In this document: positions 1 through 64,000 of the stretch, one piece after another
How the letters are laid out: every line of letters begins with the position of its first letter
Position numbering within the stretch: position 1 is the stretch's first letter
Source of the DNA: Scenedesmus sp. PABB004
Lineage: Eukaryota
Length of the DNA stretch: 64,000 nucleotides
Reading direction: 5' to 3'
Assembly: GCA_014905635.1 (NCBI GenBank)
Contig: JABVCE010000012.1
Location: forward strand, 434,001 to 498,000
Notes under the pieces: generated by a model
Databases searched by the model: none
Seen by the model: the letters and a program-made list of their open reading frames with translations, nothing else
What the model was told of the DNA's origin: nothing
Made by a program: the position numbers and the translations under genes

Positions 1-2289
1 TGTGGAGCGAATTCGTGCTCAAGGAGTCTGGTGCGCCGCCTTGGCCGCGCCTCGCCCGTCGCGCGCGCGTCGGCAGTCTGGCAGTCGCAGCGGCGCTGCC
101 CGCGCTGCCCGCGCCTGCGCCCGCGCCCGCGCCGTGCGCCCACGCGACCGCGCGCCCGCGCGCCCGCGCAGGCTGCGGGCTGCCGCCGGGGCCGTATGGC
201 CTGGTCGGCGCGGCGGAGGGCCTGAGCTACCTCGCCGTGCTCGGCTTTGCCGGCGCCGGCCTGTCGGCGCGCGCGGGCAGTGGCGGCCGCGCCGGCCTGC
301 CCGGCGCGCTCGCGGTGCCGGAGACGCTCGCGTACGGCGCGCTCGCGGCGGGCCTGTTCGTGCTCGCCAGCCAGGTGCGCGCCTTGCCAGCCACTCGCAG
401 CGCAGCGGGCGGCGCGCGCGCCGGGGGTGGGCCGTGGGGGCGCCCGGGGGCGGGAGCGCCGTGTGGTGCAGCGCAGCGCGGCGCGGCGCGCTCACGCCGC
501 CCGCCGCGCCGCGCCCGCTCACGCCGTCGCAGCTGCAGCAGTATGGCTACATCCCGCCGCCGCTGCCGGGCGGCCAGTGCTACGGCGACGCGGCGGTCGC
601 GCTGCCCGGCGGCGACGCGCTCGCGGCGCAGCTCGGCGCGCAGCTGACGGCGCTGCAGGCGCTGCTGTCGCAGCTGCGCTCGGCCGCGGCCGACGGCGTC
701 GACTCGCTCGCGCTCGCGGAGCAGCTGTCGGCGCTGCAGGCGCAGGCGGACGCGTTCTCGGCCTACGTCGGCGCGAGCGCGGCCGACGTCGACGCGGGGC
801 TGCGCGCGGGCTTTGCGAGCCTGCAGGACTCGCTCGCGAGGGCGACGGACGCGGTGCGCGCGTACGCGGAGCTCCAGCTCGGCGCGCTGGACATCCCCGG
901 CAAGCTCTCCTCCGTGCTCGACACGATGCGCCGCCAGGAGGCGGTGCTCGCGGCGGAGCTGCCGCGCCAGCTGGACGAGCTGCGCGCGCTCGCGGCGCAG
1001 AGCGCGGCGGTCGTGAGCGAGGCCGCGCTCGCGGCGTCGAGCGCGGCGCACCTGCCCGAGCTGCTCGCGGGGCTTGACCGCAGCATGGCGGTGCTGCACG
1101 ACGTGCTCGAGGCGCGGATCGGCGCGCTCGACGTCATGCTCACCTCCCTGCACGACAGCTGCGCGTCCGCGGCGGCGCAGCTCGCGGCCGCGAGCGCGGC
1201 CGCGGCCGCGGCGGGCAGCGCCGAGGTCGCGGCCGCGCTCGGCGACCTGCAGGCGCTGCTCGGCGGCGCGATGGCGCAGGTGCAGGAGCAGGTGTGGGCG
1301 GGGTACCAGTCGCTCGCGCTCGCCGACCACCTGAGCGAGACGCTCGTGTCGGTGCGCCTCTCGGCCGCCGAGCTCGCGGCCGCGGGCGGCGCGGAGGTCG
1401 ACAAGCTGCACCTCCAGGAGCAGCTCACCCAGCTCGAGGCGATCGCGGGCGCGAGCGTCGACGCGCTCGCGGCGAGCACGGGCAGCGCGCTCGCGCAGCT
1501 CGAGCTCGAGGCCCGCCTGGGCGAGATCGAGGCCGCCGCGGCGTCCGCGGCGGCCAGCGTGTCGGCGGGCCTGAGCGAGCAGGCCGCGCGGCAGCTGCCC
1601 GCGCTGCAGGCGCAGCTCGGCGACCTGCAGGACAGCCTCGCCGCGGGCGCGGCGTCCGCGCAGGCGGGGCTCGCGCGCAGCGCGCCGCAGCTCGAGGCGC
1701 TGCTGGAGCAGCTGCAGGCGAGCATGGCCGCGACGGCGGCCGCGGTCAGCGAGGTCGCGGCGGCGGGCGCCGACGCGACCGCGGCGCGTCTCGCCGCGAC
1801 GGGCGCGAACCTGGCGGAGCTGTCCGACAGCGTCGGCGCGTACGCCGCGACCGCGGCCGCGGCCGGCGCGGGCGCCGCCGCCGACGCGGGCTCCAACCTC
1901 GCGCAGCTGTCCGACAGCGTCGGCGCGTACGCCGCCGACGCGGGCTCCAACCTGTCGGAGCTGTCCGACAGCGTCGGCGCCTACGCCGCGACCGCGGCGA
2001 CCGCGGCCGCGGCCGGCGCGGACGCCGCCGCGGCGGCGCTCGGCGCCGCGGCCGACGCGGGCGGCCCGGTGCTGGGGGCCTCACCGAGGCCGCGGCGGAG
2101 GGCTTTGCGGCGCTGCCCGCCGACGCGGCGGTCGGCCCGGCCGGCGCCGCCGGCGCGCCGCTCGTGAGCGCGCTGCCGCCCGCGGCGCTGGAGGACCTGC
2201 GCGCGGCTGAGACGTACGTCGCCGGCGCCATCGACCTGCGCGACGCCAGCGACGCAATCAAGGAGATCTGGGCCAACCGCCCGCAGTGA
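1..2289 (+). CDS. 5'-truncated conserved plant/algal membrane protein (At3g18050-like GCGLPPGP...EGLSYL...GYIPxPLPGxQCYG domain) with a long Ala/Leu-rich helical C-terminal extension
   Basis: Exons <1-30, 172-374 and 533-2289 with GT-AG introns give WSEFVLKESGCGLPPGPYGLVGAAEGLSYLAV...LQQYGYIPPPLPGGQCYG. An apparent 1-nt frameshift lies in the G-run at 2074-2078, before ...AIKEIWANRPQ*. Family recognised from memory. Confidence 0.65.
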
Positions 2290-3536
2290 GGCCCGGCCCC
2301 CGCCCAGGGGACGGCGCGGAGATGCCCCGCCCGCCGGGGCCGGCCCGGCCGCGGCGGCGGGTGTGCATGGGGTGGGTGGGGGACGGGGCCAGGACCGACC
2401 GACCAACGACGCCCGACGCATCGGGGCACGCGCGCCGCGCGGTGCGCGGTGCGCGCCGCGCGCGCGCGCCAGCGCAACGCACCATGCACGCAGCTGTGTA
2501 CATTCAACGCCAACACCACACGCGCTCACACTTGTACGCCGCGCGACGGCGGCGTGGGGGGCTGGGGACGGGCGACGCGGGGGCCGGGGGCGGGGTGGCC
2601 GCACTGCACACGTGAACAGCACCGCGGCGGGGCCTGGGCGGCGGGGCGGCGGCGCGTGCGCCGCCGCACATTATTACGCGCCCCGGTCCGCTTGCTTCGT
2701 AGTACTTTGTCTGGCGCCGTCCGCCTGGGCTGCTGCGGGGCTGCGAGAGAGTCGTGCGTGCGGGGGCGCCTGCGGCGTGCGTGCGTGGGCTCGCGCGGGC
2801 GCGCGGCGCCTGGCCTGGCCTGACCTCGCGGTGAGGGAGCGGTGCGTGCTGCACGCTTGCCCGCTGCGGCTGCAGTCGCACGCGCCGCATTCGCGTGCGC
2901 GACGCACAGCCGCTGCGCCCCCGCCGCGCGGGCCGAGCTGCAGCGCGGCACTGCACCGCCGCCGCGGTCGCGCCTGCCGGGCGCGCCGCGCGCACGGCTG
3001 GCTGGCTGTGGGAGCGTTTGTTGCGTGTTGGGAGGGAGGGCGCGGCGGCGGCCGGGGCGGCGCCGCGGGTCGGCGCCGGGGGCGGACGGTTGTGCCTGTC
3101 TTGTCTGTCTTGTCTTTTGATCGCACGCGCGCGCGACCGCTGGGGGGCAACCACCGCCATAGACCAACGACGGCGACACGGCGCGGCGGCCAGACCGGGC
3201 CGGGCGCGCGATGTACCATTCTTGCAACCGACCCGCACTGCGACCGTCGCCGCGCCCGCCCGGCAGCCGCGGCACGCGGGCGGCGGCGCAGGGCCCAGGG
3301 CGCAGGCGCCGCCCGGCCGGCTGCCCGCGCCACCGCCGAGGAGCCCCCCCCCCCCCCGGCTTGCGCGCCGCCCACCGCCCACAGCCGTACCTCAGCGCCC
3401 CTGCCGCCACGCCACAGGGCGGGGGGCGGGCGCCGCGCGCTGCTGCTGCTGCGCTCACGCCGCCCGCGCGCTCGCCCGCTGCTGCCGGTGCCCCGCCTGC
3501 TGCTCCCTGCTGACCTGCGGGCTGTCAGGTGGAACC

Positions 3537-4543
3537 ATGTCTGCTGCGCCGGCGGGCAAGCGGCGCGCCGGGCCGACCACGCGCGCGCGTGCGGCGGCCG
3601 CAGCAGCGGCAGGCGAGGCGCTGGCTGGGGTGGAGGCGGCGGCGAGGTGTGGGTCCGCTGCTGCTGCTGCTGGTGCTCTCTGGCTGGTGCTGCCCGGCGC
3701 CGCACGCGCCGCCCACAAGCCACCGCCGCCAGCAGCAGGCGCCGCCTGACCGCTCGCCGCCCGCCCCGCCCGCTGCGCCGCGCCGCCAGCAGCCTGTGGG
3801 GGGACCTGCCTGAGCCCCTCGTGCTCCGCGTCCTGAGCTTCCTGCCGCCGGCCCTGCGGGCGTGGGCTGCCAAGCTGGTCTGCAAGGCGGCGCGCGAGCG
3901 CTTCCGCGGCGCGACGGCCGTCTCGCTGCGCTGCCCCGAGCTGCCGCTGGAGGCGGTGCAGGCGGCGTGGCGGGCAGTGCGAGACGGGGCAAAGTGGCAG
4001 CAGCTGCGGCTGGCCAGGGCACGCGCGGCGTGCGGCGACGTGGCAGGGCTGGCCTGGCTGCGCGGCGCCGGCTGCGTCATGGGCCGCGTGTTTGACAGAG
4101 ACAGAGAGATTAATGTGGACGGCGTGTGCTGGACAGCAGCGTCGCACGGCCAACTCGCCGTGCTGGAGTGGGCGCGCGACCAGGGGCTGGACCTGGAGGG
4201 CGTGTGCCGCGGAGCAGCCTCTGGCGGGCACATGACGGTGCTGCGCTGGGCGCGCACGCAGTCGCCGCCGCTGCCCTGGACTGACGACCTCGTGTGCTGC
4301 GACGCCGCGGCGCGCGGCGACCTGGAGATGCTGCGCTGGTTGCGCACCCAAGCCCAGCCCGCGCCCTGGAGTGTCTGGACGTGCCAATATGTGGGAGCGC
4401 GTGGGCACCTGGAGGTGCTGCGCTGGCTGCGCGCCAACGGCTGCCTGTGGCGGCGCGACGCGTGCGAGCGCACGGCGGCACTCAAAGGCCATGAGGCCAT
4501 GGTCGCGTGGATCCAGGCGCAGCCCGCGACGCCGGACGACTGA
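3537..4543 (+). CDS. F-box-like/ankyrin-like repeat protein, cassette A (intact)
   Basis: Exons 3537-3646 and 3790-4543 (phase-2 GT-AG intron with CTGAC branch point). MSAAPAGKRRAGPTTRAR..., F-box-like LPEPLVLRVLSFLPP..LVCK, repeats of VCxxAAxxGxLxVLxWAR. Confidence 0.8.
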
Positions 4544-5403
4544 CTCTGACTCTGGCGGTTCCGATTAAATCAGCTCGGTTGCACTGGGATTAGGGCGAGG
4601 CGAGGCAGGCCCGTGACTGGGCACGCGTGCGTGCGGGGCGCTGCCTGCGGCATGGTGCGCGCGCGTGGCGAAGGAGAGGGAGAGGGAAGTTGGCGGCGGC
4701 GGGGCGGCGCATGCTGGCAACCGGCCGACCGCGCACGCAGCGCGCCTGGGCGGGTCGCGGTCCTGTGCCGTGCCCTAGCGGCGGCACGTCGCCGCGCCGC
4801 GCCCGCCGGGCAGCCGCGGCGCGGGGGCGGCGGTGCAGGGCCCAGGGCGCAGGCGCCCCCTTGCCCGCGCCGCCGCCGAGGAGCCCCCCCCCCCGGCTTG
4901 CGCGCCGCCCACCGCCCACAGCCGTACCTTAGCGCCCCTGCCACACACGCACACGCACGAGCGCCGGCCGCGCCGCCCACAGCTCCCGCACGCGCCGCGC
5001 GCCGCCGCCGCACCGCGCCCGCCCCCTCGCCCGCGGCGCACCCCTGGCCAGGCGGGGCGCGGACCTACGGGCGCCTGGTGACTAGCTCGTGCCGCCCAGC
5101 GCAGCGCCAGGCGAGCCGTGCGCGCGCGGGCAGGCGGTGAGCAGGCAGCGGCGGCGGGCGTGCAGCGCTGCGCGGCGCCCGCTGCGGGCGGCGGGGGTGC
5201 GCGGCGGGCGGGCGTGTGGCGTGGGCCGCCGGGCCTGCGCGCCCCGGGCGTCGCTGGCGGGCCCGCCGCCGCGCCGCCGCGCCGGGGCGGGGGCACGCGC
5301 CGCGCGCTGCTGCTGCCGCGCTCACGCCGCCCGCGCGCTCGCCCGCTGCTGCCGGTGCCCCGCCTGCTGCTCCCTGGTGGCCCGCAGGCTGCCAGGTGGA
5401 ACC

Positions 5404-6341
5404 ATGTCTGCTGCGCCGGCGAGCAAGCGGCTCGCCGGGCCGACCACGCGCGCGCAGGCGGCGGCCGCAGCGGCGGCAGGCGAGGCGCTGGCTGGGGCAG
5501 AGGCGGCGCCGAGGTGGGTCTGCTGCTGCCGCTGGTGCCCCTGGCTGCTGCTGCCTGGCGCCGCACGCGCTGCCCACGAGCCACCACCGACGGCAGCAGG
5601 CCCGGCCTGACTGCTCGCCGCCCGCCCAGCAGCCTGTGGCGGGACCTGCCCGAGCCCCTCGTGCTCCACGTCCTGAGCTTCCTGCCGCCGGCCCTGCAGG
5701 CGTGGGCTGCCAAGCTGGTCTGCAAGGCGGCGCGCGAGCGCTTTCGCAGCGCCAAGCGTGTCTCGCTGCGCTGCCCCGACCTGCCGCTGGCGGCGGCGCA
5801 GGAGGCGTGGCCGGCGGTGCAGGGTGACGGGCGGCAGCAGTCACGGCTGGCCAGGGCGCGTGCCGCGTGCGGCGACGTGGCGGGGCTGGCCTGGCTGCGC
5901 GGCGCGGGTTGCGACCTGCGCGGTGTGTGCTGGCAAGCAGCGGAGCACGGCCAGCTCGCCGTGCTGGAGTGGGCGCGCGGCGAGGGGCTGGAGCTGTGGA
6001 GCGTGTGCACGGGCGCAGCCGTGGGCGGGCACCTGGGCGTGCTGCACTGGGCGCGCGCGCAGACGCCGCCGCTGCCCTGGGGCAACGTCGTGTGCTTCTG
6101 GGCTGCGCAGCGCGGCGACGTGGAGATGCTGCGCTGGGCGCGCGCCCAGGCCGAGCCCGCGCCGTGGGATAGGGAGGTGTGCATGTTTGCGGCTGTGCAC
6201 GGGCACCTGGAGGTGCTGCGCTGGCTGCGCGCCAACGGCTGCCCGTGGTGGCGCGATTTGTGCGAGCGCACGGCGGCACGCGCGGGCCACGAGGCCGTGG
6301 TCGCGTGGATCCGGGCGCAGCCCGCGGCGCCGGACGACTGA
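5404..6341 (+). CDS. F-box-like/ankyrin-like repeat protein, cassette B (intact)
   Basis: Exons 5404-5513 and 5630-6341. Same architecture as A; ends AQPAAPDD*. Confidence 0.8.
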
Positions 6342-7213
6342 CTCTGACTCTGGCGGTTCCGATCAAATCAGCTCGGTCGCACTGGGATTAGGGCGAGGCG
6401 AGGCAGGCCGATGGCTGGGCGCGCGTGCGTGCGGGGGGGCGCTGCCTGCGGCCTGGTGCGCGCGTGCGCGTGTGGCGAGGGAGAGGGAGAGGGAAGTTGG
6501 CGGTGGGGAGGCAGCGCGTGCTGGCAACCGGCCGACTGCGCGCGCAGTGCAGCTGGGCGGGTTGCACTCCCGCGCGTCGCCCGCCGCTGGCGGTGGCGGC
6601 AGCACGTCGCCGCGCCGCGCCCGCCCGGCAGCGGCGGCACGCGGGCGGCGGCGCAGGGCGCAGGGCGCAGGCGCCGCCCGGCCGGCTGCCCGCGCCGCCG
6701 CCGAGGAGGCCCCGTGCGCGCGCCGCCCACAGCCGCCCACAGCCGCCGCCCGCAGCCCCCCTGCCACACGCACGCACAAGCACATTACACGCCGGCCGCG
6801 GCCCTCATCGCTCCTGCACGCACCGCGCCGCCGCCGCGCAGCGCCCGCCCCTGCCCGCGGCGCGCCCTGGCCAGGCGGGGCACGGCGCCTGGTGACTAGA
6901 TCGTGCCTCCCAGCGCAGCGCCAGGCGAGCCGCGCGCGCGGGCGGGCGGGGAGGGCAGCGGGGGGCGGGCAGCGCTGCGCGGCGCCCGCTGCGGGCGGCA
7001 GGGCCACCGGCGGTGCGCGGCGGGCAGGCGTGCGGCCTGGGCAGGGGAGTCTGCGCGCCCCTGGCGCCGCTGGCAGGCCCGCCGCCGCGCCGCCGCGCCG
7101 GGGCGGGGGCGGGCGCCGCCCGCTGCTGCTGCAGCGCTCACGCCGCCCGCGCGCTCGCCCGCTGCCGGCGCCGACTGCTGCTCCCTGGTGGCCCGCAGGC
7201 TGTCAGGTGGCAG

Positions 7214-8266
7214 CTGTCTGCTGCGCCGGCGGGCAAGCGGCACGCCGGGCCGACCACGGGCGCGCGGGCGGCTGCAGCGGCGGCAGCGGCAGGCGAGGCG
7301 CCTGGCGGCGCGGACGCGGCGCCGAGGTGGGTCCGTCGCTGCTGATGCTGCTGCTGGCCCACCCTGGCTGGTGCTGCCTGGCGCGGCACGCGCTGCCCAC
7401 AAGCCACCACCGCCGGCAGCGGCGGCGCCTGACCGCCGCCCGCCTGCCCGCCCCACGCGCCCGCCGCGCCCCGTGCCGCCAGCAGCCTGTGGGGGGACCT
7501 GCCCGAGCCGCTCGTGCTCCACGTCCTGAGCTTCCTGCCGCCGGCCCTGCAGGCGTGGGCTGCCAAGTTGGTCTGCAAGACGGCGCGCGAGCGCTTCCGC
7601 GGCGCCACGGTCGTCTCGCTGCGCTGCCCCGAGCTGCCGCTGGCGGCGGTGCGGGAGGCCTGGCGGCCGGTGCGGGGTGGCGATCCGTGGCAGCAGCTGC
7701 AGCTGGCCAGGGCGCGTGCGGCGTGCGGCGATGTGCCGGGGCTGGCCTGGCTGTGCGGCGCCGGCTGCGACATGCACAGTGGCGTGTGCTACGAAGCAGC
7801 GAAGCATGGCCATGTCCCTGTGCTGGAGTGGGCACGCGACCAGGGGCTGGACCTTCGGGACGTGTGCCACGACGCAGCTTATGGCGGCCAGCTGGGTGTG
7901 CTGCGCTGGGCGCGCGCGCAGACGCCGCCGGTGCCATGGGACGGCATGGAGTGCTGGCACGCTGCGGAGCGCGGCGACCTGGAGATGCTGCGCTGGGCGC
8001 GCGCCCAGGCCGAGCCCGCGCCGTGGAACAGCGAAGTGTGCTGCGTGGCCGCTGAGAACGGGCACCTGGAGGCGCTGCGCTGGCTGCGTGCCAACGGCTG
8101 CCCGTGGCAGCGCATGCAGTGCGAGGACGGGGCGTTTGTCCTTGGCCACGAGGCCGTGGTCGCGTGGATCCGAGCGCAGCCCGTGTCGCCGGACGACGGC
8201 CCTGTCTGGGACGACATCCGCAATGCCGCCATAAGAACAATGCAGTCACTCACTAACATACTCTGA
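7214..8266 (+). pseudogene. F-box-like/ankyrin-like repeat gene, cassette C; start codon ATG changed to CTG (pseudogene or non-AUG start)
   Basis: The position homologous to the ATG of other copies reads CTG TCT GCT GCG. Exons 7214-7326 and 7483-8266 are otherwise in frame, with an extended tail DDGPVWDDIRNAAIRTMQSLTNIL*. Confidence 0.6.
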
Positions 8267-8712
8267 ATCGCCGGGTGCTGGCGGCGGCGGCACGTCGCCG
8301 CGCCGCGCCCGGCAAGCCGCGCACCGTGCGGGCGGCGGTGCAGGGCGGCGGTGCAGGGCCCAGGGCCCAGGGTGCCGCCCGGCCGGCTGCCCGCGCTGCC
8401 GCCGAGGAGGCCGCCCGCGCGCTTGCAACTTCTCTGCCACCATCTCAGGGCTGAGCTGCCGCCGACACGGGCAGGACGCGCCGCGCGCGAGCAGCGCACG
8501 CGCCTCGCTCGCCCAGCGGCGGCGCGCGGAGGAGCGGCCGCAGGGGTGGGGCAGCTCGGGCGCGGCACTCGCCAGCTCTAGCAGGGGCACGCGGGGCGGG
8601 TCGCGCTGCAGGCTGCCCGCGGGGCTGGCGCCAGCAATCGCGACCAGCTGGCGGTTGCCGGCGCCGGGCGTCGCGCCCGGGCGGGCCCCGCTCACCGGTG
8701 AACGCGCTGCTG

Positions 8713-8961
8713 ATGCGGTGCTGCACAGCCCGCCCGCGCGGCGTGCGGTGCGGCCGGCGCGCCGCAGCGCTGGCCGTGCTGCTGCTCGCGCTCGCCGCCG
8801 GCCGCGCCGGCTCGCAGCAGGCGGCGGCGGGGCCGCCCAAAGCGCACGGCGCCGAGGTAAGCTGCCCCGCGGCGGCCGGCGCACCGCGCGGCGCGGCGCG
8901 GGCGGCCCGAGCGGGCGCGGTCAAGCGAACGCCGCGCTGCCGCAGGGCCCCCCCCTGGCGC

Positions 8962-8992
<31 letters not shown>

Positions 8993-11900
8993 GGCGCTGC
9001 TGCAGCAGCTGCGGCCGTCGCGGCGCCTGACGGCGGCGCGGCAGCGCCGGGCGCAGCAGCAGGGCGCCGCCGCCGCCGCCGCGCACTGGCCCTGGCGCGC
9101 CGCGGGCGGCGGCCAGCGCCGCCGCCGCGCGCTGCAGCAGGACGCGCCCGCCAGCGGCGCCGCGCTGCCGTTTGACATCGCCGGCGGCGTGGGCAACGCC
9201 ACCGCCGCCACGCGCAACCCGTGGTACGACTCGCACGTCCTCGCGGCCGCGGGCGGCGCCGGCGGCGGCCTGCTCTACGGCCGCCTGGACGGCGGCGGCG
9301 GCGGCGGCGCCGCGCCGCGCAGCGCCGGCGACGGCGGCGCGGCCGCCGCGGACGCCGGCGCGGGCGGCGCCGCGCCCGACCCTCCGCCGTACGAGTACCC
9401 GCCGGTCGGGCGGCACCCGACCGTGTTCTTCACCGCCGCGCTGCAGGGCTACAGCCAGGCCACCGGCCTGGGCGCCGCCGAGCAGGCGCGCGTCGCGCCC
9501 TGCGAGCGCGGCCGCGCGCACCGCGGACCCGCCGCCGGCGCCAGCGCAGCTGCCGGCGACGCCGCACGGGAGCGAGCGGGACACCCAACGCCGCGCCGCC
9601 GCCGCCGCCTGCCCGCCGCGCCGCGCCGCAGGCGGCGTTCTCCGCGGCGGTGAACGACTTCCTCGCGCCCGCCCCCGGCGCGGCGGTCAGCGCGACGGCG
9701 GTGCTCACGCAGGCGCTGTCGGGCAGCGGGCTCTGGCTCCCCGCGGCGACGGCGCTGCTGGGCGGCGACGCGGCGCTGCTGGACTACCTCGCCGCCACGC
9801 TCGCGGGCGACCCCAACCTCGTCTTCCCCACCGCGACGTGGGGCAGCGTGCGCTGCACCAACATCCGCGTCGCCGCGCCGGCGACGCCCGCGGCGCTCGC
9901 GTACGCGTGGAGCGTGGGCGACTACGGCAACTGCAGCGCGCTCTGCGGCGGCGGGCGCCAGGCGCGGCGCGTCGCGTGCCTGGACAGCCTCGGCAACGAC
10001 GCGCAGCCCTCCGCCTGCGCGCCGCCCGCGCCGCCGGCGAGCCGGTGCGCGGCCGCGGCGCCGCGCGCGCGCGTGCCACGCGCGCCGCCCGCCTGCCGCG
10101 CCGCTGGCTCACGCCCGCCTGCCCGCCCCCCCGCCCGCGCCGCAGGGCCTGCCAGACGCAGCCCTGCCAGGCGAGCCTGCCGACCGAGTTCAGCCTCGCG
10201 CTCGGCGGCTGGGGCGCGTGCAACTCGAGCTGCGGCGCAGGCAGCCGCACGCGCAGCGCGACCTGCATCTCCCGCGAGGGCTACGTCGGCTCGCTCGCGA
10301 ACTGCGCCACGACGCCGGAGGGTGCGGCCCGGCCGGCGGCACGCGCGCGCGCGCGCGCGTGCGCGGGCGGCGCCCACGCGTGCCGCGCCGCTCACGCGCC
10401 GCGCCGCCCACGCGCCCGCGCCGCTCACACACCCGCCCGCCCGGCGCCTACGCGCCCGCGCAGCGCTGGCGGCGCAGCTGTGGGAGCCCTGCCTGCTGCC
10501 GCCGTGCGCGTCGCACTTTTGGTCGTACGGCGACTGGGCCTGCAACAACACGGCGGGCTGCGGCGGCGGCGCCGCGTCGCGCGCGGCGACGTGCGTCGCC
10601 GCCGCCACGGGGCGCCCCGCCAACGCGACGAGCTGCGACGTCAACGACCTGGACAGCTCCACCAAGCCCTGCGCGATGAGCCCCTGTGCCGTCTTCTACT
10701 GGCGCACGCGCGAGCTCGCCGACTGCCTGCCAGAGGAAGCGAGCCGGCCGTGCGGGCGGGTGTGGCGCGCCGCGCGCCCGCGCCGCCGCGGCCCCGCCCT
10801 GACTGCTTGCGGCGCGCCCCTCCCTGACTGGGCCGCGGCCGCCCTCGGGCCGCCCGCCGCCGCCGCCGCGCAGTACGTCCAGCGGCGGCGCTTTGACTGC
10901 GTCAACATGACCTCCGGTGAGGTGGTGCCCTACATCTGGTGCTCCGGGCCCAAGCCGGAGCTGGGCGACGTGGAGTGCACCAGCCCCGCCAACTGCACCG
11001 CGGCCGCGCCGCCCGTGCAGCAGGCGGCCGACGGCGGCGGCGCCGACGGCGCCGACGGCGGCGGCGCGGCGCCCCAGGCGCCGGCGGCGGCGCCGCCCGC
11101 GCCCGCCGACGGCGCGGGCGGCCAGCCCGGCGGGGGTCAGACCCCAGCGCCGCCGCCGCCGTCGGCGCCGTCGGAGGGGCCGCAGCAGCCGGCCTCGAGC
11201 GGCGACGGCAGCGAGGACCTGAGCGCCGGCGTCGCCTCGGTCGCAAGCGTGGAGGGGGCCGACGACGCCGGCGCGCCGGCCACGCCGTCGCCGGCGCCAT
11301 CGCCGTCGCCGTCGCCGCCGGTCAACAGCGCCTGGGGCATCAACGGCAGCGCGCCCGCGCCCGCCGGCGGCGACGGCGGCGACGGCGACCAGCCGGCGCC
11401 GGTGCCGCTGCTGCCGGGCGCGTCTGCGCCGCTGGCGGGGGTCAACGAGACCACGCCGCCGCCGGGCGCGGCCGGGCCCGACGACGTCGCCCCGCCGACG
11501 GCCGTGCCGGGCAACGCCAGCGGCACGGGCGACGCGCACCAGCTGGGGCCGGGGCAGCTGCTGCCCGACTGGCTGCTCGCGCGGCCGACGGCCGCGCTGC
11601 AGGCGCTGCTGGACTGCCCGGCGGGCATGGCCCTGAGCGCGGACGGGCGCTGCTGCGCGGGTGCGCCGCCGCGCGCCGGCGGGCGGGCGCGCCGCCCAGC
11701 GCCGAGCGCGCGGGAGGGGGGCCTGCCGCGCCGCGCTCGCGCTCGCACACCGCGCCGCGCAACGCCCCTGAACCCTGACGCGCCCGCCGCGGCCGCAGGC
11801 GCGGCGCTGGACTTCAAGGGCGCCTGCTGCGACGCGGGTGCCGTCGACGCGTGCGGCGTCTGCAACGGCACGGGGCGGGCGATCGACGCGCTCGGCGCGT

Positions 11901-13724
11901 GCTGCAGCGGCACGCTCGACGCGCAGGGCGTGTGCTGCGGCGGCGCGATCGACGAGTGCGGCGTCTGCGACGGCGCCAACTCGTGCGATGCAAAGGCCGA
12001 CGCGCTCGGGTCGCTGCCCTCGGCGGCGCTGTTCCTCATCCCCAACTCCAACGCCAACCGCCGCCTGCGCGGCGCGATCCAGGACGCCGTCGCGGCCGCG
12101 CTCGCGCAGGCGAGCGGGCGGCCCGCCGACCGCGGCCGCGTCGGCGTCGTGCTGTCGGCGTACGCGCCGCCGGGCGGCGACGCGGGCGCGCCGGCGCAGG
12201 CCGGCGCCGACGGCGGCGTCGCCGTCGTGGCGAGCCAGTTTGGCGGCGGCGCGAGCGGCGGCGCCGGCGACGGCGGTGGCGCCTTCCCGCAGCAGCTCGA
12301 CGTCGCCGCGCCGCCGCAGCCGGCCGCGCCCGCGGCCGCGGCCGGCGGCGCGGCGCTCGGCGGCGGCGGCGCGGCGCCGGACGGGGCGCCGCCCTTGGCG
12401 CAGCCGGGCGGCACCTTTATCAGCAGCACGAGCACGCTCGCGCCGCCCGCGGCGCAGCCGGTGCAGCTCGACACGGTCAGGGGCGACGACAGCACGGCGC
12501 TGAACGTCGCGGTGCGGCAGGCGCCCAACGCCGCGCCTGGAGGCGTGCCCGGCAGCGCCTGGTACCTGGCCGAGCGTGCCGGGCGCCGCCTGGCGGGGCG
12601 CGTCGCGGGCGGGCTGCGGCGCCTGGCGGCCGCGGCGGCCGCGCCGCCGCCCGTGCCGTCGACGCTGGCCGCGCCGACCAACGGCACGGCGGCGGCCGCG
12701 GCGGCGCCGGCCGGCGCTGGCGGCGCAGCCGCGGCGGCGCCCGGCGGCCCCGCGCCGGTGGCGCCCGCCAGCCCCGCGCCCGCCAGCCCCACGCCGGCGC
12801 CGGCGGCCAGCCCCGCGCCGGCGACGCCCGTGGCGGCGCAGCTGTCCGGCGACGCGACGCCCGCGACGAGCAGCAACACCGTCGTGGTCGGCGTCACGCT
12901 GCACAGCGCCCCGGGGCAGCCCGGGCCCAACACGGGGCTCGTGCTGCTCGCGCTGAGCCGGCTGCTGGGCGAGCCGCTGCCCGTGCCCGGCAGCCGGAGC
13001 AAGCTGACGCTGCGCGAGGTGGTGTCGGTCGTGCGCGCGGGCACGTGCGGCGACGGCGTGTGCCAGGTGCGCGGCGGCGCGCGGCGCGTGCGGCGGCGGC
13101 GGGGGTCGCGCCGCGGCGGCGCCGGCGCCGGCGGCCCGCGCGCCGATCGCCGCCGCGCCGCGCTCCGCTTCCCGGCCTCCCTGCCGGCCTCCCTGCCCCT
13201 CCCACGCCGCCCGCCGCCCGCCCGCGCGGCCCGCGCAGGTCAACGAGCGCGTGTCGTGGAACAACCCGGACAGCTGCCCCGCCGACTGCGCGCTGCCGTT
13301 CCTATCGTGCCCGCCGTTCAACGCGAGCGGCGCGGCGTGCGCGGGGCGCGGCGTGTGCTTCAACTCCATCGGCGCCTGCTCCTGCGCGACCGGCTACACC
13401 GGCGCCGACTGCTCCATGTGCGCGCTCGACTACAAGCTGGTCAACTCGTTCTGCGTCGCCGCGGCGGCGCTCGCGCCGCGGTCGGCCTGCGCCGGCGCGA
13501 GCTGCGCGGGCGGGACGGCGGTGCTGACAGTGACCAAGAGCCTCGCCGAGCTCGGCGCGCAGCGCAGCCTCGCCGGCGGCGCCGCGGCGGTCGCGTGCGT
13601 GACGCTCGGCAGCCTCGCCGCCGTCGCCGGCGCGGCGCTGCTCGTGCGCCGCGCGCGCCACCGCCACCTGCTGCGCGAGTACGAGGCGCAGGTGCAGAGC
13701 AAGGCCGCCGAGTGCCAGGCGTGA
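8713..13724 (+). CDS. Multi-exon type I membrane/cell-surface protein: signal peptide, thrombospondin type-1 repeats, Pro-rich linkers, Cys-rich repeats, EGF-like domain, transmembrane helix
   Basis: Signal-like AAALAVLLLALAAG. TSP1-like AWSVGDYGNCSALCGGGRQARRVAC, WGACNSSCGAGSRTRSATC and WSYGDWACNNTAGCGGG. DACGVCNG/DECGVCDG repeats. EGF-like CAGRGVCFNSIGACSCATGYTGADC. Hydrophobic helix followed by RRARHRH. Confidence 0.75.
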
Positions 13725-14132
13725 CATGTGGGCAGCTGGGGGAGAGCCGGGGCGCCTGCGCGGGGGCGCGATGCACATACAACATCGGAACCGGGGGCGC
13801 CGGAAACGCGCGGCCGGCGACGGTGTTTGACCGCTGCCGCACCGCCCGCACGCGCCGCCCCTGCCCGCGCCGCCGAGCGCGGAGCAAGCCTGTGGCTTCG
13901 GACGGCCAACGCGGCGTGCGCTGGGGCGGCGCGGGCGCCCGGGAATGCGGGGCGCTCGTGCGGGCGTCGCGCAGCGGGGTTTTGGCAGCGGCGCTCGCCC
14001 CGCTCGGGGCCCCCTCCGCGACGCACGCCAGAGCTGTCGCACCACAAACGCCCACGCCCAGCGAGAAAGCGAGCCTCCTGAGCCCGCTCGACACCCCCCG
14101 AACTCGCTCCGCGCAACCCTTTGCCCGGCGCC

Positions 14133-14816
14133 ATGGCGGACATGGGCCTGAAGTACGACCTCGACGTCGCGGAGCGCGGCGTGGAGGAGGGCAACCCGGA
14201 GGCCCTCGCGCACCTGGTCGACCCCGGGCGCGCCGGCATCCCGGTGCGTGCGGCGGCCCCTGGGCGTGCTGGATGCGCCGGGCGGCCGCGCGGCGTCTAT
14301 GTATGCCGACGTGGTCGGGCCGCGCGCCGCTGCGGGGCCGCGGCGGGCCGGGGGCGGTGGCTATCGATGCGGCATCTACGCCCGCGCTGGCCGCCGCGGC
14401 ACCGCGCCTTCCGTGTCGTGCGCGCGACCCGACGCCTCTCACGTGACGCCCGATATCACCGAGACCGAGCGTGGCGCGCTGCGCGACGCGCGCCGACCGC
14501 CTCGCCGCCGCTGCCCCGCAGGAGGCGCAGGAGGCCCACGCCTTTGCGACAACCTCCGAGGTCGATCCCCCGCTCGAGGTAGGGGCTGGCTGACGCGGTG
14601 GCCACGACAGCCGGGCTGGGCGGGCTGTGGGTGCGAGGCGCCCGTCCGGCTGCGCGTGCGCCAACGGCTGCGCCGTCGCCCGCCGCCCCCCGCGCGCCCC
14701 TCCGCTCCGCCCGCCCGCAGCTGATGGGCAACCACCACCAGCGCGACCGGGTGGGGCTGCGCGCCGCTGTTGCGTCGGACGCCGGGCACGCCGCGCGCCA
14801 CGCGGCCGCCCGTTGA
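14133..14816 (+). CDS. Small hypothetical protein (multi-exon)
   Basis: Coding-like exons 14133-14243 (MADMGLKYDLDVAERGVEEGNPEALAHLVDPGRAGIP), 14522-14578 and 14721-14816, flanked by GT/AG. Internal exon structure uncertain. Confidence 0.5.
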
Positions 14817-15310
14817 CGTCGACGCGCGCCGCCGCCGCCCTCGCAGGCAGCCAAGGACTAGGGCATGCGGCGCGCGGCCCGAGCGCGCGGGCGCCGGGGG
14901 CTGCTTGGGGGGAGAGGGACAGCCAGCTGCCTGATGGTTGAGCCGGCTGCGGCGGCCGCGCCGGCTGTGTGTGTGTGCCTGATCCGAGACTGCGCGCGCC
15001 AGCGGCGCTGCACCCGCTGTGCTGCTGGCGAGCCGCGCGGCGCGTGTCGCGCGACGATGACCACGCGCGCCCGCAATAAGTTGACCTGCATGCAGCGCAG
15101 ACCCTCCCAACGCGGTCAGTAATGGAACCACCTGCCTGCAGCCTCCCGCCGCGGCCAGCGCACGATGCGGCGGCCCCGCGGCCGCGCGCGGGCCCTGCCC
15201 TCACACGACGCGGCCGCGCTCCAGCCAACCGGCAGGCAGCGCCAGCAGGGTTGCCAATCAACGCCCGCGCAGGCAAGCGATCGCTTGCGGCTGGCTCGTG
15301 AGCCAGCCGG

Positions 15311-16052
15311 TCAACACGGCGCGGCCCGAGCCGCAGCCGCGGCAGCCGCGGCCGCGGCCAGCAGCAGCGCGCCCGCGCGCGGCGAGCGCCGCGGCGCCGC
15401 GGCGCTCGCGGCCGCCGCCGCGCGGGGGCTCAGCGTGACGCCCGGCGGCGCGCCGGCGCCGCCGCACTGCGCGCTGCCGGCGGGCAGCTGCCCCGGGCCG
15501 CACACGGGCACCGCCGGCCGGCCGCCCCCTGGGCCCGCGACCGCAGCGCCGGCCGGCTCGGCGGGGCCGGCGCCCGGCGGGCCGCCGTCCTGCTCCAGCG
15601 CCGCCTCGGGGTTGGGCGCGCACAGCCAGACGCTCGCGTTTCGCCGCTCGCAGGAGGATTGTGCCGCGCAGGCCGCGCCGCCCCAGGCCGCGTCGCCGCA
15701 GGGCACGCCGATGGTCGTGTTCTCGCACAGCCCGCCGGCGCCGCCGCACTGCTCGCCCTCCTGGAGCGCGGTCGCGTTGGGGGTGCCGCCGCCCTGGCCC
15801 GCGGCGGGCGCGGCGAGCGCGAGGAGCGCGACGGCCTGCGGCGCGGCGCGGCGCGGCGCGGGCGTCGCCGCGGCGCCCAGCTGGCGCTGCCAGCAGCTGA
15901 GCTTCAGGGTGCCTGAGCTGTGACTGAGCCGCGCAGCGGGGGAAAGCACCGCAGCCGTGGGCAGCGCGTGCGCGCCGGCCGCCGGCAGCTGCTGCCGCCC
16001 CCGCCGCGCGCACCGCAGCGAGGGCCACGCCTAGGGAGCGCGTCCACGCCAT
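15311..16052 (-). CDS. Secreted Cys-rich protein with a CBM1-like (QCGG) carbohydrate-binding module
   Basis: [26 protein letters not shown] signal peptide, then [12 protein letters not shown]...[28 protein letters not shown] and a second AQCGG. The 3' end is uncertain. Confidence 0.55.
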
Positions 16053-16338
16053 TCCCCGGGGCTCGTGGGCCGCCTGTGACGGAGTGGAGCAGCTGCAGCT
16101 GCCCGCGGCGCGCAGCTGCTGCCGGCACCGCCGCTGCTGCTCGCGCGCAATTCCGCCCCGACAGGGCTCGGGGAAGAGGCGTGAGACTGAGCGGAGCGCC
16201 CGGATGCCCGCCGGGCGCCGCCGAGGGGCCGTGCGCTTCGGGGCGGGCGCTGGAGCAACCGCGGCGGTTCGGCACCGACTGGCGCGGAGCGGCTGCGTGC
16301 TCACGGGCGTGTGGACCAACGCGGTCTGTCACCCAACC

Positions 16339-16552
16339 GCGTCGCAGCACGGCCGCCCCCCGCGGCACCAGCAGCAGCTCGCGCAGGCGGCGGCCGCAGG
16401 CGCCGGCGCGCGGTCGCAGCGGCCGGCGGCCGTGGCGGGCGCAGGCGTGGCGACGGCGCCAGGGAGTGCTCGGCGCCGGTCGTGAGCGACGGCTGCAGCC
16501 ACGCGGGCGGCCGCGCGCCGCGAGCGACGCCTCGACCAGGCGCCGCTCAGGC
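16339..16552 (+). repeat. Diverged inverted copy of a segment of the importin-like gene (36252-36483)
   Basis: [18 protein letters not shown]...[18 protein letters not shown] aligns with [18 protein letters not shown]...GDDASMCSASIVSDSSH, with a frame change in this copy. Confidence 0.7.
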
Positions 16553-17239
16553 TGCCAGCCGCGGCCGGCCGCGGCAGCAGGCAGGTGCGCAGCGCCCGCC
16601 GCGGGCTCGCGCCGCGGGCCGCAGACAACTGCAGTGGCTGATGGCGGCGAGGCGAGAGGCGCGCCGCGAGCCACGCCCGGCACCGCTGCTGCTGCTGCGG
16701 CTGCCGCCGCGGGCGCGCTGCACCGCCGCCGCCGGCTGCGACGGGCCATCCCTGGCGTCGCCTGCGGGTGCTCCCGAGCCGTCCCTGGCGGCGGCGGCCG
16801 GCGGCGCGGCCGGCGCCGGCTGCAGGCGGCGGGCGAGCGCCGCGCGTGCGGTGGGCGGGGCGCGCTGGCGCCGCGCGCCCGTTTCCTGCCGCCCGGCGGC
16901 GGGCGGCGGGCGGGAGCAGGGAGTGGGGCCGACGTGGCGGGGCGCGCTCGGCGGGCACGACAGCGGCGCGACGCGCGCGTGCCAGAAGCGCGGCGGCGCA
17001 GCGCCCCGCGCCGCGCGCCCCGCTGCGCGCCGGCCTGTGGCCCTCCCCGCTGCCGCGCCGCCCTCCACACGCTCGTCCCGCTTGCCTGGTTGCGCTCCGC
17101 CACGCCTGCCGGTGCGCCCTCCCCGCCCCCGCAGCAGCCGGCCCGCCATCAGCAGCAGCAGCAGCCGGCGCCCACACAGCAGCAGGCGCGGGCGCTGCAG
17201 CGGGCGCGGGGCCTGATCCGTGAGGCGCGCGCGGGCGTG

Positions 17240-17665
17240 ATGACGGGCGTGTCGGTGCCGCGCAACTTCCGGCTGCTGGAGGAGCTGGAGAAGGGCGAGA
17301 AGGGCATCGGCGATGGCACCGTCTCCTACGGCATGGAGGACGCCGACGACATGCTCATGCGCCGCTGGACGGGGACCATCATCGGCCCCAGCAACAGCGT
17401 CCACGACGGCCGCATCTACACGCTCAAGATTTTCTGCGACAACGACTACCCCGAGCGCCCGCCCCAGGTGCGCTTCCAGAGCCGCGTCAACATGGACTGC
17501 GTCCTCCCCGACGGCCGCGTCGACGCGGGGCGCTTCGGCGTGCTGGGGCAGTGGCGGCGGGAGTACTCGATGGAGACGGTGCTGTCGGAGCTGCGCCGCC
17601 AGATGGCCTCCCCGCTCAACAAGAGGCAGCCGCAGCCGCCCGAGGGCACCATGTACCCGCAGTGA
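17240..17665 (+). CDS. UEV1: Ubiquitin-conjugating enzyme E2 variant (UEV1/MMS2), intronless
   Basis: [32 protein letters not shown]...WTGTIIGP...[18 protein letters not shown]...QPPEGTMY is the hallmark UEV sequence. Confidence 0.95.
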
Positions 17666-18222
17666 CCCGCCCCGCGCCGTCGGAGGCGCGCGCGGCGCGG
17701 CGGCGCCCGCGCGCGGCGCCGCGCGGGCGCGGCGCGGCGGCGGCGGCAGCAGCGCGGCGCGCGCCGGCGCAGCAGCGGCGGCGGCGGCGGCAGCTGGGGC
17801 GGGGAGCTGGCGCCGGCGCCGGCGCATGACGCGGCTACCACGGCGCAGGCGCGCGCCCCGGCTAGGCTAGGCCGGGGCAGCAGCAGGCGGGCGAACCGGG
17901 CTAGCGAGCGCTCGCTCGCTAGCGAGCGAGCGGGGGACGGAGGGGGTCCTCTCTGCACTTGGGCACGCACGCATCGCTCGGTGGCGGCCCGCGCGGCCAG
18001 CCGCGGCGCCGCCTGCGCGCGGTGAGCGCCCGGCCGCCGCCGCGTCTCTCTTTTTGTCTTGCGTCGCGCGCAGCGCGCCGCTGGGCGGCGGCTGCAGCGA
18101 GCGGAGCGGCCGCTGCTGCTGCAGCGCCTGCGTACGGAAGGGGGCGCGCGCGAGGGCGGGAGGGGGGAGGCAGCAGGTAGAGGGCCCGAGCGGTTTAATC
18201 CAACGTGCGCGATGCAGTTGGG

Positions 18223-19200
18223 TCAGACGTCGTCCACCGCCGCGGGCTGCGCCCGGATCCACGCGACCACGGCCTCGTGCCGTCTGTGTGCCGCGCGCTC
18301 GCACATGGCGCGCCGTTGGCAGCCGCCAACGGCGCCGTTGGCACGCAGCCAGCGCAGCACTTCCAGGTGCCCGTGCTCAGCCGCCGCCCAGCACACCCAC
18401 TCGCTCCACGGCGCGGGCTCCGCCTGGGCGCGCGCCCAGCGCAGCATCTCCGCGTCGCCGCGCCAAGCAGCATGGGAGCACACGTTGTTGCCCCAGGGCA
18501 GCGGCGGCGTGTGCGCGCGCGCCAGTGCAGTGCGGCCAGCTGCCCGGCAGAGGCTGCTTCTTCGCACACGCGCCCCAGGTCGAGCCCCTCCCCGCGCGCC
18601 CACTCCAGCACGGCGAGCTGGCCGGCCTGCGCCGCTGCGTGCCCCACACCAAAGTCCATGACGCAGCCGGCGCCGCGAAGCCAGGCCAGCCCCGCCACGT
18701 CGCCGCACGCAGCGCGCGCCCCGGCCAGCCGCTGCTGCGGCCAGCCAACCTGCACCGCCTGCCAGGCCGCCTGCACCGCCGCCAGCGGCAGGTCGGGGCA
18801 GCGCAGCGAGACGCGCTTGGCGCTGCGAAAGCGCTCGCGCGCCGCCTTGCAGACCAGCCTGGCGGTCCACGCCTGCAGGTCCGGCGGCAGGAAGCTCAGG
18901 GCGTGGAGCACGAGCGGCTCGGGCAGGTCCCCCCACAGGCTGCTGGCGGCGCGGCGCAGCGGGCGGGGCGGCGGGGCGGGCGGCGAGCGGTCAGGCGGCG
19001 CTGCTGCCGGCGGTGGTGGCTTGTGGGCAGCGCGTGCCGTGCCAGGCAACACCAGCCAGGGGGCACCAGCTGCAACGGCAGCGGACCCACCTCATCGCCG
19101 CCTCTGCCCCAGCCAGCGCCTCGCCTGCCGCCGCTGCGGCCGCGGCGCGCGCGCTCGTGGTCCGCCCCGCGTGCCGCTTGCCTGCCGGCGCAGCAGACAT
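18223..19200 (-). pseudogene. F-box-like/ankyrin-like repeat gene, cassette D (frameshifted); cassette extends to about 19810
   Basis: Exons 19200-19091 and 18942-18223. A 1-nt loss at about 18525 (CAC TGG CGC versus consensus CAC TGG GCG CGC) could be an assembly error. Boundary motif at 19784-19810. Confidence 0.65.
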
Positions 19201-20433
19201 GGCGCCGCCTGACAGCCTGCGCGCCAGCAGGGAGCAGCAGGCGGGGCGACGGCAGCAGCGGGCGAGCGCGCGGGCGGCGTGAGCCCGGCAGCAGCAGCGC
19301 GCTGCGCCCGCGCCCCCGCCCCGCGCCCGCGCCCGCGTCCCGGCGCGGCGGCGCGACGGCGGGCCCGCCAGCGACGCCCGAGGCGCGCAGACCCGGCGGC
19401 CCACGCCACACGCCCGCCCGCCGCGCACCGCCGGTGCCCCCGCAGCCCGCGGCGGGCGCCGCGCAGCGCGGCCCGCCCGCCGCCGCTGCCCTCCCCGCCC
19501 GCCCGGCGCGCCCGGCTCGCCTGGCGCTGCACTGGGAGGCACGAGCTAGTCACCAGGAGCCCGCAGATCCGCGCCCCGCTTGGCCAGGGGCGCGCGCCGC
19601 GGGCGGGGGGCGGGCGCTGGGCGGCGGCGGCGCGGCGCGTGCGGGCGCTGTGGGCGGCGCGGCTGGCGCTTGTGCGTGTGTGCGCGTGTGGCAGGGGCAC
19701 TGAAGGCGGCGGCTGTGGGCGGCGGGGCGGCGCGCACGGAAGGGCCCTCCTCGGCTGCACGGCGCGGGCAGCCGGCCGGGCGGCGCCTGCGCCCTGTGCC
19801 CTGCACCGCCGCCGGATGGCTGGCGCGCCGGGCGTCAACCAGGCCGTTTAAACCGACCGCCAGCGCACCCCCTTCATCATATGATGATGGCCGAGACCGA
19901 TGGATTGATGGTGCTGGAGCAGGGTGGCGCGCGCGCTCAGCCGCCGTCTCAGCGGCGGGGCGGCGAGCAGGGAACGGGCGGCGCGTCGCACACAACGCAT
20001 GGCAAGTGAAGCCCCACCGGTGGGGCGCCGGTACCGGCGCGGCGCACGCGGTCAAGCAGTCAAGCAGCAGCCCCCGGGGAAGACGGCGTCGCCCTGGCGG
20101 CACGCGCGTTTGTCGACACGACCCCGTCCCAGTGCCTTGGCCCTGCTGCCCCCCTCCCCTGGCAAACGGTTCGACCAACGCCACCCCGCCCGCGCGCAAC
20201 GCGCCCCCCGCTGCGTCTTGCCGCCCCGCCCTGTCAGCCCGCCTGCACCGTTGCGTGCGGGCGACCCCCACTGTGTGTGCAGTGTTTGAGAACACGTTGG
20301 ATGGGCACACACGTTGGCAGGCCCGTTCCCCCGCAGCGGGCGCTGCGGGCCCATCAAAGCAACGCCGCCGACGCCGCCCCCCCCCCCCCCGCGCGCAGCC
20401 CCGGCCCCTCCCCCCGACCCAGTCCACCTTTGC

Positions 20434-23323
20434 TCACGCGCGCGCGGGCGCCGGCGCACGCGCGCCGGCGCCGGTGCCGCGCAGCGCGGCGCCGCGCGCG
20501 CGCAGGAAGCGGCGCCGCATCGTCAGCTCGAGTGCCCAGCACAGCGCGACCGAGAGCGCCGCCGCGGCGGCCCAGCGCCGCGTGGCGGGCGCGAGGCCGA
20601 ACACCTGGCCCAGCACCGCGGCGCTGACCGCGGCGTCGAGCACGGCGCACGCCGCAAACGGGCGCAGCCGCATGTGCTGAAGGAAGGGCCGCAGCGCGGC
20701 CGTCGCGAGCTCGCCCCGCCCCGCCCATATGGCGCGGTAGGCGCGCAGCGGCAGCGCGTACGCCGGCGCCGGCCGCCCCGCCGCCGCGCCGGCCGCCGCG
20801 ACGACGAGCGCGAGCGCCGCGCAGCAGGGGGCGACGAGGAACAGCCGCAGCTCGCGGTGCCTGGGCGCGGCGCGGGGCGCAGGGCGCGCGGCGCGGGGCG
20901 TGTCAGGGGGTGGGGAGGGCGCGTCCGGGCGGGCGGCGGCGGGCCCGGGCCCGGGCGGAGCGCAGGGGTCGGACGTGGTGGGGGACCCCGCCCGCCGACG
21001 GCGTCGGCCGCCGCCGCGCCGCGCACCGTGGCGGCAGCGCGGCGCCCGCGCAGCGCAGGTCGCCGCAGGGGCAGGGCGCGGGCCTGCGCCACGGCCGCGG
21101 CCGCCGGTGAGCGCCGGCGGCGGCCGGCGCCGCCCTCCCTCGACCACCAAACGCGCAACACCCAACACACGCAACACACAACACACGCAAAACGCGTCGC
21201 CGCCCGCTGCGGTGCGCACCTCTGGAACGCCCCCCGCATGCCGAGCATCAGCGGCACGTGCGGCGCGACCTGCGGCGGGGCGCGCGGGCGCGCGGCGGCG
21301 GCGCGGCGGGGTCGGCGGCGGCGGCGGCGCGCGCAAGCATACTCGCCCTCGCGCCCCCCGCCCCCGCTCCCTCTGTTTCTCTCCATCCCCCCATCCCTCG
21401 CGGCCGCCCGCGCACCCACCTTGACGGCAATGTAGAGGGCGTACCAGAGCGTGGCGGGCTCGGCCACGGCGCGGCGCAGCAGCGCGCACAAGTAGGCCGC
21501 GCCAAAGAGCGACGCGGCGTAGTCGAGGTGCAGCAGCGCGTGGTGCTTCCACGCCAGGTAGCTGCGCGTGGCGCGCGGGGCGTCGCGGCGAGCGCGCGCG
21601 CGGGCGGGCGGGCGGGCGGGCGGGCGGGCGTGGGCGCGCGGGGGGCTTGGGTGTGTTGGGGGCGCGCGCAGGGCGCGCGCGCGGCGCGGGCGCACCTCTG
21701 CTCCAGCCGCGCGTCGGCAAACTGCGTGAGCGGCAGCCACCAGGGCGCGCCCGCCGCGACCGCGGCCGCGACGGCCGCCGCGGCGTCGGCGTCGGCCTCG
21801 GCCGTGCCCGGCGCGGCGGCGGCGCCGCCGTGCCGCGCGCCCTTGCCGGTCCCGGCGGCCGCGCCGGCCGCCACGGCCTCGAGCGCCGGCTTGGCGCCCT
21901 CGTCGGCTTGCGGGGGCGCGGCGCTGCTGCCGCCGCCGCCGCCGCCGCCGCCGCAGACGCCGCTCTCGGGCACGGCCGCGGCGGCGGGCTTGCGCCGCCG
22001 CGGCCCCTCCAGCTGCCCCGCGCCCCGCGCCAGCTCCGCCGTCTCCCCCGGCGCCTGCTCCGGCGCCTGCTCCGCCGACGCGGCTAGCGCGTCCTCGGCG
22101 GGCAGCTGCACCGCCGGCGGCGCCGATTCGGCGAGGCTGTGTAGCCGCGCGAGCTGCTGGTCTCCCCACTGTGCGCGCAGGCCCGGCGGCAGGCAGCCCA
22201 GGAGCAGGCCCAGCAGGTTGACCAGGCCGTGCCCCGCGCAGAACGGCAGCAGGAGCGGGAACAGCAGCTGCTCCGCGAGCTGCGCCAGCGCGGCGCCCGG
22301 GTCGAGTGCGCTGGCCGCGGCGGCCGCCGTGTCGGCCGGCGCGGCCGCTGCCGCGGCCGATGCGGCCGCGCCGCCGCCGCCGGCGTCCGGCCCCGAGCCG
22401 CCGGCGGCCGCCCCCGCGCCCGCCTCCTCGGCGGCGCGCGCGAGCTGCAGCACGGCGTGCACGTCCTGCGCCAGCTGCGCGTAGTGCCCGAACGCCGCCT
22501 GCTCCACCGCCATCGCCTCCTCCGCAAACGCGGCCGCGCCGGCGCCGCCCGGCGAGCGCGGCGGCGGCGCCGCGCGGCGCTGCTCCGCCTGCACCTCCTG
22601 CCTCATCGCTGGTAGTAGCAGCTGCTGAATCTCCTGCTGCGCGCGCGCCGGCATCACGAGCAGGGGCAGCTCCGCGACGACGTGCGCGGTCAGCGGCGGC
22701 GCCGCGCCGGCGCCGGCGCCGGCGCCGCCCGGCGCGCCGCTGGCGCCGCTCGCCAGCAGCGCCAGGTGCAGCGCGTCCAGCGGGCGCTCCGCGGGGCGGC
22801 GCGGGACCGCGACGTGCAGGTTCAGCGGCGCTGACCACGCGACGCCCGCGTCGGCGCCGGCGCCGGCGTCGTCCGGCGGCTCCGCGCGCGGCGGCGCCTG
22901 CGCGAGCAGCTGCGCGAGGCCCACGCGGCGCTGCAGCAGCAGCTGCATGCGCCGGTCCAGCACCATGATGCGGAGCTCGGCGCCCGCGAGCGGCAGGCCC
23001 AGCGGCGGCGGCGCCCCGCCGCCGCCCGCGGCGGCCGCGGCGCCGCCGCCCGGCAGCACGACCGCCGCGACGCCGCCGTGGCCGCCGGCCAGCGCGGCCG
23101 CCGCGGCCGCGGCGGCCGCGGCCGCGGCGCCCGCTTCGGGCGCCGCGGGCGGGCGGCGCGACAGGCGCAGGCGCAGGTGGAGGAGCAGCTCGTGCTCCAG
23201 GCCGTCCGCTGGCGCGGGCGGCCCCGGGTGCGCCGCCAGGCAGGCCGGCGCCAGCGCCAGGAGCTCCAGGCCGCTCACCCAGGCCGGCGGCGGCGGCGCG
23301 TGCGGCGGCGCCGAGGAGGCCAT
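20434..23323 (-). CDS. Hypothetical multi-exon protein with several C-terminal hydrophobic helices
   Basis: Long coding-like exon from MASSAPP... (VVAELPLLVMP, FADARLEQ), followed by short exons SYLAWKHH..., VAPHVPLML... and a hydrophobic last exon ending at 20434. Confidence 0.6.
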
Positions 23324-23922
23324 GCGCGCGGCCGCCCCCGCGCGGCGCGCTCACCGCCGGCGCCGCGCGCTCGCGAGCCCGCGGCGGCGCGCGTCGCGGC
23401 GGCCGCGCCCCGGGACGACGAGGGCGCGCTCGGCAGCCCTCCGCGGCACCGCGATGCCGCCCCGGCCGCGCATCGGCGGGCGCAGGCCGGCCCGCGGGCG
23501 CGCCGCGGGCACGCACGCAGGGGCCCGCGGGCCCCGGAATCGATCGGCTGTAGGCTCGGTCTCTGACGCCCCGGGCGCGCGGACACGGGCCCGGATTGCG
23601 GGGCGAGGGGGGTGAGCCGCCCGGTGCGCGGTCGGTTCGATCTCGGAGGCTGCTCTTAGAGACGCGGGATGGGCGGGTGTGTGCCGCCAGCGGCGGGTGC
23701 GGTGCGGCGGCGGCGGCGCGGGGTGCGGCGGCGCGCGCGGCGACATAAACTTGCGCCCTGCTTCGCGATAGGCCCTTCTCCAGTCGCCGTGGCGCACACA
23801 CTCGCTGCTCACGCGCGGGCGCTGCGCGTCAACCGCCGCAACCGACCTATCGCCGCCGCCGTGAGCGAGAGCAGCGGCGCCGCCGCGCGGAGCGGACCAC
23901 TAGGCGCAGCGGCTAGCGGATC

Positions 23923-25349
23923 ATGGCGGACTTTGCCGACGACGGCTTCGTGGAGGCTGTAGCGGTGGAAGAGGTGCGTGCACGGCGGGCCGCGCGTGGG
24001 TGGGCCATGCGGCACGTTCGCGTGCCCATCGCGCTGCACGGCAGCCGCACCGGCCCGCCGGCCTCGGCACCGGCCGTATCCCGCCCGTCTGAGCCTCCCG
24101 GGCGCACGCGTGCGGCCCAGGGACGGCCCCGGGCGGCGGGAGGCGGCTCCGCTCGCGGGCGCTGCTGTTGCCAGCGCCTACCCCCGCCGCCGCGCCGCCG
24201 CCGCGCCCCGCAGGCCGTGCCCGCCGCCGCCGGCGCGCCTGCCATGGACGTGAGAGCGCGGCGCGGCGCTGGGGCGGCGGCGCGGGCAGGCGCGCGGGGG
24301 GCGCGCCGACGCCGCCGCGCCGCGCGCCACACAGGACTTTGTCGCCGCCGCCGCGCCGCTCGACAACGGCAACGGCGCCGCCGAGGCGGACGAGGGGCTC
24401 TTCAGCAGCGGCGCCGTGCCCGCGGACGACCCGCCGGTGCGCGCGCGCGCGCGCGCGGGGGCGCGCGGGCGGCGCTTCGCCGCGCCGCGCCGCGCCCGAC
24501 CCCTGCCGCGCCGCGCCCGGCCCCTGCCGCGCGCACAGGCGCCGGTGCTGCAGGCCGGCGACCCGCGCATCGCCTGGGCGGCGAGCAACGCGGCCGCGCT
24601 CGCGGCGCGCGAGGCGAGCGAGGCGGAGAAGCGCGTCTCGACGCTCGCGGCGGCCAAGGAGTATCTGGACAAGGTCTACAAGGTGCGCCGGGCAGGGCTG
24701 GCCAGTCACACATGCGCGCACGTCAGCAGTGCTGCCCGCCTGCCAGGGCAGGCGCAGCGGGCGGCGCGCGAGGGGGCAGCCGCCCGCCGCGGGCGCCGCC
24801 GCCGACGCCGCGGCGCGCGGCCGCCGACGCCGCGGGCGCGCCGCGCAGGTGCGCGAGGTGCAGCTGTCGCAGCGCAAGAAGTCGAACCGCGAGGCCGAGG
24901 CGGTGGCGGGTGCGCGCGCGCGCGCCGCGGCCGGGCGCCGCCGCACCGGCCCCTGCTCCGCGCGCAGCGCCGCGCCCAGCGCCGGACGCCCCCCGCCCCG
25001 CCCGCGCAGGCGTCGCGGAGGGCGCGGTGCCCAAGGGCTCCACGCCTTGGGAGCGCGTGATCAGCGTGTGCAACTTCAACAGCGAGGCCCTGAGCAAGGA
25101 CCCGTTCAAGGAGATGAGCAGGTGGGCGGGCGGTGTGTGTGCGTGTGTGTGCGAGTGTGTTGTGTGGGGGGGGGGGGGGGGGCGGCGGGCCGGGCCGGGC
25201 AGGCACGCGGGAGGGCTGCACTGCGCGGCGCGGCGCGCGCCGTGCGCCACCTGGCCCCCCGGGGCCGTGCGACCGCGCCCGCGCGCCCGCGCAGGTACAA
25301 GGCGGTGCTGCTGGCGGCCAAGGCGGCCAACATCAGCGTCGGCGCGTGA
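23923..25349 (+). CDS. Clathrin light chain
   Basis: Spliced: MADFADDGF...DPRIAWAASNAAALAAREASEAEKR...AKEYLDKVYK|VREVQLSQRKKSNREAE...TPWERVISVCNF...KEMSRYKAVLL. Acidic N-terminus, central coil and WERV motif are typical of CLC. Confidence 0.8.
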
Positions 25350-25458
25350 CGCGGCGGCGGCGGCGGCGCGCCGGGGCGACCGCGCGGGGGCGGTGGGCGC
25401 GCGTCGAGCGAGTCGCGGCCTCGGTGTCTCCGCCCAGTGGTTACGGACTGACGCCAGC

Positions 25459-26132
25459 TCAGGCGGGCTGCGCACGGACCCACGCGACCACGGCCTCGGC
25501 GTCTGCGCGCGCGCCCAGCGCAACACACCCAGCTGCCCCCCCTCGGCTGCTGCGCTGCACACGTCCTCCAGGTCCAGCCCCTCGTCGCGTGCCCAGTCCA
25601 GCACAGGGACATGGCCGTGCTCCGCTGCTGGCCAGCACACGCCACTGTCCATGTCGCAGCCGGCGCCCCGCAGCCAGGCCAGCCCCGCCACGTCGCCGCA
25701 CGCGCCGCGCGCGCTGGCCAGCTGGTACTGCCGCCGCCTGTCGCCCCCCACCGCCCGCCGCGCCTCCTGCACCGCCGCGAGCGGCAGCTCGGGGCAGCGC
25801 AGCGAGACGACCGTGGCGCTGCGGAAGCGCTCGGCCGCCGCCTTGCAGACCAGCTTGGCGGCTCCGGCAGCAGGCTGGGCGCGGCGGGGCGGGGCGCAGC
25901 AGGCGGGCGGGGCGGCGAGCGGTCAGGCGGCGCCTGCTGCCGGCGGTGGTGGCTTGTGGGCAGCGCGTGCGGCGCCAGGCAGCAGCAGCCAGGGGCACCA
26001 GCGGCAGCAGCAGACCCACCTCGGCGCCGCCTCTGCCCCAGCCAGCGCCTCGCCTGCCGCCGCTGCGGCCGCCGCCGCCCGCGCGCGCGTGGTCGGCCCG
26101 GCGTGCCGCTTGCCCGCCGGCGCAGCAGACAT
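25459..26132 (-). pseudogene. F-box-like/ankyrin-like cassette E, internally deleted; cassette extends to about 26715
   Basis: Exon 1 is present (26132-26020). The F-box core is deleted near 25860 and the last repeats are deleted near 25497. Boundary motif at 26689-26715. Confidence 0.8.
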
Positions 26133-26943
26133 GGTGCCGCCTGACAGCCTGCGGGCCACTAGGGAGCAGCGGGCGGGGAGCCGGCAGCAGCGGGCGAGCG
26201 CGCGGGCGGCGTGAGCGCGGCAGCAGCAGCGCGTGGCGCCCGCCCCCGCCCCGGCGCGGCGGCGCGACGGCGGGCCCGCCAGCGGCGCCCGGGGCGCGCA
26301 GGCCCGGCGGCACACGCGACACGCCCGCCCGCCGCGCACCGCCGGTGCCCCGCCGCCCACAGCGGGCGCCGCGCTGCGGTCCGCCCGCCGCTGCCCTCCC
26401 CGCCTGCCCGCGCGCGCGCGGCTCGCCTGGCGCTGCGACGGGCGGCACGGCCTAGTCACCAGGCGCCCGCAGGTCCGCGTCCCGCCTGGCCAGGGCCGCG
26501 CGCCGCGCGCGAGGGGGCGGGTGCTGGGCGCCGGCGGCGGTGTGCGTGCGGGAGCTGTGTGGGGCGCGGCCGGCGCTCGTGTGTGTGTGTGCGTGGCAGG
26601 GGTGCTGAGGGCGCCGGCTGTGGGCGGCGGGGCGATGCGCGTGCGGGGGGCCTCCTCGGCGGCGCGGCGTGGGCAGCCGGCCGGGCGGCGCCTGCGCCCT
26701 GGGCCCTGCACCGCCGCTCGGCGCACCGTGCGCGGTCGGTTGCGCGTGCGCGCACCCCTACCGCCTCGCTCCCGGCGCCAGCACTCAATCGACAAGCACG
26801 CACACACACAGGGGTTCGAGCAGCGCGTCAAGCACAAACGACGACGACGACGATGGACCGATGTGCGCAAAGCCCCCCCGCGATCGACACAAACGTCCAG
26901 CTTCTGCGGCCACATAGACACCGACCACCTTTCGCTTATGTGG

Positions 26944-27140
26944 CCAAACGAACACCGACAGAACACCAGCCGCCCACCAAACACCCAGCCGACCGCCATC
27001 GCCAAACCAAACACTGACCGACTGCCAAACCACCGGCGACCAAACACCAACCGACCGCCAAACCACCGCCAAACCAACCACCAACCGACCGCCAGCCGAC
27101 CGCCAACGCCGAACCAACCACCAACCGACCTCCAGCCGAC
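26944..27140. repeat. A/C-rich degenerate short-unit repeat tract (CCAAAC/ACCGACC/CCAACC)
   Basis: Direct reading. The + strand is almost T-free and compositionally distinct from the flanks. Confidence 0.75.
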
Positions 27141-27179
27141 CGCGAGGCAACCCGCCGCCGCGCGCACGCGCCCGCCCCC

Positions 27180-28306
27180 TCACCTGAGCCGCGCGCCCGG
27201 CAGCGCCGCCGCGAGCGCCGCCGCGCCGGCCGCGGTGATGCTCGTCCCCCCGACGCGCAGCTCGGTGAGCGCCGTGAGCTGGGCGAGGAAGCCGACCAGC
27301 AGGTCGGTGACGCCGGCGTTGCCGCGCAGGCAGAGGCCGCGCAGCGCGCGCACCCGGCGCAGCGCCGGCACCAGCGCGGCATCGCCGACGCCCGCGCAGG
27401 GGAGCTCGAGCCGCGTGAGCGCGGGGCCGCCGAGCAGCGCCGCGTCGTCGCCGAGCGCGGCGCCGTCCCAGCTGAGGGCCTCGAGGCGTGGCAGCGACGT
27501 GACCGTGCGGAAGAGCCCCGCGCGCTGTGCCGCGCTCGCGGGGCGCAGCGCCACGTCGTTGAGCGCGACGGAGCGCAGCCCCGGCAGGCGCGCCAGCGCG
27601 GCCGCGAGGTCGGCGGGGCGCAGGGACATGCAGGAGAGCTTCAGCCGCGTCAGGCCGCGCAGCGCCGGCGCGGCGGCCGACAGGCGGGCGAGGTCGGCGC
27701 CGCCGCCGTCGCCGCAGCGCACGCCCCATGCCAGCTCGAGCGCCGCCACGGGCAGGCCGCCGCAGCGCGCGAGCGCCGCCGCGAGGCCGCCGCCGGCAGG
27801 GTCGCCCGCCTCGCTGTCGCCGGTGCCGTCGGCGGCCGCGGCGTCGGCGGCCGCAGCGCTGTCGGCCACGGCGCCATCGGCCGCGGCGCCGTCGGCCGCG
27901 GCGCCGTCGGCCGCGGCGCCGTCGGCCGCGGCGCCGTCGGCCGCCGCCGTCAGCTCGCCGCCGCTCGCGCTGCGGCTGTCGCCGCTGACGCTGCCGTCGC
28001 CGGCGTCGCCGCTCTGGGCGCCGCCGCCGCCGCTGCCCTCGCAGAGCGCAAACAGGTTGGCGGCCGCGAGCGACGGCAGGTGCGCGAGCGCGGCGAGCTG
28101 CTCCGCGCGGGCCTTGAATTCGAGCGCGCGCAGCGAGGCGAGGCCGGCCAGCGGCGCGGCGTCCTCGACGATGACCTCGTCGCCCAGCAGCAGCACCACG
28201 TTGGGCGGCAGCTCGCACCCCGCGCGCACCTGGCGTGGGGGCAGCGCGGCGCGGCGCGCGGGGGCAGCGCGGCGCGGCGCGCGTGGGCGCGCGCGCGGGC
28301 GGGGCA

Positions 28307-28397
<91 letters not shown>

Positions 28398-29284
28398 ACC
28401 TCGGCGTCGCTGCTGCGCACGGCGAGGCGCGTGAGCGCGGTGAGATGGGCCATCTGGAAGCACGGCGCCGCGGCCCACTCGCTGGCGGCGTCGAGGCGCG
28501 CGAGCGAGGCCGGCAGGAGCGCCTGGCAGCCCGGGGTGAGGCTGAAGCCCTCGAGGCTCAGCGACGTCAGGCCGCTCGCCCCCGCAAGCGCCGCCAGCAC
28601 CGCGCCCGCGGGCGCCGCGGGCAGGCCCGGCGGCTGCGCGAGCGCGAGCGCGAGCGCGCGCAGGCGCGGCAGGCGCGCGAGCGCCGCTGCGAGCTCCGGC
28701 AGGCTGGCGCCGCCGCAGGCGAGCTCCAGGCGCGAGAGCGCGCGCGCCGCGGAGGGCAGCGCGGCGGCCAGGCCGACGCAGGCCGCCGGCGCCCAGCAGG
28801 TCAGCGCGCGCAGGTGGCGCAGCTCGCCGGGCGGCGCGCCCGCGAGCGCGCCCCCGAGCGCCACGCCCGCCGCGCGCGCGTCCGCGGCGCTGGCGCACGC
28901 GGGCCGGAAGTCGAGCGCACCCAGGTGCGCCGCGTGGCGCACCACCCAGGCGGCGAGGCCGCGCGCCGTCGCGGCGCCGCCGGGATGGCAGGTCGCCGCG
29001 AGGCGGCGCCCGCCGCCGTCGGCGACGCTCGCCGCCGCGACGGCCGCCGCGGACCGGCTCGCCGCCAGCACCGCGCACAGCGTCGCCTGGCTTTCGCCCA
29101 GGTCGCTGTGCGCGAGCAGCAGGCCCAGGACCAGCAGCCCCGGGTCGGCCGCCGCGCCCGCGGCGCCGGCGGGCGGCGTGCCGCCCGCCCGCTGCTGCTG
29201 CGCCCCCGCGTCGTCGCCGCCGTCGTCGACGGTCGCACCAGCCTCGCTCCCGCCTAGTGGCGCCTTCTTAGGCCCCCCCGTCAT
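27180..29284 (-). CDS. Leucine-rich repeat (RNI-like) protein
   Basis: Exons 29284-28400 and 28229-27180. Repeated LxxLxxLxL motifs (LPRLRALAL, LTALTRLAV, LPGLRSVAL, LTALTELRVGGTSIT). Confidence 0.75.
28307..28395. repeat. (GGC)n microsatellite, about 29 units, intronic
   Basis: Direct reading; lies in the LRR gene intron. Confidence 0.95.
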
Positions 29285-29610
29285 GACGCGCCCGCGCGGC
29301 GGGCCGGGCCTGGCCTGCGGCAGCGGGCGCGGCAGCAGCGCCGGCAGCGGTCGGCACGCGCGTGCGCTGCTGCCGCTCTGCGCTCCTTGCGGCTCGCTCC
29401 ACGCGGCCTGAGCGCCGTCGCGAGGGCGCTGCGGCCCGGGCAGGGCGCGGCGCGGGCGGGGGAGGCGGCGCCGACTCGCCTGGCACGCCGCGCTGCGCGG
29501 GGTCGGGGCGGCCGCCTGCCATGCTCGCGCTAGCTAGGATGTGGGTGCTCTCCCTGGACAGCGGCAGGCAGCGCTGCGGCAGGCAGGGCGTTTCAAACCT
29601 GTGCCCCGCA

Positions 29611-31605
29611 CCGGGCGGCGCTCGCGCCCTGGGCCCTGCACCGCCGCCCGCGTGCCGCCGCTGCCGGACGGGCGCGGCGCGGCGACGTGCTGCCGCCGCC
29701 GCCAGCGGCGGGCGACGGCGCGGGAGTGCAACCCGCCCAGCTGCACTGCTCGCGCGGTCGGCCGGTTGCCAGCACGCGCGGCCTCGCCGCCGCCAACTCC
29801 CCTCTCCCTCCCCCTCGCCGCGCGCGCACGCACCACGCCGCAGGCAGCGCCCCGCGCACGCGCGCCCAGCCACGGGCCTGCCTAGCCCTGATCTCAGCCC
29901 GCGTCCGAGCTGAGATGATCAGACTCGTCAGTATCAGTCGTCCGGCGCCGCGGGCTGCGCCCGGATCCACGCGACCACGGCCTCGTGGCCCGCGCGTGCC
30001 GCCGTGCGCTCGCACAAATCGCGCCACCACGGGCAGCCGTTGGCGCGCAGCCAGCGCAGCACCTCCAGGTGCCCGTGCACAGCCGCAAACATGCACACCT
30101 CCCTATCCCACGGCGCGGGCTCGGCCTGGGCGCGCGCCCAGCGCAGCATCTCCACGTTGCCGCGCTGCGCAGCCCAGAAGCACACGACGTTGCCCCAGGG
30201 CAGCGGCGGCGTCTGCGCGCGCGCCCAGCGCAGCACTGCCAGCTGACCGCCCACGGCTGCGCCCGTGCACACGCTCCACAGCTCCAGCCCCTCGTCGCGC
30301 GCCCACTCCAGCACGGCGAGCTGGCCGGCGTGTGCTGCTGTCATGCACACGTTGTGGACCGCTAACCCACTGTCCATGACGCAGCCGGCGCCGCGCAGCC
30401 AGGCCAGCCCCGCCACGTCGCCGCACGCGGCACGCGCCCTGGCCAGCCGTGACTGCTGCCGCCCGTCACCCTGCACCGCCGGCCACGCCTCCTGCGCCGC
30501 CGCCAGCGGCAAGTCGGGGCAGCGCAGCGCGACACGCTTGGCGCTGCGAAAGCGCTCGCGCGCCGCCTTGCAGACCAGCTTGGCAGCCCACGCCTGCAGG
30601 GCTGGCGGCAGGAAGCTCAGGACGTGGAGCACGAGGGGCTCGGGCAGCTCTGGCAGCGCGCTGCTGGCGGCGGGGCGGGGCGGGGCGGGCAGGCGAGCGC
30701 GGTCAGGCGGCGCCTGCTGCCGGCGGTGGTGGCTTGTGGGCAGCGCGTGCGGCGCCAGGCAGCAGCAGCCAGGGGACACCAGCAGCACCGGCAGCGAACC
30801 CACCTCGGCGCCACCTCCGCCCCAGCCGGCGCCTCGGCTGCCGCTGCGGCCCGCCGCCGCCCGCGCGCGCGTGGTCGGCCCGGCGTGCCGCTTGCCCGCC
30901 GGCGCAGCAGACATGGTGCCGCCTGACAGCCTGCGCGCCACTAGGGAGCAGCGGGCGGGGAGCCGGCAGCAGAGGGCGAGCGCGCGGGCGGCGTGAGCGC
31001 GGCAGGAGCAGCAGCGCGCGGCGCCCGCCCCCGCCCCGGCGCGACGGCATGCCAGCGGCGCCCGAGGCGCGCAGACCCGGCGGCCCAGGCCACACGCCTG
31101 CCCGCCGCGCACCGCCGCTGCCCCCGCCGCCCGCGGCGGGCGCCGCGCCGCGGTCCGCCCGCCCGCCGCTGCCCTCCCCGCCTGCCTGCCCGCGCGGCTC
31201 GCCTGGCGCTGCGACGGGCGGCACGGCCTAGTCACCAGGCGCCCGCAGGTCCGCACCCCGCCTGGCCAGGAGCGCGCGCCGCGCGCGAGGGGGCGGGCGC
31301 TGGGCGCCGGCGGCGCGGTGCGTGCGGGCGCTGTGAGGGGCGCGGCCGGTGCTTGTGTGCGTGAAGGCAGGGCGCTGAGGGCGGCTGTGGGCGGTGGGCG
31401 GCGCGCAAGCGGGGGGGGGGTCCTCGGCGGCGGGCAGCCGGCCGGGCGGCGCCTGCGCCCTGGGCCCTGCGCCGCCGCCCGCGTGCCGCGGCTGCCGGGA
31501 CGGCGCAGCGCGGCGACGCGCCGCCGCCACCAGCACCTGGCGGTGGCACGGGAGCGTGCGCCGTGGCCCTGTGCGCGGCGTGCGCGGTCGGCCGGTTGCC
31601 CGCCC
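29611..31605 (-). mobile_element. Cassette F with boundary repeat at both ends
   Basis: Boundary motif at 31450-31476 and 29619-29645. Conserved leader and trailer are homologous to the A/B/C inter-unit DNA. Confidence 0.6.
29934..30914 (-). CDS. F-box-like/ankyrin-like repeat protein, cassette F; exon 1 is 1 nt longer, so it is in frame only if the intron is retained
   Basis: ATG at 30914. Exon 1 is 111 nt (phase 0 rather than 2). The unspliced ORF 30914-29934 is open. The C-terminal half is nearly identical to cassette B. Confidence 0.6.
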   Translation of the reverse strand: MSAAPAGKRHAGPTTRARAAAGRSGSRGAGWGGGGAEVGSLPVLLVSPGCCCLAPHALPTSHHRRQQAPPDRARLPAPPRPAASSALPELPEPLVLHVLSFLPPALQAWAAKLVCKAARERFRSAKRVALRCPDLPLAAAQEAWPAVQGDGRQQSRLARARAACGDVAGLAWLRGAGCVMDSGLAVHNVCMTAAHAGQLAVLEWARDEGLELWSVCTGAAVGGQLAVLRWARAQTPPLPWGNVVCFWAAQRGNVEMLRWARAQAEPAPWDREVCMFAAVHGHLEVLRWLRANGCPWWRDLCERTAARAGHEAVVAWIRAQPAAPDD

Positions 31606-31638
31606 GCCTGCCTGCCCTTGCGCGCGCGCGCGCGCGCC

Positions 31639-33028
31639 TCAAAACACCTCCACGCCGACGCCGTCGCTCTCGTCGTCGCTGTCGTGCTGGTGCGCCGCGC
31701 TGCCGCCGTCGTCGCTGTCGTCGTCGTGCGCGCCCGCGGCGACGACGCGCGGCTGCGGCTGCGCGGGCGCCGCTGCCGCCGCCGGCGCTGCCGCCGCTGC
31801 CGCTCCCTGCGGCGACGCCCCTCCAGGTCCTCCTCCTCCTGCTGGTGCTGCTGCTGGTGGTCTTGCTGCTACTGCTGGTGCTGCTGGTGCTGCTACTGGC
31901 CGCGCCGGCGCCGCAAAGGAGTTCCACGGGTCGTCCTCCTCCTCCTCCTCCTCCTCCTCGGCCTCTGTCTGCGCCGGCTGCTGCTGCTGCTGCTGCTGCT
32001 GCTGCACGGGCTGCTGCGGGGCCAGCTGTGGCTGCTGTGGGGCCAGGTGCTGCGGCGCCGGCTGTGGCTGCTGCGGGTGCTCCGGCTGCTGCGGCTGCTC
32101 CGGCTGCTGCGGCGCCGGCTGCCACGCCGCGTCGGCGCTCGCGCCCGCGCCGGCGTCGGCCGCGAACAGCGCCTCGTCGAGCGCGTCGTTCAGGTCCTGG
32201 TCGATGTCTGCCGCCGCCCCCGCGCCCGCGCGGCGGCCGCCGCCGCGCCGCGCGCCGCGCCGCGCGCCGCCGCGGCGGCGGCGGCCTGCGCCGCGAGCGC
32301 GGCGGGCGCGCCGGGGTGGGTGGGCTCCATGTTGTAGCCAACGATGTCGGGCACGCCGGGGCGGTGCCTGCGCGCGGCGCGGCGGCGCGGGGGCGAGGGG
32401 ACGGCGCGGCGAGGCGGGCGCGGGGCGCGGGGGCGGAGGTTGGAAGGCTGCAGGCGCGCCGGCGGGCGTGGAAGGGGCTGCGGCGCGCGGCGCCGGCGCG
32501 TGCGCAGTCGGCAGCGGCGGCGGCGCGTGCGCAGTCGGCAGCGGCGGCGGCGCGGGGCACGCCGCACTTTGCCCGCACGACGCCCTGCACCAGCTGCAGC
32601 GTCCAGGCCTCGCCGTCGTAGACGGCCACGCAGTCCGCGTCGCCGCCGGGCTGCTTGTGGGCCGTGAGGTCGACGAGGCCGTCGTAGTGGAACGGCGCCT
32701 CGCCGTCCGGCAGTTCGGGGATTATCTTCACCTGCGCGCCCCGCCGCGCCCCAGGGCGGCGGCATGAGGCGCAGCCGCGCCCTCTCCGCGCCTGGCCGGG
32801 CGGGCAGCGCCGCACGCAGCGCGCGGCGGCGCCTGCGAGGCGCAGCACCTGCTCCTGCTGCTCGCCGAACAGCAGCAGGTCCGCCTGCGCCGCGCGGTGC
32901 ATGCTGTCGGGCTTGAAGTCGTAGCTGAAGGTGTAGTAGCCGTCGGGCGTGGCCTCGCCGCCGGGGAGCAGCGTGGCGCCGAGCCGCAGCGGCCTGTCCG
33001 CCGCCAGCTCCTGCGCGAGGCCCGCCAT
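31639..33028 (-). CDS. ELL-associated factor (EAF)-like transcription elongation protein
   Basis: LRLGATL...GYYTFSYDFKPDSMH...FHYDG...DCVAVYDGEAWTLQLV resembles the EAF domain (YDFKPxS), followed by Gln-rich and acidic low-complexity tail. Multi-exon. Confidence 0.65.
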
Positions 33029-33079
33029 GGCTGCGCACCCGCTCTGCCGCGGCGGCTGGGAGCGGCAGGTGTGGGCGAC

Positions 33080-34940
33080 GCGCGTGGGGGCCTCCTCGGC
33101 CGCGCGGCGCGGGCAGCCGGCCGGGCGGCGCCTGCGCCCTGGGCCCTGCACCGCCGCCCGCGTGCCGCGGCTGCCGGGACGGCGCGGCGCGGCGACGTGC
33201 CGCCGCCAGCGCCCAGCGACGGCGCGGGAGCGCGACCCACCCAGACACGCTGCGTGCGCGGTCGGCCGGTTGCCAGCGCGCGCCGCCTCGCCGCCGCCAA
33301 CTTCCCCCTCCCTCGCACCACACGCGCGCGCGCGCACCAGGCCGCAGGCAGCGCCCCCCGCACGCACGCCCAGCCATTGGCCTGCCTCGCCTCGCCCTAA
33401 TCTCAGTGCGACCGAGCTGATTTGATCGGAACCGTCAGAGTCAGAGTCAGTCGTCCGGCGACGCGGGCTGCGCTCGGATCCGCGCAACCATGGCCTCGCG
33501 GCCGTTGCGCGCCGCCTCGTATTCGCACATGGCGCGCCGCCACGGGCAGCCGCTGCCGCGCAGCCAGCGCAGCACTTCCAGGTGCCCACGCGCTCCCACA
33601 TATTGGCACGTCCAGACACTCCAGGGCGCGGGCTCGGCCTGGGCGCGCGCCCAGCGCAGCGCCTCCAGGTCGCCGCGCCGTGCAGCAAACCAGCACTCCA
33701 TGCCGCCCCATGGCAGCGGCGGCGTCTGCGCGCGCGCCCAGCGCAGCACATCCAGCTGCCCGAGCATGGCTGCGTCGAGGCACACTTCACACATGTCCAG
33801 CCCCTCGCGCCGCGCCCACTCCAGCACGGCGAGCTGGCCGGCACCTGCTGCCGTGGAGCACATGCCACAGTCCATGTCACAGCCGGCGCCGCGCAGCCAG
33901 GCCAGCCCCGCCACGTCGCCGCACTCCGCGCGAGCATTGGCCAGCTGGTTCTGCCGATCCACATCACCCCCGACTGCCCGCCACGCCGCCTGCACCGCCG
34001 CCAGCGGCAGCTCGGGGCAGCGCAGCGAGACGACCGTGGCGCCGCGGAAGCGCTCGCGCGCCGCCTTGCAGACCAGCCTGGCGGTCCACGCCCGCAGGGA
34101 CGGCGGCAGGAGGCTCAGGACACGGAGCACGAGGGGCTCGAGCAGCTCTGACAGCAGGATGCTGGCGGCGCGCGGGGCACGGCGGGCGGGCGGTAAGGCG
34201 GCGCGTGCTGAGAGGGCGGTGGTTTGTGGGCAGCGCCCGCCTGGCCAGGCAGCCCCGGCCAGGGACGCCTTGGCGGCAGCAGCAGCGGCCCACCTCGCGT
34301 CAGCGTCCTCCGCCAGCGCCAGACCGCTGAGCGAATGCTCTACCGCCGAGGCCATGGCGCCAACCTGACAGCCTGCGGGCCACCAGGGGGCAGCATGCAG
34401 GGCACCGGCAGCAGAGGGCGAGCGCGCGGGCGGCGTGAGCGCAGCAGCAGCAGCAGCGCATGGCGCCCGCCCCCGCCCCGGCGCGGCGGCGCGGCGGCGG
34501 GCCTGCCAGCGACGCCCGAGGCGCGCAGGCCCGGCGGCACACGCGACACGCCCGCCCGTCGCGCACCGCCGCTGCCCCCGCCGCCCGCAGCGGGCGCCGC
34601 GCAGCGCGGCCCGCCCGCCGCCACTGCCCTCCCCGCCTGCCCGCGCGCCCGGCTCGCCTGGCGCTGCGACGGGCGGCACGACCTAGTCAACAGGCGCCCG
34701 CAGGTCCGCGCCCCGCCTGGCCAGGGGCGCGCCGCGGGCGGGGCCGGGCGCTGGGCGGCGGCGGTGCGGCGCGTGCGGGCGCTGTGAGGGGCGCGGCCGG
34801 CGCTCGTGTGCGTGTGTGGCAGGGGCGCTGAGGGGGGCGGCTGTGGGCGGCGGGGCGGCGGGCGTGGGAGGCGTCCTCCCTCAGCGGCGGCGCGGGCAGC
34901 CGGCCGGACGCGGCGCCTGGGCCCTGGGCCCTGCACCGCC
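33080..34940 (-). mobile_element. Cassette G with boundary repeat at both ends
   Basis: Boundary motif at 34914-34940 and 33129-33155. The trailer matches the A-B and B-C spacers. Confidence 0.6.
33447..34355 (-). CDS. F-box-like/ankyrin-like repeat protein, cassette G (intact, alternative exon 1)
   Basis: Exons 34355-34294 (MASAVEHSLSGLALAEDADA) and 34161-33447; phase-2 intron. Confidence 0.8.
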   Translation of the reverse strand: MASAVEHSLSGLALAEDADARWAAAAAAKASLAGAAWPGGRCPQTTALSARAALPPARRAPRAASILLSELLEPLVLRVLSLLPPSLRAWTARLVCKAARERFRGATVVSLRCPELPLAAVQAAWRAVGGDVDRQNQLANARAECGDVAGLAWLRGAGCDMDCGMCSTAAGAGQLAVLEWARREGLDMCEVCLDAAMLGQLDVLRWARAQTPPLPWGGMECWFAARRGDLEALRWARAQAEPAPWSVWTCQYVGARGHLEVLRWLRGSGCPWRRAMCEYEAARNGREAMVARIRAQPASPDD

Positions 34941-34980
34941 ACGGCAGTTGCCCGGCGCGCCCGCGCCCCGCGCCGCGCGG

Positions 34981-37900
34981 TCACGCGCGCCGCGCGCCGC
35001 CCTTCTTCTTGCCGCCGCAGAAGCCCTTGAGCACGCGCTTGAAGCGCGCGGGGTCAGACAGGCAGGCGCTGTCGGTGAGCTCGGCGACAAACGCGCGCTT
35101 CGCCGCGTCGCGCGCGCGCGCCCACGGCGCGCCGTCCGGCGGCGGCGCGCCGAGCACCGCGGCCTGCAGCCACGCGACGAAGCGAAGCCCGCCCGCCGCG
35201 GCCCAGACGCCGTGCAGCGCGAGCGCGACCGGCAGCACCACGTCCGGCGGCATCCTGCCCGACGCGGCGAGCAAGAGGCTCAGCACGAGCTCCGCGCCGC
35301 GCCCCGCCTCGAGCCGCGCGGCCAGCGCGCGCAGCACGGCGGCGCCGGCGCTGCCGCCCGCCGGCGCGCCGGCGCCGCCCGGCGGCGCGGCGCCGCCGCG
35401 CTGCTGCTGCTCGTCCAGCGGCGGCGCGCACGCCGCGCGCACGAGCGCCTGCGCCCACGCCAGCACCGCGGTGCACTGTGGCAGGTGGTACGTGCTTGTC
35501 GCCGCGAGGCCCAGGCTCAGCGCAGCGTCCAGGTCGGCCGCCGCCAGCAGGCCCGGGCACCGCTGCAGGCACGCCGCCGACAGCGCGAGCGCGGCCGCCG
35601 TGTGCTCGGGGTCGGCGCCGCCGCGCGCCGCGGCGATCGCCGCCCCCGCCGCGCCGAGCGCGCGCGCCAGGAGGGCCTGCAGCTGCGCCAGCAGCACCTG
35701 CTGCGCCTGCGCGCGCTCCGCCGTCGGCGCCGGCGCCGGCGGCAGCTCGCTGCACTCGCCGGCGGGCAGCACGCCCGCGGCCACCGCCGCCGCCGCGCAG
35801 CTGCACAGCAGCTGCAGGCAGCACGGCAGCTGCAGCAGCGCCGACGGCAGCTGCTCCAGCAGCGCGCACAGCTGCTGGAGCAGCACACCCGGCGCGAGCG
35901 CGTCGCCGCTGCCGCCGCTGCTGCGCTGGTCGCCGCGGGCCTGCTCCTGGTGGTGCTGCACGGCGACTGGCAGCGCGACCAGCAGGAAGCCGCACGCCGC
36001 GTCCAGCAGCGCGTGGGCAAACGCGGCGTGCGCCGGCTGCGCCGCCGCGGCCGCGGCCTGCATTGCCAGCATCACTGGCTGCGACGCGCGGAAGAGCAGC
36101 TGGGAGACGATGAACCCCGCGCGCCGCTGCTGCAACAGCGCCGCGGCCTCGGCCTCTGCCTGCTGCGCCTGTGCCTGCGCCGCCAGCTGCGCCGCGTGTG
36201 CCTGCGCCGCCAGCTGCACGTGCTGCTCGGCGGTGGCGTGAGCGCACGCCTCCTGCGCGGCGCCGACCGAGGGGGCTCGGGGCGCACCCCCCAACAGCAT
36301 GGCGCTGCTCACGTGGCTGCTGTCGCTGACGATCGACGCTGAGCACATGCTGGCGTCGTCGCCGCGCCAGCGCCCGCCCGCGCCCGCCACGGCCGCAAGC
36401 TGGTGCGACTGCACGCCACCCCCAGCCGCCACCGCCTGCGCGAGCTGCTGCTGGTGCCGCGGGTGTCGGCCGTGCAGCGACGCCCCCGGCGACGGCCTGG
36501 CAGCCCTGCCGGTCGGCAGGCCCGCCACCAGGCTGGCGAGCGCCCGGAAGCAGCTCACCGCCGCGCTGGTCGCTGCGAACAGCGCCTGCTGCTGCGCCTG
36601 CTGCTGCGCCTGCTGCTGCGCCTGCTGCTGGGCCAGCGGCGCCGGCCAGGCGCCGCGGAGGCAGCCGGCCAGCTCATCCGCCGCTGCGGTGAGCTGCGGC
36701 CCCACCAGCTGCAGCAGCACGCCCTCCACCTCGCCGCTGCTGCCGGCGTGCGCGACGGCCAGGCTGCAGAGCGCTAGCAGCAGCAGCTCCTCGGTCGGCT
36801 TGTCGTCGCCGAGGCCGGCGGCGGCGGCTGGGGGCGCGGGCCGGGGGCAGACAGGGGCGGGCGGGGCGCGGCACAAGCGGCAGGGTCAGCGCCGGGCCGC
36901 GCTCGCGGCAGGGCGGGGCGCAGCGCCCGCGGCGGCCGCGCAGGGCCGCGCCCCGCTGCCGGCCGGGCGCGGCGCACCTCCGCGCGCGGCGAGGGCGCCG
37001 CGGTGGCGGTACTGCACCAGCAGCTGCTGCACAAACGCGGGCTGCCCCCGCACGAGCTGCGCCGCGAGCGCGTCGCAGGACGCGAGGCGGTGCACGCAGG
37101 TCGCCGCGTTGCGCGCGAGCTTGTCGTCGCCCGAGCCCAGCGCCGCCGCGAGCGCGCCCAGCACCGCCGGCAGCGCCGCGGGGTGCTCCGCCAGCCAGGA
37201 CGCAAGGCCGCCGAGCAGCGTGAGCGCGGTGCCCGCCAGCTTCGGGCTGCCTGCGCGGCGAGGGGGGCGGCAGGGCGCAGCGGCGCGTGGGCGCGCTGCG
37301 CCGCGAGCGCGCGCGCCACGGGCCCGCGCGCGCGCCGCGGGCCCGCGCGCGCGCCCGCGCGCACCTCCCGGGTGCATGACCGCCGCGGCGGCGTGCTGCA
37401 CCAGCGCGTCGACCTGCGGCTCCGCCGCCCCGCCGCCACCGCGGCGCCGCGCCTCGCCGCCGAGCACCACGTTGGCCCCGTAGAGCGCCGCCTCGAGCTC
37501 CAGCCAGTCGCCGCCGCCGCCCGTGCACAGGCGGGCGTGGCCCCGCGCCGCGGCCGCCGCGACGAGCGCCAGCGCGGCCGGGCCGCCCAGCAGCGCCGAG
37601 ATGCCGCGCAGCGCGGCCGCGAGCTCGCGCCGCACCATGCGCGCCTCCTCGGGCAGGTCCCGCGCGTCCGCGCTCGCGCCCGCCGCCGCGACGCCGGGGC
37701 TCAGCCGCGCGCGGCGCAGCAGCGCGGGCGCGAGCGCCTCGAGCGCGCCGCGCTGCTGCACGAGCGCCGCCGGCCGCGCCTCAAGCGGCAGCGCCTGCAG
37801 CGCTGGGAGGTAGGTTTCGCCGAAAAAATCGACCGCGGCCATCGCGACGCCGTCGGCGCCCACGCCCACGCTCAGCAGCAGCTCGCGCAGCAGCACCTCC

Positions 37901-39143
37901 AGCAGGCCCGCCGGCGCGCCGCCGCCGCCGGCCGCAAGCGCGGGCCGCAGCAGCGCGGCCGCCGCGGCGCAGAGCACGCCCGTCCACGCCGCCTCGGCGT
38001 CGGCGCCGAGATGGCTGCGCACCACAGCGCCGAGCGGCGCCGCGTCGGCGGCCGCCTGCGCGGCGGCGGCGGCCTCCGGCCACGGCTGCGCGGCGCCGAC
38101 GGCGCCGCCCCCGGCGGCGGCCGCCGCTGCCGCCAGCCCCAGGTTTCGGTGCTCCGCCTCCAGCGCCGGCAGCACCGTGCCCTGCAGCTGCTGCAGCAGC
38201 AAGCGCAGCAGCTGCGCCGCGGGCTGCGCGCCGGCGCCGCTGCCGCTGCCGGCGTCGCGGCACGCGCCCAGCAGCGCCACCGCGGCCTCGCACGCGCGCA
38301 CCGCGGTGCCCTGGCTCAGCAGCGCGCCCGACAGCGCCTCGAGCGCCTCCGGGTGCGCCTCCAGGCCGCGCGGCGGCGCGCCGAGCTCGCACCACGCGGC
38401 GAGCGCGTCGCACGCGAGCGCCGACAGGCGGGGATTGCCGCTGCAGAGTGCCGCGCGCAGCGCCGGCGCCGGCAGGCTGCTCTGCGTGAGGCCGTCGGCG
38501 ACCGCGGTGCGGCGGTCGGGGTGCACCGACGTCGCCTTGCCCAGCGCCGCGCCCGGCAGCGCCGACAGCAGCTGCAGCAGTGCCGCAAGCGCGACGGGGT
38601 CGCGCGCGAGGTGCACGCCCAGCGTCGACTGGCTCGCCGCACTCGCCGCCGCCGTGGCCGCCGCAGCCGCCGCGACGGGCGCCGGCAGGAGCAGCGGCTG
38701 CAGTTCCTGCAGCAGCGCGCCGGGCTGCAGGCTCGGCGCGCGAACCGCGAGCGCCGCGGACGCCGCCGCGAGCTGCGCCGCCGGGGCCCACCACTCGCGC
38801 GACAGGCAGGCGCGCGCGTGCGCCGCGAGCGCGGCGAGCAGCGCGCGCAGCGTGCCGGGGTCGAGCACGTCCTGCTGCTTCAAACAGAGCGCGTGCAGCG
38901 CGTTGGCCGCGAAGAAGGCCGCCTGCTCCGTCGCCGCCGCGTCCAGCAGCGCCAGGCAGCCGCGCCACGCGCCCGGCGACGCGCGGAACGCCTGCAGCCA
39001 CGCGTCCGCGGGGCGCGCGCTGCGGGCGGCGGCGGCGGCGGTCGGCGGCGGCGGCGCTGGACCGCGTGCCGCACCTCCGCGTCCAGCGCCTCACCTCTCG
39101 GTGCCGCTGTACAGCGAATACACGGCGGCCTGCAGCTGCGCCA

Positions 39144-39190
<47 letters not shown>

Positions 39191-39222
39191 GGAGCCCCGG
39201 GCGCGCAGGCGCCGGGGTCCAT
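34981..39222 (-). CDS. Importin-beta family karyopherin (importin-13/transportin-3-like) with N-terminal polyQ
   Basis: MDPG...Q15 LAQLQAAVYSLY...ADAWLQAFRASPGAW..LL...AAFFAANAL (IBN_N-like), DWLELEAALY, HEAT-like helices, C-terminal RFKRVLKGFCGGKKKG. Multi-exon. Confidence 0.75.
39145..39189 (-). repeat. (CAG)15 coding microsatellite (polyQ)
   Basis: Direct reading. Confidence 0.9.
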
Positions 39223-39572
39223 GGCTCTGGAAATGGTGAGGCTGATGGCTCACGGCAGCGGCTACACTGCCCCGGGCGCGCTATACGTGCGGCCGCCGGC
39301 GACGGCGGCGGCCGCCGCTGCTCTGCGCCTGGGGCATGGCCGCCGCTGCTCGGCCAGGGGCCGTCGATGCAGCGCCTCTCTCACAACAGCGAACGCGCTG
39401 AGAGCGGCCGGCGGACGCAGGGCCGGCGCGCTGCTGTCGCCGCTGCACGCGGCGCCGCGCTGCAGTCGCGCCAGGCCTAGGACGGATGGGCGGTCTGCTG
39501 CTGCGAGCTCTGATGATCGCCCGCTGCCCGCCTGCGCAAGTCCAGTGTTGCAACGGCGCAGGCCCCGAACCG

Positions 39573-39644
39573 CCGCCGCCGCTCACGCGCGCGCGGCCGC
39601 CGCCGCTCACGCGCGCGCGGCCGCCGCCGCTCACGCGCGCGCGG
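39573..39644. repeat. 3 x 24-bp perfect tandem repeat overlapping the SDR stop codon
   Basis: Unit CCGCCGCCGCTCACGCGCGCGCGG at 39573, 39597 and 39621. Confidence 0.9.
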
Positions 39645-40978
39645 CCGCGACCTCGGCGAGCCCCGAGGCTTTGGAGTAGAGCCGGTCCATCACGCCCAGG
39701 GGGGCCAGCTTGCCCAGCCACCACACAAAGCTGCTCAGCTTGCCGGCCACGTAGTGCGCCGGCGGCGGCCGCGGGCTCAGCGCCATGTCCACAAAGCCGC
39801 GCGCAAACTCGGCCGGCGGCGTGCCGCCGGCGATGCCCTCCGTGCGCTCGACCCAGTCGCGGCACTTGGCCGACGCGGCGTAGGGGCTGTCCTTGGCCAG
39901 GCAGTTGAGCCCGCTCGCGCGCGACTTGGCGTCCAGCTCCGTCGCGATGAAGCCTGACGCGCGCGTGTGCGCGTGCGTGTGGCGCGCGGGCGCGCGCGGG
40001 CGGTCTGGAGTCGGCGAGCGCGAGGGGCGCGGGGACGCGCGGCGCGGTGCCGTCGCGTGCGCGCGGCGCGGGGCGCGCACCCGGCGCGGCGTAGACCACA
40101 CGCACGCCGAGCGGCGCCAGCTCTGCGCGCAGCGCGTCGCTGACCGACATCAGCGCCGCCTTGCTCGACGAATATGCCGCCCAGAAGGGCTGCGCGGGGC
40201 GCGGCGGGCGGCGGCGGCGCGTGAGCTGGAGGCGCGTGGGCTCGAGGCGCGCGCGGCGTAGGTGCGTGGGCACGTGCGCAATGCGCGGGGGCGGGCAGCC
40301 ACGCTGCGCCGGCGCGCCTGTGACGTATAGCTCGCGATGCTTCCGACGTTTATGATCGTGCCTGCGACCGGGAGCAGGGCGGGGCGGGGCGGGGCCCGGG
40401 CGGGCGTGATGCCAAGCGCGCGGCCGGGCTCGCCCGAGCGCGCGGCGTGCGCAGAAAGCGCGGCGCGTGCGGCGCGCGCACCGCTGCCGCGCGCGACCAT
40501 GTGCGGCGCGGCGGCCTGCAGGACGTCGAGCGCGCCGAAGAAGTTCACCGCGAAGACGTGCTGGAAGTGCGCGCGCCCCGCCTCGGCGGCCGGGGCCTTG
40601 GCGAGCACGCCGGCGTTGTTGACCAGCACATCCAGCCGGCCCTCCGCCGCCATGACCGCGCCCTGCACAGCGCAGCGCAGCGCACGGGACGGTGGGACGC
40701 GCGGGCGTGGCCAGCGCGGCGGGGGGGGGGGGGGGGGGGGGGGGGGGGGCGCGGGCGCGCGCGCGCGCGCGCACCAGCGCCGCGGCGACAGAGTCGGGCT
40801 GCGTGACGTCCAGCTGCAGCAGGCGGCACCCGAGCGGCTCGAGGCCGGCCATGGCGGCGAGCGAGCGCGCGGTCGCGAACACGACGCAGCCGCGCCGAGC
40901 GAACTCGGCGGCCAGGTGCCAGCCGATGCCGCCCGACGAGCAGCCGGTGATGAGCACGACCGCCGGCTGCGGCGCCAT
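39631..40978 (-). CDS. Short-chain dehydrogenase/reductase (classical SDR, 1-acyl-DHAP reductase-like)
   Basis: VLITGCSSGGIG, FATAR, LQLDVT, LDVLVNNAG, INVGS, catalytic YSSSK, GFIAT. Multi-exon. Confidence 0.9.
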
Positions 40979-41477
40979 GGCGGCAGCTGCAGGGCCGCGG
41001 GCGGTCGGCGCAGCGGCGGCGGCCACTCGTTTGCGGCACGCGACGTGGCGGGCTGCGTCGTGGCTGGTGACGTGGGAGTTCCGCTTGAGAGCACAAGGCG
41101 CGCGGCGTGGAGGCAATTGGGTGCTCCTCCGCGCCGGCGCGGCGCGCAAAAGCGCTCGTGACGGCGCTGCTGTCACGTGTGGTCCCTCGCGCTGCCGCGA
41201 GCGTTCGCCCCGCACGAGAGCCCGCTCACGCCGTTATCGGAAGCTCCGCAGCGCCTCTGCGTCGCAGGCGACGCAGAGGTTGCGGCCATCTACGCGCTGC
41301 TGCTCCGCGCTCGGGGACCGACCGATCCCCGCGCCCCGGCTGGCACAGGTCCAAGCCCGGCCCGAGCGCGCCGGCGGCGCCGCCGCCCGCCGCCGCGCGG
41401 CAGCGGCAGCAGCGGCGGCGGCGGTTGGGCGCGCCGCTGCTGCGCTCGCCGCCGCTCGCGCGCGGGCCGCGCTGGCG

Positions 41478-44421
41478 GTGGAGCAGCGTCCCGGGACCTT
41501 CTCGCCCCGCGGCGAGCGTGGCAGCTTTGGGCTGGACGGCGGCGAGGGCAAGGGCCGCAAGCAGCGCGCCGCGAGGGGGCTGGCCGCCGGCCTCGGCCGG
41601 CTGCGGCGGCCCAGCCCCCTCGCGGCGGGCGCGGCGCTGGTGGTGGGCCTGCTGCTGCTGGTGGTGCTGGCGGCGCTCGCCGCGGTGCGGGGGCGGCCAA
41701 AGGTGCGGGCAGCGGCGGCTCGCGCGGCGGCGGCCAGCTCAGCGACGGCGCCAGCGAGCAGCGGCGGGCGCGACGGGCGGCCGCGGCTGGGCGCCAAGCG
41801 AGCCCGCACGCCGCAGATCGACCCGCGGCTGTCGGCGTCGCTGCCCGACGCGCCGGACGAGTGCTCCGCGGCGCTGCGCAGCAAGATCGCCTGGGGCGTG
41901 GCCACGTCGGCGTACCAGGTGCGCCGCGGCGCCCGCCCGCCCGCGTGCCCGCGCCCCGCCGCGCCCCCTCGCCGCGCCGCCGCGCACCACGTCGCCGCCG
42001 CCGCCGCCGCCACGCGCAGGTCGAGGGCGCCGCGTCGGAGGGCGGGCGCAGCCCGAGCATCTGGGACGCCTTCTCGGCGCGCCCCGGCGCCGTCGCGGGC
42101 AACGCGACCGGGTCGGTCGCGGCGGACCACTACCATCACTTCCGGGACGACATCCGCTTGATGGTCGCGCTCGGCGTCAAGCACTACAGGCGCGGCGGCG
42201 GCCGCGGCGGCGGCGGCGGCAGGGTGAAGGGTTGAGGGGGGGGGGGTCGGCGCCGAGGGTTTTGGGGGCGTGGCGGCAGCGGCGGTTGCGTGAGCTGCGG
42301 GTGTCGGCGGCGGCGCGCCCACGCGCCGCGCGCCGCCGCGCGCCGCCGCGCGCCGCCGCGCGGCAGGCTGTCGCTGTCGTGGACCCGCGTGCTGCCGGGC
42401 GCGGGGCGCGGCAGCGAGCCGAGCGGCGCTGGGCTGCGCTTCTACCGCCGCCTGCTGCGCGAGCTGCACGCCGCCGGCATCACGCCCGTCGTCACGCTCT
42501 GCCACATGGACCTGCCGCAGGCGCTGCAGGCGCGCGCCGCCCGCGCCGCCACCCGCGCCGCCACCCGCGCCGCCACCCGCGCCGCCCGCGCCGACACCCG
42601 CGCGCCGGCACCCGCCCGCCTCCCCCCTGCGCCCTCCTCCCCTCCCCGCTGCGCCCCATGCCCCGCCCCTGCGCCCCGCGCCGCCCTCCGCTCCCCGCTT
42701 GCAGGACGCGTACGGCGGCGCGCTGGACCCGCAGCTCGCAGACGACTTCCTGTACTATGCGGATACTGTCTTTGCGGCGCTCGGGGGCTATGTGAAGCAC
42801 TGGCTCACCTTCAGCGAGCCCATGGCGATGTGCCAGCTCGGCTACGGCGTCGGCGCGTACGCGCCGGGGCTCGCGCGCGGCGCGGCGGGGCAGTATGCGT
42901 GCGGGCACGCGCTGCTGCTCGCGCACGGCCGCGCGGCGCAGCTCTACCGGCAGAAGTACGGCCAGGCGCAGGGCGGGCGCGTGAGCATCGCGCTCGCCGC
43001 GCACTGGGGGCTGCCCTACGACCCCGCCAGCACGGCGGGTGCGCGCCGCCGCCGCACGCTGCGCGCCGCGCGCCGCGCGCCTCGCTTGCCCCTCGCTTGC
43101 CTGCCCGTCCCTCTCCGCCGCGTGCGACACCGCCTCCGCGCCGGCGCGAATCAACGCTCACAAACACACGCCGCCCGCCGCCGCCGCGGCGTCGTGCCCC
43201 AGACGTCAACGCGACCGAGCTCTACATGACCTTCCAGCTCGGGTGGCTCGCCGACCCGCTGTTCTTCGGCGACTACCCCGAGGCCATGCGGCGCAGCCAG
43301 CCGTCCCTGCCGCGGCTCAAGCCGTCCGAGCGGGCGTTGCTCACGGGCAGCGTCGACTTTGTGGCCATCAACTACTACACCAGCCACTTTGTGCGCGCGC
43401 CGCCGCCGGGCGCGCCGCGCGACCAGGTGCGCGCCGGCGCGGCAGAGGCGCGGCGGCGGCGCGGCGCGCGGGGCGCGCGGCGCGGCGGGCCCGCCGCCGC
43501 CGGCCACCGGCCGCGCCGACCCCGCGCCCCGCTCGCTGGCGCACGTTGCGACGCACGCGCCGCCACGCGCGCCAGCTGTACGAGGAGTCGCTGACGGACC
43601 ACGCCGGCGCGTACCCGGGGCCGCCGAGCGACACGTTCTGGCAGTTCACCGCCCCGGGCGGCCTGCGGTCGACGCTCGCGTGGATTGGGCGGCGCTACCA
43701 GCGCCCCGAGGTGTGGGTGACAGAGAACGGCGTCGCGTCGCCGGGCGAGGGCCGGCTGGAGCGGCGCGACGCGCTCAAGGACCGGCACCGCCTCGACTTT
43801 TACCGGTGCGGGCTCGTGTCTGTGCGGGCGCGCGGGCGCGTGTGTGCGTGCGTGTGTTGGGAGGGGATGACCGGCACGCCTCGCGCGCCCAGCCCACGCG
43901 CCGCCGCCCGCCCCCTCCGCCGCGCGCCCCCGCGCGCCAGGTCGAGCCTCGACGCGCTGTGCGCGGCGGTCACGCGCGACAACGCCAACCTGGCGGCCTA
44001 CTTTGCGTGGAGCCTGCTCGACGGCTTTGAGTGGTCCGACGGCTACGGCCCGCGCTACGGCCTCGTGCTCGTCGACCGGGCGAGCCCCCGCCTGGCGCGC
44101 TACCCCAAGCTCTCGGCCTACTGGCTCGCCACGCACTTCTTCAGGTGCGTGTTTTGTGGGTGTTTTAGACAGAGAGAATGTGCGTGTGTGTGCGTGTGTG
44201 TGTGTGGGTGTGTGTGTGGGTGTGTGGGTGTGGGTGTGGGTGTGGGTGTGGGTGGGGCGGGGGAGGGCGCGGCGCAGCTGCACGGGGCAGGCGGCGCTGC
44301 GCGGCGGCGCGACGCGCGGACGCCGCGCCGTCCGCGCCGCAGGTACGCGCCGGACAGCATCGCGTGCCTGGAGATCCGCAGCTGCCGCGCGCAGCGCAGC
44401 TCGCTGCTGCCCGTGCGGTAG
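41478..44421 (+). CDS. Glycoside hydrolase family 1 (beta-glucosidase-like) with N-terminal transmembrane anchor; start uncertain
   Basis: [78 protein letters not shown] across multiple exons. Hydrophobic [18 protein letters not shown] upstream. The given start is a candidate GTG. Confidence 0.85.
44179..44252. repeat. (GT)n/(GGGTGT)n intronic microsatellite
   Basis: Direct reading. A similar (GT/GA) tract lies at about 49649-49712 and a poly-G run at about 40720-40749. Confidence 0.85.
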
Positions 44422-45167
44422 CGGCGGCGGCGGCGGCGCGCCGCGCTCAGGAGCAGCGCTCGGGGGAGCGGCCGATTCTTTGCACATAGGGCGGCGCGCC
44501 GGGCTGAGACACTGCCCGCTGCGCCGGAAGTGTTCATGCAACGTCTGCCACGCTGGCTGGGCGGCGGCGACCGGCGGTGCAGGGCCCAGGGCGCAGGCGC
44601 CGCCCGGCCGGCTGCCCGCCGCCGCCGAGGAGCCCCCCCCCCCCCCCGCGTGCCGCCCACAGCTGCCCACAGCCGCCTCCCCCCCTGCCACACACGCACA
44701 AGCGCCGGCTGCACCGCCCACAGCGCCCGCACGCACCGCGCCGCCGCCGCCCAGCCCCCGCCCCCGCCCACGGCGCGCCCCTGGCCAGGCGGGGCGCGGA
44801 TCCGCGCCCCGTCCGGACCTGCGGGCGCCTGGTGACTAGGCCGTGCCGCCCAGCGCAGCGCCAGGCGAGCCGGGCGCGCGGGCAGGCGGGGAGGGCAGCA
44901 GCGGCGGCGGGCGGGCCGCGCCGCGCGGCGCCCGCTGCGGGCGGCGGGGGCTGCGGCGGTGCGCGGCGAGCGGGCGTGTGGCCTGGGCCGCCGGGCCTGC
45001 GCGCCCCGGGCGCCGCTGGCAGGCCCGCCGCCGCGCCGCCGCGCCGGGGCGGGGGCGGGCGCCGCGCGCTGCTGCTGCTGCGCTCACGCCGCCCGCGCGC
45101 TCGCCCGCTGCTGCCAGTGCTCCGCCTGCTGCTCCCTGGTGGCCCGCAGGCTGTCAGAGGCGGTGCC

Positions 45168-46149
45168 ATGTCTGCTGCGCCGGCGGGCAAGCGGCGCGAG
45201 GCGGCGGCGCGCGGCGAGGAGGCGAGGTGGGCGCGCAGCCGTTGGCCAGGCGGGCGCTGAGCACGGGCCAGCAGCCGCAGCGCGCGCCGCCCCACCGCTG
45301 GCCCGCCGCCGTGCCCCCCCCCCCCCCAGCAGCCCGCCGCCGGACCTGCCCGAGCCGCTCGTGCTGCACGTCCTGGGCTTCCTGCCGCCGGCCCTGCGGG
45401 CGTGGACCGCCAGGCTGGTGTGCAAGGCGGCGCGCGAGCGCTTCCGCGGCGCCACGGTCGTCTCGCTGCGCTGCCCCGAGCTGCCGCTGGCGGCGGTGCA
45501 GGAGGCGTGGCGGGCGGTGCAGGGTGCCGGGTTAACCCTGCAGCGGCCGCAGCTGATCGGGGCGCGCGCGGCGTGCGGCGACGTGGCGGGGCTGGCCTGG
45601 CTGCACTGGGCCGGCTGCGGCATGGGCGGCGTGTGCTTGCAAGCAGCGGAGCACGGCCAGCTCGCCGTGCTGGAGTGGGCGCGCGGCGAAGGGCTGGACC
45701 TAAAGGAAGTTTGCAAAGCAGCAGCATGGCACGGGCAGCTCGCCGTGCTGGAGTGGGCGCGCGACCAGGGGCTGGACCTGCGGGACGTGTGCTGGGCAGC
45801 AGCCGGGGGCGGGCACCTGGATGTGCTGCACTGGGCGCGCGCGCAGGCGCCGCCGCTGCCGTGGGGCGACAACGTGTGCTCCTGGGCTGCACGGCGCGGC
45901 GACCTTGAGATGCTGCGCTGGGCGCGCGCCCAGGCCGAGCCCGCGCCGTGGGGCGAGCACGTGTGCTGCGTGGCGGCTCAGTTTGGGCAGCTGGAGGTGC
46001 TGCGCTGGCTGCGCGCACACGGCTGCCCCTGGTGGCGCGGCGAGTGCGAGCGCAAGGCGGCACTCTACGGCCGCGTGGCCGTGGTCGCGTGGGTCCGGGC
46101 GCAGCCCGCGTCGCCGGACGATGGCCCTATCGTTGGCTTTTTTGGCTGA
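45168..46149 (+). CDS. F-box-like/ankyrin-like repeat protein, cassette H (intact, one extra repeat)
   Basis: Exons 45168-45226 and 45330-46149. Two consecutive GQLAVLEWAR repeats; tail DDGPIVGFFG*. Confidence 0.8.
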
Positions 46150-47014
46150 AGCTCGGACGCGGACCTCGATTGGGGCGAGGCAAGGCGGGCCCGTGGCTGG
46201 GCGCGCGTGCGTGCGCGGGGCGCTGCCTGCGGCCTGGTGCGCGCGTGCGCGCGTGGCGAGGAAGAGGGAGAGGGAAGTTGGCGGCGGCGAGGCGGCGCGT
46301 GCTGGCAACCGGCCAACCGCGCACACAGGGTGGCTGGACGGCCTGCGCTCCCGCGCCGTCGCTGGGCACTGACAGCTGCGGCACGTCGCCGCGCCGCGCC
46401 GCGCCCGCCCGGCAGCGGGGGCACGTGGGCGGCGGGCCCAGGGCGCAGGGCCCAGGCGCCGCCCGGCCGGCTGCCCGCGCCGCCGCCGAGGAGGCCCCCC
46501 ACGCGCGCCGCCCCGCTGCCCACAACCGCCACCCTCAGCGCCTCCCTGCCACACGCACACGCGCACAAGCGCCCGCCGCGGCCCTCACAGCTCCCGCACG
46601 CACCGCGCCGCCGCCGCCCAGCGCCCGCCCCCGCCCGCGGCGCGCCCCTGGCCAGACGCGGCGCGCCCCTGCGGGCGCCTGACGGTCGGGCCGTGCCGCC
46701 CAGCGCAGCGCCAGGCGAGCCGGGCGCGCGGGCAGGCGGGGAGGGCAGCAGCAGCGGCAGGCGGGCCGCGCTGCGCGGCGCCCGCTGCGGGCGGCGGGGG
46801 CACCGACGGTGCGCGACGGGCGGGCGTGTGGCGTGGGCCGCCGGGCCTGCGCGCCTCGGGCGTCGCTGGCGGGCCCGCCGCCGCGCCGCCGCGCCGGGGG
46901 GGCCCGGGCGCCGCGCTCTGCTGCTGCTGCGCTCACGCCGCCCGCGCGCTCGCCCGCTGCTGCCGGTGCCCCGCCTGCTGCTCGCAGGTGGCCCGCAGGC
47001 TGTCAGGTGGCGTC

Positions 47015-47995
47015 ATGGCCTCGCTGATAGAGCATTCGCTCAGCTGTCTGACGCTGGAGGGCGCACCGAGGTGCGTGTGCTGCTGATGTTGACGCCCCTA
47101 GCCGGCACCCCTGGCTGTTTTGAGCCTGGGCGCGCGGCACTGGCGACGAGGCGAGGTGTTGCCCCATGGCTGCTGCTGCCTGGCGCTGCACGTGCTGCCC
47201 GCAAGCCACCGCCGCCGGCAGCAGGCGCCGCCTGACCGCTCGCCCTGCCCGCCCTGCTCGCCCCGCACGCCCGCCGCGCCCGCCCGCGCCGCCAGCAGCC
47301 CGCTGCCAGAGCTGCCCGAGCCGCTCGTGCTGCACGTCCTGAGCTTCCTGCCACCGGCCCTGCAGGCGTGGGCTGCCAAGCTGGTCTGCAGGGTGGCGCG
47401 TGAGCGCTTCCGTGGCGCCACGGTCGTCTCGCTGCGCTGCCCCGAGCTGCCGCTGGCGGCGGTGCAGGAGGCCTGGCGGGCGGTGGGGATTGATGAGGAG
47501 CAGCAGCGCCAGCTGTCAGCGGCGCGCGCGGCATCCGCCGACGTGGCGGGGCTGGCCTGGCTGCGCGGCGCCGGCTGCGACATGTGGGCCGCATGCTCGG
47601 CAGCAGCGGAGCACGGCCACCTCGCCGTGCTGGAGTGGGCGCGCGACCAGGGGCTCGACCCAGGGGACGTGTGCTGGGCAGCAGCTCAGGGCGGGCGGCT
47701 GGATGTGCTGCGCTGGGCGCGCGCGCAGGCGCCGCCGCTGCCGTGGGGCGACAACGTGTGCTCCTGGGCTGCGCAGCACGGCGACCTGGAGATGCTGCGC
47801 TGGGCGCGCGCCCAGGCCGAGCCCGCGCCGTGGGACCGGGACGTGTGCTGGCGGGCGGCTGAGTACGGGCAGCTGGAGGCGCTGCGCTGGCTGCGCGCAA
47901 ACGGCTGCCCCTGGTGGCGCGGCGAGTGCGAGTTCCTGGCAGCCAGCAACAGCCACCAGGCCGTGGTCGTGTGGATCCGGGCACAGCCTGAGTGA
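47015..47995 (+). CDS. F-box-like/ankyrin-like repeat protein, cassette I (intact, alternative exon 1)
   Basis: Exons 47015-47070 (MASLIEHSLSCLTLEGAP) and 47296-47995. Confidence 0.8.
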
Positions 47996-48626
47996 GCTGG
48001 CGTCGGCTTTGGCGGCGCGTGGCGAGGGAGAGGGAGAGGGAAGTTGGCGGCGGGGCAGCGCGCTGGCAACCGGCACAGCCCAATTGAGTCGCCGTCGGCT
48101 TCTGCCGCGACCGGCGGTACGGGCCCAGGGCGCAGGCGTGGGGCACGTGCCGCCCGTTGCATCGCGGCTGTTGCACTGCAGGCGAGAAAGCAGTGCAGTG
48201 CCGTGGCGGCGCCGGGTCGCATGTCGGCGCGCTGAGGGCCCGCCGTCGAAAAACAGCGCGCGCCGCTGCGGGGGCCATCACTGGACGACCCCCCTCTCCG
48301 TCGCCCCTCGCTCCCTCGCCGCCCGGTGGAACGCCGGCCCGCGCGCCGTGCGCGGCGCCGCCCCTCCCCCAACACAACGTGCGCGCGGCGCGCGCCGCCG
48401 CCGCGCTGCCCCTCTGCGGGGCTGCCGCGCGGCGGCACGGCGGCAGCAGGGGCCGCCGCTGCGGCCGCTCGCGCGCCGCTCGCTCGCGCCGTGGCGGGCC
48501 ACGCGGCGGCCTCACCCAACGGGCGGCCGCATCATCAGGTCTCTTCATCAGGAGGCCTCATCCGCAGGCCTGATCAGGCCTCATATCCATCAGGGGGGCC
48601 CCATCAGGCCTCACCAGGCGGCCCCA

Positions 48627-51192
48627 TCAGGCCGCGGGCTTGCGGGCAAGGAAGAAGAACAGCGGCGTGAAGGTGCCTGGCGCGCGGCGGGCGCAGCGCG
48701 CGGCGCGGCGCACCGGCGTGAGCAGCGCGGCGGCCCGTGCGCCGCCCGCGGCAGCGGCGGCGCGGCCACGGCGCGCGCGGGGCGGGGCGGCCCGCCGCGC
48801 CGCCGCGCCGCCGCACCGGTCTTGCCGCCGGCGACGAGGCCGTCCGCCGCGCGCTCGAGCATGCTCGCGACCTCGAGGCTGCCCTTGGGCGCGAGGCCGA
48901 GGCGCTCCAGCGCCTTGACCATCACGTGCGTCACCCGCCGGCCCAGCTTGGTCGTGCGGAAGTCTGGCGGGCACAGGGAGGGCGGCGGGCGGCGCGCGCG
49001 GCGCGGCGGCACGTCGGCCGGCGCGGGTGCGGCAGCGCGGCGGCTCGCCGCCGGCGCGGCGGCCGCTTCGCGCGGCGGCGGCGGGCACGGTGGCTCGCGC
49101 GGCGCCCGGCCTCACTCTGCAGCCGCGTCCAGTTGTCGGGGTCGACCGGGTCCCACCAGGGGATGTCGGCGGTCGTCGCGAGGTCGCAGCTGTCCAGCAG
49201 CTCAAAGCCCGCCGCCTTCAGCGCCTCCAGCGTCTGCGCCGTCGTCCTGCGGCGGCGCGCCCGCGGCGTCGGCGGCGCGGGTCGCTCGGCGGCGCGCCCC
49301 TGCCGCCGCGCCCGCCACCCGCGCCCCGCCCCCCGCTGCAGGCCGCCCGTCCGCCTCTCACCCTCCCCGCCTCGCGCACCCCCCCCCCTCCCTACCCCCT
49401 GCAGCTGCTTCCTCTGTCCCCCGCACACGCGACCACAACACTACTCCACCACACCACTACTCCGCACGCACCGCACGTCGGGCAGGCCGTTGCCGAGCTC
49501 AATCTCGGCCATAATGCTCCGGTGCGCCGCGTTGCCCGGGTCGTACGCGTCCGTCGCGCACCACTCGTACCCGGCAAAGCACTGCCCCGGCTTGAGCACG
49601 CGCAGGATCTCCTTGTAGCACCCCACCTGCGCGCGCGCGCGTGAGCTTTGTGTGAGCTTTGTGTGTGAGTGTGAGTGTGTGTGTGTGTGAGTGTGAGTGT
49701 GTGTGTGTGTGTGGGGGGGGGGGACCAACGCGGCCGCGGCGCGCACCTGGTCGGGCGCGTGGCACGTCGCGTCGATCTGCGGCGACGCGCGGCGGCGGCG
49801 CGGGCGTCGGCGCGCCGCCGCTGCGCACGCTCCCGCGCGCGCTCCCGCGCCGCAGCGCCCGCGCGGCGCCCGCGCCGCCGCCGCCGCCGCCGCCGCGCCG
49901 TGCCTGGTAGACTGCGTCGAAGCTCCCGTCCTCAAAGGGCATGGCCATGAAGTCGGCCTTGACAAACTTGGACAGCCCGTCGAGGCTGCGCCCCGTGCGG
50001 CCGTTGTGGTAGAGCGCGCGGCTGATCTGGTACGCGTTGTTGTTCACGCCTGGGCGGAGGCGGCGCGGCGGGGGGCGCGAGCCCGGTGCGGCGTGACGCG
50101 GCGGGGGCGTGGCGGGCGCGGCGGGCACCGGCCGGCGGCCGGCGGCCGCGGCGCGCGCTCGTGCAGCGCGCGCGCTCGTGCGGGGCACCGAACAGCTGCG
50201 GCGCGCCGCGCACCCGTGACGTGCGCGCCCGAGAACAGCGCGATCTCGCGCAGCGGCCCGCCGATGCCGCAGCCGACGTCGAGGCACGTGTCGCCTGGCG
50301 CACGACCGCGGCGCGACGCGGCGGCGGAGGGCGCGCGGCGGCGTCAGAGGCGGCGGCGGCGGCGGCGGCGGCGGCGCCGCCAGCTGCCGGCCCCGGCGCC
50401 GCGCCGCGCCGCTGCGGCCGGTGCGGCCAGCCCCACGGCGGCGGCGCCGCACCAGGCTTGAGGCCGAGGCGCAGCGCGAGGTAGTGCTCGTGGCGGCGGA
50501 TGCTCTCCACGTGGCTCTCGTGCTTCAGGCGGTGCGCAAAATGGAACGACGTGCCCCACCCTGCGCGCCGCACCCGCGCCGCCGCCGGCGCGGGGCGCGC
50601 GTGGGCCGCCGCACCTGCCGCCAGCGGCCGTGCGCGCTGTGCGAGCGCACGCCCCGGCTGCGCCGCCGCCGCGCTCACCGTACTCGTAGAAGCTCGTGGC
50701 CAGGTCGTAGTACTTGTTGACCATGTCGGCGTACTGCTTCTTGCGCGCCTCCACATCGCCGCCGTGCGTGGTGTGGTATTTCTGCGCGCGCGGGCGCGCG
50801 GCGGCAGCGGCGGCGGCACGGCGGGTGGCGCCGCTGCGCGCGGCGCGCCTGGCGAGCCCGGGGCTTGCGCGGCCCTCTGTCCTCGCCACGACGCGCTGCC
50901 GCTGGCCCCGTCCCGGCGGCGCGCCAGGCGCGTGGGCGACGCTGATGGCGCGGCGCGCCCTCCCCCCTCCATCGCCGCGCTGGCGCCGCCAGCGACCGCA
51001 GGCGCGGGCCGTCGTGGACGGCGCCGCTGCGGGCTGGGCGTATCGGCATCGCCGGGCGCCCCGCGGGGCCTGTGGCGCGCGAGCGGGTTGGGGCTGACCC
51101 GCGCGCACCTCGTAGGAGTCGATGGAGTCGGCGATTCTGTCAGCCGACTGGCTGCTGATGTTGGGCGTGAGCATGGCCGCCGGCGTCGTCAT
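48627..51192 (-). CDS. SMT1: Sterol C24-methyltransferase (cycloartenol SMT / ERG6 family)
   Basis: [94 protein letters not shown]. Multi-exon. Confidence 0.95.
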
Positions 51193-51660
51193 GGCGGCGC
51201 GCGGGCGCGCGGTGCGCGCGGTGCTGATGGCGCGCGGCGGCCAGGCGCGGCCTGGTGCACTGGACGCCGGGGGCGCGGCGTCGCTGGGAGCAGTGAAGGG
51301 AGAGCTCGTGTGCTGGCGCGCGGGCGCCGAGGAGGCGCAGCAGCGCGAGCGCGCCGCGCGCTGCGGGGGCGTCGCGAGCACCGCTGAAGCCCGGCGGTTG
51401 CCGCCGCGCGGCGCGGCGCGGTCCTTCGTAGCAAGGCTGCTGGCGCCGAGTCAGACTGCGCCCGGGACTCACGCGCCCACGGTGCCGTGGCCGTCGCCCC
51501 CCGTCTTGCCAGCGGACGCCGCCGCCGCGCGAGCAGCGAGCGCGCAGCGATTTGAAAGGAGAGCTGCGACGGGGCAGCGTCGCAGGCCGAGCTAGGGCGC
51601 ATTTCGTGCGCTGGGACCGCAGGCAGTCGCGCCAGCGCACGAGCAACACAGCGGCACACC

Positions 51661-52941
51661 ATGGCGACGCAGCAGCAGCAGCCCGACGGCGCGGCGGCGG
51701 CTGCGCTGCTGGTCGCGGCGGCAGAGGCGCACGTGCGCGCCGCGCTCGCCGGGCACGACGACAGCCACGGCTGGAGCCACATCGCGCGCGTGCGGGCCAT
51801 GGCGCTGCGGCTGGCGCGCGAGGAGCAGCTGGAGGGCGGCGCGCTGCTCGCGGTCGAGCTGGCGGCGCTGCTCCACGACCTCAGTGACTACAAGTGCGCG
51901 CCGCCGCCGCCGCCCTGCCGCACGCCGCGCCGCCGCCCTGCCGCACGCCGCGCCGCCGCGCCGCGCCACACTCTCGCGCCACACTCACGCCCCGCCGCGC
52001 CGCGCCGCGCCCAGGTATGGCGGCAGCGACGAGCAGGCCGCGGCGGGCATCGAGGCACGCCGCGCCGCGCCGCGCCCGTGCGCCGCTGGCGCCGCCGGTG
52101 CCGCCTGTGCCGCCTGTGCAGTCGGCGCGGCGCGCGCTCACCGTGCCGCCGTAAACCACCGCCGCTGCCGCGGGCGCGCCGCAGGAGTTTCTCGGGGCCC
52201 AGCACGGCCAGCCGGAGCTCGCGCAGCGCGTCGTCGCGATCGTGCGGCGCGTGGGGTTCAAGGACGAGCTGCCGGGCGGCGGCGCCGCGCCGGGCGGCGG
52301 CGCGCCGCCGCCGCTCAGCGCCGAGGCGGCGGTGGTGCAGGACGCCGACAGGCGCGGCGCGGCGGCTGCCGCGGGCGCTGCGGGCCCCCGCGGCGACTGC
52401 GCGCGGCCGCGCTCCGCCCTCCCCGCGTCGCAGCCCGCCCGCCCGCCGCCCGCGCCCGCCCGCGCCCCGCGCCCCAGGCTCGATGCGATTGGCGCGGTCG
52501 GCATCGCGCGCTGCTTCACGTTTGGCGGCGCGCGCGGCGCGCTGCTGCACGACCCCGCGCTGCCGCCGCGCGTGGGGCTGACCAAGGCGCAGTACATGGC
52601 CGGCGGGCAGCAGGCGACCACGATCAACCACTTTTATGAGAAGCTGCTGACCATCAAGGCGCGACACGAGCGCGCGCGGGCGCCGCGAGGGCGCCGGCGC
52701 CGCGGCGCCGCAGCTGGGCAGGGATGGCAGGGCGCGGCGCTGGGCAGGCCGGCGGGGCCCGCGCCGACGCCGCCGCGCCCACGGCGACGCCGCGCCGCCG
52801 CCGTCCGCGCCGCGCGCCGCGCTTTGCCACGGCCAGGGCCTGATGAAGACCGCGGCGGGGCGTCGCGTGGCGGAGGCGCGGCACGCGGTCATGGTGGCCT
52901 TTCTGGACCAGTTCCACGCCGAGTGGGAGGGCCGCGCCTGA
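51661..52941 (+). CDS. HD-domain metal-dependent phosphohydrolase (YedJ/YpgQ-like)
   Basis: DDSHGWSHIARV, LAALLHDLSDYKY, VVQDADRLDAIGAVGIARCF, TINHFYEKLL, MKTAAGRRVAEARH..M..FL..F..EW. Five exons. Confidence 0.92.
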
Positions 52942-52962
52942 CCTCTGGCCGGGTTAAGGGGC

Positions 52963-53220
52963 GGGCTGACCCGCGCGCACCTCGTAGGAGTCGATGGAGT
53001 CGGCGATTCTGTCAGCCGACTGGCTGCTGATGTTGGGCGTGAGCATGGCCGCCGGCGTCGTCATGGCGGCGCGGGGGCGCGCGGTGGGCGCGGTGCTGAT
53101 GGCGCGCGGCGGCCAGGCGCGCTGGTGCACTGGACGCCGGGGGCGCGGCGTCGCTGAGAGTGGTGCGGGGGAGCGGGGGCGCTGGCGCGCGGGCGCCGAA
53201 AAGGCGCAGCAGCGCGAGGG
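52963..53220 (-). repeat. Direct duplicate of sterol methyltransferase exon 1 with its donor site and 5' flank (copy of about 51091-51350)
   Basis: The coding part MTTPAAMLTPNISSQSADRIADSIDSYE and the GT donor are identical (53064-52981 versus 51192-51109). The upstream flank has diverged. Confidence 0.9.
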
Positions 53221-53296
53221 GCGGGCCGCGAGGGGCTGTGGAGCGGGGAGGGCGGGCCCCCCGCGGCCGCAGCTGTCCTTTCAAATCACGTCGAGT

Positions 53297-54306
53297 TCAA
53301 AAATCAAACAAATAATCAAGTCCAGGGCCGTCGTCTGCCGCCGCGGGCTGCGCCCGGATCCACGCGACCACGACCTCGTGCCCGCTGCGTGCCGCCGCGT
53401 ACTCGCACTCGCCGCGCCACCACGGGCAGCCGTTGGCGCGCAGCCAGCGCAGCGCCTCCAGGTGCCCGTGCGCTGCCGCCCCCCTGCACGCGCTCTTGCC
53501 CCACGGCGCGGGCTCGGCCTGGGCGCGCGCCCAGCGCAGCATCTCCAGGTCGCCGCGCTGAGCAGCGTAGTAGCAAACCCCATAATCTGAGCCACCCCAC
53601 GTCAGCGGCGGCGCCTGCGCGCGCGCCCAGCGCAGCACACCCAGCTGGCCGACCATGGATGCGTCCTCGCACACGCGCTCCAGGTCCAGCCCCTGGTCGC
53701 GCGCCCACTCCAGCACGGCGAGCTGGCCGTGCTCCGCTGCAGCGTAGCACACGCCGCCCATGCCGCAGCCGGCGCCGCGCAGCCAGGCCAGCCCCGCCAC
53801 GTCGCCGCACGCGCCGCGCGCGCTGGCCAGCCGCAGCTGCTGCCAGGTTGCCCCGTGTCGCGCCGCCCACCAGGCCTCCTGGACCGCCGCGAGCGGCAGC
53901 TCGGGGCAGCGCACCGAGACGACCGTGGCGCCGCGGAAGCGCTCGCGCGCGGCCTTGCAGACCAGCCTGGCGGCCCACGCCTGCAGGGCCGGCGGCAGGA
54001 AGCTCAGGACGTGGAGCACGAGGGGCTCGGGCAGCTCCGGCAGCAGGGCGCTGGCTCGGCGGGGCGGGCGGGGCGGCGGGGCGGGCGGCGAGCGGTCAGG
54101 CGGCGCTGCTGCCGGCGGTGGCGGCTTGTGGGCAGCGCATGCGGCGCCAGGCAGAAGCAGCAGCCAGCGGGCACCAGCAGCAGCCAGCGGACCCACCTCG
54201 GCGCCGCCTCCGCGCAGCCGGGCGCGTCGCCTGCGGCGGCTCCGGCCGCGGCGCGCGCGCGCGTGGTCGGCCCGGCGCGCCGCTTGCCCGCCGGCGCAGC
54301 AGACAT
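53297..54306 (-). CDS. F-box-like/ankyrin-like repeat protein, cassette J (intact); cassette extends to about 54883
   Basis: Exons 54306-54197 and 54050-53297; tail DDGPGLDYLFDF*. Boundary motif at 54857-54883. Confidence 0.8.
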
Positions 54307-54910
54307 GGTGCAGCCTGACAGCCTGTGGGCCACCAGGGAGCAGCAGGCGGGGCACCGGCAGCAGCGGCGAGCGCGCGGGCGGCGTGAGCGTGGCAGCAGC
54401 AGCGGGCGGCGCGCGTCCCCGCCCCAGCGTGTCCGCGCGGCGGCGGGCCTGCCAGCGGCGCCCGGGGCACGCAGGCCCGGGTGATCACCCAACACGCCCG
54501 CCCGCTGCGCACCGCCGGTGCCCGCGCCGCCCGCAGCGGGCGCCGCGCAGCGCGGCCCGCCCGCTGGCGCTGCCCTCCCTGCCTGCCCGCGCGCACGGCT
54601 CGCCTGGCGCTGCTCGCGGCGGCACGGCCTGGTCACCAGGCGCCCGCAGGTCCGTGCCCCGCCTGGCCAGGGGCGCGCCACGGGCGGGGACGGGCGCTGC
54701 GCGGCGGCGGCGCGGTGCGTGCGGCCGCTGTGGGCGGCCTGCCGGCGCTTGTGTGCGTGTGTGGCAGGGGCGTTGAGGGCGGCGGCTGTGGGCGGCGGGG
54801 CGGCGCGCGCGCAGGGGGCCTCCTCGGCGGCGGCGCGGGCAGCCGGCCGGGCGCAGCGCCTGCGCCCTGCGCCCTGCACCGCCCGCCCGCCCGCTGCCGA
54901 GCTGCACAGC

Positions 54911-54915
54911 TTACA
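54911..54915 (-). terminator. Candidate chlorophyte polyadenylation signal TGTAA for the calmodulin-like gene
   Basis: TTACA on the + strand, about 270 bp downstream of the CML stop. UGUAA is the known Chlamydomonas-type signal. Confidence 0.45.
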
Positions 54916-55184
54916 CCCGGGCGCCGCGGCGCCAATCAAATGCAGTCCTGGGCCGCTCCCTCCGGGCGCGCGCTGCGTGTCTCAACAGCGCCGCCGCGAG
55001 CCGCGAGCCGCCGCCGCGCCGCAGCCGGGCCGCGGGGGCGCCCAGCGCCAGGCCTGATGTACACCGCCGCCCACCCGCGCCCGCGCCCGCGCTGGCGCGC
55101 CCCGCCGCGCCCTGCACCTGCAGCGCGCCGCCGCCCGCGCGCGGCGCGTCGCTCCGTGTTCGCCGGCCGCGCGTTGCGGGCTCT

Positions 55185-56074
55185 TCACTTTGCGAGCAGC
55201 ATGCGCACAAACTCCTCGTACTGGATCTTGCCGTCCGCGTCGGGGTCGGCCTCCTTGATCATGTCCTCCATCTCCTGCAGGGCCGGGCAGGGCAGGGCCG
55301 GGCGGCGGCGGCACGCGGCGCGGCGCTCGGCATGCTGGGGTTCAGGATGCGGGCGGCGGCGGCGGGCGGCGGCGGGCGCGCGGGCGCGCCCGCCGGGGCG
55401 GCGCGGCGGCGCACCGGCGCGCTGAGCTTCTCGCCGATGTTGGTGAGCACGTGGCGCAGCTCCTTGGCCTCGATCCAGCCGCGCTGGTCCTTGTCAAACA
55501 CCTGCGCGGCGCGGCGCGGCGCGGCGGCGGTCGCGGCGGCCGCTGCGGCGCGCCCGCGCTGCCGCCCGCGCCGCGCCGCGCCGCGCGCGCCTTCCAGGCG
55601 TTGCGGATGTCGCTCTCCGAGTCGTAGCTGCGGATGTCACGGGCCATGACGCCGAGGAACTCTGCGGCACCCGATTGGGGGCGAGCGCAGCAGCGGCGCC
55701 GCCGCGGCGTCGGCGGCCACCGATGCGGGCCGCGTCGCCGCCGCGGCGCGGCGCGCATCGCCCTGCATCGCCCCCGACCGCGCCCGGCGGCCGGGCGCCG
55801 GGCCGCGGCACGGCGGCGCCCCGGCGGCCCCAACTGCCGGGGGTTGGCCCGCGCCGCCGCCGGCGCGGCGCGCACCCTGCAGGTTGACCACGCCGCGGCC
55901 GTCGGGGTCGATCTCCTTGACCAGGCCCGTCACCTCCGCCTCGGTGGGGTTCTTGCCGAGCGCCCGCATGACCGTGCCGAGCTCGCCGGTGGTGATGCAG
56001 CCGTCGTTGTCCTTGTCGAACAGCGCGAACGCCTCCTTGGCCTCCGCCGTCGCGGCGTCGGTGAGCGGCGCCAT
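55185..56074 (-). CDS. Calmodulin-like EF-hand protein
   Basis: [34 protein letters not shown]...[26 protein letters not shown]...[19 protein letters not shown]. Four exons; diverged from canonical calmodulin. Confidence 0.92.
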
Positions 56075-56505
56075 CTCGCGGGGCGCAGAGATCGGGGAGC
56101 GGCGGGCTGAGGTGCGTGCGAGAAGGGCCTGCTGCTGCTGGCAGCGCGCGGGCTGCTGGCGGTGGCGAGTGGATCGAGACGAGCGGGCGGTCGTGAGATC
56201 AGGCGCGTGGGCGGGGCGAGTGCGGGGCGTCGAGCAGCCGAAACATTCGAAGCGCAAAGACCCGGGCGCTTGCGCTCCCGCGCTCGGCGACCGCGGCCTG
56301 TGGCTTCCACGTCAAAACGCAGACAGCGGCCCGCCCGGCGCCGGCCCCGAGCCCTCGCGCCCAGCAGCAGCGGCGCCGCGCGGCAGCGGCGCAGCGCGCT
56401 CAGCAGCGGCGGCCGGCCGGCCCCCCTCCGGCCGCGCCACCGCGCGCTGGGCGGGGGCGCATGTGCTAGACTCCGGCTGCGATCGCACAGGGCGGGGGCG
56501 CCAGG

Positions 56506-59500
56506 ATGCAGGAGGCGGTGGACGCGATCCGCAAGCAGCTCAACGCGGCGCAGGTCAAGCAGCGCAAGGTGCGGGCGCCCCCGGCGGCGCGTGCGCCGCG
56601 CCGCGGCGCCGCCGCCCGCGCCCGGCCGGCCCCCGCCGACCCGCCGACCCGCCGGCCCGCCCCGGCGGCGCGGCGGGGCGCGCAGGAGGGCGTGAAGGCG
56701 CTGGACGCGCAGCTCGACTCCCCGCTGTTCTTGCACGCGCTCGACGCCAACACCGCCAAGCTCTGGCCCCAGGACCGCCTCACCTGTGCGCGCCCGCCGC
56801 ACCGGCCGCAGCCGGCGCGGCCGCCGCGCGGCCGGCGACCCGCCGCGCGGCGCGCACGCAGCGGCGGCGGCGGCAGCGGCGGCGGGGATGACAGCAACGC
56901 GCCGCCGCCCGCGCCCGCGCCGCCGCCGTCCCGGCCGCGCAGTCGCGACGTGGCCGGGGCTGCTGGACGTGTACCTGGCGTTTGTCAAGGCCGAGCTCGA
57001 CGGCGGGCGCGTGCTCGACGCGGCGGCGCTCAAGGTGCTGCGCCGCGTGTTCACGGAGGCCGACAACCCCGACCGATGCGGTGCGCTCGGCGGCGCAGCA
57101 GCGGCGGGTGGCGGCGCGGCGGCGGCAGCGGCCTGCGGCGGAGCTGCGGCGCCCGCTGTACGCCCGCCCGCCGCCGCCGCGTCCGCCGCTGCCTGGCCGC
57201 GCAGGCCCCGGCGCGAAGCACCTGCTGCGCCGCGCAGCGGCGGCGTTCGACCGCATCCACCGCGTGCTGGAGAAGAGCGAGGCGCCGGGGGAGGGCCTCG
57301 CGACCCCGCTGGGGCGCGAGTTTGTCGCCGTGCTGCTCAAGGTGCTGCTGCCCAACGCCGACTACTGCCGCCGCAGCAGCGTGGCCACGTTCAGCGGTGC
57401 GCGCACGCGGAGGGCGGCGGCGGGAGTGGCGCGGCCGTGGCCGCGCGGCTCCCGAGTCGCACGTTAAGCGCGCGCGCGCGCGCCGCCTCGCCTCGCCGCC
57501 GCTGGACGCCGCCGCCAGGGCTGCTGGAGGAGGCGATGTGCCGCTTCGAGAGCCTGCAGCGCAGCATCGCCGACGCGGAGGCCGCGTCCCGCCGCGCGCG
57601 CGGCCGCGTCGGCGTCGTCCGGCCGCCTCGGCGGCGGCGGCGCGCACGGCCGCGGCGGCGGCGCGCGCGGGGTCGTGTCGGTGGTCGCTGCCGAGAATGA
57701 GCTGCACAGCATGGCCTGCCTCGTCTCGGGGCTCCTCGCGGGCACCCCGGGCGCGCTCACGCCCGCGTTTGCCGCCGACGTCGCCAGCTTCGTCGTGGCC
57801 GCGCTCAAGTGGCTCGGCGAGCAGCGGTGCGCGCGCGCGTGCGCGCGCGCGCCAACCCGCGGCGACGCAGCGGCGGCGGCGGCTGCGACTGTGCCGGCAG
57901 CGCCGCGCCGACCGCCGCGCCCGCACCCGCGCGGCGCCGCCGCAGGCGCTTTGGGCGCGTGGACCTGCAGCTGCTGCCCGCGCTCAACGGCCTGCTGCTG
58001 GCGTACGGCCTCGAGCTGCGCCACGCCGCGCCCAGCCTGCACGGGCAGCTGCTCGACTATCTGCGCCACGGCTGGGGAGAGCGCAACACGCGGCTCAAGG
58101 CGCGCCGCCGCCGCCGCCGCGGCCTCGCCCAGCGCGACGGTCGCCGCCGTGCCGTCGCGCCGCTGACGCCCCCGCGCCGGCGCCCGCCCGCGCCGGCGCC
58201 TGCCCGCGCGCGCAGGAGGGCCTCCTGTGCTTTGCCCGCGTGTCGCTGTCGCTCGGCGGCCCACAGGCGCATGGCGACAAGGGGCTGGCTGACCTCGTCA
58301 GCCTCGCCAGCAGGGACATCAACGCGCCTGGCTTTGCCTGGTGCGGCGGCGCGGCGGCACGGCGGCGCCGGACCGGCGAGCCGGGCGGCGGCCGCGCGGG
58401 GGCGCGCCCACCCAAACGCCTGCCGCCCGCGCGCGCCCTGCAGGGACCTGCAGGGCAGCCGGCAGCACCAGCTGCTCGCGGCGCTCGCGGCGTCGGCCAT
58501 CTACCACCAGGCGTTCCCTGTGTCGACCAACACCACGTGCCTCGCGCCCGGCGGCGCCGACGGCGGCGGCGCCGGCGGCCGCGGCGCCGGCGGGCCCGCC
58601 CGGCCGGCAGCGAGGGCAGCTGCGGCGCCGGCGCGGCGGTCGGGCAGCGGCGCAGCCGCAGCGGCAGCGCGGCGTCGCCGCCGGACGGCGCCGATGGCGC
58701 AGCCGGCGCGATGGCGGTGGACGGCGAGCGGCCGGGGGCCGGCGGTGACAGCGAGGACGGCGACGAGCTCTCCTTCCTGCCCCGCAAGCGCCCGCGCGTG
58801 ATGGGCCCCGCGGAGCAGCTCCTGGAGCGCGCGGAGCTGGCGCCGGAGCGGTGCGGCGCGCGCGTGGGGCAGCAGCGCCGCGACCGCGGGCGCCGCGCTG
58901 ACGCTCCGCCCGCCGCGCACCGCGCGCGTGACCGGCGCGCAGGTGGGGCCCCGTGCTTGCGCTCCTGCTGCACCAGCACGGCCCGCTGCTGCCGCCGGGC
59001 TTTGCCTCGGCGCTGCTGCAGCGCCTCTCGGGGCGCGTCGGCCAGCTGGTCGCCGCCATGTGCGGCGGCGGCGCGCCCGCCGGTGCGGGCGCGGTCGCCG
59101 GCGGCGCGGCGGCGGCGGTGGCGGCGGCAGCGGCGGGCGCTGTGCAGGCGGGCGCCGGCGTGCTGGTGGTGCGCGGCGTCAGCCCCGCGCCGCCGCCCCG
59201 CCGCCGGCCCGGCGGCTGCCGCGCCGGTGAGCGCCGCAGAGGCGGCCGCGCAGCTGGCGGCGCAGCAGGTGCAGCTGCAGTGGCTCCTGCGGTGCTGCAG
59301 CGAGCTCGCGCTGTGCTGGCCCGCCCACCTGCACCCGCTCTCCGCGGCAGCGGGGCCGGCCGCCGGCGGCGGCGACGCGCCCGCCGCGGCCGCCGCGGGC
59401 TGGTCACACGTGTGGGAGAGCCTGTCGGGGATGGCGGCGGCGGTGGGCCTCGCGGAGGCCACCGGCGCGGCCGCGGCGCTGCAGCCGGGCCTCGCCGACG

Positions 59501-62500
59501 CGGCGTGCTGGCAGCTGCACGTGCTCGCGGCGCAGCGCCTCGTCGCGCCGGGCAGCAAGGCCGGCGCGCTTTTGCACCTGCTGCCGCTGGTGCTGCAGCC
59601 CGCGGCGGCGCAGGCGGCGGCGGCGGCGGCGTACGGCGACGAGCGGCTGCGGGCGGCGCAGCTCTTTGGACCGCTCAGCGCCGCCCAGCTCGCCCTGGTC
59701 GCAACGCTCTGCGCCGGCGAGCGCATGGGCAGCCACGCCGAGGTCGCCACGCGGCTGCAGCTGCTGCAGGCCTGCCTGCGCACGGCCGACGCGTTCAGCG
59801 GCGCCGCGCGGCCGGGCGCTGGCGGCGCCGCGCCGGGCGCGACGGGCGCGACGGCCGCCGCCGCGGGCGCGGCCGCCGCGGTCCTCGGCGCGGGCGCGCT
59901 CGTCGCGAGCCTCCCCGAGCTGCTGCTGCCGGCGATGCTGGCGCTGCTGGAGGCCCCCGGCCTGCCCACGCCGGGGCTGAACGGCTGCGCCGGGCCCGCC
60001 GCCGCCGCGCCTCTGGGCGCCCGCGGCGGCGCCGGCGGCGGCGCCGGCGGCGGCGCGGGGCCTGCGCCGGCGCCGCTGCCGAGCGGTGTGGTCTGGTACA
60101 GCGCGGCCACGTGGTGGGCCGCCGACGGCCGGGTTGAGAGCATGCTTGAGGGCCTGGAGCAGGCGCAGGAGGCGCTGGGGCGCCGGCTCGCCGGCCTGCG
60201 CCTGCAGCAGCTGCTCGCCGGCGCGGCCGCGGCGGACGAGGCCGCCGGCGGGGCGCCGACGCGGCGGGCGGCGCGGCGGGCGCCGGCGACGGCCCCGCCG
60301 ACGCCGCGCTGTCGTGGCGCTGCTGGTGCCAGCTCGCGGACGGCGCGGCGGAGCTGCTCTCGGCGGTGCGCGCCACGCGCCGCGCTCCGGCCGCCGCGCG
60401 CCGGCCGCCGCGCGCTGGGCGCCGCCGGCCGCCGTGCGCGCTTGCCTGACGGCGCCGCCGGCGGGCCGGCCCGCCTGCCTGCCACCCGCCGCGCCGCGCA
60501 GGCCCTGGACGCGCTGCTGCCCGAAGACGCGGCGGCGGACGAGGACACGCTGGGAGACGCAGCCGCCGCGGCCGCGCCGCCCCCGCCCGGCGGCGCGCCG
60601 GCCGACCCTGTCAAGGCGCTCTGCCACGTGCTGCTGCTGGCCAACGCGGGCGCCAACCTGCCCTGCATTGCCGCCGTCAAGTGGGCGGTGCTGCAGCAGC
60701 AGACGCACGCCGCGGCGCACGCGGGCGGGAGCGCGGGCGGCGCGGCCGAGGCGGCGGCGGCGGACCTGGCGGGCGCGTGGTGCGGCGTCGGCTTCAGCGG
60801 CGTGCCCGGGCTGCACGACCAGCTGCTGCGCCTCGTGCTGCAGGCGGTGGAGCACGCGGGGCGGCTGCTGCGCGACAACCTCGCCGCGCTGCCGTGCGCG
60901 GGCGGCGCGACGTGGCTGGTGCAGCTGCAGCACCTCGGCGCCTCGCTCGCGCGGCTGCAGCGGCTGATGGAAGCGCTGCCGCCGGCGCCCGACGCGGAGC
61001 CCGCGGCGCTGGGCGGCGTGGGCGGTGTGCGCAGCCGCGACGTTGCGCTGGCAGCGGCGGCGGGCGTGCTGCAGCCCGTCGTGCTGGCGCTGGAGGGCGT
61101 GGCCAGCGCAGCAGCGGCCGCCGCGGTCGCGGCGCCCGACGACCCGCGCTTCCGCCGGGTGCGCCGAGCCCTCCCTGCCGGGCCCGCCGCACGCGCCGGG
61201 CGCGCCCCGCCTCGCGCCCGCCGTGCTGACCGCCCGCCCGCCCGCCACGCACGCCCCGCGCGCCCCACGTCCGCCAGTGCCGCACGTTCACGTCGGGCGA
61301 CGCTGACTTTGACCTGGACGACGAGCTCGACCCGGGGGCGCTCGGCGCCGCGCCGAGCTTCAGCCGGCCCGCCAGCAGCCCCTCCACGTTCAGCCTCGGC
61401 GGCGCGCTCGCCGTGGTCGGGCTGCCGAGCAGCCTCGCCGCGCCCGGCGCCTCGCAGGCGCCCGGCGGCGCGATGGGCCCGCCCACGCTGCGCGGGCCGG
61501 CGGCGGCCGCGGCCGCGGCGGCCGCGGCGGCGGCGGGCCCCGCGTTTGCGCTGCTGCTCGGCGGCGGCCTCGGCGGCTTTGCCGGCCGCGCGGGCGGGCG
61601 GATGGGGTCGGGCGTCGTGTGCCCGGCGCTCGCCGGCGCGCCGCACGATGCCAGCGGCGGCGTCATCTGCGCCGCCGCCGCGCGCGCGGCGTGGCCGGCG
61701 CCCCGCGGCGGCGCGCTGGGCTTTGCCGCCGGCGGCCTCGCAGAGGGCCTCTGCGGCGTGGTCGGTTCGCAGGGCGCGGGGCTGCGTGTGCTCGCGGCGC
61801 TCGCGCCCGCGTGCGGCGCCGACGCGGCACAGGGGCTGCTGCAGCTCTGGCGCCATGTGTGCGGCGTCGGCGGCGGCGCGCCGAGCGAGCAGCTGCTTGA
61901 GGGCCTGGTGGAGACCATGGCGGTCGCCGTGTGCGCAGGTGGGGCGCACCTGCCACGCGCAAGGGAGCAGGCCGCCTGCGCGGCGGCCCCACGTCCGTCG
62001 CGCCGTCCGCCGCGCCAGCAGCTGACCGCCGCCTCCACGCCGCGCTGCGCCGCGCCGCGCCCACCCCGCCCCGCGCAGGCGGCTGGGTGCAGCTGGACCA
62101 GCTCCTCGGCCTCATAACCGGCCGCCACGCGCTGCTGGCGGCGAACAAGCCGTCCCTGAGCACGCTTCACCTCGTGCTGCGCCTGCTGCAGGCGGTCGCG
62201 GCGTCCGCGGGCGCCGCCGGCATGCGGCTGGACCAGCCGCCCGACGCGTTCGTCGCGGCCGCGTCGCAGGGCTCCGCGCCGCCCTCGGGCGGGCCGGCGG
62301 ACGCGGCCGGCGGCAGCGGCGGCCCCGGCGGCGCGCCGATGCTGGCCACCATGCTGTCGGTGCGCGTCGGCGGCTCTGCGCGGCTCAGCGCGCCGCCGCG
62401 GCCGGCGGTCCCGCGCGGCCACGGGCGCCCGCTAGCCGGGCTGCCTGCGCGGCGCCGCAGGGGCGCCAGCTCACTTAATCGCCGCCCACGCGGCGCGCCA

Positions 62501-64000
62501 CCGCGCGCAGATCTTCGGGGACGTGCGCGCCCGCCTGGGCCGGCTGCGCGCGGGCGGGCAGCAGGCGCCCGAGCACAATCCGCTGCCGCAGGCCACGCAG
62601 CTGCAGCTGGGCCTCACGCTGCGCGCGCTGCTCGCGCACGAGCCGCAGCACGCGGCGGGGGCCGGCGCCGCCACACGCGGCGAGCCCGCCGCCGGCGGCG
62701 ACGACGGCGCCGCGGAGCTCGAGGCGGCGCGCGCCGAGCTGCTGGAGCTGCTGAGCGGGTCAAGCCACGCCCTGCGCCTGCGCGGCGCCGCGCTCGCGGC
62801 GGAGCTGCTCGCCGAGGCCGCGGCCGCGGCGGGCGCGCGCGCGGCCGCCGCGGCGGCCGTGACCGGCGCGCTCGCGCCCGGCGCGGGCGGCGCGGGCGCG
62901 GTGTCGGGCGCGGTGCTCGCGTCGCTGCGCGGCGTGCAGCGGCACATCGCGCTGCAGCTCTCGCCCGCGCCGGACGCGCAGCAGGCCGCGATCGTGTCCG
63001 CCATCCGCGGCGCCGCGGGCGCGCGCGCGCCGTCGGCGGACGCCGCGGCGGCCGCGCGCGCGGCGCTGACCGACGCCAAGCTCGGCCTCCTGTCGTGCGA
63101 GACGGGCGTGCTCATGCTGGTGGAGCTCGCGGGCGCGACGCGCGGCGCCACGGGCGCGGCGCTCGCGGCGCAGGAGCCGCCCGACCTGCTCGACGCGGCG
63201 CTGCTCGCCGCGCTGCTTGGCCAGGCGGCGTGCCTCGCGCAGCTGCCGCCCGAGCTGCTGCCGGCGGTGTCGTGCACCGAGGCCGACGCGCGGCCGGCGG
63301 TCATGCGGCTCACCGTCGCCGCGCTCGAGGTGCTCGCGGCGGGTCAGCAGTACGCGGGGCGGGGGCCGTACCTCGCCTACCACGCGCCCGCGCTGCTCTG
63401 GACGTGGTTTGCCGACGGCCGCGGCGTCGCCGACCTCGCGCTGCTGCGCCCCGCGCTCTGCCCGCCCGAGCCCGGCAGCGGCGCGTCAGGCCGCGGCGGC
63501 GGCGGCGGCGCGTCAGGCGGCGGCGGCGGCGGCGGCGGCGGCGACTCGGCGGCGGTGCAGGCGCTGCTGGCGCGCTACGGCACGTCGATGGTGGTCGCGC
63601 TGCTGCACGGCGGCCGCGACGACGCGCTCGCGGGCCTCGCGTCGTCGGCGGGCGTGCCGCTGCCGGAGCTGCTGGAGCGATTCAAGTGGCAGGCGCGCGC
63701 GCGCGTGCACTGGCGGGCGGGCGCGCCGCGCCGCGCCTGCGCGCCGCTCCCCGTGCGGCCCTTGCTCGCAGCCGCGCCGCGCGCCCGCCCTGACGCCCCG
63801 CCTTGCCCGCCACGCGTGCCCTGCGTGCCCCGCCTCCGCGCCCAGGCGTACAGCACGCTTTATCCCCTGCTCAAAGCCGCGCCGGAGCGCGCGACCGCGC
63901 TCTCGCAGCAGCTCACCGGCGCCGGCAGCACGGTGCGCCGCGCCGCCGGCCGCGCGCCTCGCTCGCCGCGCGCGCGCGCGCGCGCCCGCCCGCCCACGCC
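56506..64000 (+). CDS. ATM: 5' part of an ATM-like PIKK serine/threonine kinase (continues beyond the window)
   Basis: N-terminus MQEAVDAIRKQL...KQRKEGVKALDAQL...NTAKL...TWPGLL...KVLRRV...EF..LL..LL resembles the plant ATM N-terminal (TAN-like) region, followed by many helical-repeat exons. The kinase domain is not in the window. Confidence 0.65.

Follow-up and report, generated by a model that had tools for sequence, protein, structure and literature searches.

The 64,000-nt stretch of Scenedesmus sp. PABB004 DNA analysed here (the window) contains ten copies of a gene cassette at seven loci, identified by self-BLAST and alignment, and at every locus the cassette lies downstream of a host gene on the same strand. 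At about 1.8 kb (1.7-1.86 kb among the copies), the cassette unit is self-contained and holds a complete gene with two coding exons, and its co-oriented placement behind hosts is a real pattern. The census, anatomy and orientation of the cassettes are established by the comparisons below, as is gene conversion between them. Our best explanation, held tentatively and at somewhat under an even chance, is that the cassettes are self-promoted, duplicate locally, undergo gene conversion and are retained only at the 3′ ends of genes.

The copies include two head-to-tail arrays, A with three units and F with two, and decay is visible in three of the ten. By locus, they are:

Unit A1, 3222..4715, plus strand: internal deletion in the 5′ flank; ATG 3537, exon 2 3785-4540, stop 4541-4543.
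Unit A2, 4716..6522, plus strand: complete unit beginning with GGCAACCGGCCGACC; motif 4829, ATG 5404, stop 6339-6341.
Unit A3, 6523..8283, plus strand: start codon removed by a 1-nt deletion; exon 2 intact, stop 8264-8266.
Array A terminal stub, 8284..8426, plus strand: partial linker, motif (8347) and 79 nt past the motif, ending 287 nt upstream of the likely ATG (8713) of a TSP1/EGF gene.
Unit B, 18190..19813, minus strand: motif 19810, ATG 19200, without linker or stub; likely a pseudogene, from a 1-nt frameshift in the ankyrin part.
Unit C, 25463..26752, minus strand: fragment with the F-box part deleted and the 3′ end truncated; a remnant of the GCAACCGACC linker is still present at its 5′ end.
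Unit D, 29614..31603, minus strand: full linker at both ends; ATG 30914, stop 29934-29936; 3′ stub of motif (29645) plus 36 nt.
Unit E, 33086..34953, minus strand: 3′ linker and stub; ATG 34355, stop 33447-33449; stub of motif (33155) plus about 70 nt by BLAST; alternative exon 1 shared with F2.
Unit F1, 44572..46303, plus strand: ATG 45168, stop 46147-46149; one additional ankyrin repeat.
Unit F2, 46304..48138, plus strand: ATG 47015, stop 47993-47995; at the 3′ end a shortened linker, then a degenerate 26-nt stub (48113-48138).
Unit G, 53297..54897, minus strand: motif 54883, ATG 54306, stop 53297-53299, without linker or stub.

Each full unit opens with a linker of about 150 nt, its first bases GCAACCG(G/A)CCGACC, followed by the conserved motif GGCGGTGCAGGGCCCAGGGC and then by a non-coding 5′ flank of 560-610 nt, present in every copy and reduced to 255 nt in A1 by its deletion. 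The coding part consists of a short exon 1, a phase-2 intron of about 170-190 nt, exon 2 and a short 3′ flank. Exon 2, coding for an F-box-like motif together with five or six ankyrin repeats, has an open reading frame in eight of ten copies; intron lengths differ among copies by non-multiples of three, and both exons are in frame only once spliced. The open exon 2, this intron and frame pattern, the Ank_4 scores and the predicted ankyrin structure together argue that the gene is real. The acceptor-like CTGTCAG that the original prediction had placed before the cassette ATG is present in nine of ten copies (CTGCCAG in A2), and a pyrimidine-rich tract with two CAG/G sites stands immediately upstream of the ATG in all ten. 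About 230 nt upstream of the acceptor-like site is a donor-like GGCG/GTGCGCGG, which is conserved in all nine copies retaining the region and agrees with the donors of the neighbouring GH1 gene. The start codon lies in the context CACCATG in four copies and is preceded elsewhere by AACC, CGCC, TGCC or CGTC; seven of ten copies have no upstream ATG, and an invariant 22-nt block lies 75-100 nt 5′ of the ATG in all ten. Pairwise identity of the 5′ flank is 0.83-0.90 against a pS of about 0.19, a divergence near the synonymous rate, so that conservation of the flank is no proof of function.

We are confident that the cassette protein, estimated at roughly 290 residues, is an ankyrin-repeat protein. 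Pfam Ank_4 scores above cut-off in all eight exon-2 proteins, the predicted structure has a mean pLDDT of 82.7 with residues about 55-240 at 82-98, and the best PDB matches of the model are ankyrin domains and solenoids (Foldseek probability 1.00). The N-terminal part is better described as F-box-like, a putative F-box with a sub-threshold profile match: PF12937 matches seven of eight copies, with E-values of 5e-4 to 0.012 and scores of 15.8-20.1 bits against a cut-off of 24.3 bits, and precomputed PF00646/PF12937 matches are listed for related fused gene models. At pLDDT 40-65, the first 50 modelled residues do not confirm the F-box fold.

Each of the seven host stops named in the original prediction terminates an ORF with coding signal, and five of the seven hosts have Pfam support, two of them (LRR and EAF) below cut-off, while gene 1 and host 2 have no informative family. 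The hosts of loci A to G are:

Host gene 1, 485..2289, plus strand: Ala-rich, coiled-coil-like; stop 2287-2289, 958 nt before A1.
Host gene 2, 20434..23335, minus strand: no Pfam family; stop 20434-20436, 620 nt before B.
LRR-like host, 27180..29284, minus strand: weak Pfam match (E about 0.0015, below cut-off); stop 27180-27182, 462 nt before C; ATG 29284 or 29522, 330 or 92 nt past the end of the D stub.
EAF-family host, 31639..33028, minus strand: Pfam E 2.8e-4, below cut-off; stop 31639-31641, 35 nt before D; ATG 33028, 57 nt past the end of the E stub.
Importin/transportin-like host (TNPO3-type repeat), 34981..39190, minus strand: stop 34981-34983, 40 nt before the E motif.
GH1 beta-glucosidase host, 41349..44421, plus strand: Pfam match; stop 44419-44421, 150 nt before F1; last intron begins at 44145 (GTGCGT) and ends at a CAG acceptor.
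EF-hand (calmodulin-like, CML) host, 55185..56077, minus strand: Pfam match; stop 55185-55187, 287 nt before G.

Cassette homology thus starts 35-958 nt past the stop of an unrelated same-strand host at all seven loci, as originally described, and the placement of two cassettes within about 40 bp of a stop codon holds for D and E. Measured to the cassette ATG, the distance is 625-1247 nt, and the host ORFs have genomic spans of 893-4210 nt with 4-14 ATGs each. At A, B and C the gap of 462-958 nt contains several A/T-rich islands, and at A, B, C, F and G the host 3′ flank has an A/T-rich element no more than about 100 nt from where the cassette begins. The TGTAA remarked upon near G is uninformative, since the window has two such pentamers against 2.2 expected. 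No A/T-rich element is present between host stop and cassette start at D or E, and none was noticed upstream of the cassette's own 3′ end. Because D and E begin 35-40 nt past the stop, the host 3′ UTR must either enter cassette DNA or be nearly absent, and these gaps, together with the missing A/T-rich element, imply that importin and EAF transcripts end within the cassette or read through it. The whole importin-E-EAF-D-LRR stretch is nearly devoid of non-cassette spacer; of the about 1950 nt that separate importin from EAF, only about 90 lie outside cassette DNA.

The co-orientation with the gene on the 5′ side (7/7 loci) exceeds that of the host genes themselves, since among 13 host genes of the window only 5 are preceded on the 5′ side by a host in the same orientation (Fisher one-sided 0.010). 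The odds of 1/128 originally attached to it overstate independence, because B (UEV+/host 2-), F (GH1+/sterol methyltransferase-) and G (HD+/CML-) occupy convergent spacers, in which any orientation counts as co-oriented; the 7/7 itself stands. In tandem spacers four of four cassettes are in sense (p = 0.06), with C classed as tandem only if a weak plus-strand candidate at 24332-24685 is disregarded. A firmer statement is that cassette and host 5′ ends never face each other: none of four divergent spacers is occupied, against seven of nine others (Fisher 0.021). Chance or strand clustering, with gene fusions as annotation artefacts and no underlying rule, would draw on the three automatically co-oriented loci, the small tandem count and the over-sampling of co-oriented pairs by fused models, yet it is hardly credible against the host-host control, the empty divergent spacers and the loci outside the window.

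Annotated proteins of Scenedesmus sp. PABB004 contain 31 additional cassette loci, of which 28 share a single contig of 1.24 Mb. At 25 of these 31 the gene model runs from a host ORF into the cassette, compared with just 10 in which the cassette is fused in front of a host; the six cassettes not preceded by a host ORF open a model, so that their upstream neighbour is unseen in the annotation. The value of 25/31 is a lower bound on co-orientation (binomial 4e-4) from a sample of annotated models that favours fusable co-oriented pairs and contains duplicated host-cassette blocks, the fused GenBank models being computer predictions and not transcripts. The orientation bias is upheld on these further copies, and the proposed sense association with gene 3′ ends holds in the window and across the contig (at least 25/31), shorn of the independence behind 1/128. 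Altogether the family numbers about 50 copies, nearly all on the one 1.24 Mb contig. Relatives outside this alga share at most about 45% identity, and the family is young and restricted to this alga. The genome is compact (39.8 Mb, repeats 1.3%, in the part of PMC12571836 given as Table 1), and the alga is very GC-rich.

Along the unit the nearest relative of a copy switches every 100-400 nt. A2 is 98-100% identical to D in exon 2, its exon 1 is closest to C (99%), and tracts of 96-100% identity join A2 to D or C. This mosaic shows that sequence is exchanged among copies by gene conversion; with its head-to-tail units and mosaic similarity, the family is a tandemly arrayed one under concerted evolution. 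Variation recurs at the same few positions of each ankyrin repeat, with an overall dN/dS of about 0.87.

In the self-promoted model copying takes place at the DNA level and produces both the head-to-tail arrays and the single copies found nearby on either strand. We infer that each copy has a promoter of its own, located in linker, motif and 5′ flank, as well as a 5′-UTR intron of its own that ends at the CAG just upstream of the ATG; the conserved internal donor-like site allows the acceptor before the ATG to be explained without a host donor. The orientation rule would then reflect the sites at which a new gene can insert and persist amid spacers of 0.1-1 kb, with retention by selection: an insertion beside a host promoter would be lost, and with a co-oriented host downstream the copy would end in a second piece of linker and motif, the stub, abutting the front of that host. 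Signs of autonomy are the 5′ flank carried by every copy, the context of the start codon, the lack of upstream ATGs in seven copies, the invariant 22-nt block and the conserved donor-like site, and also that the array-internal copies A2, A3 and F2 are preceded by a cassette and not by a host. The single copies with most or all of the linker missing (E, F1 and G) still have intact ORFs, which means that the linker is dispensable or that another route of expression exists. Selection against promoter disruption does not alone predict sense orientation in tandem spacers, where the count of four is small.

An alternative is transcriptional hitch-hiking, the idea of the original prediction, in which promoterless cassettes would be expressed by host read-through and only sense, expressed insertions would be kept, with the 5′ flank either retained in a bicistronic mRNA or spliced out to the CAG preceding the ATG. 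This is possible, and we consider it unlikely but worth serious weight. Sense placement in the window and outside it, the minute gaps at D and E, the nearly spacer-free importin-E-EAF-D-LRR stretch, the tract and CAG/G sites before every ATG and the linker-less copies with intact ORFs are all consistent with it, and polycistronic mRNAs are known in green algae (excerpts of PMC7896298). The array-internal copies and the internal donor-like site argue the other way, as do the long, island-bearing gaps at A, B and C, and the fused gene models remain predictions. The cassette loci do resemble green-algal bicistrons in having two close same-strand ORFs in a chlorophyte, D and E lying 35-40 nt past the stop. 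Yet the bicistrons described in the excerpts of PMC7896298 and PMC11291117 have a first ORF of median 291-600 nt, a spacer of 40-260 nt, depletion of ATGs and leaky scanning, whereas the hosts here span 0.9-4.2 kb with 4-14 ATGs and lie 625-1247 nt from the cassette ATG. Only removal of the 5′ flank by splicing from a putative host-side donor would make this spacer short.

The ends of the units are informative about copying. A clear GCAACC start is seen in A1, C, D and the array-internal units, E has a degenerate one, and the motif start is a common 5′ boundary of B, C, E, F1 and G. At A, D, E and F the 3′ end lies 26 to about 80 nt beyond the next motif, with a unit of about 1800 nt, giving a terminal direct redundancy of roughly 100-290 nt. 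Stubs of linker, motif and 36-79 nt are found at A, D and E, each of which has a co-oriented downstream host with its ATG 57-330 nt away; the convergent B and G have none, and F has only the degenerate 26 nt. Such clustered ends, the confinement of copies largely to one contig and the A/T-rich elements near five cassette starts could reflect directed insertion, in fixed orientation at transcript 3′ ends, of either a non-autonomous mobile element or a recombination substrate released from a tandem array, for example a circle or a copy exceeding one unit in length. We regard this as improbable. Pfam scans of window ORFs found no transposase, reverse transcriptase, Rep/helicase, recombinase or integrase domain; terminal inverted repeats were not noticed on inspection, and none spanning a unit was reported. 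A consistent target-site duplication is absent at the seven loci; only array A is flanked on both sides by CTTGCAAC, and 66% of random window pairs share an 8-mer. Judged by transposable-element criteria, the unit starts with GCAACC and not TC, has no poly(A) at its ends and keeps its intron, and the retained intron means that copies did not pass through processed RNA. Gene conversion could also have sharpened the boundaries secondarily. Very little weight, in turn, goes to gene conversion into pre-existing promoter-like linker-motif modules before host genes, with orientation inherited from the module. The bracketing of units at A, D and E by linker-motif copies, the active conversion and the position of stubs before host ATGs would suit it, but the window holds no solo module (12/12 perfect motif and 6/6 linker matches lie within cassettes or stubs), and B, F and G in convergent spacers would go unexplained.

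A bolder reading, which we think doubtful, is that the cassette may be a new kind of eukaryotic gene cassette that enters gene 3′ ends in sense and is co-expressed, or that provides the preceding gene with its 3′ end and the following gene with its promoter. If co-expressed, stretches of the importin-E-EAF-D-LRR type would be operon-like transcription units; if either version is true, the control DNA between housekeeping genes has, over several hundred kilobases, been taken over by a proliferating receptor gene.

Known systems share some of these properties. Nematode operons and kinetoplastid polycistronic units are co-oriented gene chains with very short spacers, as is the importin-E-EAF-D-LRR chain with its tiny spacers, but in the algal chain a single repeated gene alternates with unrelated ones. 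Gene-carrying mobile DNA includes integron cassettes, Helitron or Pack-MULE captures and LTR-like elements with terminal direct repeats. The one-gene repeated unit, clustered 5′ ends, terminal direct redundancy and repeat-sharing arrays recall such DNA; the scanned window ORFs differ in having no integrase, Rep or reverse-transcriptase domain, and the cassettes in their retained intron, in inverted repeats not being noticed and in the lack of a consistent target-site duplication. Lineage-specific F-box receptor families of plants and Caenorhabditis expand by tandem and local duplication. Unlike them, cassettes are interleaved singly with unrelated housekeeping genes, obey a strict head-to-tail rule, locally replace the entire spacer and have ankyrin repeats as the putative substrate-binding part. 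Like them, the cassette family is young, species-restricted and clustered, undergoes birth and decay (3/10 damaged) and gene conversion, and varies at recurring repeat positions with a dN/dS of about 0.87.

The window holds ten cassette copies at seven loci, A to G (self-BLAST and two alignments), each locus lying behind an unrelated host gene that is read in the same direction. A map built from coding-potential segments and Pfam gives the following order.

Genes and cassette loci of the window in map order, with strand
1, plus strand, gene 1 (host of A)
2, plus strand, cassette array A1-A3
3, plus strand, TSP1/EGF gene
4, minus strand, gene without a name
5, plus strand, UBC-fold gene
6, minus strand, cassette B
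7, minus strand, host2 (host of B)
8, minus strand, cassette C
9, minus strand, LRR-like gene (host of C)
10, minus strand, cassette D
11, minus strand, EAF gene (host of D)
12, minus strand, cassette E
13, minus strand, importin-like gene (host of E)
14, minus strand, SDR gene
15, plus strand, GH1 gene (host of F)
16, plus strand, cassette array F1-F2
17, minus strand, sterol methyltransferase gene
18, plus strand, HD gene
19, minus strand, cassette G
20, minus strand, EF-hand gene (host of G)
21, plus strand, large gene

The seven host stops of the original prediction are all correct, and cassette homology begins 958, 620, 462, 35, 40, 150 and 287 nt past the host stop for A to G. Co-orientation with the gene on the 5' side likewise holds at all seven loci; their treatment as seven independent events does not, since B, F and G occupy convergent spacers, which leave no alternative to co-orientation. 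In a control, a co-oriented host lies on the 5' side of only 5 of 13 host genes, versus 7 of 7 for the cassette loci (Fisher 0.010). Cassettes in tandem spacers are sense in four of four cases (p = 0.06), with C counted as tandem only if one ignores a plus-strand candidate at 24.1-25.4 kb, between host2 and C, whose coding signal is weak and which has no Pfam match, and occupancy is 0/4 for divergent spacers versus 7/9 for the others (Fisher 0.021). Chance is a highly improbable source of such counts. The cassette 3' side follows no rule: the next host has the cassette's orientation at A, D and E (also at C if this is tandem) and the opposite one at B, F and G. The pattern of interleaving and orientation is solid, and it is odd.

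G+C is 78-83% everywhere in the window, which belongs to a contig of 1,235,393 nt; Table 1 of PMC12571836 gives 39.8 Mb, 77 contigs, 7,092 genes, 78.5% GC and 1.31% repeats for the genome. Long simple repeats occur within the LRR-like gene ((GGC)n, 28300-28400), in the EAF gene and at the importin 5' end ((CTG)n runs at 31970-32010 and 39125-39190, both read as poly-Q from the minus strand), in the last intron of GH1 ((GTGTGG)n-like, 44190-44260) and close to the sterol methyltransferase gene ((TG)n, 49639-49713). Nowhere is the window richer in A/T than at 26882-27032 in the LRR-like gene's 3' flank, where about 150 nt on the minus strand read as short repeats like GGTTTGG/GGTCGG. An odd degenerate repeat of CATCAGG / GGCCTCAT units (48527-48594) lies in the gap that separates array F from the 3' end of the sterol methyltransferase gene.

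Cassettes beyond the window were sought through three protein searches for cassette-bearing gene models of the same genome, in which 28 models were analysed and their cassettes mapped by BLASTP. Model P0063 ('BGL1A', 1240 aa; window 41349-48000) is GH1, F1 and F2 fused, matching the GH1 exons and both cassettes at 98.7-100% identity, and was excluded from the outside counts as the window's own F locus; the other six loci of the window are absent from the cassette-bearing models examined. In the remaining models there are 31 cassette loci: the 1.24 Mb contig carries 28 (locus tags among them HT031_003954 to 004038), a contig of 795,618 nt two and a contig of 433,685 nt one. A host ORF precedes the cassette within one model at 25 of the 31 loci, among them HDAC-like, aspartyl aminopeptidase, FO synthase, RRP36, BMS1 and tyrosyl-tRNA synthetase ORFs; the other six open a gene model, which thus does not give the upstream neighbour. 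A host follows the cassette within one model at only 10 of 31. This asymmetry agrees with the pattern in the window. Because the models are computer predictions in which fusion demands co-orientation, and because some host-cassette blocks exist in duplicate (two copies of HDAC, two models of chorismate mutase), 25/31 is a biased minimum rather than a clean test. At least 24 GenBank models (P0024, plus 19 and 4 from two of the protein searches) are chimeric, each joining a host gene with between one and four cassettes; they include 'BGL1A', 'histone deacetylase-like amidohydrolase', 'fbiC', 'BMS1', RRP36 and TyrRS, and the HDAC-like chimera has four cassettes along with a second copy of HDAC. 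The published gene number of 7,092 is therefore probably too low, and orthology and gene-family analyses resting on chimeric models are affected as well.

Main BLAST alignments to copy A2 show 77.5-85.6% identity, and units repeat at intervals of 1700-1859 nt in five cases and 1547 nt for the deletion-bearing A1. The window contains 12 perfect matches to a 20-nt motif, all at unit starts or in the partial terminal pieces (stubs), and all six matches of the 15-nt linker word GGCAACCGGCCGACC are cassette-linked. The sharp cassette start that had been predicted is real, yet partly a product of deletions in the linker of about 150 nt: GCAACCG(G/A)CC opens A1, C, D and the array-internal units, 13 nt of linker survive in E, and homology at B, F1 and G is common only from the motif onward. 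Loci A, D, E and F end in a further linker piece and motif, reaching 79, 36, about 70 and 26 nt past the motif, so that about 190-290 nt of direct redundancy brackets the units at A, D and E; the redundancy at F is much shorter, and B and G have neither stub nor bracketing redundancy. Directed insertion behind host genes, by whatever mechanism, is an unlikely explanation of the cassettes' placement. The cassette loci show no consistent target-site duplications, TGCAAC is not enriched (16 seen versus 16.5 expected), and no transposase-like domain turned up in the window ORFs scanned with Pfam. At array A alone, the 8-mer CTTGCAAC occurs at both outer junctions (3220-3228 and 8421-8429) and may represent either a target-site duplication or microhomology to the GCAAC with which the unit itself begins.

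The gene inside the unit keeps its ATG in nine of ten copies and an open exon 2 in eight. Three copies look disabled: A3, whose ATG (7214) is destroyed by a 1-nt deletion, B, with a 1-nt frameshift in the ankyrin part (~18600), and C (25463-26100), which is without the F-box region, most repeats and the 3' end. The first exon ends at CCGAG/GTGGGT (slash, splice point) in seven of ten copies, with differing surroundings in A1, E, F1 and F2, and intron length differences among copies are not multiples of three. Ank_4 exceeds the Pfam cut-off in all eight exon-2 proteins, and the F-box-like profile scores below its cut-off in seven. Structure prediction from 17 sequences (mean pLDDT 82.7) gives a confident predicted ankyrin solenoid from about residue 55 and a poorly predicted N-terminal part. 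E (34355-34300) and F2 (47015-47080) have a common alternative first coding exon, reading MASAVEHSLSGL... and MASLIEHSLSCL... in place of MSAAPAGKR..., so the family has two exon-1 types; similar N-termini occur in model P0001 and the fourth cassette of P0061.

Exon 2 has a median dN/dS of 0.87 (28 pairs; pS 0.05-0.24), and the variable residues fall at the same positions of each repeat. For pairs of copies, identity stands at 0.83-0.90 over the 5' flank, 0.86 over the F-box part and 0.78 over the ankyrin part. Along the unit a copy's closest relative switches every 100-400 nt (A2 is closest to C in exon 1, at 99%, and to D in exon 2, at 98-100%), so sequence is exchanged even among copies up to 25 kb apart on opposite strands. 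Two opposite-strand tracts 20-25 kb apart, 5925-6348 with 29927-30350 and 5186-5477 with 26059-26350, are 92-96% identical, up to 100% in 100-column windows, against about 80-85% for the remaining unit. Both mark gene conversion between inverted copies, a process that could drive inversions too.

Every copy has a long 5' flank of its own, in which a 22-nt block 75-100 nt upstream of the ATG is invariant in all ten. A donor-like GGCG/GTGCGCGG, which shares the GH1 donor type, is present in nine of nine copies retaining the region and lies about 230 nt upstream of two CAG/G sites; the sequence between is G-rich then C-rich and by reading resembles GH1 introns. It is preferred to GTGACTAGG as 5'-UTR donor, the latter being broken in E and F2. 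The flank has no ORF conserved across copies and no 3-nt periodicity, and Rfam and tRNA scans of the window returned nothing, so a coding or structured-RNA role was rejected. TGTAA, which the original prediction placed about 30 bp ahead of one cassette, was rejected as the poly(A) signal, occurring twice in the window versus 2.2 expected; so was the shorter TGTA, which lies downstream of just 4 of 18 stops checked.

We tentatively favour an autonomous unit, copied as DNA locally and into arrays, homogenised through gene conversion and persisting only where its own 5' end abuts a host 3' end. It is favoured because of the flank in every copy, the invariant block, the conserved internal donor-like site and the array-internal copies with no host in front. 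The acceptor-like CAG before the ATG can then belong to the unit's own putative 5'-UTR intron, and the stub pattern fits a unit that would have putative promoter DNA at both ends. Spread of the cassette by gene conversion into promoter modules already in place is very unlikely, the window containing no solo module.

The unit may supply control DNA to its neighbours. From the end of the E stub to the EAF start codon, which we take to be that of the conserved LRLG...YDFKP N-terminus (the Pfam EAF match starts at profile position 2), is 57 nt; only about 90 nt between the importin stop and this ATG is non-cassette DNA, and all DNA ahead of the start codon is cassette-derived. The same perhaps holds for the LRR gene, 92 or 330 nt from the D stub, and the TSP1/EGF gene, whose sole upstream ATG is 287 nt from the A stub. 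A duplicated gene may thus have replaced host control regions, and the locus also bears on how neighbours share or exchange 3' ends and promoters.

The literature searched yielded no description of the family or its arrangement, which the genome's own paper may mention. Species-restricted families of F-box type that grow locally are familiar; the novelty lies in copies alternating singly with housekeeping genes, in the head-to-tail rule and in whole spacers being taken over. The locus, where a receptor-type family occupies the spacers of a very compact algal genome (78.5% GC) and obeys a strict orientation rule, is a tractable case for how new genes find room.

Expression by hitch-hiking on host transcription, as originally proposed, is possible but rather doubtful. 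It draws on the gaps of 35-40 nt at D and E, where no A/T-rich element occurs until the cassette's own 3' end, and on linker-less copies that keep intact ORFs. Were co-transcription true, the range of green-algal polycistronic expression would widen to long first ORFs. The green-algal bicistrons described in PMC7896298 and PMC11291117 are short, closely spaced and leaky-scanned, whereas here the host ORFs are long and contain 4-14 ATGs, with 625-1247 nt to the cassette ATG.

Follow-up and report, generated by a model that had tools for sequence, protein, structure and literature searches.

A clustered family of F-box-like/ankyrin genes, probable SCF substrate receptors, in a very GC-rich green alga

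The stretch of DNA analysed here, 64 kb in length and referred to as the window, raises the question of what a family of ten repeated units with an F-box-like head and ankyrin repeats encodes, and of how its copies came to lie between unrelated genes. The reading favoured by the present analysis, with a probability of roughly 0.7, is that of a lineage-specific family of probable SCF substrate receptors, driven by birth-and-death turnover and gene conversion, in a very GC-rich chlorophycean alga. The first-pass annotation had described ten units at seven loci, together about a quarter of the window. A BLASTN search of the 64-kb window with unit B as the query recovered all of them to within a few bases. 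These ten full or near-full homologous units lie on both strands within 52 kb, the other copies being 78-86% identical to unit B. Each unit measures 1.25-2.0 kb, and their summed length of about 17.1 kb corresponds to 27% of the 64 kb.

Three of the units form the tandem array A-C on the forward strand. Unit A (3248..4622, +), the first in the array, was delimited by BLASTN and a gene model, in which an ATG at 3537 and a donor at 3647 are followed by an exon 2 running from 3790 to a stop at 4543 (287 aa, intact). Unit B (4541..6420, +) includes the upstream array spacer around a core at 4832-6342, and its intact model of 273 aa has an ATG at 5404, a donor at 5514, an exon 2 from 5630 and a stop at 6341. 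In unit C (6339..8197, +) a 1-nt deletion has removed the start codon, while exon 2 is still open (7484-8263). The end of the array is marked by a remnant after C (8284..8426, +), which consists of the 5' segment of the next unit. The pair H-I, also on the forward strand, begins with unit H (44572..46202, +), in which exon 1 is shortened and one extra ankyrin repeat is present (ATG 45168, donor 45227, exon 2 from 45330, stop 46149; 292 aa, intact). It is followed by unit I (46168..48074, +), which uses an alternative exon 1 and an upstream donor, carries a partial 5'-segment remnant at 48015-48074, and is likewise intact (ATG 47015, donor 47071, exon 2 from 47296, stop 47995; 251 aa).

The remaining five units are found on the reverse strand. 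The solo unit D (18229..19813, -) carries a frameshift in the ankyrin exon near 18510-18522 and is probably a pseudogene. Unit E (25463..26717, -), another solo copy, had been described as a deleted and reduced copy; a deletion has indeed removed its splice acceptor and the start of the F-box, and the 3' end is also lost, its ankyrin exon stopping after about 127 codons, which makes it a pseudogene. Unit F (29614..31603, -) has kept the trailer together with a remnant of about 35 nt of the next 5' segment (~29614-29647), and, owing to one extra base in exon 1, an open frame requires a retained intron (30914-29937, 326 aa). Unit G (33086..34940, -) has also kept the trailer, with a remnant of about 65 nt of the next 5' segment (~33086-33150), and has an intact model with an alternative exon 1 (ATG 34355, donor 34293, exon 2 from 34161, stop 33447; 258 aa). 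Unit J (53330..54897, -) is a solo copy whose coding end (53297) lies 33 nt beyond the DNA homology, with an intact model of 287 aa (ATG 54306, donor 54196, exon 2 from 54050, stop 53297). Intact spliced reading frames are thus present in six of the ten copies (A, B, G, H, I and J), and the other four (C, D, E and F) are damaged.

The MAFFT alignment and the gene models bear out the unit anatomy proposed from first inspection, namely a conserved leader, a short exon 1, a phase-2 intron and an exon encoding an F-box-like motif and ankyrin repeats. All ten units share a sharp 5' edge. A 22-nt motif at this edge occurs 13 times in the window against 0.56 expected, a count reached in 0 of 100 shuffles; ten of these sites mark the start of a unit, and the other three directly follow C, F and G. 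The non-coding leader extends over 559-607 nt in nine copies and over 289 nt in A, where about 250 nt are absent, and exon 1 is 56-110 nt long. The GT..AG intron (103-225 nt) is in phase 2 in all six intact models and contains elements of the spliceosomal type (donor, branch-like CTGAC and acceptor). Exon 2 encodes the F-box-like head and, after it, five or six ankyrin repeats. The units have ragged 3' ends: some finish at the stop codon, others within the spacer, and others 35-140 nt beyond the start of the following unit. A conserved trailer had been attributed to most copies; it is found in full in only five of the ten (A, B, F, G and H), where it corresponds to the spacer of the tandem array. 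A processed (retro-copied) gene was ruled out, since the intron and the upstream non-coding leader are present in all ten copies.

The ankyrin fold of the unit proteins is firmly established. A fold check was run on the repeats noted in the first-pass annotation, and Pfam Ank_4 was matched above its cut-off of 22.7 bits in all three copies scanned (34.6, 37.5 and 42.2 bits). The AlphaFold2 model of the full-length protein reached a pLDDT of 86.8 overall, with values above 90 and paired helices in the repeats. The best Foldseek matches of this model were DARPins and the repeats of ankyrin-B, espin and GLP (E 5.4e-4 to 1e-3, TM 0.5-0.6). The repeats are 26-29 residues long, belong to the CxxAAxxGHLxVLxWxR..GCPW type and form, according to Pfam and AlphaFold2, a separate protein-interaction domain C-terminal to the head.

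The identity of the head, which is N-terminal in all copies, is a subtler question. Profile comparisons and transitive homology support its assignment as a putative divergent F-box. A profile built from the window heads found F-box proteins in seven of its ten PDB matches, including FBXO2 (E 0.00099), aligned on the FBXO2 F-box (residues 51-97). With the same profile, three Tetrabaena proteins were matched at E 1.9e-9 to 2.9e-8, the matches coinciding exactly with their Pfam F-box segments (38.7-93.1 bits), and a Logan protein that it also matched (E 9.4e-14) reaches both Pfam F-box cut-offs. The F-box motif of the first-pass annotation stands at the level of profiles and transitive homology; as single sequences, eight of nine heads match PF12937 or PF00646, with best scores of 22.9 against 24.3 and 20.0 against 20.5 bits, and no single window copy reaches a Pfam F-box cut-off. 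In the full-length model the head forms three helices (residues 8-15, 20-30 and 32-40), but with a pLDDT of 52-65, and in a head-only model (pLDDT 81.8) helices 2 and 3 are fused into one. For the isolated head model, the best Foldseek match had an E value of 4.3 and VIA-align returned no Z of 5 or more.

These sub-threshold scores and blank fold searches could also mean that the proteins are ankyrin binders whose head, a helical module peculiar to the family, has lost SKP1 binding, with a role outside SCF, for example as scaffolds or inhibitors. Conservation well beyond the 45-residue F-box points in the same direction, with an invariant LRCP.LPL motif in nine window heads and a module of about 90 residues common to the relatives. 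Such a role is unlikely, given that the head pattern LP..L.L.VL..LP...VCK aligns with the F-boxes of FBXO2, D3/MAX2 and FBXO42, and that the heads align with the Pfam-certified F-boxes of the Tetrabaena relatives. No SKP1 was found among the window ORFs scanned.

Amino-acid variation between the copies is concentrated at periodic positions of the repeats. Among eight copies, 108 of 232 amino-acid columns are invariant and 31 hold at least four residues. The variable positions lie on the loop and helix 1 (the inner helix), while helix 2 is invariant. The hypervariable register positions have a dN/dS of 2.30 (bootstrap 95% interval 1.43-3.88) against 0.62 for the rest of the repeats, a ratio that is partly post hoc because the register was picked after viewing the alignment, and gene conversion breaks the independence assumed by the pairwise counts. 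The dN of this class was matched by 0 of 10000 random 30-codon sets and by 0 of 5000 random registers. These data support the variable binder repertoire suggested in the first-pass annotation, in which a predicted binding surface changes rapidly on a constant scaffold. Constraint is only weak on the scaffold (0.62) and on the head (0.71), and overall dN/dS is 0.92; part of the family may therefore be drifting.

Taken further, this drift would make the units a decaying, mostly non-functional repeat family evolving neutrally, whose frames are kept open by chance through the high GC. The overall dN/dS and the lesions in four of the ten copies would agree with such decay, as would the many long ORFs in all frames, which arise because stop codons are rare in 80% GC DNA, and the lack of a match in the protein collection for any of the six window ORFs looked up. 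This account is nevertheless improbable, as it leaves several patterns unexplained. Indels in exon 2 come in threes in 10 of 10 cases, compared with 19 of 48 (40%) in the leader and 7 of 21 (33%) in the intron. Variability between sites is strongly bimodal and periodic, and a 3-base (codon) periodicity in GC is confined to exon 2. Moreover, splice donors are retained in all ten copies (unit I using a nearby one) and acceptors in nine.

The genomic setting and the relatives of the family bear on its origin. The closest relatives are at least 14 gene models of Scenedesmus sp. PABB004 (78.5% GC). Nine of ten that were looked up are on a single contig of 1,235,393 bp, and three further proteins bring the number of models there to 12. 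Two of the PABB004 paralogues are 72-75% identical to B, compared with 68-75% for the window's own copies (93% for F). In several PABB004 gene models a unit is joined to a neighbouring FHA, WD40, RRP36 or lipase gene; given these fusions and the lack of the window copies in the protein collection, the family is probably under-annotated in PABB004. More distant relatives were found in Tetradesmus and Tetrabaena.

The repeat type had been assigned to giant viruses and algae, and it was indeed seen in other algae, in amoebae and in one ankyrin protein of Cedratvirus (E 5.6e-32, 37% identity). This raises the possibility that the units derive from a nucleocytoplasmic large DNA virus, either endogenised or a donor, whose effectors were taken over by or left in the algal genome, a possibility favoured by the occurrence of the repeat type in amoebae that host giant viruses and by the relatives in Tetrabaena, which is known for endogenous giant-virus DNA. 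The setting, by contrast, is cellular. GC is uniform across the window (77-83%), in units and host genes alike, and the introns have spliceosomal-type elements. The units had been placed among housekeeping genes, and ordinary multi-exon genes do lie between them, encoding an E2 enzyme (UQ_con), GH1, SDR, sterol methyltransferase, EF-hand and TSP1 proteins. The 81 ORFs scanned contained no viral hallmark family, and the viral contig collection held no close relative. Furthermore, the extended head is also present in Tetradesmus (Scenedesmaceae), which fits vertical descent. A viral origin is thus just as improbable as neutral decay.

Concerning the mode of copying, the proposal that the whole unit is copied as DNA, intron included, is borne out by the presence of leader and intron in the copies, the non-coding parts being 76-88% identical. 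Conservation is higher in the leader (88%) than in the intron (76%) or at synonymous sites (dS 0.21), which plain duplication followed by drift does not explain. Gene conversion is shown by long stretches of identity shared by copies that are far apart and inverted. In one such tract, 224 nt of B (6118..6341, +) are identical to F (29934-30157, opposite strand), 24 kb apart, in a pair whose identity is about 92% over the core and 88% over the leader's 5' half. In another, 112 nt of B (5466..5577, +) spanning exon 1 and the intron are identical to E (25956-26067), in a pair with 82% identity overall. The median of the longest identical run between copies is 49 nt. The nearest neighbour of a copy also switches segment by segment. 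Finally, remnants of the array spacer flank solo copies, which fits tandem and segmental duplication.

It had been suggested that the units were spreading as mobile elements, and a non-autonomous, transposon-like cassette carrying the gene and inserting between host genes might account for the scatter of copies over both strands and seven loci within 52 kb, for the start of the solo or array-first copies D, E, G and H within 3 nt of one position of unit B (q286-289) and for the direct repeat of the 5' segment after C, F and G, but this is highly improbable: head-versus-tail inverted repeats exceed the shuffled 95th percentile in none of five units, no transposase, integrase or reverse-transcriptase family occurs among the 81 ORFs scanned, the ragged 3' ends are at odds with it, what is repeated on the 3' side is the beginning of the following array unit, as would be expected if fragments had been taken out of a tandem array, and all copies found cluster locally, in the 64-kb window and on one PABB004 contig.

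In the preferred reading, that of a converting birth-and-death family of probable SCF receptors in Scenedesmus sp. PABB004 or a close relative of it, each unit is a complete small gene, comprising an upstream region of about 0.6 kb, a short exon 1, a phase-2 intron and an F-box/ankyrin exon. The family would grow by tandem duplication with a period of about 1.85 kb, while local segmental duplication and inversion would move pieces of the array into neighbouring intergenic DNA. Copies would then undergo birth and death (six intact, four damaged) and swap segments by gene conversion. Selection would retain the frame and the repeat scaffold, and on the ankyrin binding face, made up of loop and inner-helix positions, it would favour amino-acid replacements. 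The head is predicted to dock on SKP1, so that each paralogue would be an SCF substrate receptor with a target of its own.

A bolder proposal is that these putative receptors make up a repertoire for non-self recognition, in which positive selection and the swapping of repeat modules among copies would have diversified the ankyrin faces, and the upstream 0.6 kb, more alike than silent sites, would be kept so perhaps to coordinate or restrict the expression of the copies. This is distinctly unlikely; if true, the repertoire would be an algal counterpart of the immune receptors built from repeats in fungi, plants and jawless fish. In nematodes and plants, fast-evolving F-box families are regarded as arsenals for target recognition, and a clear case in a unicellular green alga would extend this idea. 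The family would also offer a tractable system: its genes are short, its ankyrin binder is small and easy to model, the variable positions are defined and conversion tracts can be seen.

Several known systems can be compared with this family. Lineage-specific expansions of F-box genes were reportedly described by Thomas in Genome Research in 2006. The F-box expansions of Caenorhabditis and plants arose mostly by tandem duplication with birth-and-death turnover (PMC8665587; PMC3030570); the former account describes an N-terminal F-box that is more constrained than the C-terminal target domain, where dN/dS peaks above 1, and a proposed recognition of foreign proteins (PMC8665587). The algal family shares with them the tandem growth, the birth and death and the more constrained head. 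It differs in its host, a green alga, in its target domain, made of ankyrin repeats instead of FTH/FBA, kelch or LRR, in the homogenisation by gene conversion of the whole unit, including about 0.6 kb upstream, and in size, as the copies seen number tens and not hundreds.

Closer in architecture are proteins of Tetrabaena socialis, Tetradesmus obliquus, Chloropicon roscoffensis, Balamuthia and Acanthamoeba, which have the same order (F-box, then ankyrin) and the CxxAAxxGHLxVLxWxR..GCPW flavour, with a head identity of 30-46%; the extended head is common to the window units, T. socialis and T. obliquus. No literature description of these algal and amoebal relatives as a hypervariable clustered family was found. 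The F-box/ankyrin/MORN families of pandoraviruses and other giant viruses and the ankyrin/PRANC families of poxviruses are likewise arrayed, ubiquitin-adaptor-like proteins; their head is conserved, their repeats diverge and the copies exchange sequence. Those are viral genes acting on a host, whereas the algal genes lie in cellular DNA, with introns and host neighbours. In poxvirus ankyrin/PRANC proteins the F-box-like part is C-terminal, and a protein of this type was ruled out by the N-terminal head of all window copies.

In Legionella pneumophila AnkB, a small protein that docks on host SKP1, an N-terminal F-box precedes the ankyrin repeats. The window proteins have the same order of head and repeats, with no close sequence relation to AnkB detected, and AnkB, unlike them, is a single bacterial effector and not a diversified family. 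In fungal NOD-like receptors, hypervariable ankyrin, TPR or WD repeats are reshuffled between copies. These receptors and the DARPins resemble the algal family in combining an invariant repeat scaffold with a few hypervariable loop and inner-helix positions; the algal effector module, in contrast to that of the fungal receptors, is an F-box-like head and not NACHT/NB-ARC, and its repeats are shorter (26-29 residues). Taken together, the F-box/ankyrin family is a good further example of the known fast-evolving families of ubiquitin adaptors.

A BLASTN search of the window with unit B, the reference copy, returned ten long matches on both strands, corroborating the ten F-box/ankyrin units (A to J) that the first-pass annotation had placed at seven loci. 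The units show 78–86% identity to unit B and total about 17.1 kb, which represents 27% of the window. The alignment of the units with their flanks by MAFFT revealed a common core of about 1.5–1.6 kb with a sharp start at a segment rich in G. This segment contains a 22-nt motif that occurs 13 times in the window, versus 0.56 occurrences expected, with ten sites at the unit starts and the other three just behind units C, F and G. The array period is about 1.85 kb in A–B–C and H–I, and the so-called trailer is an array spacer of about 370 nt that reaches the next unit. In the solo copies F and G this spacer persists, along with 35–65 nt from the start of a following unit. Units C and I terminate in partial next-unit remnants, and the 3´ limits of D, E and J are close to the stop codon. 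These spacer and next-unit remnants give the solo copies the appearance of fragments taken out of a tandem array.

The proposal that the whole unit was duplicated as DNA agrees with the structure of the copies, which carry both the leader (the non-coding upstream part) and the intron. A retro-copy origin was rejected, since the copies keep their intron and upstream DNA. The units had also been described as a spreading cassette, but terminal inverted repeats were absent from the units tested (0/5), no transposase-like ORF was detected among the 81 window ORFs scanned and the 3´ ends are ragged, so that a transposon reading is little supported. The earlier interpretation is supported in its structural part, while its spreading cassette was not borne out.

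Comparison among the units points to exchange between copies. Units B and F are inverted relative to each other and separated by 24 kb. Their second exons end with 224 identical nucleotides, yet identity over the 5´ half of their leaders is only 88%. Units B and E, with an overall identity of 82%, share a 112-nt identical run spanning exon 1 and the intron. The median of the longest identical run across the 45 unit pairs is 49 nt. Furthermore, one repeat module is common to A and G alone, and the nearest neighbour of a unit shifts from segment to segment. Long identical tracts combined with shifting nearest neighbours are characteristic of paralogues that undergo gene conversion or recombination, and the alignments indicate that the units have exchanged segments in this way.

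The start codon, the donor GAG|GTGGGT, a branch-like CTGAC and the acceptor CCAG|C are conserved in the unit alignment. Units A, B, G, H, I and J encode intact predicted spliced proteins of 251–292 residues, with introns of 103–225 nt. Their exon 1 lengths (110, 110, 62, 59, 56 and 110 nt, respectively) place the intron in phase 2 in all six. The remaining four units carry damage. In C, deletion of a single base has removed the ATG. Exon 1 of F contains one additional base, and its frame stays open only with intron retention. The repeat exon of D is frameshifted, and E lacks the acceptor, the start of the F-box and the 3´ half. The same exon junction is found in two PABB004 gene models, P0003 and P0006, which supports the predicted unit intron as an agreement between two computed annotations.

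Units G and I have an exon 1 (34294–34355, minus strand, and 47015–47070, plus strand, respectively) different from that of the other units. Two unrelated exon-1 types can be distinguished, a basic one encoding an Ala/Arg-rich N-terminus (MSAAPAGKRRAGPTTRAR...) and an acidic one (MASAVEHSLSGL...), the latter also being present in the PABB004 protein P0002. These two types might reflect differing localisation.

The presence of ankyrin repeats, claimed previously from the sequence, was supported by Ank_4 matches above the cut-off in the three copies scanned (3/3), in agreement with structural modelling and Foldseek. The AlphaFold2 model of the exon-2 product of unit B, built on a 44-sequence alignment, reached a pLDDT of 86.8, with values above 90 in the repeats, and its best PDB matches by Foldseek were DARPins, ankyrin-B, espin and the GLP repeats.

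The F-box claim concerns the head, the N-terminal segment encoded by exon 2 before the repeats, and was supported by profile searches and transitive homology. As single sequences, the heads of eight of nine copies matched the Pfam F-box-like or F-box family, all below the cut-offs (best scores of 22.9 bits versus a cut-off of 24.3, and 20.0 versus 20.5). A profile of the nine heads matched FBXO2 in the PDB (E 0.00099), aligned on its F-box, as well as D3/MAX2 (four sequence entries), FBXO42 and FBH1; the remaining three of the ten matches listed were chance matches to DNA polymerase III chi. Against 1.84 billion representatives, the head profile identified 49 proteins at E ≤0.001. Three Tetrabaena socialis proteins were matched (E 1.9e-9 to 2.9e-8) in exactly the segments that Pfam assigns to the F-box with 38.7–93.1 bits, and Tetradesmus obliquus proteins named F-box or ankyrin by UniRef were also matched. 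On the basis of this transitive homology, we regard the head (around LPEPLVLHVLSFLPP...VCK) as a true, though divergent, F-box. Structural modelling does not decide the assignment. The head has low confidence in the full-protein AlphaFold2 model, and the isolated-head model gave no Foldseek match at E ≤0.001, with weak rows including D3 and FBXO42 at E 7–10. VIA-align of the isolated-head model against 48,161 chains gave nothing with Z ≥5 and listed no F-box chain.

Selection was analysed in the eight copies with an open exon 2. All ten indel events in exon 2 are multiples of three (10/10), versus 19/48 in the leader and 7/21 in the intron. The overall dN/dS is 0.92; 108 of the 232 amino-acid columns are invariant and 31 contain four to six residues among the eight sequences. 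When the repeats are aligned on their AA..G motif, the variable columns recur at the repeat period: at the second residue upstream of the VC motif, at the second residue following its C, and at the first or second residue following AA. The class of 30 codons defined by this register has a dN of 0.80, a dS of 0.35 and a dN/dS of 2.30 (bootstrap 95% interval 1.43–3.88), a value that is partly post hoc, as the register was picked after viewing the alignment and with one offset mis-set, and that derives from pairwise counts, which ignore shared ancestry and conversion. The dN of the class was matched by none of 10000 random 30-codon sets and none of 5000 random periodic registers. With a dN/dS of 0.62 in the other 116 repeat codons and 0.71 in the head, the contrast supports the variable repertoire that the first-pass annotation had proposed. 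Mapped onto the model, the variable positions occupy helix 1 and the loop preceding it, and helix 2 is invariant. These loop and helix-1 positions form the target-binding face of ankyrin repeats, the region randomised in DARPin libraries.

The leader, about 0.6 kb long (for example, 4832–5403, and 34356–34937 on the minus strand), has a mean identity between copies of 88%, exceeding that of exon 2 (83%), the intron (76%) and the silent sites (dS 0.21). Conservation within the leader peaks 70–100 nt upstream of the ATG. A coding element was rejected, because the leader indels fall in threes in only 19 of 48 events and its variable sites have no phase bias (0.39, 0.34 and 0.33). An RNA element was also rejected: no Rfam family reached the gathering score anywhere in the window, and RNAalifold returned an unfavourable covariation term (+9.08), with compensatory changes in 5 of 195 pairs. 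The leader probably contains the promoter and the 5´UTR, and a 5´UTR intron could end at a CAG located some 15 nt upstream of the ATG. Both constraint and preferential homogenisation are possible explanations for the likeness of the leaders.

G+C is 77–83% across the entire window. When GC at the three codon positions was followed along the window, many short blocks showed a clear coding periodicity, the pattern expected of multi-exon eukaryotic genes, and a Pfam scan of the 81 periodicity-selected ORFs identified ordinary cellular genes between the units. These encode a TSP1-domain protein (about 9.5–13 kb), a ubiquitin-conjugating enzyme (UQ_con, E 2.3e-14; 17012–17662, plus strand), a short-chain dehydrogenase (40049–41008), a family-1 glycosidase with four exon blocks (41957–44199), a sterol methyltransferase (48707–49066) and an EF-hand protein (55188–56206). 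The UQ_con gene, the sole other ubiquitin-system gene among these ORFs, is convergent with the damaged unit D, about 570 nt from its end. Third-position GC is 0.89–0.90 in the ankyrin exons, slightly lower than in the long host-like ORFs (0.94–0.96). Microsatellites rich in TG/GGGTG are located about 300 nt upstream of unit H (44147–44284), directly downstream of unit E (25128–25199) and near the sterol methyltransferase gene (49626–49737), and long CGG and CTG trinucleotide runs (28240–28430, 31822–32137 and 39125–39214) lie in or near coding-like blocks between units. Six ORFs of the window, among them the frames of F and G without splicing, had no identical entry in the protein collection on exact look-up (0/6).

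At the protein level, the repeated gene is most similar to hypothetical proteins of Scenedesmus sp. PABB004, whose genome is listed in the comparative paper PMC12571836 with 39.8 Mb, 78.5% GC, 7,092 genes and 1.31% repeats. No PABB004 protein identical to the window copies was found, which, together with the lack of the six window ORFs from the protein collection, would make the window either an unannotated stretch of this genome or part of the genome of a close relative. A head-only word search recovered PABB004 proteins alone (4/4). Twelve PABB004 gene models with the head are located on one contig of 1,235,393 bp (HT031_003954 to HT031_004038, where locus tags are given) and two more on other contigs; judged from these models, the family is far bigger than the ten units of the window. 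The related proteins P0122–P0130, encoded outside the window, have 445–1510 residues and join F-box/ankyrin units to FHA, WD40, RRP36, lipase/rhodanese and CBAH domains, with transferred names such as HET-E1, SLC4A1AP and CM1. They are very probably fused annotations of adjacent genes. Fusions to FHA, WD40, RRP36, lipase or hydrolase genes occur in several of the PABB004 models with the head, which suggests that units are inserted among ordinary genes in that genome as well and that they cause annotation problems.

It is conceivable that the repeat type goes back to a viral origin in the distant past, as a Cedratvirus protein stands beside amoebal proteins among its relatives, but the setting of the units in the window is cellular. 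A single-protein query of a viral contig collection found no relative.

Proteins combining F-box and ankyrin repeats also exist in other algae, amoebae and giant viruses, and Legionella has one as well. Similar F-box expansions have been described in plants, together with constrained F-boxes, fast-evolving target domains and the idea that foreign proteins are recognised. In its passages on Caenorhabditis, PMC8665587 describes a species-specific tandem expansion of F-box genes, with a constrained F-box and a fast-evolving target domain, and proposes that these receptors recognise foreign proteins. A defence role of the algal units, as suggested in the first-pass annotation, is hypothetical. A search of a limited literature collection retrieved no description of such an algal family and no record joining Scenedesmus, ankyrin and F-box. 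The observation of ten units is confirmed, and they belong to an already known type of F-box expansion, to which they add a compact, clearly resolved algal example: the ankyrin face is periodically hypervariable, conversion tracts are visible and the upstream DNA is strongly conserved.

What the first reader, a model, noticed from the sequence alone, without database searches (positions are those of the whole stretch)
3282..54883. Conserved boundary motif marks cassette ends and junctions (att-like or short terminal direct repeat)
Seen: GGCGG(T/C)GCAGGGCCCAGGGCGCAGGCG, usually followed by CCGCCCGGCCGGCTGCCCGC and built on a 7-bp CAGGGC(C/G) period, occurs 14 times: + strand at about 3282, 4829, 6647, 8347, 44573, 46431, 48113; - strand at about 19810, 26715, 29645, 31476, 33155, 34940, 54883. 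In D, E, G, H and J homology begins abruptly at this motif. In C, F, G and I homology ends within or shortly after another copy, and tandem units share one copy. Inference: this motif-unit-motif pattern is what integration or excision through a core site, or a TRIM-like shared terminal repeat, would produce. The motif could instead simply be a promoter retained by selection.
Basis: partly seen in the sequence, partly recalled or inferred. Interest (0 to 1): 0.82.

Follow-up and report, generated by a model that had tools for sequence, protein, structure and literature searches.

The report
Shared upstream edge of duplicated algal genes
A 27-base G-rich motif sits at the upstream edge of about ten copies of an ordinary F-box/ankyrin gene in a very GC-rich green alga. 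It most likely marks the start of the genes' shared promoter region, where rearrangements also tend to end, rather than the end of a mobile element.

Summary
The motif (M) occurs 14 times, against 0 in shuffles, always in the sense orientation of the unit it leads. Ten copies lie 255-610 nt upstream of the ATG of an intron-containing F-box-like/ankyrin gene. This is a lineage-specific family whose nearest relatives are in Scenedesmus sp. PABB004. Four copies are truncated units that lose family homology 27-107 nt after M starts.

Boundaries do cluster at M, but the att-like and TRIM-like readings are not supported:
- No recombinase, transposase or RT in 219 ORFs.
- No target-site duplications, no PBS, and no consistent terminal-repeat edges.
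- Three single units have no 3' copy of M.
- Ten of 11 "cassettes" are the same cellular gene.

M is also not the absolute 5' limit. A second block (A, GCAACCGGCCGACCGCGCAC) lies upstream at variable spacing. Non-coding parts are as similar as coding parts, and the units are mosaics (13 of 45 pairs significant), so gene conversion homogenises them.

Best reading (0.55): M is the first block of the family's promoter/5'-UTR module. The arrays grew by tandem duplication and conversion. Deletion in a compact genome trimmed the flanks, and three truncated copies now sit upstream of unrelated co-oriented genes. No RNA data could be obtained, so the TSS is unknown. This is an ordinary kind of feature with a modest residual puzzle.

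The parts
3282..3308 (+). M copy leading unit U1
   Evidence: 0 mismatches. A shortened tail remnant lies upstream, with the A block at -58.
4829..4855 (+). M copy leading U2 (tandem-internal, full tail upstream)
   Evidence: 0 mismatches
6647..6673 (+). M copy leading U3 (tandem-internal)
   Evidence: 1 mismatch
8326..8373 (+). M copy of a truncated unit that ends array 1. It carries an extra 13-nt duplication. Family homology runs from -79 to about +75/+95.
   Evidence: (3 mismatches)
19784..19810 (-). M copy leading single unit U4. Homology starts at about -3.
26689..26715 (-). M copy leading single unit U5. The A block lies at -28, after a deletion of about 90 nt.
29619..29645 (-). M copy of a truncated unit after U8. 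A full tail lies upstream and homology ends at +35. An LRR-like gene follows on the same strand.
   Evidence: (2 mismatches)
31450..31476 (-). M copy leading U8. Upstream homology reaches -135 to -142 and starts 38 nt after the EAF-like stop.
33129..33155 (-). M copy of a truncated unit. A full tail lies upstream and homology ends at +103-107. The ATG of the EAF-like gene then follows at 33028.
   Evidence: (0 mismatches)
34914..34940 (-). M copy leading U6, starting 40 nt after the stop codon of the upstream co-oriented gene
44573..44599 (+). M copy leading U9 (first unit of array 3, about 400 nt after the GH1 gene)
46425..46458 (+). M copy leading U10 (register-shifted variant with three heptads)
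48113..48139 (+). Degenerate M copy ending array 3, with no family homology after it. The next gene is convergent.
54857..54883 (-). M copy leading single unit U11
3282..4543 (+). U1, F-box-like/ankyrin gene unit: ATG at 3537, intron about 3647-3789, stop at 4541-4543. A 5' region deletion puts M only 255 nt before the ATG.
4829..6341 (+). U2 gene unit (ATG at 5404)
6647..8215 (+). U3 gene unit. The ATG is lost at the homologous position (7214), so it is probably a pseudogene or uses another start.
18195..19810 (-). U4, single gene unit (ATG at 19200). Its 3' UTR is unrelated to the tail apart from a short GGATTAAAC..GCTCGG match.
25463..26715 (-). U5, single unit with internal deletions and no intact F-box ORF (pseudogene)
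29934..31476 (-). U8 gene unit (ATG at 30914). Its 3' part is 96-100% identical to U2.
31639..33028 (-). Unrelated EAF-like gene lying between two M copies
   Evidence: (PF09816, E 6.9e-5, below the curated cutoff)
33447..34940 (-). U6 gene unit (ATG at 34355, variant exon 1)
44573..46149 (+). U9 gene unit (ATG at 45168)
46425..47995 (+). U10 gene unit (ATG at 47015, variant exon 1)
53297..54883 (-). U11, single gene unit (ATG at 54306)
4544..4828 (+). Example of the roughly 285-nt 'tail' (stop codon to next M) shared by tandem-internal units. It contains the A block GCAACCGGCCGACCGCGCAC at about -112 to -127 from M.

Best explanation
M is the first strongly conserved block of a 1.5-1.8 kb cellular gene unit. 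The unit runs: upstream block A, a variable spacer, M, about 250-600 nt of non-coding leader, exon 1, an intron, and an exon 2 that encodes an F-box-like/ankyrin protein.

The family grew by tandem duplication. All tail|M junctions are the same junction, inherited by descent. Copies or pieces of arrays were then dispersed. Gene conversion between copies, including inverted copies more than 20 kb apart, keeps the stretch from M to the stop codon 80-100% alike, while the sequence outside it decays or is deleted.

I infer that M plus the next 50-100 nt is promoter-proximal, either a core promoter or the start of the 5' UTR. On this reading it survives as the outermost functional piece when a compact, deletion-prone genome trims the flanks. 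It also survives in truncated last units, whose promoter stub now lies directly upstream of an unrelated co-oriented gene (EAF-like, LRR-like, TSP1/EGF).

Shown here: the anatomy, the gene family, the mosaics, and the lack of mobile-element features. Inferred: promoter function, trimming by deletion, and promoter capture.
For: 1. All 14 M copies are in the sense orientation of the unit or array they belong to. Ten lie 255-610 nt upstream of the family ATG.
2. The unit is a normal gene. ATG, GAG|GTGGGT donor, CTGAC branch-like site and CAG acceptor are conserved. Ank_4 scores 33.8 bits against a cutoff of 22.7. 8 of 10 units keep an intact spliced ORF. The best relatives are four Scenedesmus sp. 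PABB004 proteins, one of them a fusion of two tandem genes.
3. Non-coding parts are as similar as coding parts: M+100 0.877, 5' region 0.85, pre-ATG 0.90, intron 0.785, exon 2 0.79-0.86. In a GENECONV-like permutation test, 13 of 45 unit pairs have significant pair-specific identity tracts. U2/U8, for example, are 100% identical over 181 nt but only about 85-90% elsewhere.
4. A second block, A, lies upstream of M in the full tails at -112 to -127. It lies at -11 to -58 in 4 of 6 copies that lack a full tail (binomial tail 4.7e-5). Two conserved blocks with a variable spacer is what a regulatory region looks like, not a recombination core.
5. The EAF-like gene's whole upstream intergenic space is family tail + M + about 100 nt. 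The one truncated M that is followed by a convergent gene (48113) is the most degenerate copy.
6. The likely host genome is compact: 39.8 Mb and 1.31% repeats for PABB004 (passages of PMC12571836). In the window, an upstream gene's stop lies only 40 nt before M.
7. There are no mobile-element proteins, TSDs, PBS or TIRs.
Against: There is no transcript evidence at all, so the TSS, the proposed 5'-UTR intron (donor CTG|GTGACTAG, acceptor CAG|GTGGAACCATG) and promoter activity are inference only.

M is not exceptionally conserved. Its 27-column window has identity 0.923 and ranks 204 of 1497 windows in the unit.

M is intact in front of two probable pseudogenes (U3, U5), so its conservation need not reflect selection.

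Selection plus deletion does not obviously predict that all four truncated units end within 27-107 nt of M's start. A uniform expectation is about (107/1800)^4, or 1e-5 (my arithmetic). Nor does it predict that 4 of 7 left edges lie within 25 nt of M.

Only 3 of the 4 truncated copies are followed by a co-oriented gene, which is not significant on its own. For the 8347 copy, the nearest coding signal is about 700 nt away.

The rest of the genome could not be searched, so I cannot say whether M occurs at other genes or alone.
Confidence: 0.55

Rival explanations
1. M and the roughly 100 nt after it form a breakage or recombination hot zone: a slippage-prone G-rich heptad repeat, possibly also a promoter-associated double-strand-break site. 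On this reading the zone itself created the array ends and truncations and seeds gene conversion into the units. This could hold together with a promoter role.
For: - Edges cluster near M. 4 of 4 truncated units end at +27 to +107. 4 of 7 left edges lie within 25 nt of M.
- The deletion upstream of 26715 ends about 8 nt before M.
- M shows slippage variants: a 13-nt duplication at 8347 and a heptad change at 46432.
- Identity is higher in the 5' part (0.85-0.90) than in exon 1, the intron and 3' exon 2 (0.76-0.79), and it is lost in the 3' UTRs of single units. This resembles a conversion polarity gradient.
Against: - None of the significant conversion tracts starts or ends at M; they lie at alignment columns 477-1793.
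- The identity trend is not monotonic: exon 2a is 0.856.
- G-rich repeats are everywhere in an 80% GC window, and heptad pieces are not enriched outside M.
- Survivorship explains part of the clustering, because copies without a promoter or CDS would not persist.
- There is no direct recombination data.
Confidence: 0.22
2. M is an att-like core site. Units are cassettes inserted or excised by a site-specific recombinase encoded elsewhere, which leaves one M at each junction.
For: - Three arrays have the layout M-unit-M-unit-M.
- An unrelated gene (EAF-like) is bracketed by M copies.
- M has a 7-bp palindromic frame, GGCGGYG...CGCCGCC.
Against: - No tyrosine or serine recombinase, transposase or RT in 219 ORFs.
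- U4, U5 and U11 have no 3' M.
- The EAF-like 'cassette' keeps about 100 nt of family leader and 135 nt of family tail, so its edges are not at M.
- 10 of 11 M-led segments carry the same gene.
- Crossover at a core would not leave homology ends at four different offsets (+27, +35, +75, +105).
- No such system is known in green algae (my recollection, no call).
Confidence: 0.04
3. Tail+M is a terminal direct repeat of a TRIM- or LTR-like retroelement, and neighbouring elements share their repeats.
For: Direct repeats of 27-400 nt (tail + M + leader) bracket U6, U8 and the arrays.
Against: - The repeat edges differ at every locus: left 0 to -142, right +27 to +107.
- No TG..CA ends, and no PBS-like site next to M. 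The only hit with up to 2 mismatches is inside the U6 coding sequence.
- No TSDs beyond the control distribution, and no RT, gag or integrase.
- The internal region is a spliced cellular gene that still has its introns.
Confidence: 0.02
4. M encodes a structured RNA element, either a 5'-UTR hairpin or a small RNA gene.
For: A 7-bp stem closing the heptads is predicted in all copies.
Against: 0 of 17 predicted pairs show a compensatory change. No Rfam family matches anywhere in the window. The stem is broken in the 4829 and 54883 copies.
Confidence: 0.03

Closest known systems
Tandemly arrayed gene families under concerted evolution (unequal exchange plus gene conversion)
   Same: Head-to-tail units share one inherited junction. 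Sharing of identity between copies is mosaic. Introns and leaders are as similar as exons. Homology falls off sharply outside the converted block.
   Different: Copies are also dispersed and inverted within 64 kb. Every array ends in a unit cut off just after the same motif. One such stub precedes an unrelated housekeeping-type gene.
Scenedesmus sp. PABB004 hypothetical proteins HT031_003968, _006133, _004001 and _003954 (F-box-like + ankyrin)
   Same: 56-75% amino-acid identity to the window's units. Exon 1 has the same MS..GKRRAGPTTRARA start. One annotated protein is a fusion of two tandem genes.
   Different: They are not identical to any unit here, and their DNA could not be fetched. Whether M precedes them is therefore unknown.
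Recombination-hotspot or minisatellite-core motifs at breakpoints of non-allelic recombination
   Same: M is a short G-rich periodic motif at which rearrangement ends cluster.
   Different: There is no recombination data here, and conversion tracts do not end at M. The resemblance to known cores is my recollection only.
Integron attC/attI cassette arrays
   Same: The layout is site-cassette-site, with one site shared per junction.
   Different: There is no integrase. The cassettes carry their own leader and introns. The sites are not at the true homology edges. This is a eukaryotic nuclear genome.
TRIM/LTR elements with shared terminal repeats
   Same: Direct repeats flank internal segments, and neighbours share a repeat.
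   Different: There are no defined repeat ends, PBS, PPT or TSD, and the internal part is a cellular gene.

Membership tests
Tandem gene family with concerted evolution | Head-to-tail repeats of a gene unit with a common junction | tested here: met
   Three arrays (3, 1+1 and 2 units) have the same tail|M junction...CACGCGGGC|GGCGG, in 8 copies.
Tandem gene family with concerted evolution | Pair-specific identity tracts (mosaicism) beyond a tree-like pattern | tested here: met
   13 of 45 pairs have p < 0.05/45 in a permutation test of runs of agreeing polymorphic sites. The nearest neighbour changes along the unit. Caveat: the permutation ignores rate variation along the unit.
Tandem gene family with concerted evolution | Non-coding parts homogenised like coding parts | tested here: met
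   Mean pairwise identity is 0.85-0.90 in the 5' region, 0.785 in the intron and 0.79-0.86 in exon 2.
Core promoter / TSS-proximal element | Fixed orientation and position upstream of the coding start | tested here: met
   14 of 14 copies are in sense orientation. 10 lie 255-610 nt before the family ATG. At the EAF-like gene, M ends 100 nt before the ATG.
Core promoter / TSS-proximal element | Transcription starts at or near the element | not testable with these tools
   No sequencing run could be listed and no genome is held.
Core promoter / TSS-proximal element | Conservation above the neighbouring neutral sequence | tested here: inconclusive
   The M window has identity 0.923 and ranks 204 of 1497. 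The adjacent 27-mer has 0.970 and is the third-best region. Gene conversion confounds this measure.
Integron-like / site-specific cassette system | Recombinase gene associated with the array | tested here: not met
   219 ORFs of 200 aa or more were scanned against Pfam at E <= 1e-5. None is an integrase, recombinase, transposase or RT. This covers the window only.
Integron-like / site-specific cassette system | A site copy at both ends of every cassette, with homology edges at the core | tested here: not met
   U4, U5 and U11 lack a 3' copy. Edges lie at 0 to -142 and at +27 to +107, not at one point.
Integron-like / site-specific cassette system | Circular excised cassettes, or empty sites with one core | not testable with these tools
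   No reads or related genomes were available.
TRIM / LTR retroelement | Terminal direct repeats with identical, defined ends (TG..CA) | tested here: not met
   Repeat extents differ at each locus, and M starts with GGCGG.
TRIM / LTR retroelement | PBS next to the 5' repeat, and target-site duplication | tested here: not met
   One PBS-like hit with 2 mismatches lies inside the U6 coding sequence. The motif searched was recalled from memory. The longest flank-shared k-mers are 3-8 nt, against a control 95th percentile of 9.
DNA transposon / Helitron | Terminal inverted repeats or a transposase/Rep-helicase | tested here: not met
   No inverted M lies near any unit end, since all M copies are accounted for. 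No such Pfam family was found.
F-box protein with ankyrin repeats | Ankyrin repeats above the curated threshold | tested here: met
   PF13637 Ank_4 scores 33.8 bits against a cutoff of 22.7 for U1. It was also found in 9 further unit ORFs.
F-box protein with ankyrin repeats | F-box domain above the curated threshold | tested here: inconclusive
   PF12937 scores 15.9 bits against 24.3, and PF00646 scores 14.2 against 20.5, both at residues 3-36 (LPEPLVLRVLSFLP).

The most novel reading that the evidence does not exclude
M is an active recombination site in a eukaryotic nuclear genome. At M, gene-sized segments, including an unrelated gene such as the EAF-like one, would be inserted, excised or exchanged. 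The arrays would then be cassette arrays built by a dedicated or hotspot-driven mechanism, not by ordinary tandem duplication.
Probability: 0.06. Interest if true: 0.8.

Novelty: new member of a known kind. Interest (0 to 1): 0.3.

Why it matters
If the main reading is right, this is a clean small example of three things happening together in an extremely GC-rich, compact algal genome. A lineage-specific F-box/ankyrin family amplifies. Its copies are homogenised by gene conversion. Promoter stubs are left behind that may now drive neighbouring genes, such as the EAF-like elongation-factor gene. That would help gene annotation in such genomes: PABB004 has only 7,092 annotated genes, and none of the family matches found was flagged as encoded by this window. 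It would also offer a candidate compact promoter module.

The residual puzzle is why every truncation stops just after the motif. That makes the locus a reasonable place to look for promoter-linked recombination or breakage, but nothing here calls for a new kind of mobile system.

Tried and rejected
- **Whole genome of the window:** none is held, so I could not look for solo motifs, motif-flanked recombinases or genome-wide breakpoint statistics.
- **Sequencing runs:** none was listed, and no RNA holder was listed, for window:29000-36000. No reads could be laid, so there is no TSS, expression or circle evidence.
- **Earlier findings:** nothing turned up for this genome or for this sequence.
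- **Public collections:** a 44-mer and the 27-mer were scanned in metagenome contigs (cap reached). The 27-mer was scanned in genome contigs and viral contigs. All gave 0 matches.
- **RNA structure:** the consensus hairpin has 0 of 17 compensatory pairs, and there are no Rfam matches in the window. I rejected the structured-RNA reading.
- **Larger segmental duplications behind the dispersed copies:** I masked the units and self-compared the rest of the window. Flanks of different loci share nothing. The only hits were an unrelated 271-nt repeat (51091/52963), a weak inverted match (16339/36483), and GC-rich low-complexity hits.
- **RNA-mediated copying from a TSS at M:** rejected. All copies keep the intron, and no poly(A) tracts follow the single units.
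- **M as a site that already existed at the neighbouring genes' promoters** (NAHR between independent sites): rejected. The truncated copies carry the family tail upstream, so they are pieces of family units.
- **A 9-mer sharing test between flanks and tails:** too noisy in 80% GC DNA. Controls averaged 19 shared 9-mers per 250 nt. I used the AT-containing GCAAC(CG) block instead.
- **TGTAA as a poly(A) signal, to place transcript ends:** only 2 occurrences in 64 kb, so it is not informative.
- **My first blastn scoring (+1/-1):** it produced much GC-rich noise, so I used only the long hits.
- **A first gene-model script:** it crashed and was rewritten. The 'longest model' splice sites it prints are not the biological ones; I took those from the alignment.
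- **Literature:** 'PABB004' gave 15 papers (listings only, plus passages of PMC12571836). By title and abstract, none deals with repeats or this gene family. Two broader searches (listings only) found nothing specific.

Full report
**Observation**

The 27-mer GGCGGYGCAGGGCCCAGGGCGCAGGCG (M) matches 12 places at up to 3 mismatches. None of 100 dinucleotide-preserving shuffles gave a match. Looser matching and direct reading add two more. The copy at 46432+ has three CAGGGCS heptads with the first replaced. The copy at 48113+ is degenerate with one indel.

The follow-on 20-mer is exact at 8 of the 14 copies and near-exact at 3 more. The heptad core CAGGGC[CG]CAGGGC occurs exactly 12 times, only inside M copies. 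The window is 77-83% G+C throughout, so short G-rich words are common. Pieces of M longer than about 10 nt are still not found elsewhere. The one exception is an 11-13 nt piece inside exon 2 of the same gene family.

**What the units are**

Each of ten M copies leads a 1.5-1.8 kb unit. Reading U1 shows:
- an ATG at 3537;
- a 37-codon exon 1;
- a GT..AG intron;
- a 250-codon exon 2 that begins ...LPEPLVLRVLSFLP and carries GHLEVLRWLR-type repeats.

Pfam gives Ank_4 above its cutoff and F-box-like and F-box below theirs. The best database relatives are four hypothetical proteins of Scenedesmus sp. PABB004, with E from 2e-90 to 1e-61. More distant ankyrin proteins of other green algae follow. By tblastn those four proteins are 56-75% identical to all ten units, and one of them is an annotated fusion of two tandem genes. 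Passages of PMC12571836 give PABB004 a 39.8 Mb genome with 78.5% G+C, 7,092 genes and 1.31% repeats. From this I infer that the window comes from that alga or a close relative. It is a eukaryote, which would explain why no prokaryotic genome is held.

The start codon, donor GAG|GTGGGT, a CTGAC branch-like site and the CAG acceptor are conserved across units. U3 has lost the ATG. U5 has deletions that remove the acceptor and the start of the F-box. 8 of 10 units keep an intact spliced ORF.

**Layout**

| Locus | Strand | M copies | Units | How it ends |
|---|---|---|---|---|
| Array 1 | + | 3282, 4829, 6647, 8347 | U1, U2, U3 | truncated unit at 8347 |
| Array 2 | - | 34940, 33155, 31476, 29645 | U6, then U8 | truncated units at 33155 and 29645 |
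| Array 3 | + | 44573, 46432, 48113 | U9, U10 | truncated unit at 48113 |
| Single units | - | 19810, 26715, 54883 | U4, U5, U11 | no 3' M |

In array 2, U6 is followed by M with about 100 nt of family leader, then an unrelated gene, then 135 nt of family tail, M and U8, and finally M+8.

The unrelated gene starts MAGLAQELAADRPLRLG...YYTFSYDFKP. It gives a weak EAF match (PF09816, E 6.9e-5, 23.6 bits against a cutoff of 26).

Tandem-internal copies share a tail of about 285 nt between the stop codon and the next M, always with the same tail|M junction. That points to one ancestral tandem duplication.

**Where homology starts and stops**

I made local alignments against four reference copies and read them by eye. 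Positions are relative to the first base of M.

Left edges:

| Copy | Left edge |
|---|---|
| 19810 | about -3 |
| 54883 | -6 to -25 |
| 44573 | about -13 |
| 34940 | about 0 |
| 31476 | -135 to -142 |
| 3282 | solid from -45, with more degraded tail further up |
| 26715 | see below |

The 26715 copy at first looked like a clean start at M. In fact it has GCAACCGACCGCGCACG at -28 and GCGAGGCGG at -54. These match the tail at about -120 and -136. So a roughly 90-nt stretch between that block and M has been deleted.

I call this upstream block A (GCAACCGGCCGACCGCGCAC). It lies at -112 to -127 in six full tails and at -47 at 48113. The AT-containing core GCAAC occurs within 70 nt upstream in 4 of the 6 copies that lack a full tail, where 0.043 per copy is expected (binomial tail 4.7e-5). 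Only the 3282 and 26715 instances are long enough to be called homologous with confidence.

Right edges of the four truncated units are +27 (48113), +35 (29645), +75 to about +95 (8347) and +103-107 (33155).

The three single units lose similarity around the stop codon. Their 3' UTRs fall into several unrelated types, and U4 shares only a GGATTAAAC..GCTCGG stretch with the tail.

If truncations fell uniformly over a 1.8 kb period, all four within 107 nt would have a probability of about 1e-5. Even within the 285-nt intergenic tail, 4 of 7 left edges within 25 nt of M has a binomial tail of about 2e-3. Both figures are my own arithmetic on the and 48 values. But M is not a single crossover point, and it is not always the outer limit.

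**Are the edges structural, or just selection on a gene?**

Mean pairwise identity by segment:

| Segment | Identity |
|---|---|
| First 100 nt (M+100) | 0.877 |
| Rest of the 5' region | 0.85 |
| Last about 115 nt before the ATG | 0.90 |
| Exon 1 | 0.76 |
| Intron | 0.785 |
| Exon 2 | 0.79-0.86 |

Non-coding sequence is thus as similar as coding sequence. Co-duplicated neutral flanks of the same age should therefore still be recognisable. They are not. With the units masked, flanks of different loci share nothing beyond low-complexity GC repeats, an unrelated 271-nt repeat and one weak inverted match.

Two explanations remain: repeated breaks near M, or old copies whose M-to-stop block is kept alike by gene conversion. 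Conversion is clearly at work. U2 and U8 are inverted and 24 kb apart, yet they are 100% identical over 181 nt and 96% over another 278 nt. Meanwhile U2 is closest to U5 in exon 1 and the intron (97% and 94%) and to U6 in the 5' region. In a permutation test on runs of agreeing polymorphic sites, 13 of 45 pairs pass a Bonferroni threshold, with tracts in different places for different partners. The test ignores rate variation along the unit. None of these tracts begins or ends at M.

**Tests of the mobile-element and att readings**

- 219 stop-to-stop ORFs of 200 aa or more were scanned against Pfam at E <= 1e-5. They give only Ank_4 (the units), TSP1/EGF, UQ_con, adh_short, GH1, EF-hand and two low-complexity matches below their cutoffs. 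There is no integrase, recombinase, transposase, RT or Rep-helicase.
- There is no inverted M near any unit end.
- Flank-sharing k-mers at six loci are 3-8 nt long, against a control 95th percentile of 9. The only PBS-like hit, from a motif I recalled, lies inside a coding region.
- The palindromic frame of M (GGCGGYG...CGCCGCC) has no compensatory support (0 of 17 pairs). Rfam finds nothing in the window.
- The single units lack a 3' M.
- The EAF-like 'cassette' is bounded by about 100 nt of leader on one side and 135 nt of tail on the other, not by M itself.

These results argue against integron-like, TRIM/LTR-like, TIR or Helitron-like membership. The caveat is that only 64 kb could be examined.

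**Most likely mechanism**

M is the first block of the family's promoter/5'-UTR module. It always points toward the gene. It is preceded by a second conserved block at variable distance. It is followed by a conserved leader that may hold a 5'-UTR intron: CTG|GTGACTAG is present in 8 of 10 units (my count from the alignment), and CAG|GTGGAACCATG lies just before the start codon. That intron is inference.

The genome is tightly packed. The stop codon of the gene upstream of U6 is 40 nt from M, and the EAF-like stop is 38 nt from block A of U8.

In such a genome, useless DNA next to a functional block tends to be lost. That would sharpen edges at the outermost functional element. It would also reduce dead last units to promoter stubs. 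Three of the four stubs precede co-oriented genes:
- the EAF-like gene, with its ATG 100 nt after M;
- the LRR-like gene at 29239-27126;
- the TSP1/EGF gene from about 9051.

The fourth stub faces a convergent gene and is the most decayed copy. For the EAF-like gene, the entire upstream intergenic space is family tail + M + leader. If that gene is expressed, its promoter must lie in this family-derived piece.

Against this reading: M is only moderately outstanding in conservation (0.923, rank 204 of 1497 windows). It is intact before two probable pseudogenes. And three co-oriented neighbours out of four is not statistically meaningful.

**Main rival**

The M-proximal zone may be a breakage or recombination hot zone. 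That would explain the tight clustering of truncations. It fits the slippage variants of M. It also fits the roughly 5'-high, 3'-low identity profile. It is compatible with a promoter role. I give it 0.22 as the primary cause.

The att-like cassette idea keeps about 0.04-0.06. It is not excluded, because the recombinase could lie elsewhere and neither circles nor empty sites could be tested.

**What could not be done**

No sequencing run was listed. The motif was not found in the metagenome, prokaryote-genome or viral collections. No earlier notes exist. TSS position, genome-wide distribution of M, solo copies and strain polymorphism therefore remain open. Literature searches (listings only; passages) found no description of this family or motif.

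**Verdict**

This is a real and tidy feature of an ordinary kind: the 5' edge of a tandemly amplified gene family that is homogenised by gene conversion. There is a modest unexplained excess of rearrangement ends just after the motif. Interest 0.3.

Noticed in passing
window 31639-33028 (-): An EAF-like (ELL-associated factor) gene sits between two family units. Its whole upstream intergenic region is family tail + M + about 100 nt of family leader. Its stop codon is only 38 nt from block A of the next unit. The Pfam match is weak (E 6.9e-5, below the cutoff) because an in-frame intron interrupts it.
   Followed up: partly
window 51091-51358 and 52963-53230: A 271-nt direct repeat (92.6% identical, spacing 1872 nt) is unrelated to the family. 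On the - strand it seems to hold an ATG and first exon (MTTPAAMLTPNISSQ...). One copy starts about 90 nt after the stop of U11.
   Followed up: partly
window 16339-16511 vs 36483-36304: An inverted match of 77.6% over about 180 nt lies between the UQ_con (E2) gene region and the large - strand gene upstream of U6. These may be paralogous exons.
   Followed up: no
window 3952, 5813, 18749, 18770, 25766, 30470, 33989, 45492, 45513, 47458: Exon 2 of the family units contains GGCGGTGCAGG(CG). This equals M with its two inner heptads removed. There are 10 in-unit occurrences of the 11-mer across 8 of the 10 units, where 0.4 is expected for the whole window. The meaning is unknown.
   Followed up: partly
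whole window: Composition is extreme: 77-83% G+C in every 2-kb bin. Third codon positions in coding stretches are about 92-96% G+C. TGTAA, the usual chlorophycean poly(A) signal as I recall it, occurs only twice in 64 kb. One of the two lies 33 nt upstream of M at 54883.
   Followed up: partly
window 6647-8215 (U3) and 25463-26715 (U5): These are two probable pseudogenes of the family. U3 has lost the ATG. U5 has lost the intron acceptor and the start of the F-box, and has a deletion of about 200 nt in exon 2. Both still carry a near-perfect M.
   Followed up: yes
window 26996-27143, 44179-44254, 28246-28396: Simple repeats lie next to family loci. An 11/34-nt CCAACCGACCGCCAAA-type array lies upstream of U5. 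(TGTGGG)n lies just upstream of array 3. A run of about 50 GCG units lies inside the LRR-like gene.
   Followed up: no
window 47015 (U10) and 34355 (U6): Two units carry a different exon 1 (MASLIEHSLS... type) but share the same leader and exon 2. Exon 1 has therefore been swapped or has diverged within the family.
   Followed up: no

Follow-up and report, generated by a model that had tools for sequence, protein, structure and literature searches.

The ten gene copies (A-J) found in the window, i.e., the whole 64,000-nt stretch of the green alga Scenedesmus sp. PABB004 that was analysed, are best read as clustered, lineage-specific F-box-ankyrin receptors of SCF type shaped by gene conversion and by diversifying selection on the predicted binding surface. 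The probability of this whole reading is put at roughly 0.68. In each 26-29 aa repeat the scaffold residues are kept by purifying selection, while the loop residues preceding helix 1 and positions +1, +2, +5, and +6 within that helix evolve faster than synonymous or intron sites. Short tracts, up to about one repeat long, are swapped in register between the paralogues, defective ones included, and thus every gene is a mosaic of binding modules.

Gene copies and predicted proteins

Proteins encoded in the window find their best matches in Scenedesmus sp. PABB004. The repeated unit is 1.6-1.9 kb long and has a predicted layout of two exons. A GT-AG intron of 103-156 nt comes after the short exon 1; an F-box-like motif follows it, succeeded by a linker and by six short ankyrin repeats (seven in H). 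According to the predicted splicing, six of the ten copies (A, B, G, H, I, and J) are intact, with open spliced frames, a conserved ATG, GAG/GTGGGT donors (the slash marks the exon end), CAG acceptors, and a phase-2 exon 1. Copy A (3537-4543, + strand) has exon 1 at 3537-3646, the intron at 3647-3789 with the donor GAG/GTGTGG at 3647, and exon 2 at 3790-4543. Copy B (5404-6341, +; exon 1 5404-5513, intron 5514-5629, exon 2 5630-6341) served as the reference for the structure model. Copy G (33447-34355, −; exon 1 34355-34294, intron 34293-34162, exon 2 34161-33447) carries a second type of exon 1 (MASAVEHSLSG...), as does copy I (47015-47995, +; exon 1 47015-47070, exon 2 47296-47995), which is intact if the upstream in-phase donor, GAG/GTGCGT at 47071, is used. 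Copy H (45168-46149, +; exon 1 45168-45226, intron 45227-45329, exon 2 45330-46149) has the extra repeat noticed in the sequence-only reading; the alignment displays it as an additional repeat-1-like unit. The last intact copy is J (53297-54306, −; exon 1 54306-54197, intron 54196-54051, exon 2 54050-53297). The limits of that earlier reading, 3790 and 54050, coincide exactly with the start of exon 2 in A and in J, respectively.

As for the four defective copies, C (7215-8266, +) has an open exon 2 (7483-8266) behind its intron (7327-7482) and has lost the start codon through a 1-nt deletion within the ATG; no in-frame replacement ATG was found back to the stop at 6893. Copy D (18223-19200, −; ATG 19200, intron 19090-18943, exon 2 from 18942) is a pseudogene frameshifted by a 1-nt deletion near 18524/18523, in repeat 2. 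Copy E (25497-26132, −; ATG 26132) is a pseudogene as well, with a partly deleted F-box and a second deletion, accompanied by a frame change, from repeat 2 to the C-terminal helix. In copy F (29934-30914, −; ATG 30914, exon 2 30663-29934) exon 1 is 111 nt long, one base too many, which puts the spliced reading out of frame; F is in frame only when unspliced, as an open 326-codon ORF. The ATG is kept in 9 of 10 copies (all except C), and GT-AG-type splice signals in all 10. A conserved non-coding region of ~600-660 nt precedes the ATG (4816-5403, +, in the case of B), with a full homologue in 9 of 10 units and a partial one in A. No 3-base periodicity was found in it, and its mean pairwise distance (0.13) is below that of the introns (0.22).

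Regarding the fold, all 26 aligned members score above the Pfam cutoff for Ank_4. The AlphaFold2 model has a mean pLDDT of 84.8, with values >90 over the repeats and a helix pair in every repeat, and the top Foldseek matches are designed ankyrin proteins, the Espin and GLP ankyrin domains, and the E3 substrate receptor FEM1B. Pfam F-box-like scores in 18 of the 26 members and F-box in 12, at one shared N-terminal location and always under the gathering scores (best sub-threshold values 5e-4 and 1.2e-4). The F-box-like motif can also be read directly (LPEPLVLHVLSFLPP...KLVCKAARERF), and the model predicts three helices over residues 8-40, its N-terminal part being of low confidence (pLDDT 41-66). 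The encoded protein is probably a ubiquitin-ligase subunit with a targeting role.

Framework and slot evolution

About 40 slot codons are hypervariable, namely those of the loop preceding helix 1 and of positions +1, +2, +5, and +6 from the conserved repeat Cys, whereas the scaffold comprises Cys0, Ala+3, Ala+4, Gly+7, and L-x-V-L-x-W-x-R of helix 2. The near-invariant framework and variable slots proposed from the sequence alone are confirmed by the number of distinct residues per column, 4.33 for slots (n = 36) versus 1.68 for framework (n = 124; Mann-Whitney p = 2e-14), with slot columns set by repeat register after the alignment had been inspected. Invariant columns make up 3/36 and 64/124, respectively, and GDVAGLAWL, quoted there as a framework motif, occurs in 9 copies. 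The impression that slots are more AT-rich also holds (GC1/GC2/GC3 of 0.70/0.46/0.85 versus 0.80/0.63/0.90 for the framework). Slot positions were rechecked on three paralogues from outside the window, which share 23-36% identity in slots and 73-81% in framework, and on 560 giant-virus repeats, where the six positions of highest entropy are −3, −2, +1, +2, +5, and +6. The slot/framework pattern recurs in annotated paralogues from other parts of the Scenedesmus sp. PABB004 proteome. Judging by predicted helices and helical periodicity, the slots would cluster on one surface.

The NG86 estimates are dN 0.76 and dS 0.39 for slots, the latter based on ~24 synonymous sites per pair, and dN 0.10 and dS 0.19 for framework, giving a slot omega of 1.94 (bootstrap 1.27-2.85). 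Codon models, whose fits assume a single tree (an assumption that recombination breaks) and in which the slots approach saturation (9-11 substitutions per codon as tree length), yield slot omega values of 1.46 (GY+F3X4), 2.41 (MG+F3X4), and 2.51 (GY+F1X4), and a framework omega of 0.33-0.47 over the three. Likelihood-ratio tests reject omega = 1 for slots under two of the three models, MG+F3X4 (2dlnL 12.3), which has the best likelihood (−954.7), and GY+F1X4 (17.3); under GY+F3X4, omega = 1 is not rejected (2.4). The suggested diversifying selection is therefore backed by a slot omega >1 with every estimator, the GY+F3X4 test alone lacking significance. Slot pN/pS exceeds 1 in 34 of 36 pairs. 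Compared with the divergence of introns or of synonymous framework sites, slot dN is ~3-4 times as high, or 3-6 times when upstream divergence is included, and its ratio to framework dS is 2.6-5.7.

Exchange between copies and competing explanations

Sharing between copies had been called discordant, and the PHI, fragment-permutation, and AU tests agree that it is so beyond chance. For PHI with w = 10, 0 of 5000 permutations lie at or under the observed value (p < 0.0002); p is 0.0006 with w = 20 and 0.82 with w = 40, and this signal, significant at short range only, suggests blocks about one repeat long. The GENECONV-style permutation reports global p < 0.05 for 5 pairwise fragments among the 30 highest-scoring listed, including the A-G fragment in repeat 4 (p < 0.0005); the H-I, D-G, and C-E blocks are not individually significant in this test. 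AU tests reject the concatenated tree in 3 of 8 segments, F-box plus linker (p = 0.0012), R3 (0.008), and R4 (3.5e-7), so a single tree does not fit all segments, in line with the proposed repeat-by-repeat conversion or recombination. The tree is not rejected for upstream (0.32), exon 1 plus intron (0.31), R0R1 (0.56), R2 (0.19), and R5C (0.51). A table of each copy's nearest neighbours is mosaic as well.

The A-G block described as ~48 nt long and differing on both sides is real and slightly longer, an exact run of 58 nt (4356-4413 versus 33634-33577) in which the repeat-4 slot block of A equals that of G letter for letter. Over these 58 positions A agrees with the remaining copies at no more than 32-40, and the flanks of the A-G block match at 67/88 and 73/91 (76-80% identical). 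Copy A also has a long insertion in its repeat-1 loop. B and F, as stated earlier, are near-identical from the linker on (exact runs of 224, 124, and 72 nt) except for repeat 1, which in B differs from F and is nearest to H (94%). All motifs quoted in the earlier reading were located in the copies named: WSVWTCQYV is present only in A and G, GMECW (in repeat 3) only in C and G, WGDNVCSWAA in H and I, WWRGECE in H, I, and J, RRAMCE in D and G, RSAKRV in B, D, and F, and WTARLVCK in D, G, and H; the sharing of SGVC..AA.HGHVPVL by C and E is visible in the alignment, and C has repeat 1 in common with E. Defective copies share blocks with intact ones, C with G in the linker and repeat 3, and D with G in repeat 5. 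Out-of-register sharing between repeats was looked for and none was found.

Relaxed constraint alone would have the slots drift neutrally as free surface positions over a framework that is purified and homogenised by conversion, the mosaic being a non-adaptive by-product of recombination among tandem duplicates. The GY+F3X4 test leaves omega = 1 standing, a conserved scaffold with a variable surface is common to all ankyrin families and seen in the giant-virus repeats too, and 4 of 10 copies are decaying. However, every slot omega estimate is >1, two better- or equally-parameterised tests reject neutrality, slot dN exceeds intron, upstream, and framework-synonymous divergence as given above, and tracts homogenising the framework ~20 nt away should homogenise neutral slots as well, so this explanation is considered unlikely. 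Programmed diversification, in which repeat modules of silent or defective cassettes are copied into expressed genes by templated conversion within the life of a clone, is modelled on antigenic variation and pseudogene-templated receptor systems. It would suit the short in-register tracts and the blocks that defective C, D, and E have in common with intact copies. Upstream region, ATG, and splice signals, however, are kept so widely among the units that nothing indicates a single expression site with silent donors, neither a recombinase nor a deaminase was seen among the adjoining ORFs scanned, and a non-coding K of 0.13-0.37 between copies points to an evolutionary rather than somatic time-scale, which makes this account hardly credible.

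It is highly improbable that the mosaics are chimeric consensus sequences from mis-joined reads of ~80% identical paralogues. The family is multicopy and the genome extreme in GC, but a divergence of ~14-28% over 1.1-3 kb, with unique genes between the copies, is easy for long-read assemblers, the reading frames of the six intact copies run uninterrupted across all block boundaries, and annotated paralogues elsewhere in PABB004 repeat the pattern. An endogenous nucleocytovirus element instead of the alga's own genes appears very unlikely, even though giant-virus contigs have expanded the architecture of F-box and short 'GCPW' ankyrin repeats, relatives 31-48% identical to the algal proteins are encoded by 122 viral stretches (of which many lie on contigs 0.59-2.47 Mb long), and the look-alike Atlas clusters are Chlorophyta and Nucleocytoviricota. 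The G+C content of the window, ~80% and even along it (0.77-0.83), fits the 78.5% that PMC12571836 gives for PABB004, the copies have conserved candidate GT-AG introns, and the adjoining ORFs match ordinary cellular families (E2 ubiquitin-conjugating enzyme, GH1, short-chain dehydrogenase, TSP1), with no viral hallmark gene found among the 24 other ORFs scanned. An ancient gene transfer between alga and giant virus, in either direction, may still have occurred.

Known systems and proposed function

According to PMC4986451, ankyrin repeats of fungal NLRs undergo concerted evolution with positive selection at the concave face. As in the highly conserved ANK/TPR/WD repeat domains of the fungal NLR (STAND) genes for non-self recognition covered there (the Podospora HNWD family and relatives), the algal repeats combine a near-invariant scaffold with few hypervariable positions per repeat; the fungal ones, in inner helices and the loop, can be likened to the algal slots. 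Repeats are likewise exchanged within and between family members, giving a fast-diversifying receptor repertoire. Fungal repeats come after an NTPase (NACHT or NB-ARC) and an effector domain, are highly alike within a gene, and vary in number, whereas the algal repeats follow an F-box-like motif, are distinct within a gene, and are fixed at six (seven in H), with exchange in register between paralogues. Nematode and plant F-box families, as described in PMC8120010, resemble the algal one in placing a variable protein-binding domain after the F-box, in being large, clustered, and lineage-specific with many pseudogenes, and in having a purified F-box part and a positively selected substrate-binding part (citing Thomas 2006). 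Their binding domains are of FTH/FBA, Kelch, or LRR type, while the algal domain is ankyrin and the algal F-box assignment sub-threshold. No description of a module-by-module mosaic in these families was found in the literature searched.

Pandoraviridae and other giant viruses have tandemly duplicated ankyrin/F-box/MORN families (PMC5995976), and their genomes each hold many clustered paralogues. Their repeats are of the algal subtype (~29 aa, ...GCPW-xx-xC-xx-AA-xx-GHLEVLxWxRxxGCPW) with the identical six most variable positions, and at least some of the genes have an N-terminal F-box-like motif as in the alga; they are, however, viral and intron-free. The usual view of viral F-box proteins is that they redirect the ubiquitin system of the host.

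The comparison with a natural DARPin library is fair, given the Foldseek matches: the fold is the same, and a fixed consensus scaffold bears few diversified surface positions per repeat. The positions randomised by Binz et al. in 2003 are reportedly the beta-turn positions and positions 13/14, to which two of the three slot groups (the pre-helix-1 loop; +5/+6) presumably correspond. DARPins, however, are synthetic with 33-aa repeats and have His and Leu fixed at helix-1 +1 and +2, which vary in the alga, where natural diversity of 26-29 aa repeats arises by mutation and gene conversion. Part of the algal 'library' is not expressed as full-length protein, because 4 of 10 copies are defective. 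S-locus F-box (SLF) clusters are linked paralogues, with reported gene conversion or genetic exchange, that serve collaborative non-self recognition in plants. The algal cluster is similar in having many linked F-box paralogues as a proposed recognition repertoire. SLFs, however, have FBA-type binding domains, are pollen-expressed, and function in mating, to which nothing in this analysis links the algal cluster.

In the preferred reading as F-box-ankyrin receptors, each protein would be the substrate receptor of an SCF-type cullin-RING ubiquitin ligase, with the N-terminal F-box-like three-helix motif docking to SKP1 and the concave face of the six-repeat ankyrin solenoid holding the substrate. 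Exchange may have proceeded by interlocus gene conversion or unequal crossing-over in a formerly tandem array, and the defective copies might reflect birth-and-death turnover. Selection would retain and reshuffle binding-surface variants, providing a repertoire for many or fast-changing targets, the likeliest being proteins of giant viruses or other parasites. Receptor evolution of this style is known from fungal NLR ankyrin repeats and from nematode and plant F-box families; the setting is new.

Unit structure, encoded proteins and neighbourhood

Self-BLAST of the window recovers ten units of 1.6-1.9 kb (copies A-J) with ~72-86% identity. Copies A, B, and C are arranged head to tail, as are H and I; D, E, F, G, and J lie on the minus strand. 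According to the multiple alignment, the units consist, from 5' to 3', of a conserved non-coding stretch of ~660 nt, an ATG, a short exon 1, a donor, an intron, an acceptor, and exon 2. Predicted splice sites comprise a GAG/GTGGGT-type donor (at 3647 in A and 47071 in I) and a CAG acceptor, which enclose an intron of 103-156 nt, and exon 1 ends in phase 2 in every copy. The motifs quoted by the sequence-only reading were all recovered where it had placed them, and the two coordinates between which it had put the repeats, 3790 and 54050, coincide exactly with the exon-2 acceptors in copies A and J. Exon 2 specifies LPEPLVLHVLSFLPP...KLVCKAARERF and, after a linker, six ankyrin-like repeats (seven in copy H), each 26-29 residues long. 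Exon 1 has two forms, MSAAPAGKR... in eight copies and MAS..EHSLS... in G (34355-34294) and I (47015-47070). Proteins of G, I, and P0001, a paralogue outside the window, start with MAS/MSA...SLS.L.L, which makes the exon-1 type a further discordant character.

Six copies (A, B, G, H, I, and J) are intact under the predicted gene model. Copy C has lost the A of its ATG, with no in-frame ATG back to the stop at 6893, and copy D carries a 1-nt deletion in repeat 2. In copy E, part of the F-box is missing, together with all sequence from repeat 2 through the last helix. As for copy F, exon 1 has one additional base, and the frame is kept only with the intron retained, resulting in a 326-codon open frame.

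The ankyrin assignment is firm, since Ank_4 profile matches, the AlphaFold2 model, and Foldseek fold matches all support it. Among the four copies searched, Ank_4 scores are 37.9, 42.2, 25.5, and 41.2 bits (B, C, G, and H, respectively) against a Pfam cutoff of 22.7, and in an alignment that combines the window copies with paralogues from outside and metagenomic relatives, 26 of 26 members exceed this cutoff. The model of copy B exon 2 has a mean pLDDT of 84.8, with values >90 across the repeats, which form six helix pairs, and 41-66 in the F-box and linker. Foldseek matches it to ankyrin domains with probability 1.00 and TM of 0.5-0.6, the best matches being designed ankyrin proteins, the ankyrin domains of Espin and GLP, and the E3 substrate receptor FEM1B. 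A sequence search of solved structures is less informative than this fold search, yielding only a weak match to Espin (E=0.0026).

The assignment of the N-terminal motif as an F-box is probable but not proven. Profiles PF00646 or PF12937 match at the same N-terminal place (residues 3-41) in 18 of the 26 members for F-box-like and 12 for F-box, all below the gathering scores; the best E-values are 5e-4 and 1.2e-4, and copy B reaches 18.9 bits versus the 24.3 needed. Among B, C, G, and H, one copy has an F-box match at E<=0.01. Helices are predicted at residues 8-16, 20-29, and 32-40, with pLDDT of 41-66.

G+C is 0.77-0.83 across all 2-kb bins of the window, so open frames are plentiful in all six frames and carry little evidential weight. 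The Scenedesmus sp. PABB004 genome is reported to have 39.8 Mb, 78.5% G+C, and 7,092 genes (PMC12571836). With copy B as the protein query, 20 proteins are found at E<=0.001 among 3726 candidates, and the best four are hypothetical proteins of the same alga with 59-73% identity. Because tblastn matches these four to the window at no more than 75% identity, no window locus encodes any of them; they are therefore additional paralogues, and the family beyond the window has at least four paralogues known via protein search.

Several open frames match cellular families: TSP1_ADAMTS repeats (E=1.5e-13) in a 1741-codon frame at 9221-14443 (+), a UQ_con domain of E2 ubiquitin-conjugating enzymes (E=1.7e-13) at 15920-17662 (+), a short-chain dehydrogenase at 39284-41215 (-), and a family-1 glycosyl hydrolase at 43039-44418. 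TSP1_ADAMTS repeats are unusual for a green alga. About 560 nt separate the UQ_con frame from copy D at its 3' end, which places an E2 gene beside putative E3 adaptors; this adjacency may be a coincidence. Segments 51091-51358 and 52963-53230 form a 270-nt direct duplication of 92.6% identity, unrelated to the ankyrin units. The long open frame 2-2164 (+), having sub-threshold Baculo_PEP_C and Apolipoprotein profile matches, probably reflects a GC-rich frame with low-complexity or coiled-coil sequence.

Exchange between copies

The ancestry of the copies is recombinant. In the 686 ungapped exon-2 columns of nine copies, which contain 145 informative sites, 54% of informative site pairs are incompatible. 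The PHI statistic is significant only at short windows (none of 5000 permutations as low at w=10 sites, p=0.0006 at w=20, and p=0.82 at w=40), and thus compatibility extends over less than ~100 nt, or about one repeat.

A GENECONV-style test (288 variable sites, 2000 permutations, global p-values) reports five fragments at p<0.05. The strongest is the A-G run in repeat 4, with 28 consecutive polymorphic sites and p<0.0005, followed by linker fragments shared by G-H (0.0005), C-G (0.002), and C-H (0.0475), and by a B-F fragment in the 3' half (0.0165). The identical A-G run spans 58 bases, whereas its flanks are 76% and 80% identical and other copies match A at 55-69%. None of the other fragments listed by this test, H-I and D-G included, is individually significant. 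Thus, among the modules proposed from sequence alone to be shared by discordant pairs, the A-G block stands, and the H-I and D-G blocks fall short of individual significance.

Maximum-likelihood trees of eight segments disagree. The AU test rejects the concatenated tree in the F-box plus linker (p=0.0012), repeat 3 (p=0.008), and repeat 4 (p=3.5e-7), and does not reject it in the upstream region, exon 1 plus intron, R0-R1, R2, and R5 (p of 0.19-0.56). The nearest neighbour of copy A changes along the unit: F upstream, C or B in the F-box, J in the linker, H in repeat 1, C in repeat 3, G in repeat 4 (96%, with the next copy at 72%), and F or B in repeat 5. Short-range PHI, the five fragments, and AU rejection in three of eight segments together give the discordance along the gene and the longer-than-chance tracts expected under the gene conversion or recombination that the sequence-only reading proposed.

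Exchange is in register and involves defective copies (C-G, D-G). A descriptive comparison of 930 pairs gives no convincing case of out-of-register sharing, with the best cross-register match equal to 23/27 nt; mean identity is 55% for cross-register and 71% for same-register pairs.

Variability and probable selection at the slots

The repeat register was anchored on the conserved Cys as position 0. Little or no variation is seen at positions 0, +3 and +4 (Ala-Ala), and +7 (Gly) and in the L-x-V-L-x-W-x-R helix, and positions -3 to -1, +1, +2, +5, and +6 (the slots) have 4-8 different residues among the ten copies. This register, chosen after the data had been seen, divides the ankyrin part into 40 slot and 164 framework columns, with on average 4.33 and 1.68 distinct residues per column, respectively (Mann-Whitney p=2e-14), and invariant columns number 3 of 36 in slots versus 64 of 124 in the framework. 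The described pattern of a constant framework with variable slots is thereby borne out, as is the greater AT-richness of the slots, which have lower GC at all three codon positions (0.70/0.46/0.85 versus 0.80/0.63/0.90 in the framework). Three paralogues outside the window, not used in the slot definition, have 23-36% identity at slots and 73-81% at framework positions. Among 560 giant-virus repeats from 68 loci, obtained with a search pattern that fixes 0, +3, +4, +7, and +14, the highest entropies belong to -2, +2, +5, +1, -3, and +6 (3.0-3.9 bits), and the remaining unconditioned positions have at most 2.6 bits.

In the predicted secondary structure the slots occupy the end of the loop, the opening turn of helix 1, and the two residues that close this helix. 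With 100 degrees taken per residue, positions -2, +1, +2, +5, and +6 fall in one 140-degree arc, with 0, +3, +4, and +7 opposite. Given this one-sided arc, the variable residues should make a single exposed stripe on the inner helix beside the loop. Ankyrin repeats canonically bind through the inner helix face next to the loop. Two of the helix-1 positions that vary here are kept constant in designed ankyrin libraries, and these naturally varied positions may be useful to protein engineers.

The variability is periodic and exceeds both synonymous and intron divergence. Nei-Gojobori counts over 36 pairs (E left out) give dN of 0.76 and dS of 0.39 at slots, 0.10 and 0.19 in the framework, and 0.15 and 0.19 in the F-box plus linker. 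Between copies, non-coding divergence (K) amounts to 0.13 for the upstream region, 0.22 for the intron, and 0.37 for the 3' flank. Slot pN/pS is above 1 in 34 of 36 pairs, and bootstrap intervals over codons are 1.27-2.85 (slot dN/dS) and 2.6-5.7 (slot dN relative to framework dS).

Codon models in IQ-TREE were fitted with slot codons near saturation and with recombination violating the single-tree assumption. Under these conditions, slot and framework omega are 1.46 and 0.33 for GY+F3X4, 2.41 and 0.41 for MG+F3X4, which has the best likelihood, and 2.51 and 0.47 for GY+F1X4. The slot likelihood ratio against omega=1 is significant in two of the three models (2dlnL of 12.3 for MG+F3X4 and 17.3 for GY+F1X4), and GY+F3X4 (2.4) does not reject neutrality. 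The weight of evidence favours positive diversifying selection on the slots. According to omega, dN/dS above 1 is confined to these codons, which are predicted to lie on the surface.

As for the upstream ~660 nt (4816-5403 in copy B), its K of 0.13 is low in comparison with both the intron (0.22) and framework synonymous sites (0.19). This region is treated as non-coding, since its variable sites lack a 3-base periodicity (p=0.65-0.92) and every frame has a stop in at least one copy. Its low divergence fits homogenization where nothing opposes it, and could alternatively reflect promoter or 5'-UTR constraint.

Mechanism, giant-virus relatives and implications

Taken as an account of the cluster, gene conversion combined with diversifying selection is supported, and the underlying observation is real. 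The encoded proteins would serve as SCF substrate receptors with the slots as their binding face, and selection would favour new specificities. Exchange would proceed by interlocus gene conversion or by unequal crossing-over in a former tandem array, which is suggested by partial next-unit sequence located 3' of F and G, as well as of the tandem copies. The anatomy argues against programmed somatic or clonal cassette diversification, with one expression site and silent donors: all ten units have an upstream homologue (A only partly), the ATG is kept in every copy except C, and GT-AG-type splice signals are present in all ten. Relatives are also encoded by 122 viral stretches (31-48% identity; 68 loci retained), many on contigs of 0.59-2.47 Mb, and look-alike clusters in the Atlas, a lead only, belong to Chlorophyta and Nucleocytoviricota. 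Giant viruses have expanded the same repeat subtype, and some of their genes carry the same N-terminal F-box-like motif. The algal cluster was accordingly considered as part of a viral genome or as an integrated viral element; its host-like G+C, conserved candidate introns, and cellular-family frames between copies indicate that the algal genes are not viral. The likeness in sequence and architecture is real, and represents kinship of repeat type, not membership.

Viral contig IMGVR_UViG_2974549713_000001 (589 kb; loci L002, L004, L005, L010, and others) has >20 related ankyrin genes at ~274-466 kb. At L004, an open frame beside a viral ankyrin gene (2267-3286, +) has an N-terminus that is F-box-like by eye (MEFPPEVWTVILEY...SVCRMF), after which leucine-rich repeats, also read by eye, may follow. 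Tandem duplications of ankyrin, MORN, and F-box proteins are among the features described for Pandoraviridae (PMC5995976).

The closest described phenomenon is that of fungal NLR genes, whose ANK, TPR, and WD repeats are reported to undergo concerted evolution, to be exchanged both inside a gene and from gene to gene, and to be under positive selection at a few concave-face positions (PMC4986451). In nematodes and plants, the F-box of expanded F-box families is reported to be under purifying selection, and their substrate-binding domain under positive selection (PMC8120010, citing Thomas 2006). In the open-access literature searched, no earlier account of a mosaic, hypervariable F-box-ankyrin family from green algae was found. 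The proposed mechanism has precedent throughout, and its evolutionary logic is already known.

A broader possibility is a mirrored arms race, in which algae and giant viruses would both field expanding F-box-ankyrin repertoires, the host set being innate-immunity-like with its modules recombined by conversion. We regard this as unlikely, with a probability of roughly one in five. Host ubiquitin-ligase adaptors would then tag viral proteins, or compete with viral adaptors for SKP1, and short-tract gene conversion, with defective copies as a further reservoir, would create new specificities faster than point mutation.

The anatomy of the cluster is unusually clean, and its kinship with giant-virus repertoires provides a host-virus angle open to test. 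If the account of gene conversion and diversifying selection on SCF receptors is true, green algae would have a ubiquitin-ligase adaptor repertoire on an ankyrin scaffold. Its two-step logic would be shared with the repeats of fungal NLRs, with plant resistance genes, and with nematode F-box genes: the framework stays fixed and selection acts on surface slots, and gene conversion shuffles the modules. With its ten genes in 50 kb, the cluster would then represent a compact and experimentally tractable natural case of repeat proteins gaining binding specificities. The massive expansion of this repeat type in giant viruses points to the ubiquitin system as contested ground for algae and their large DNA viruses.
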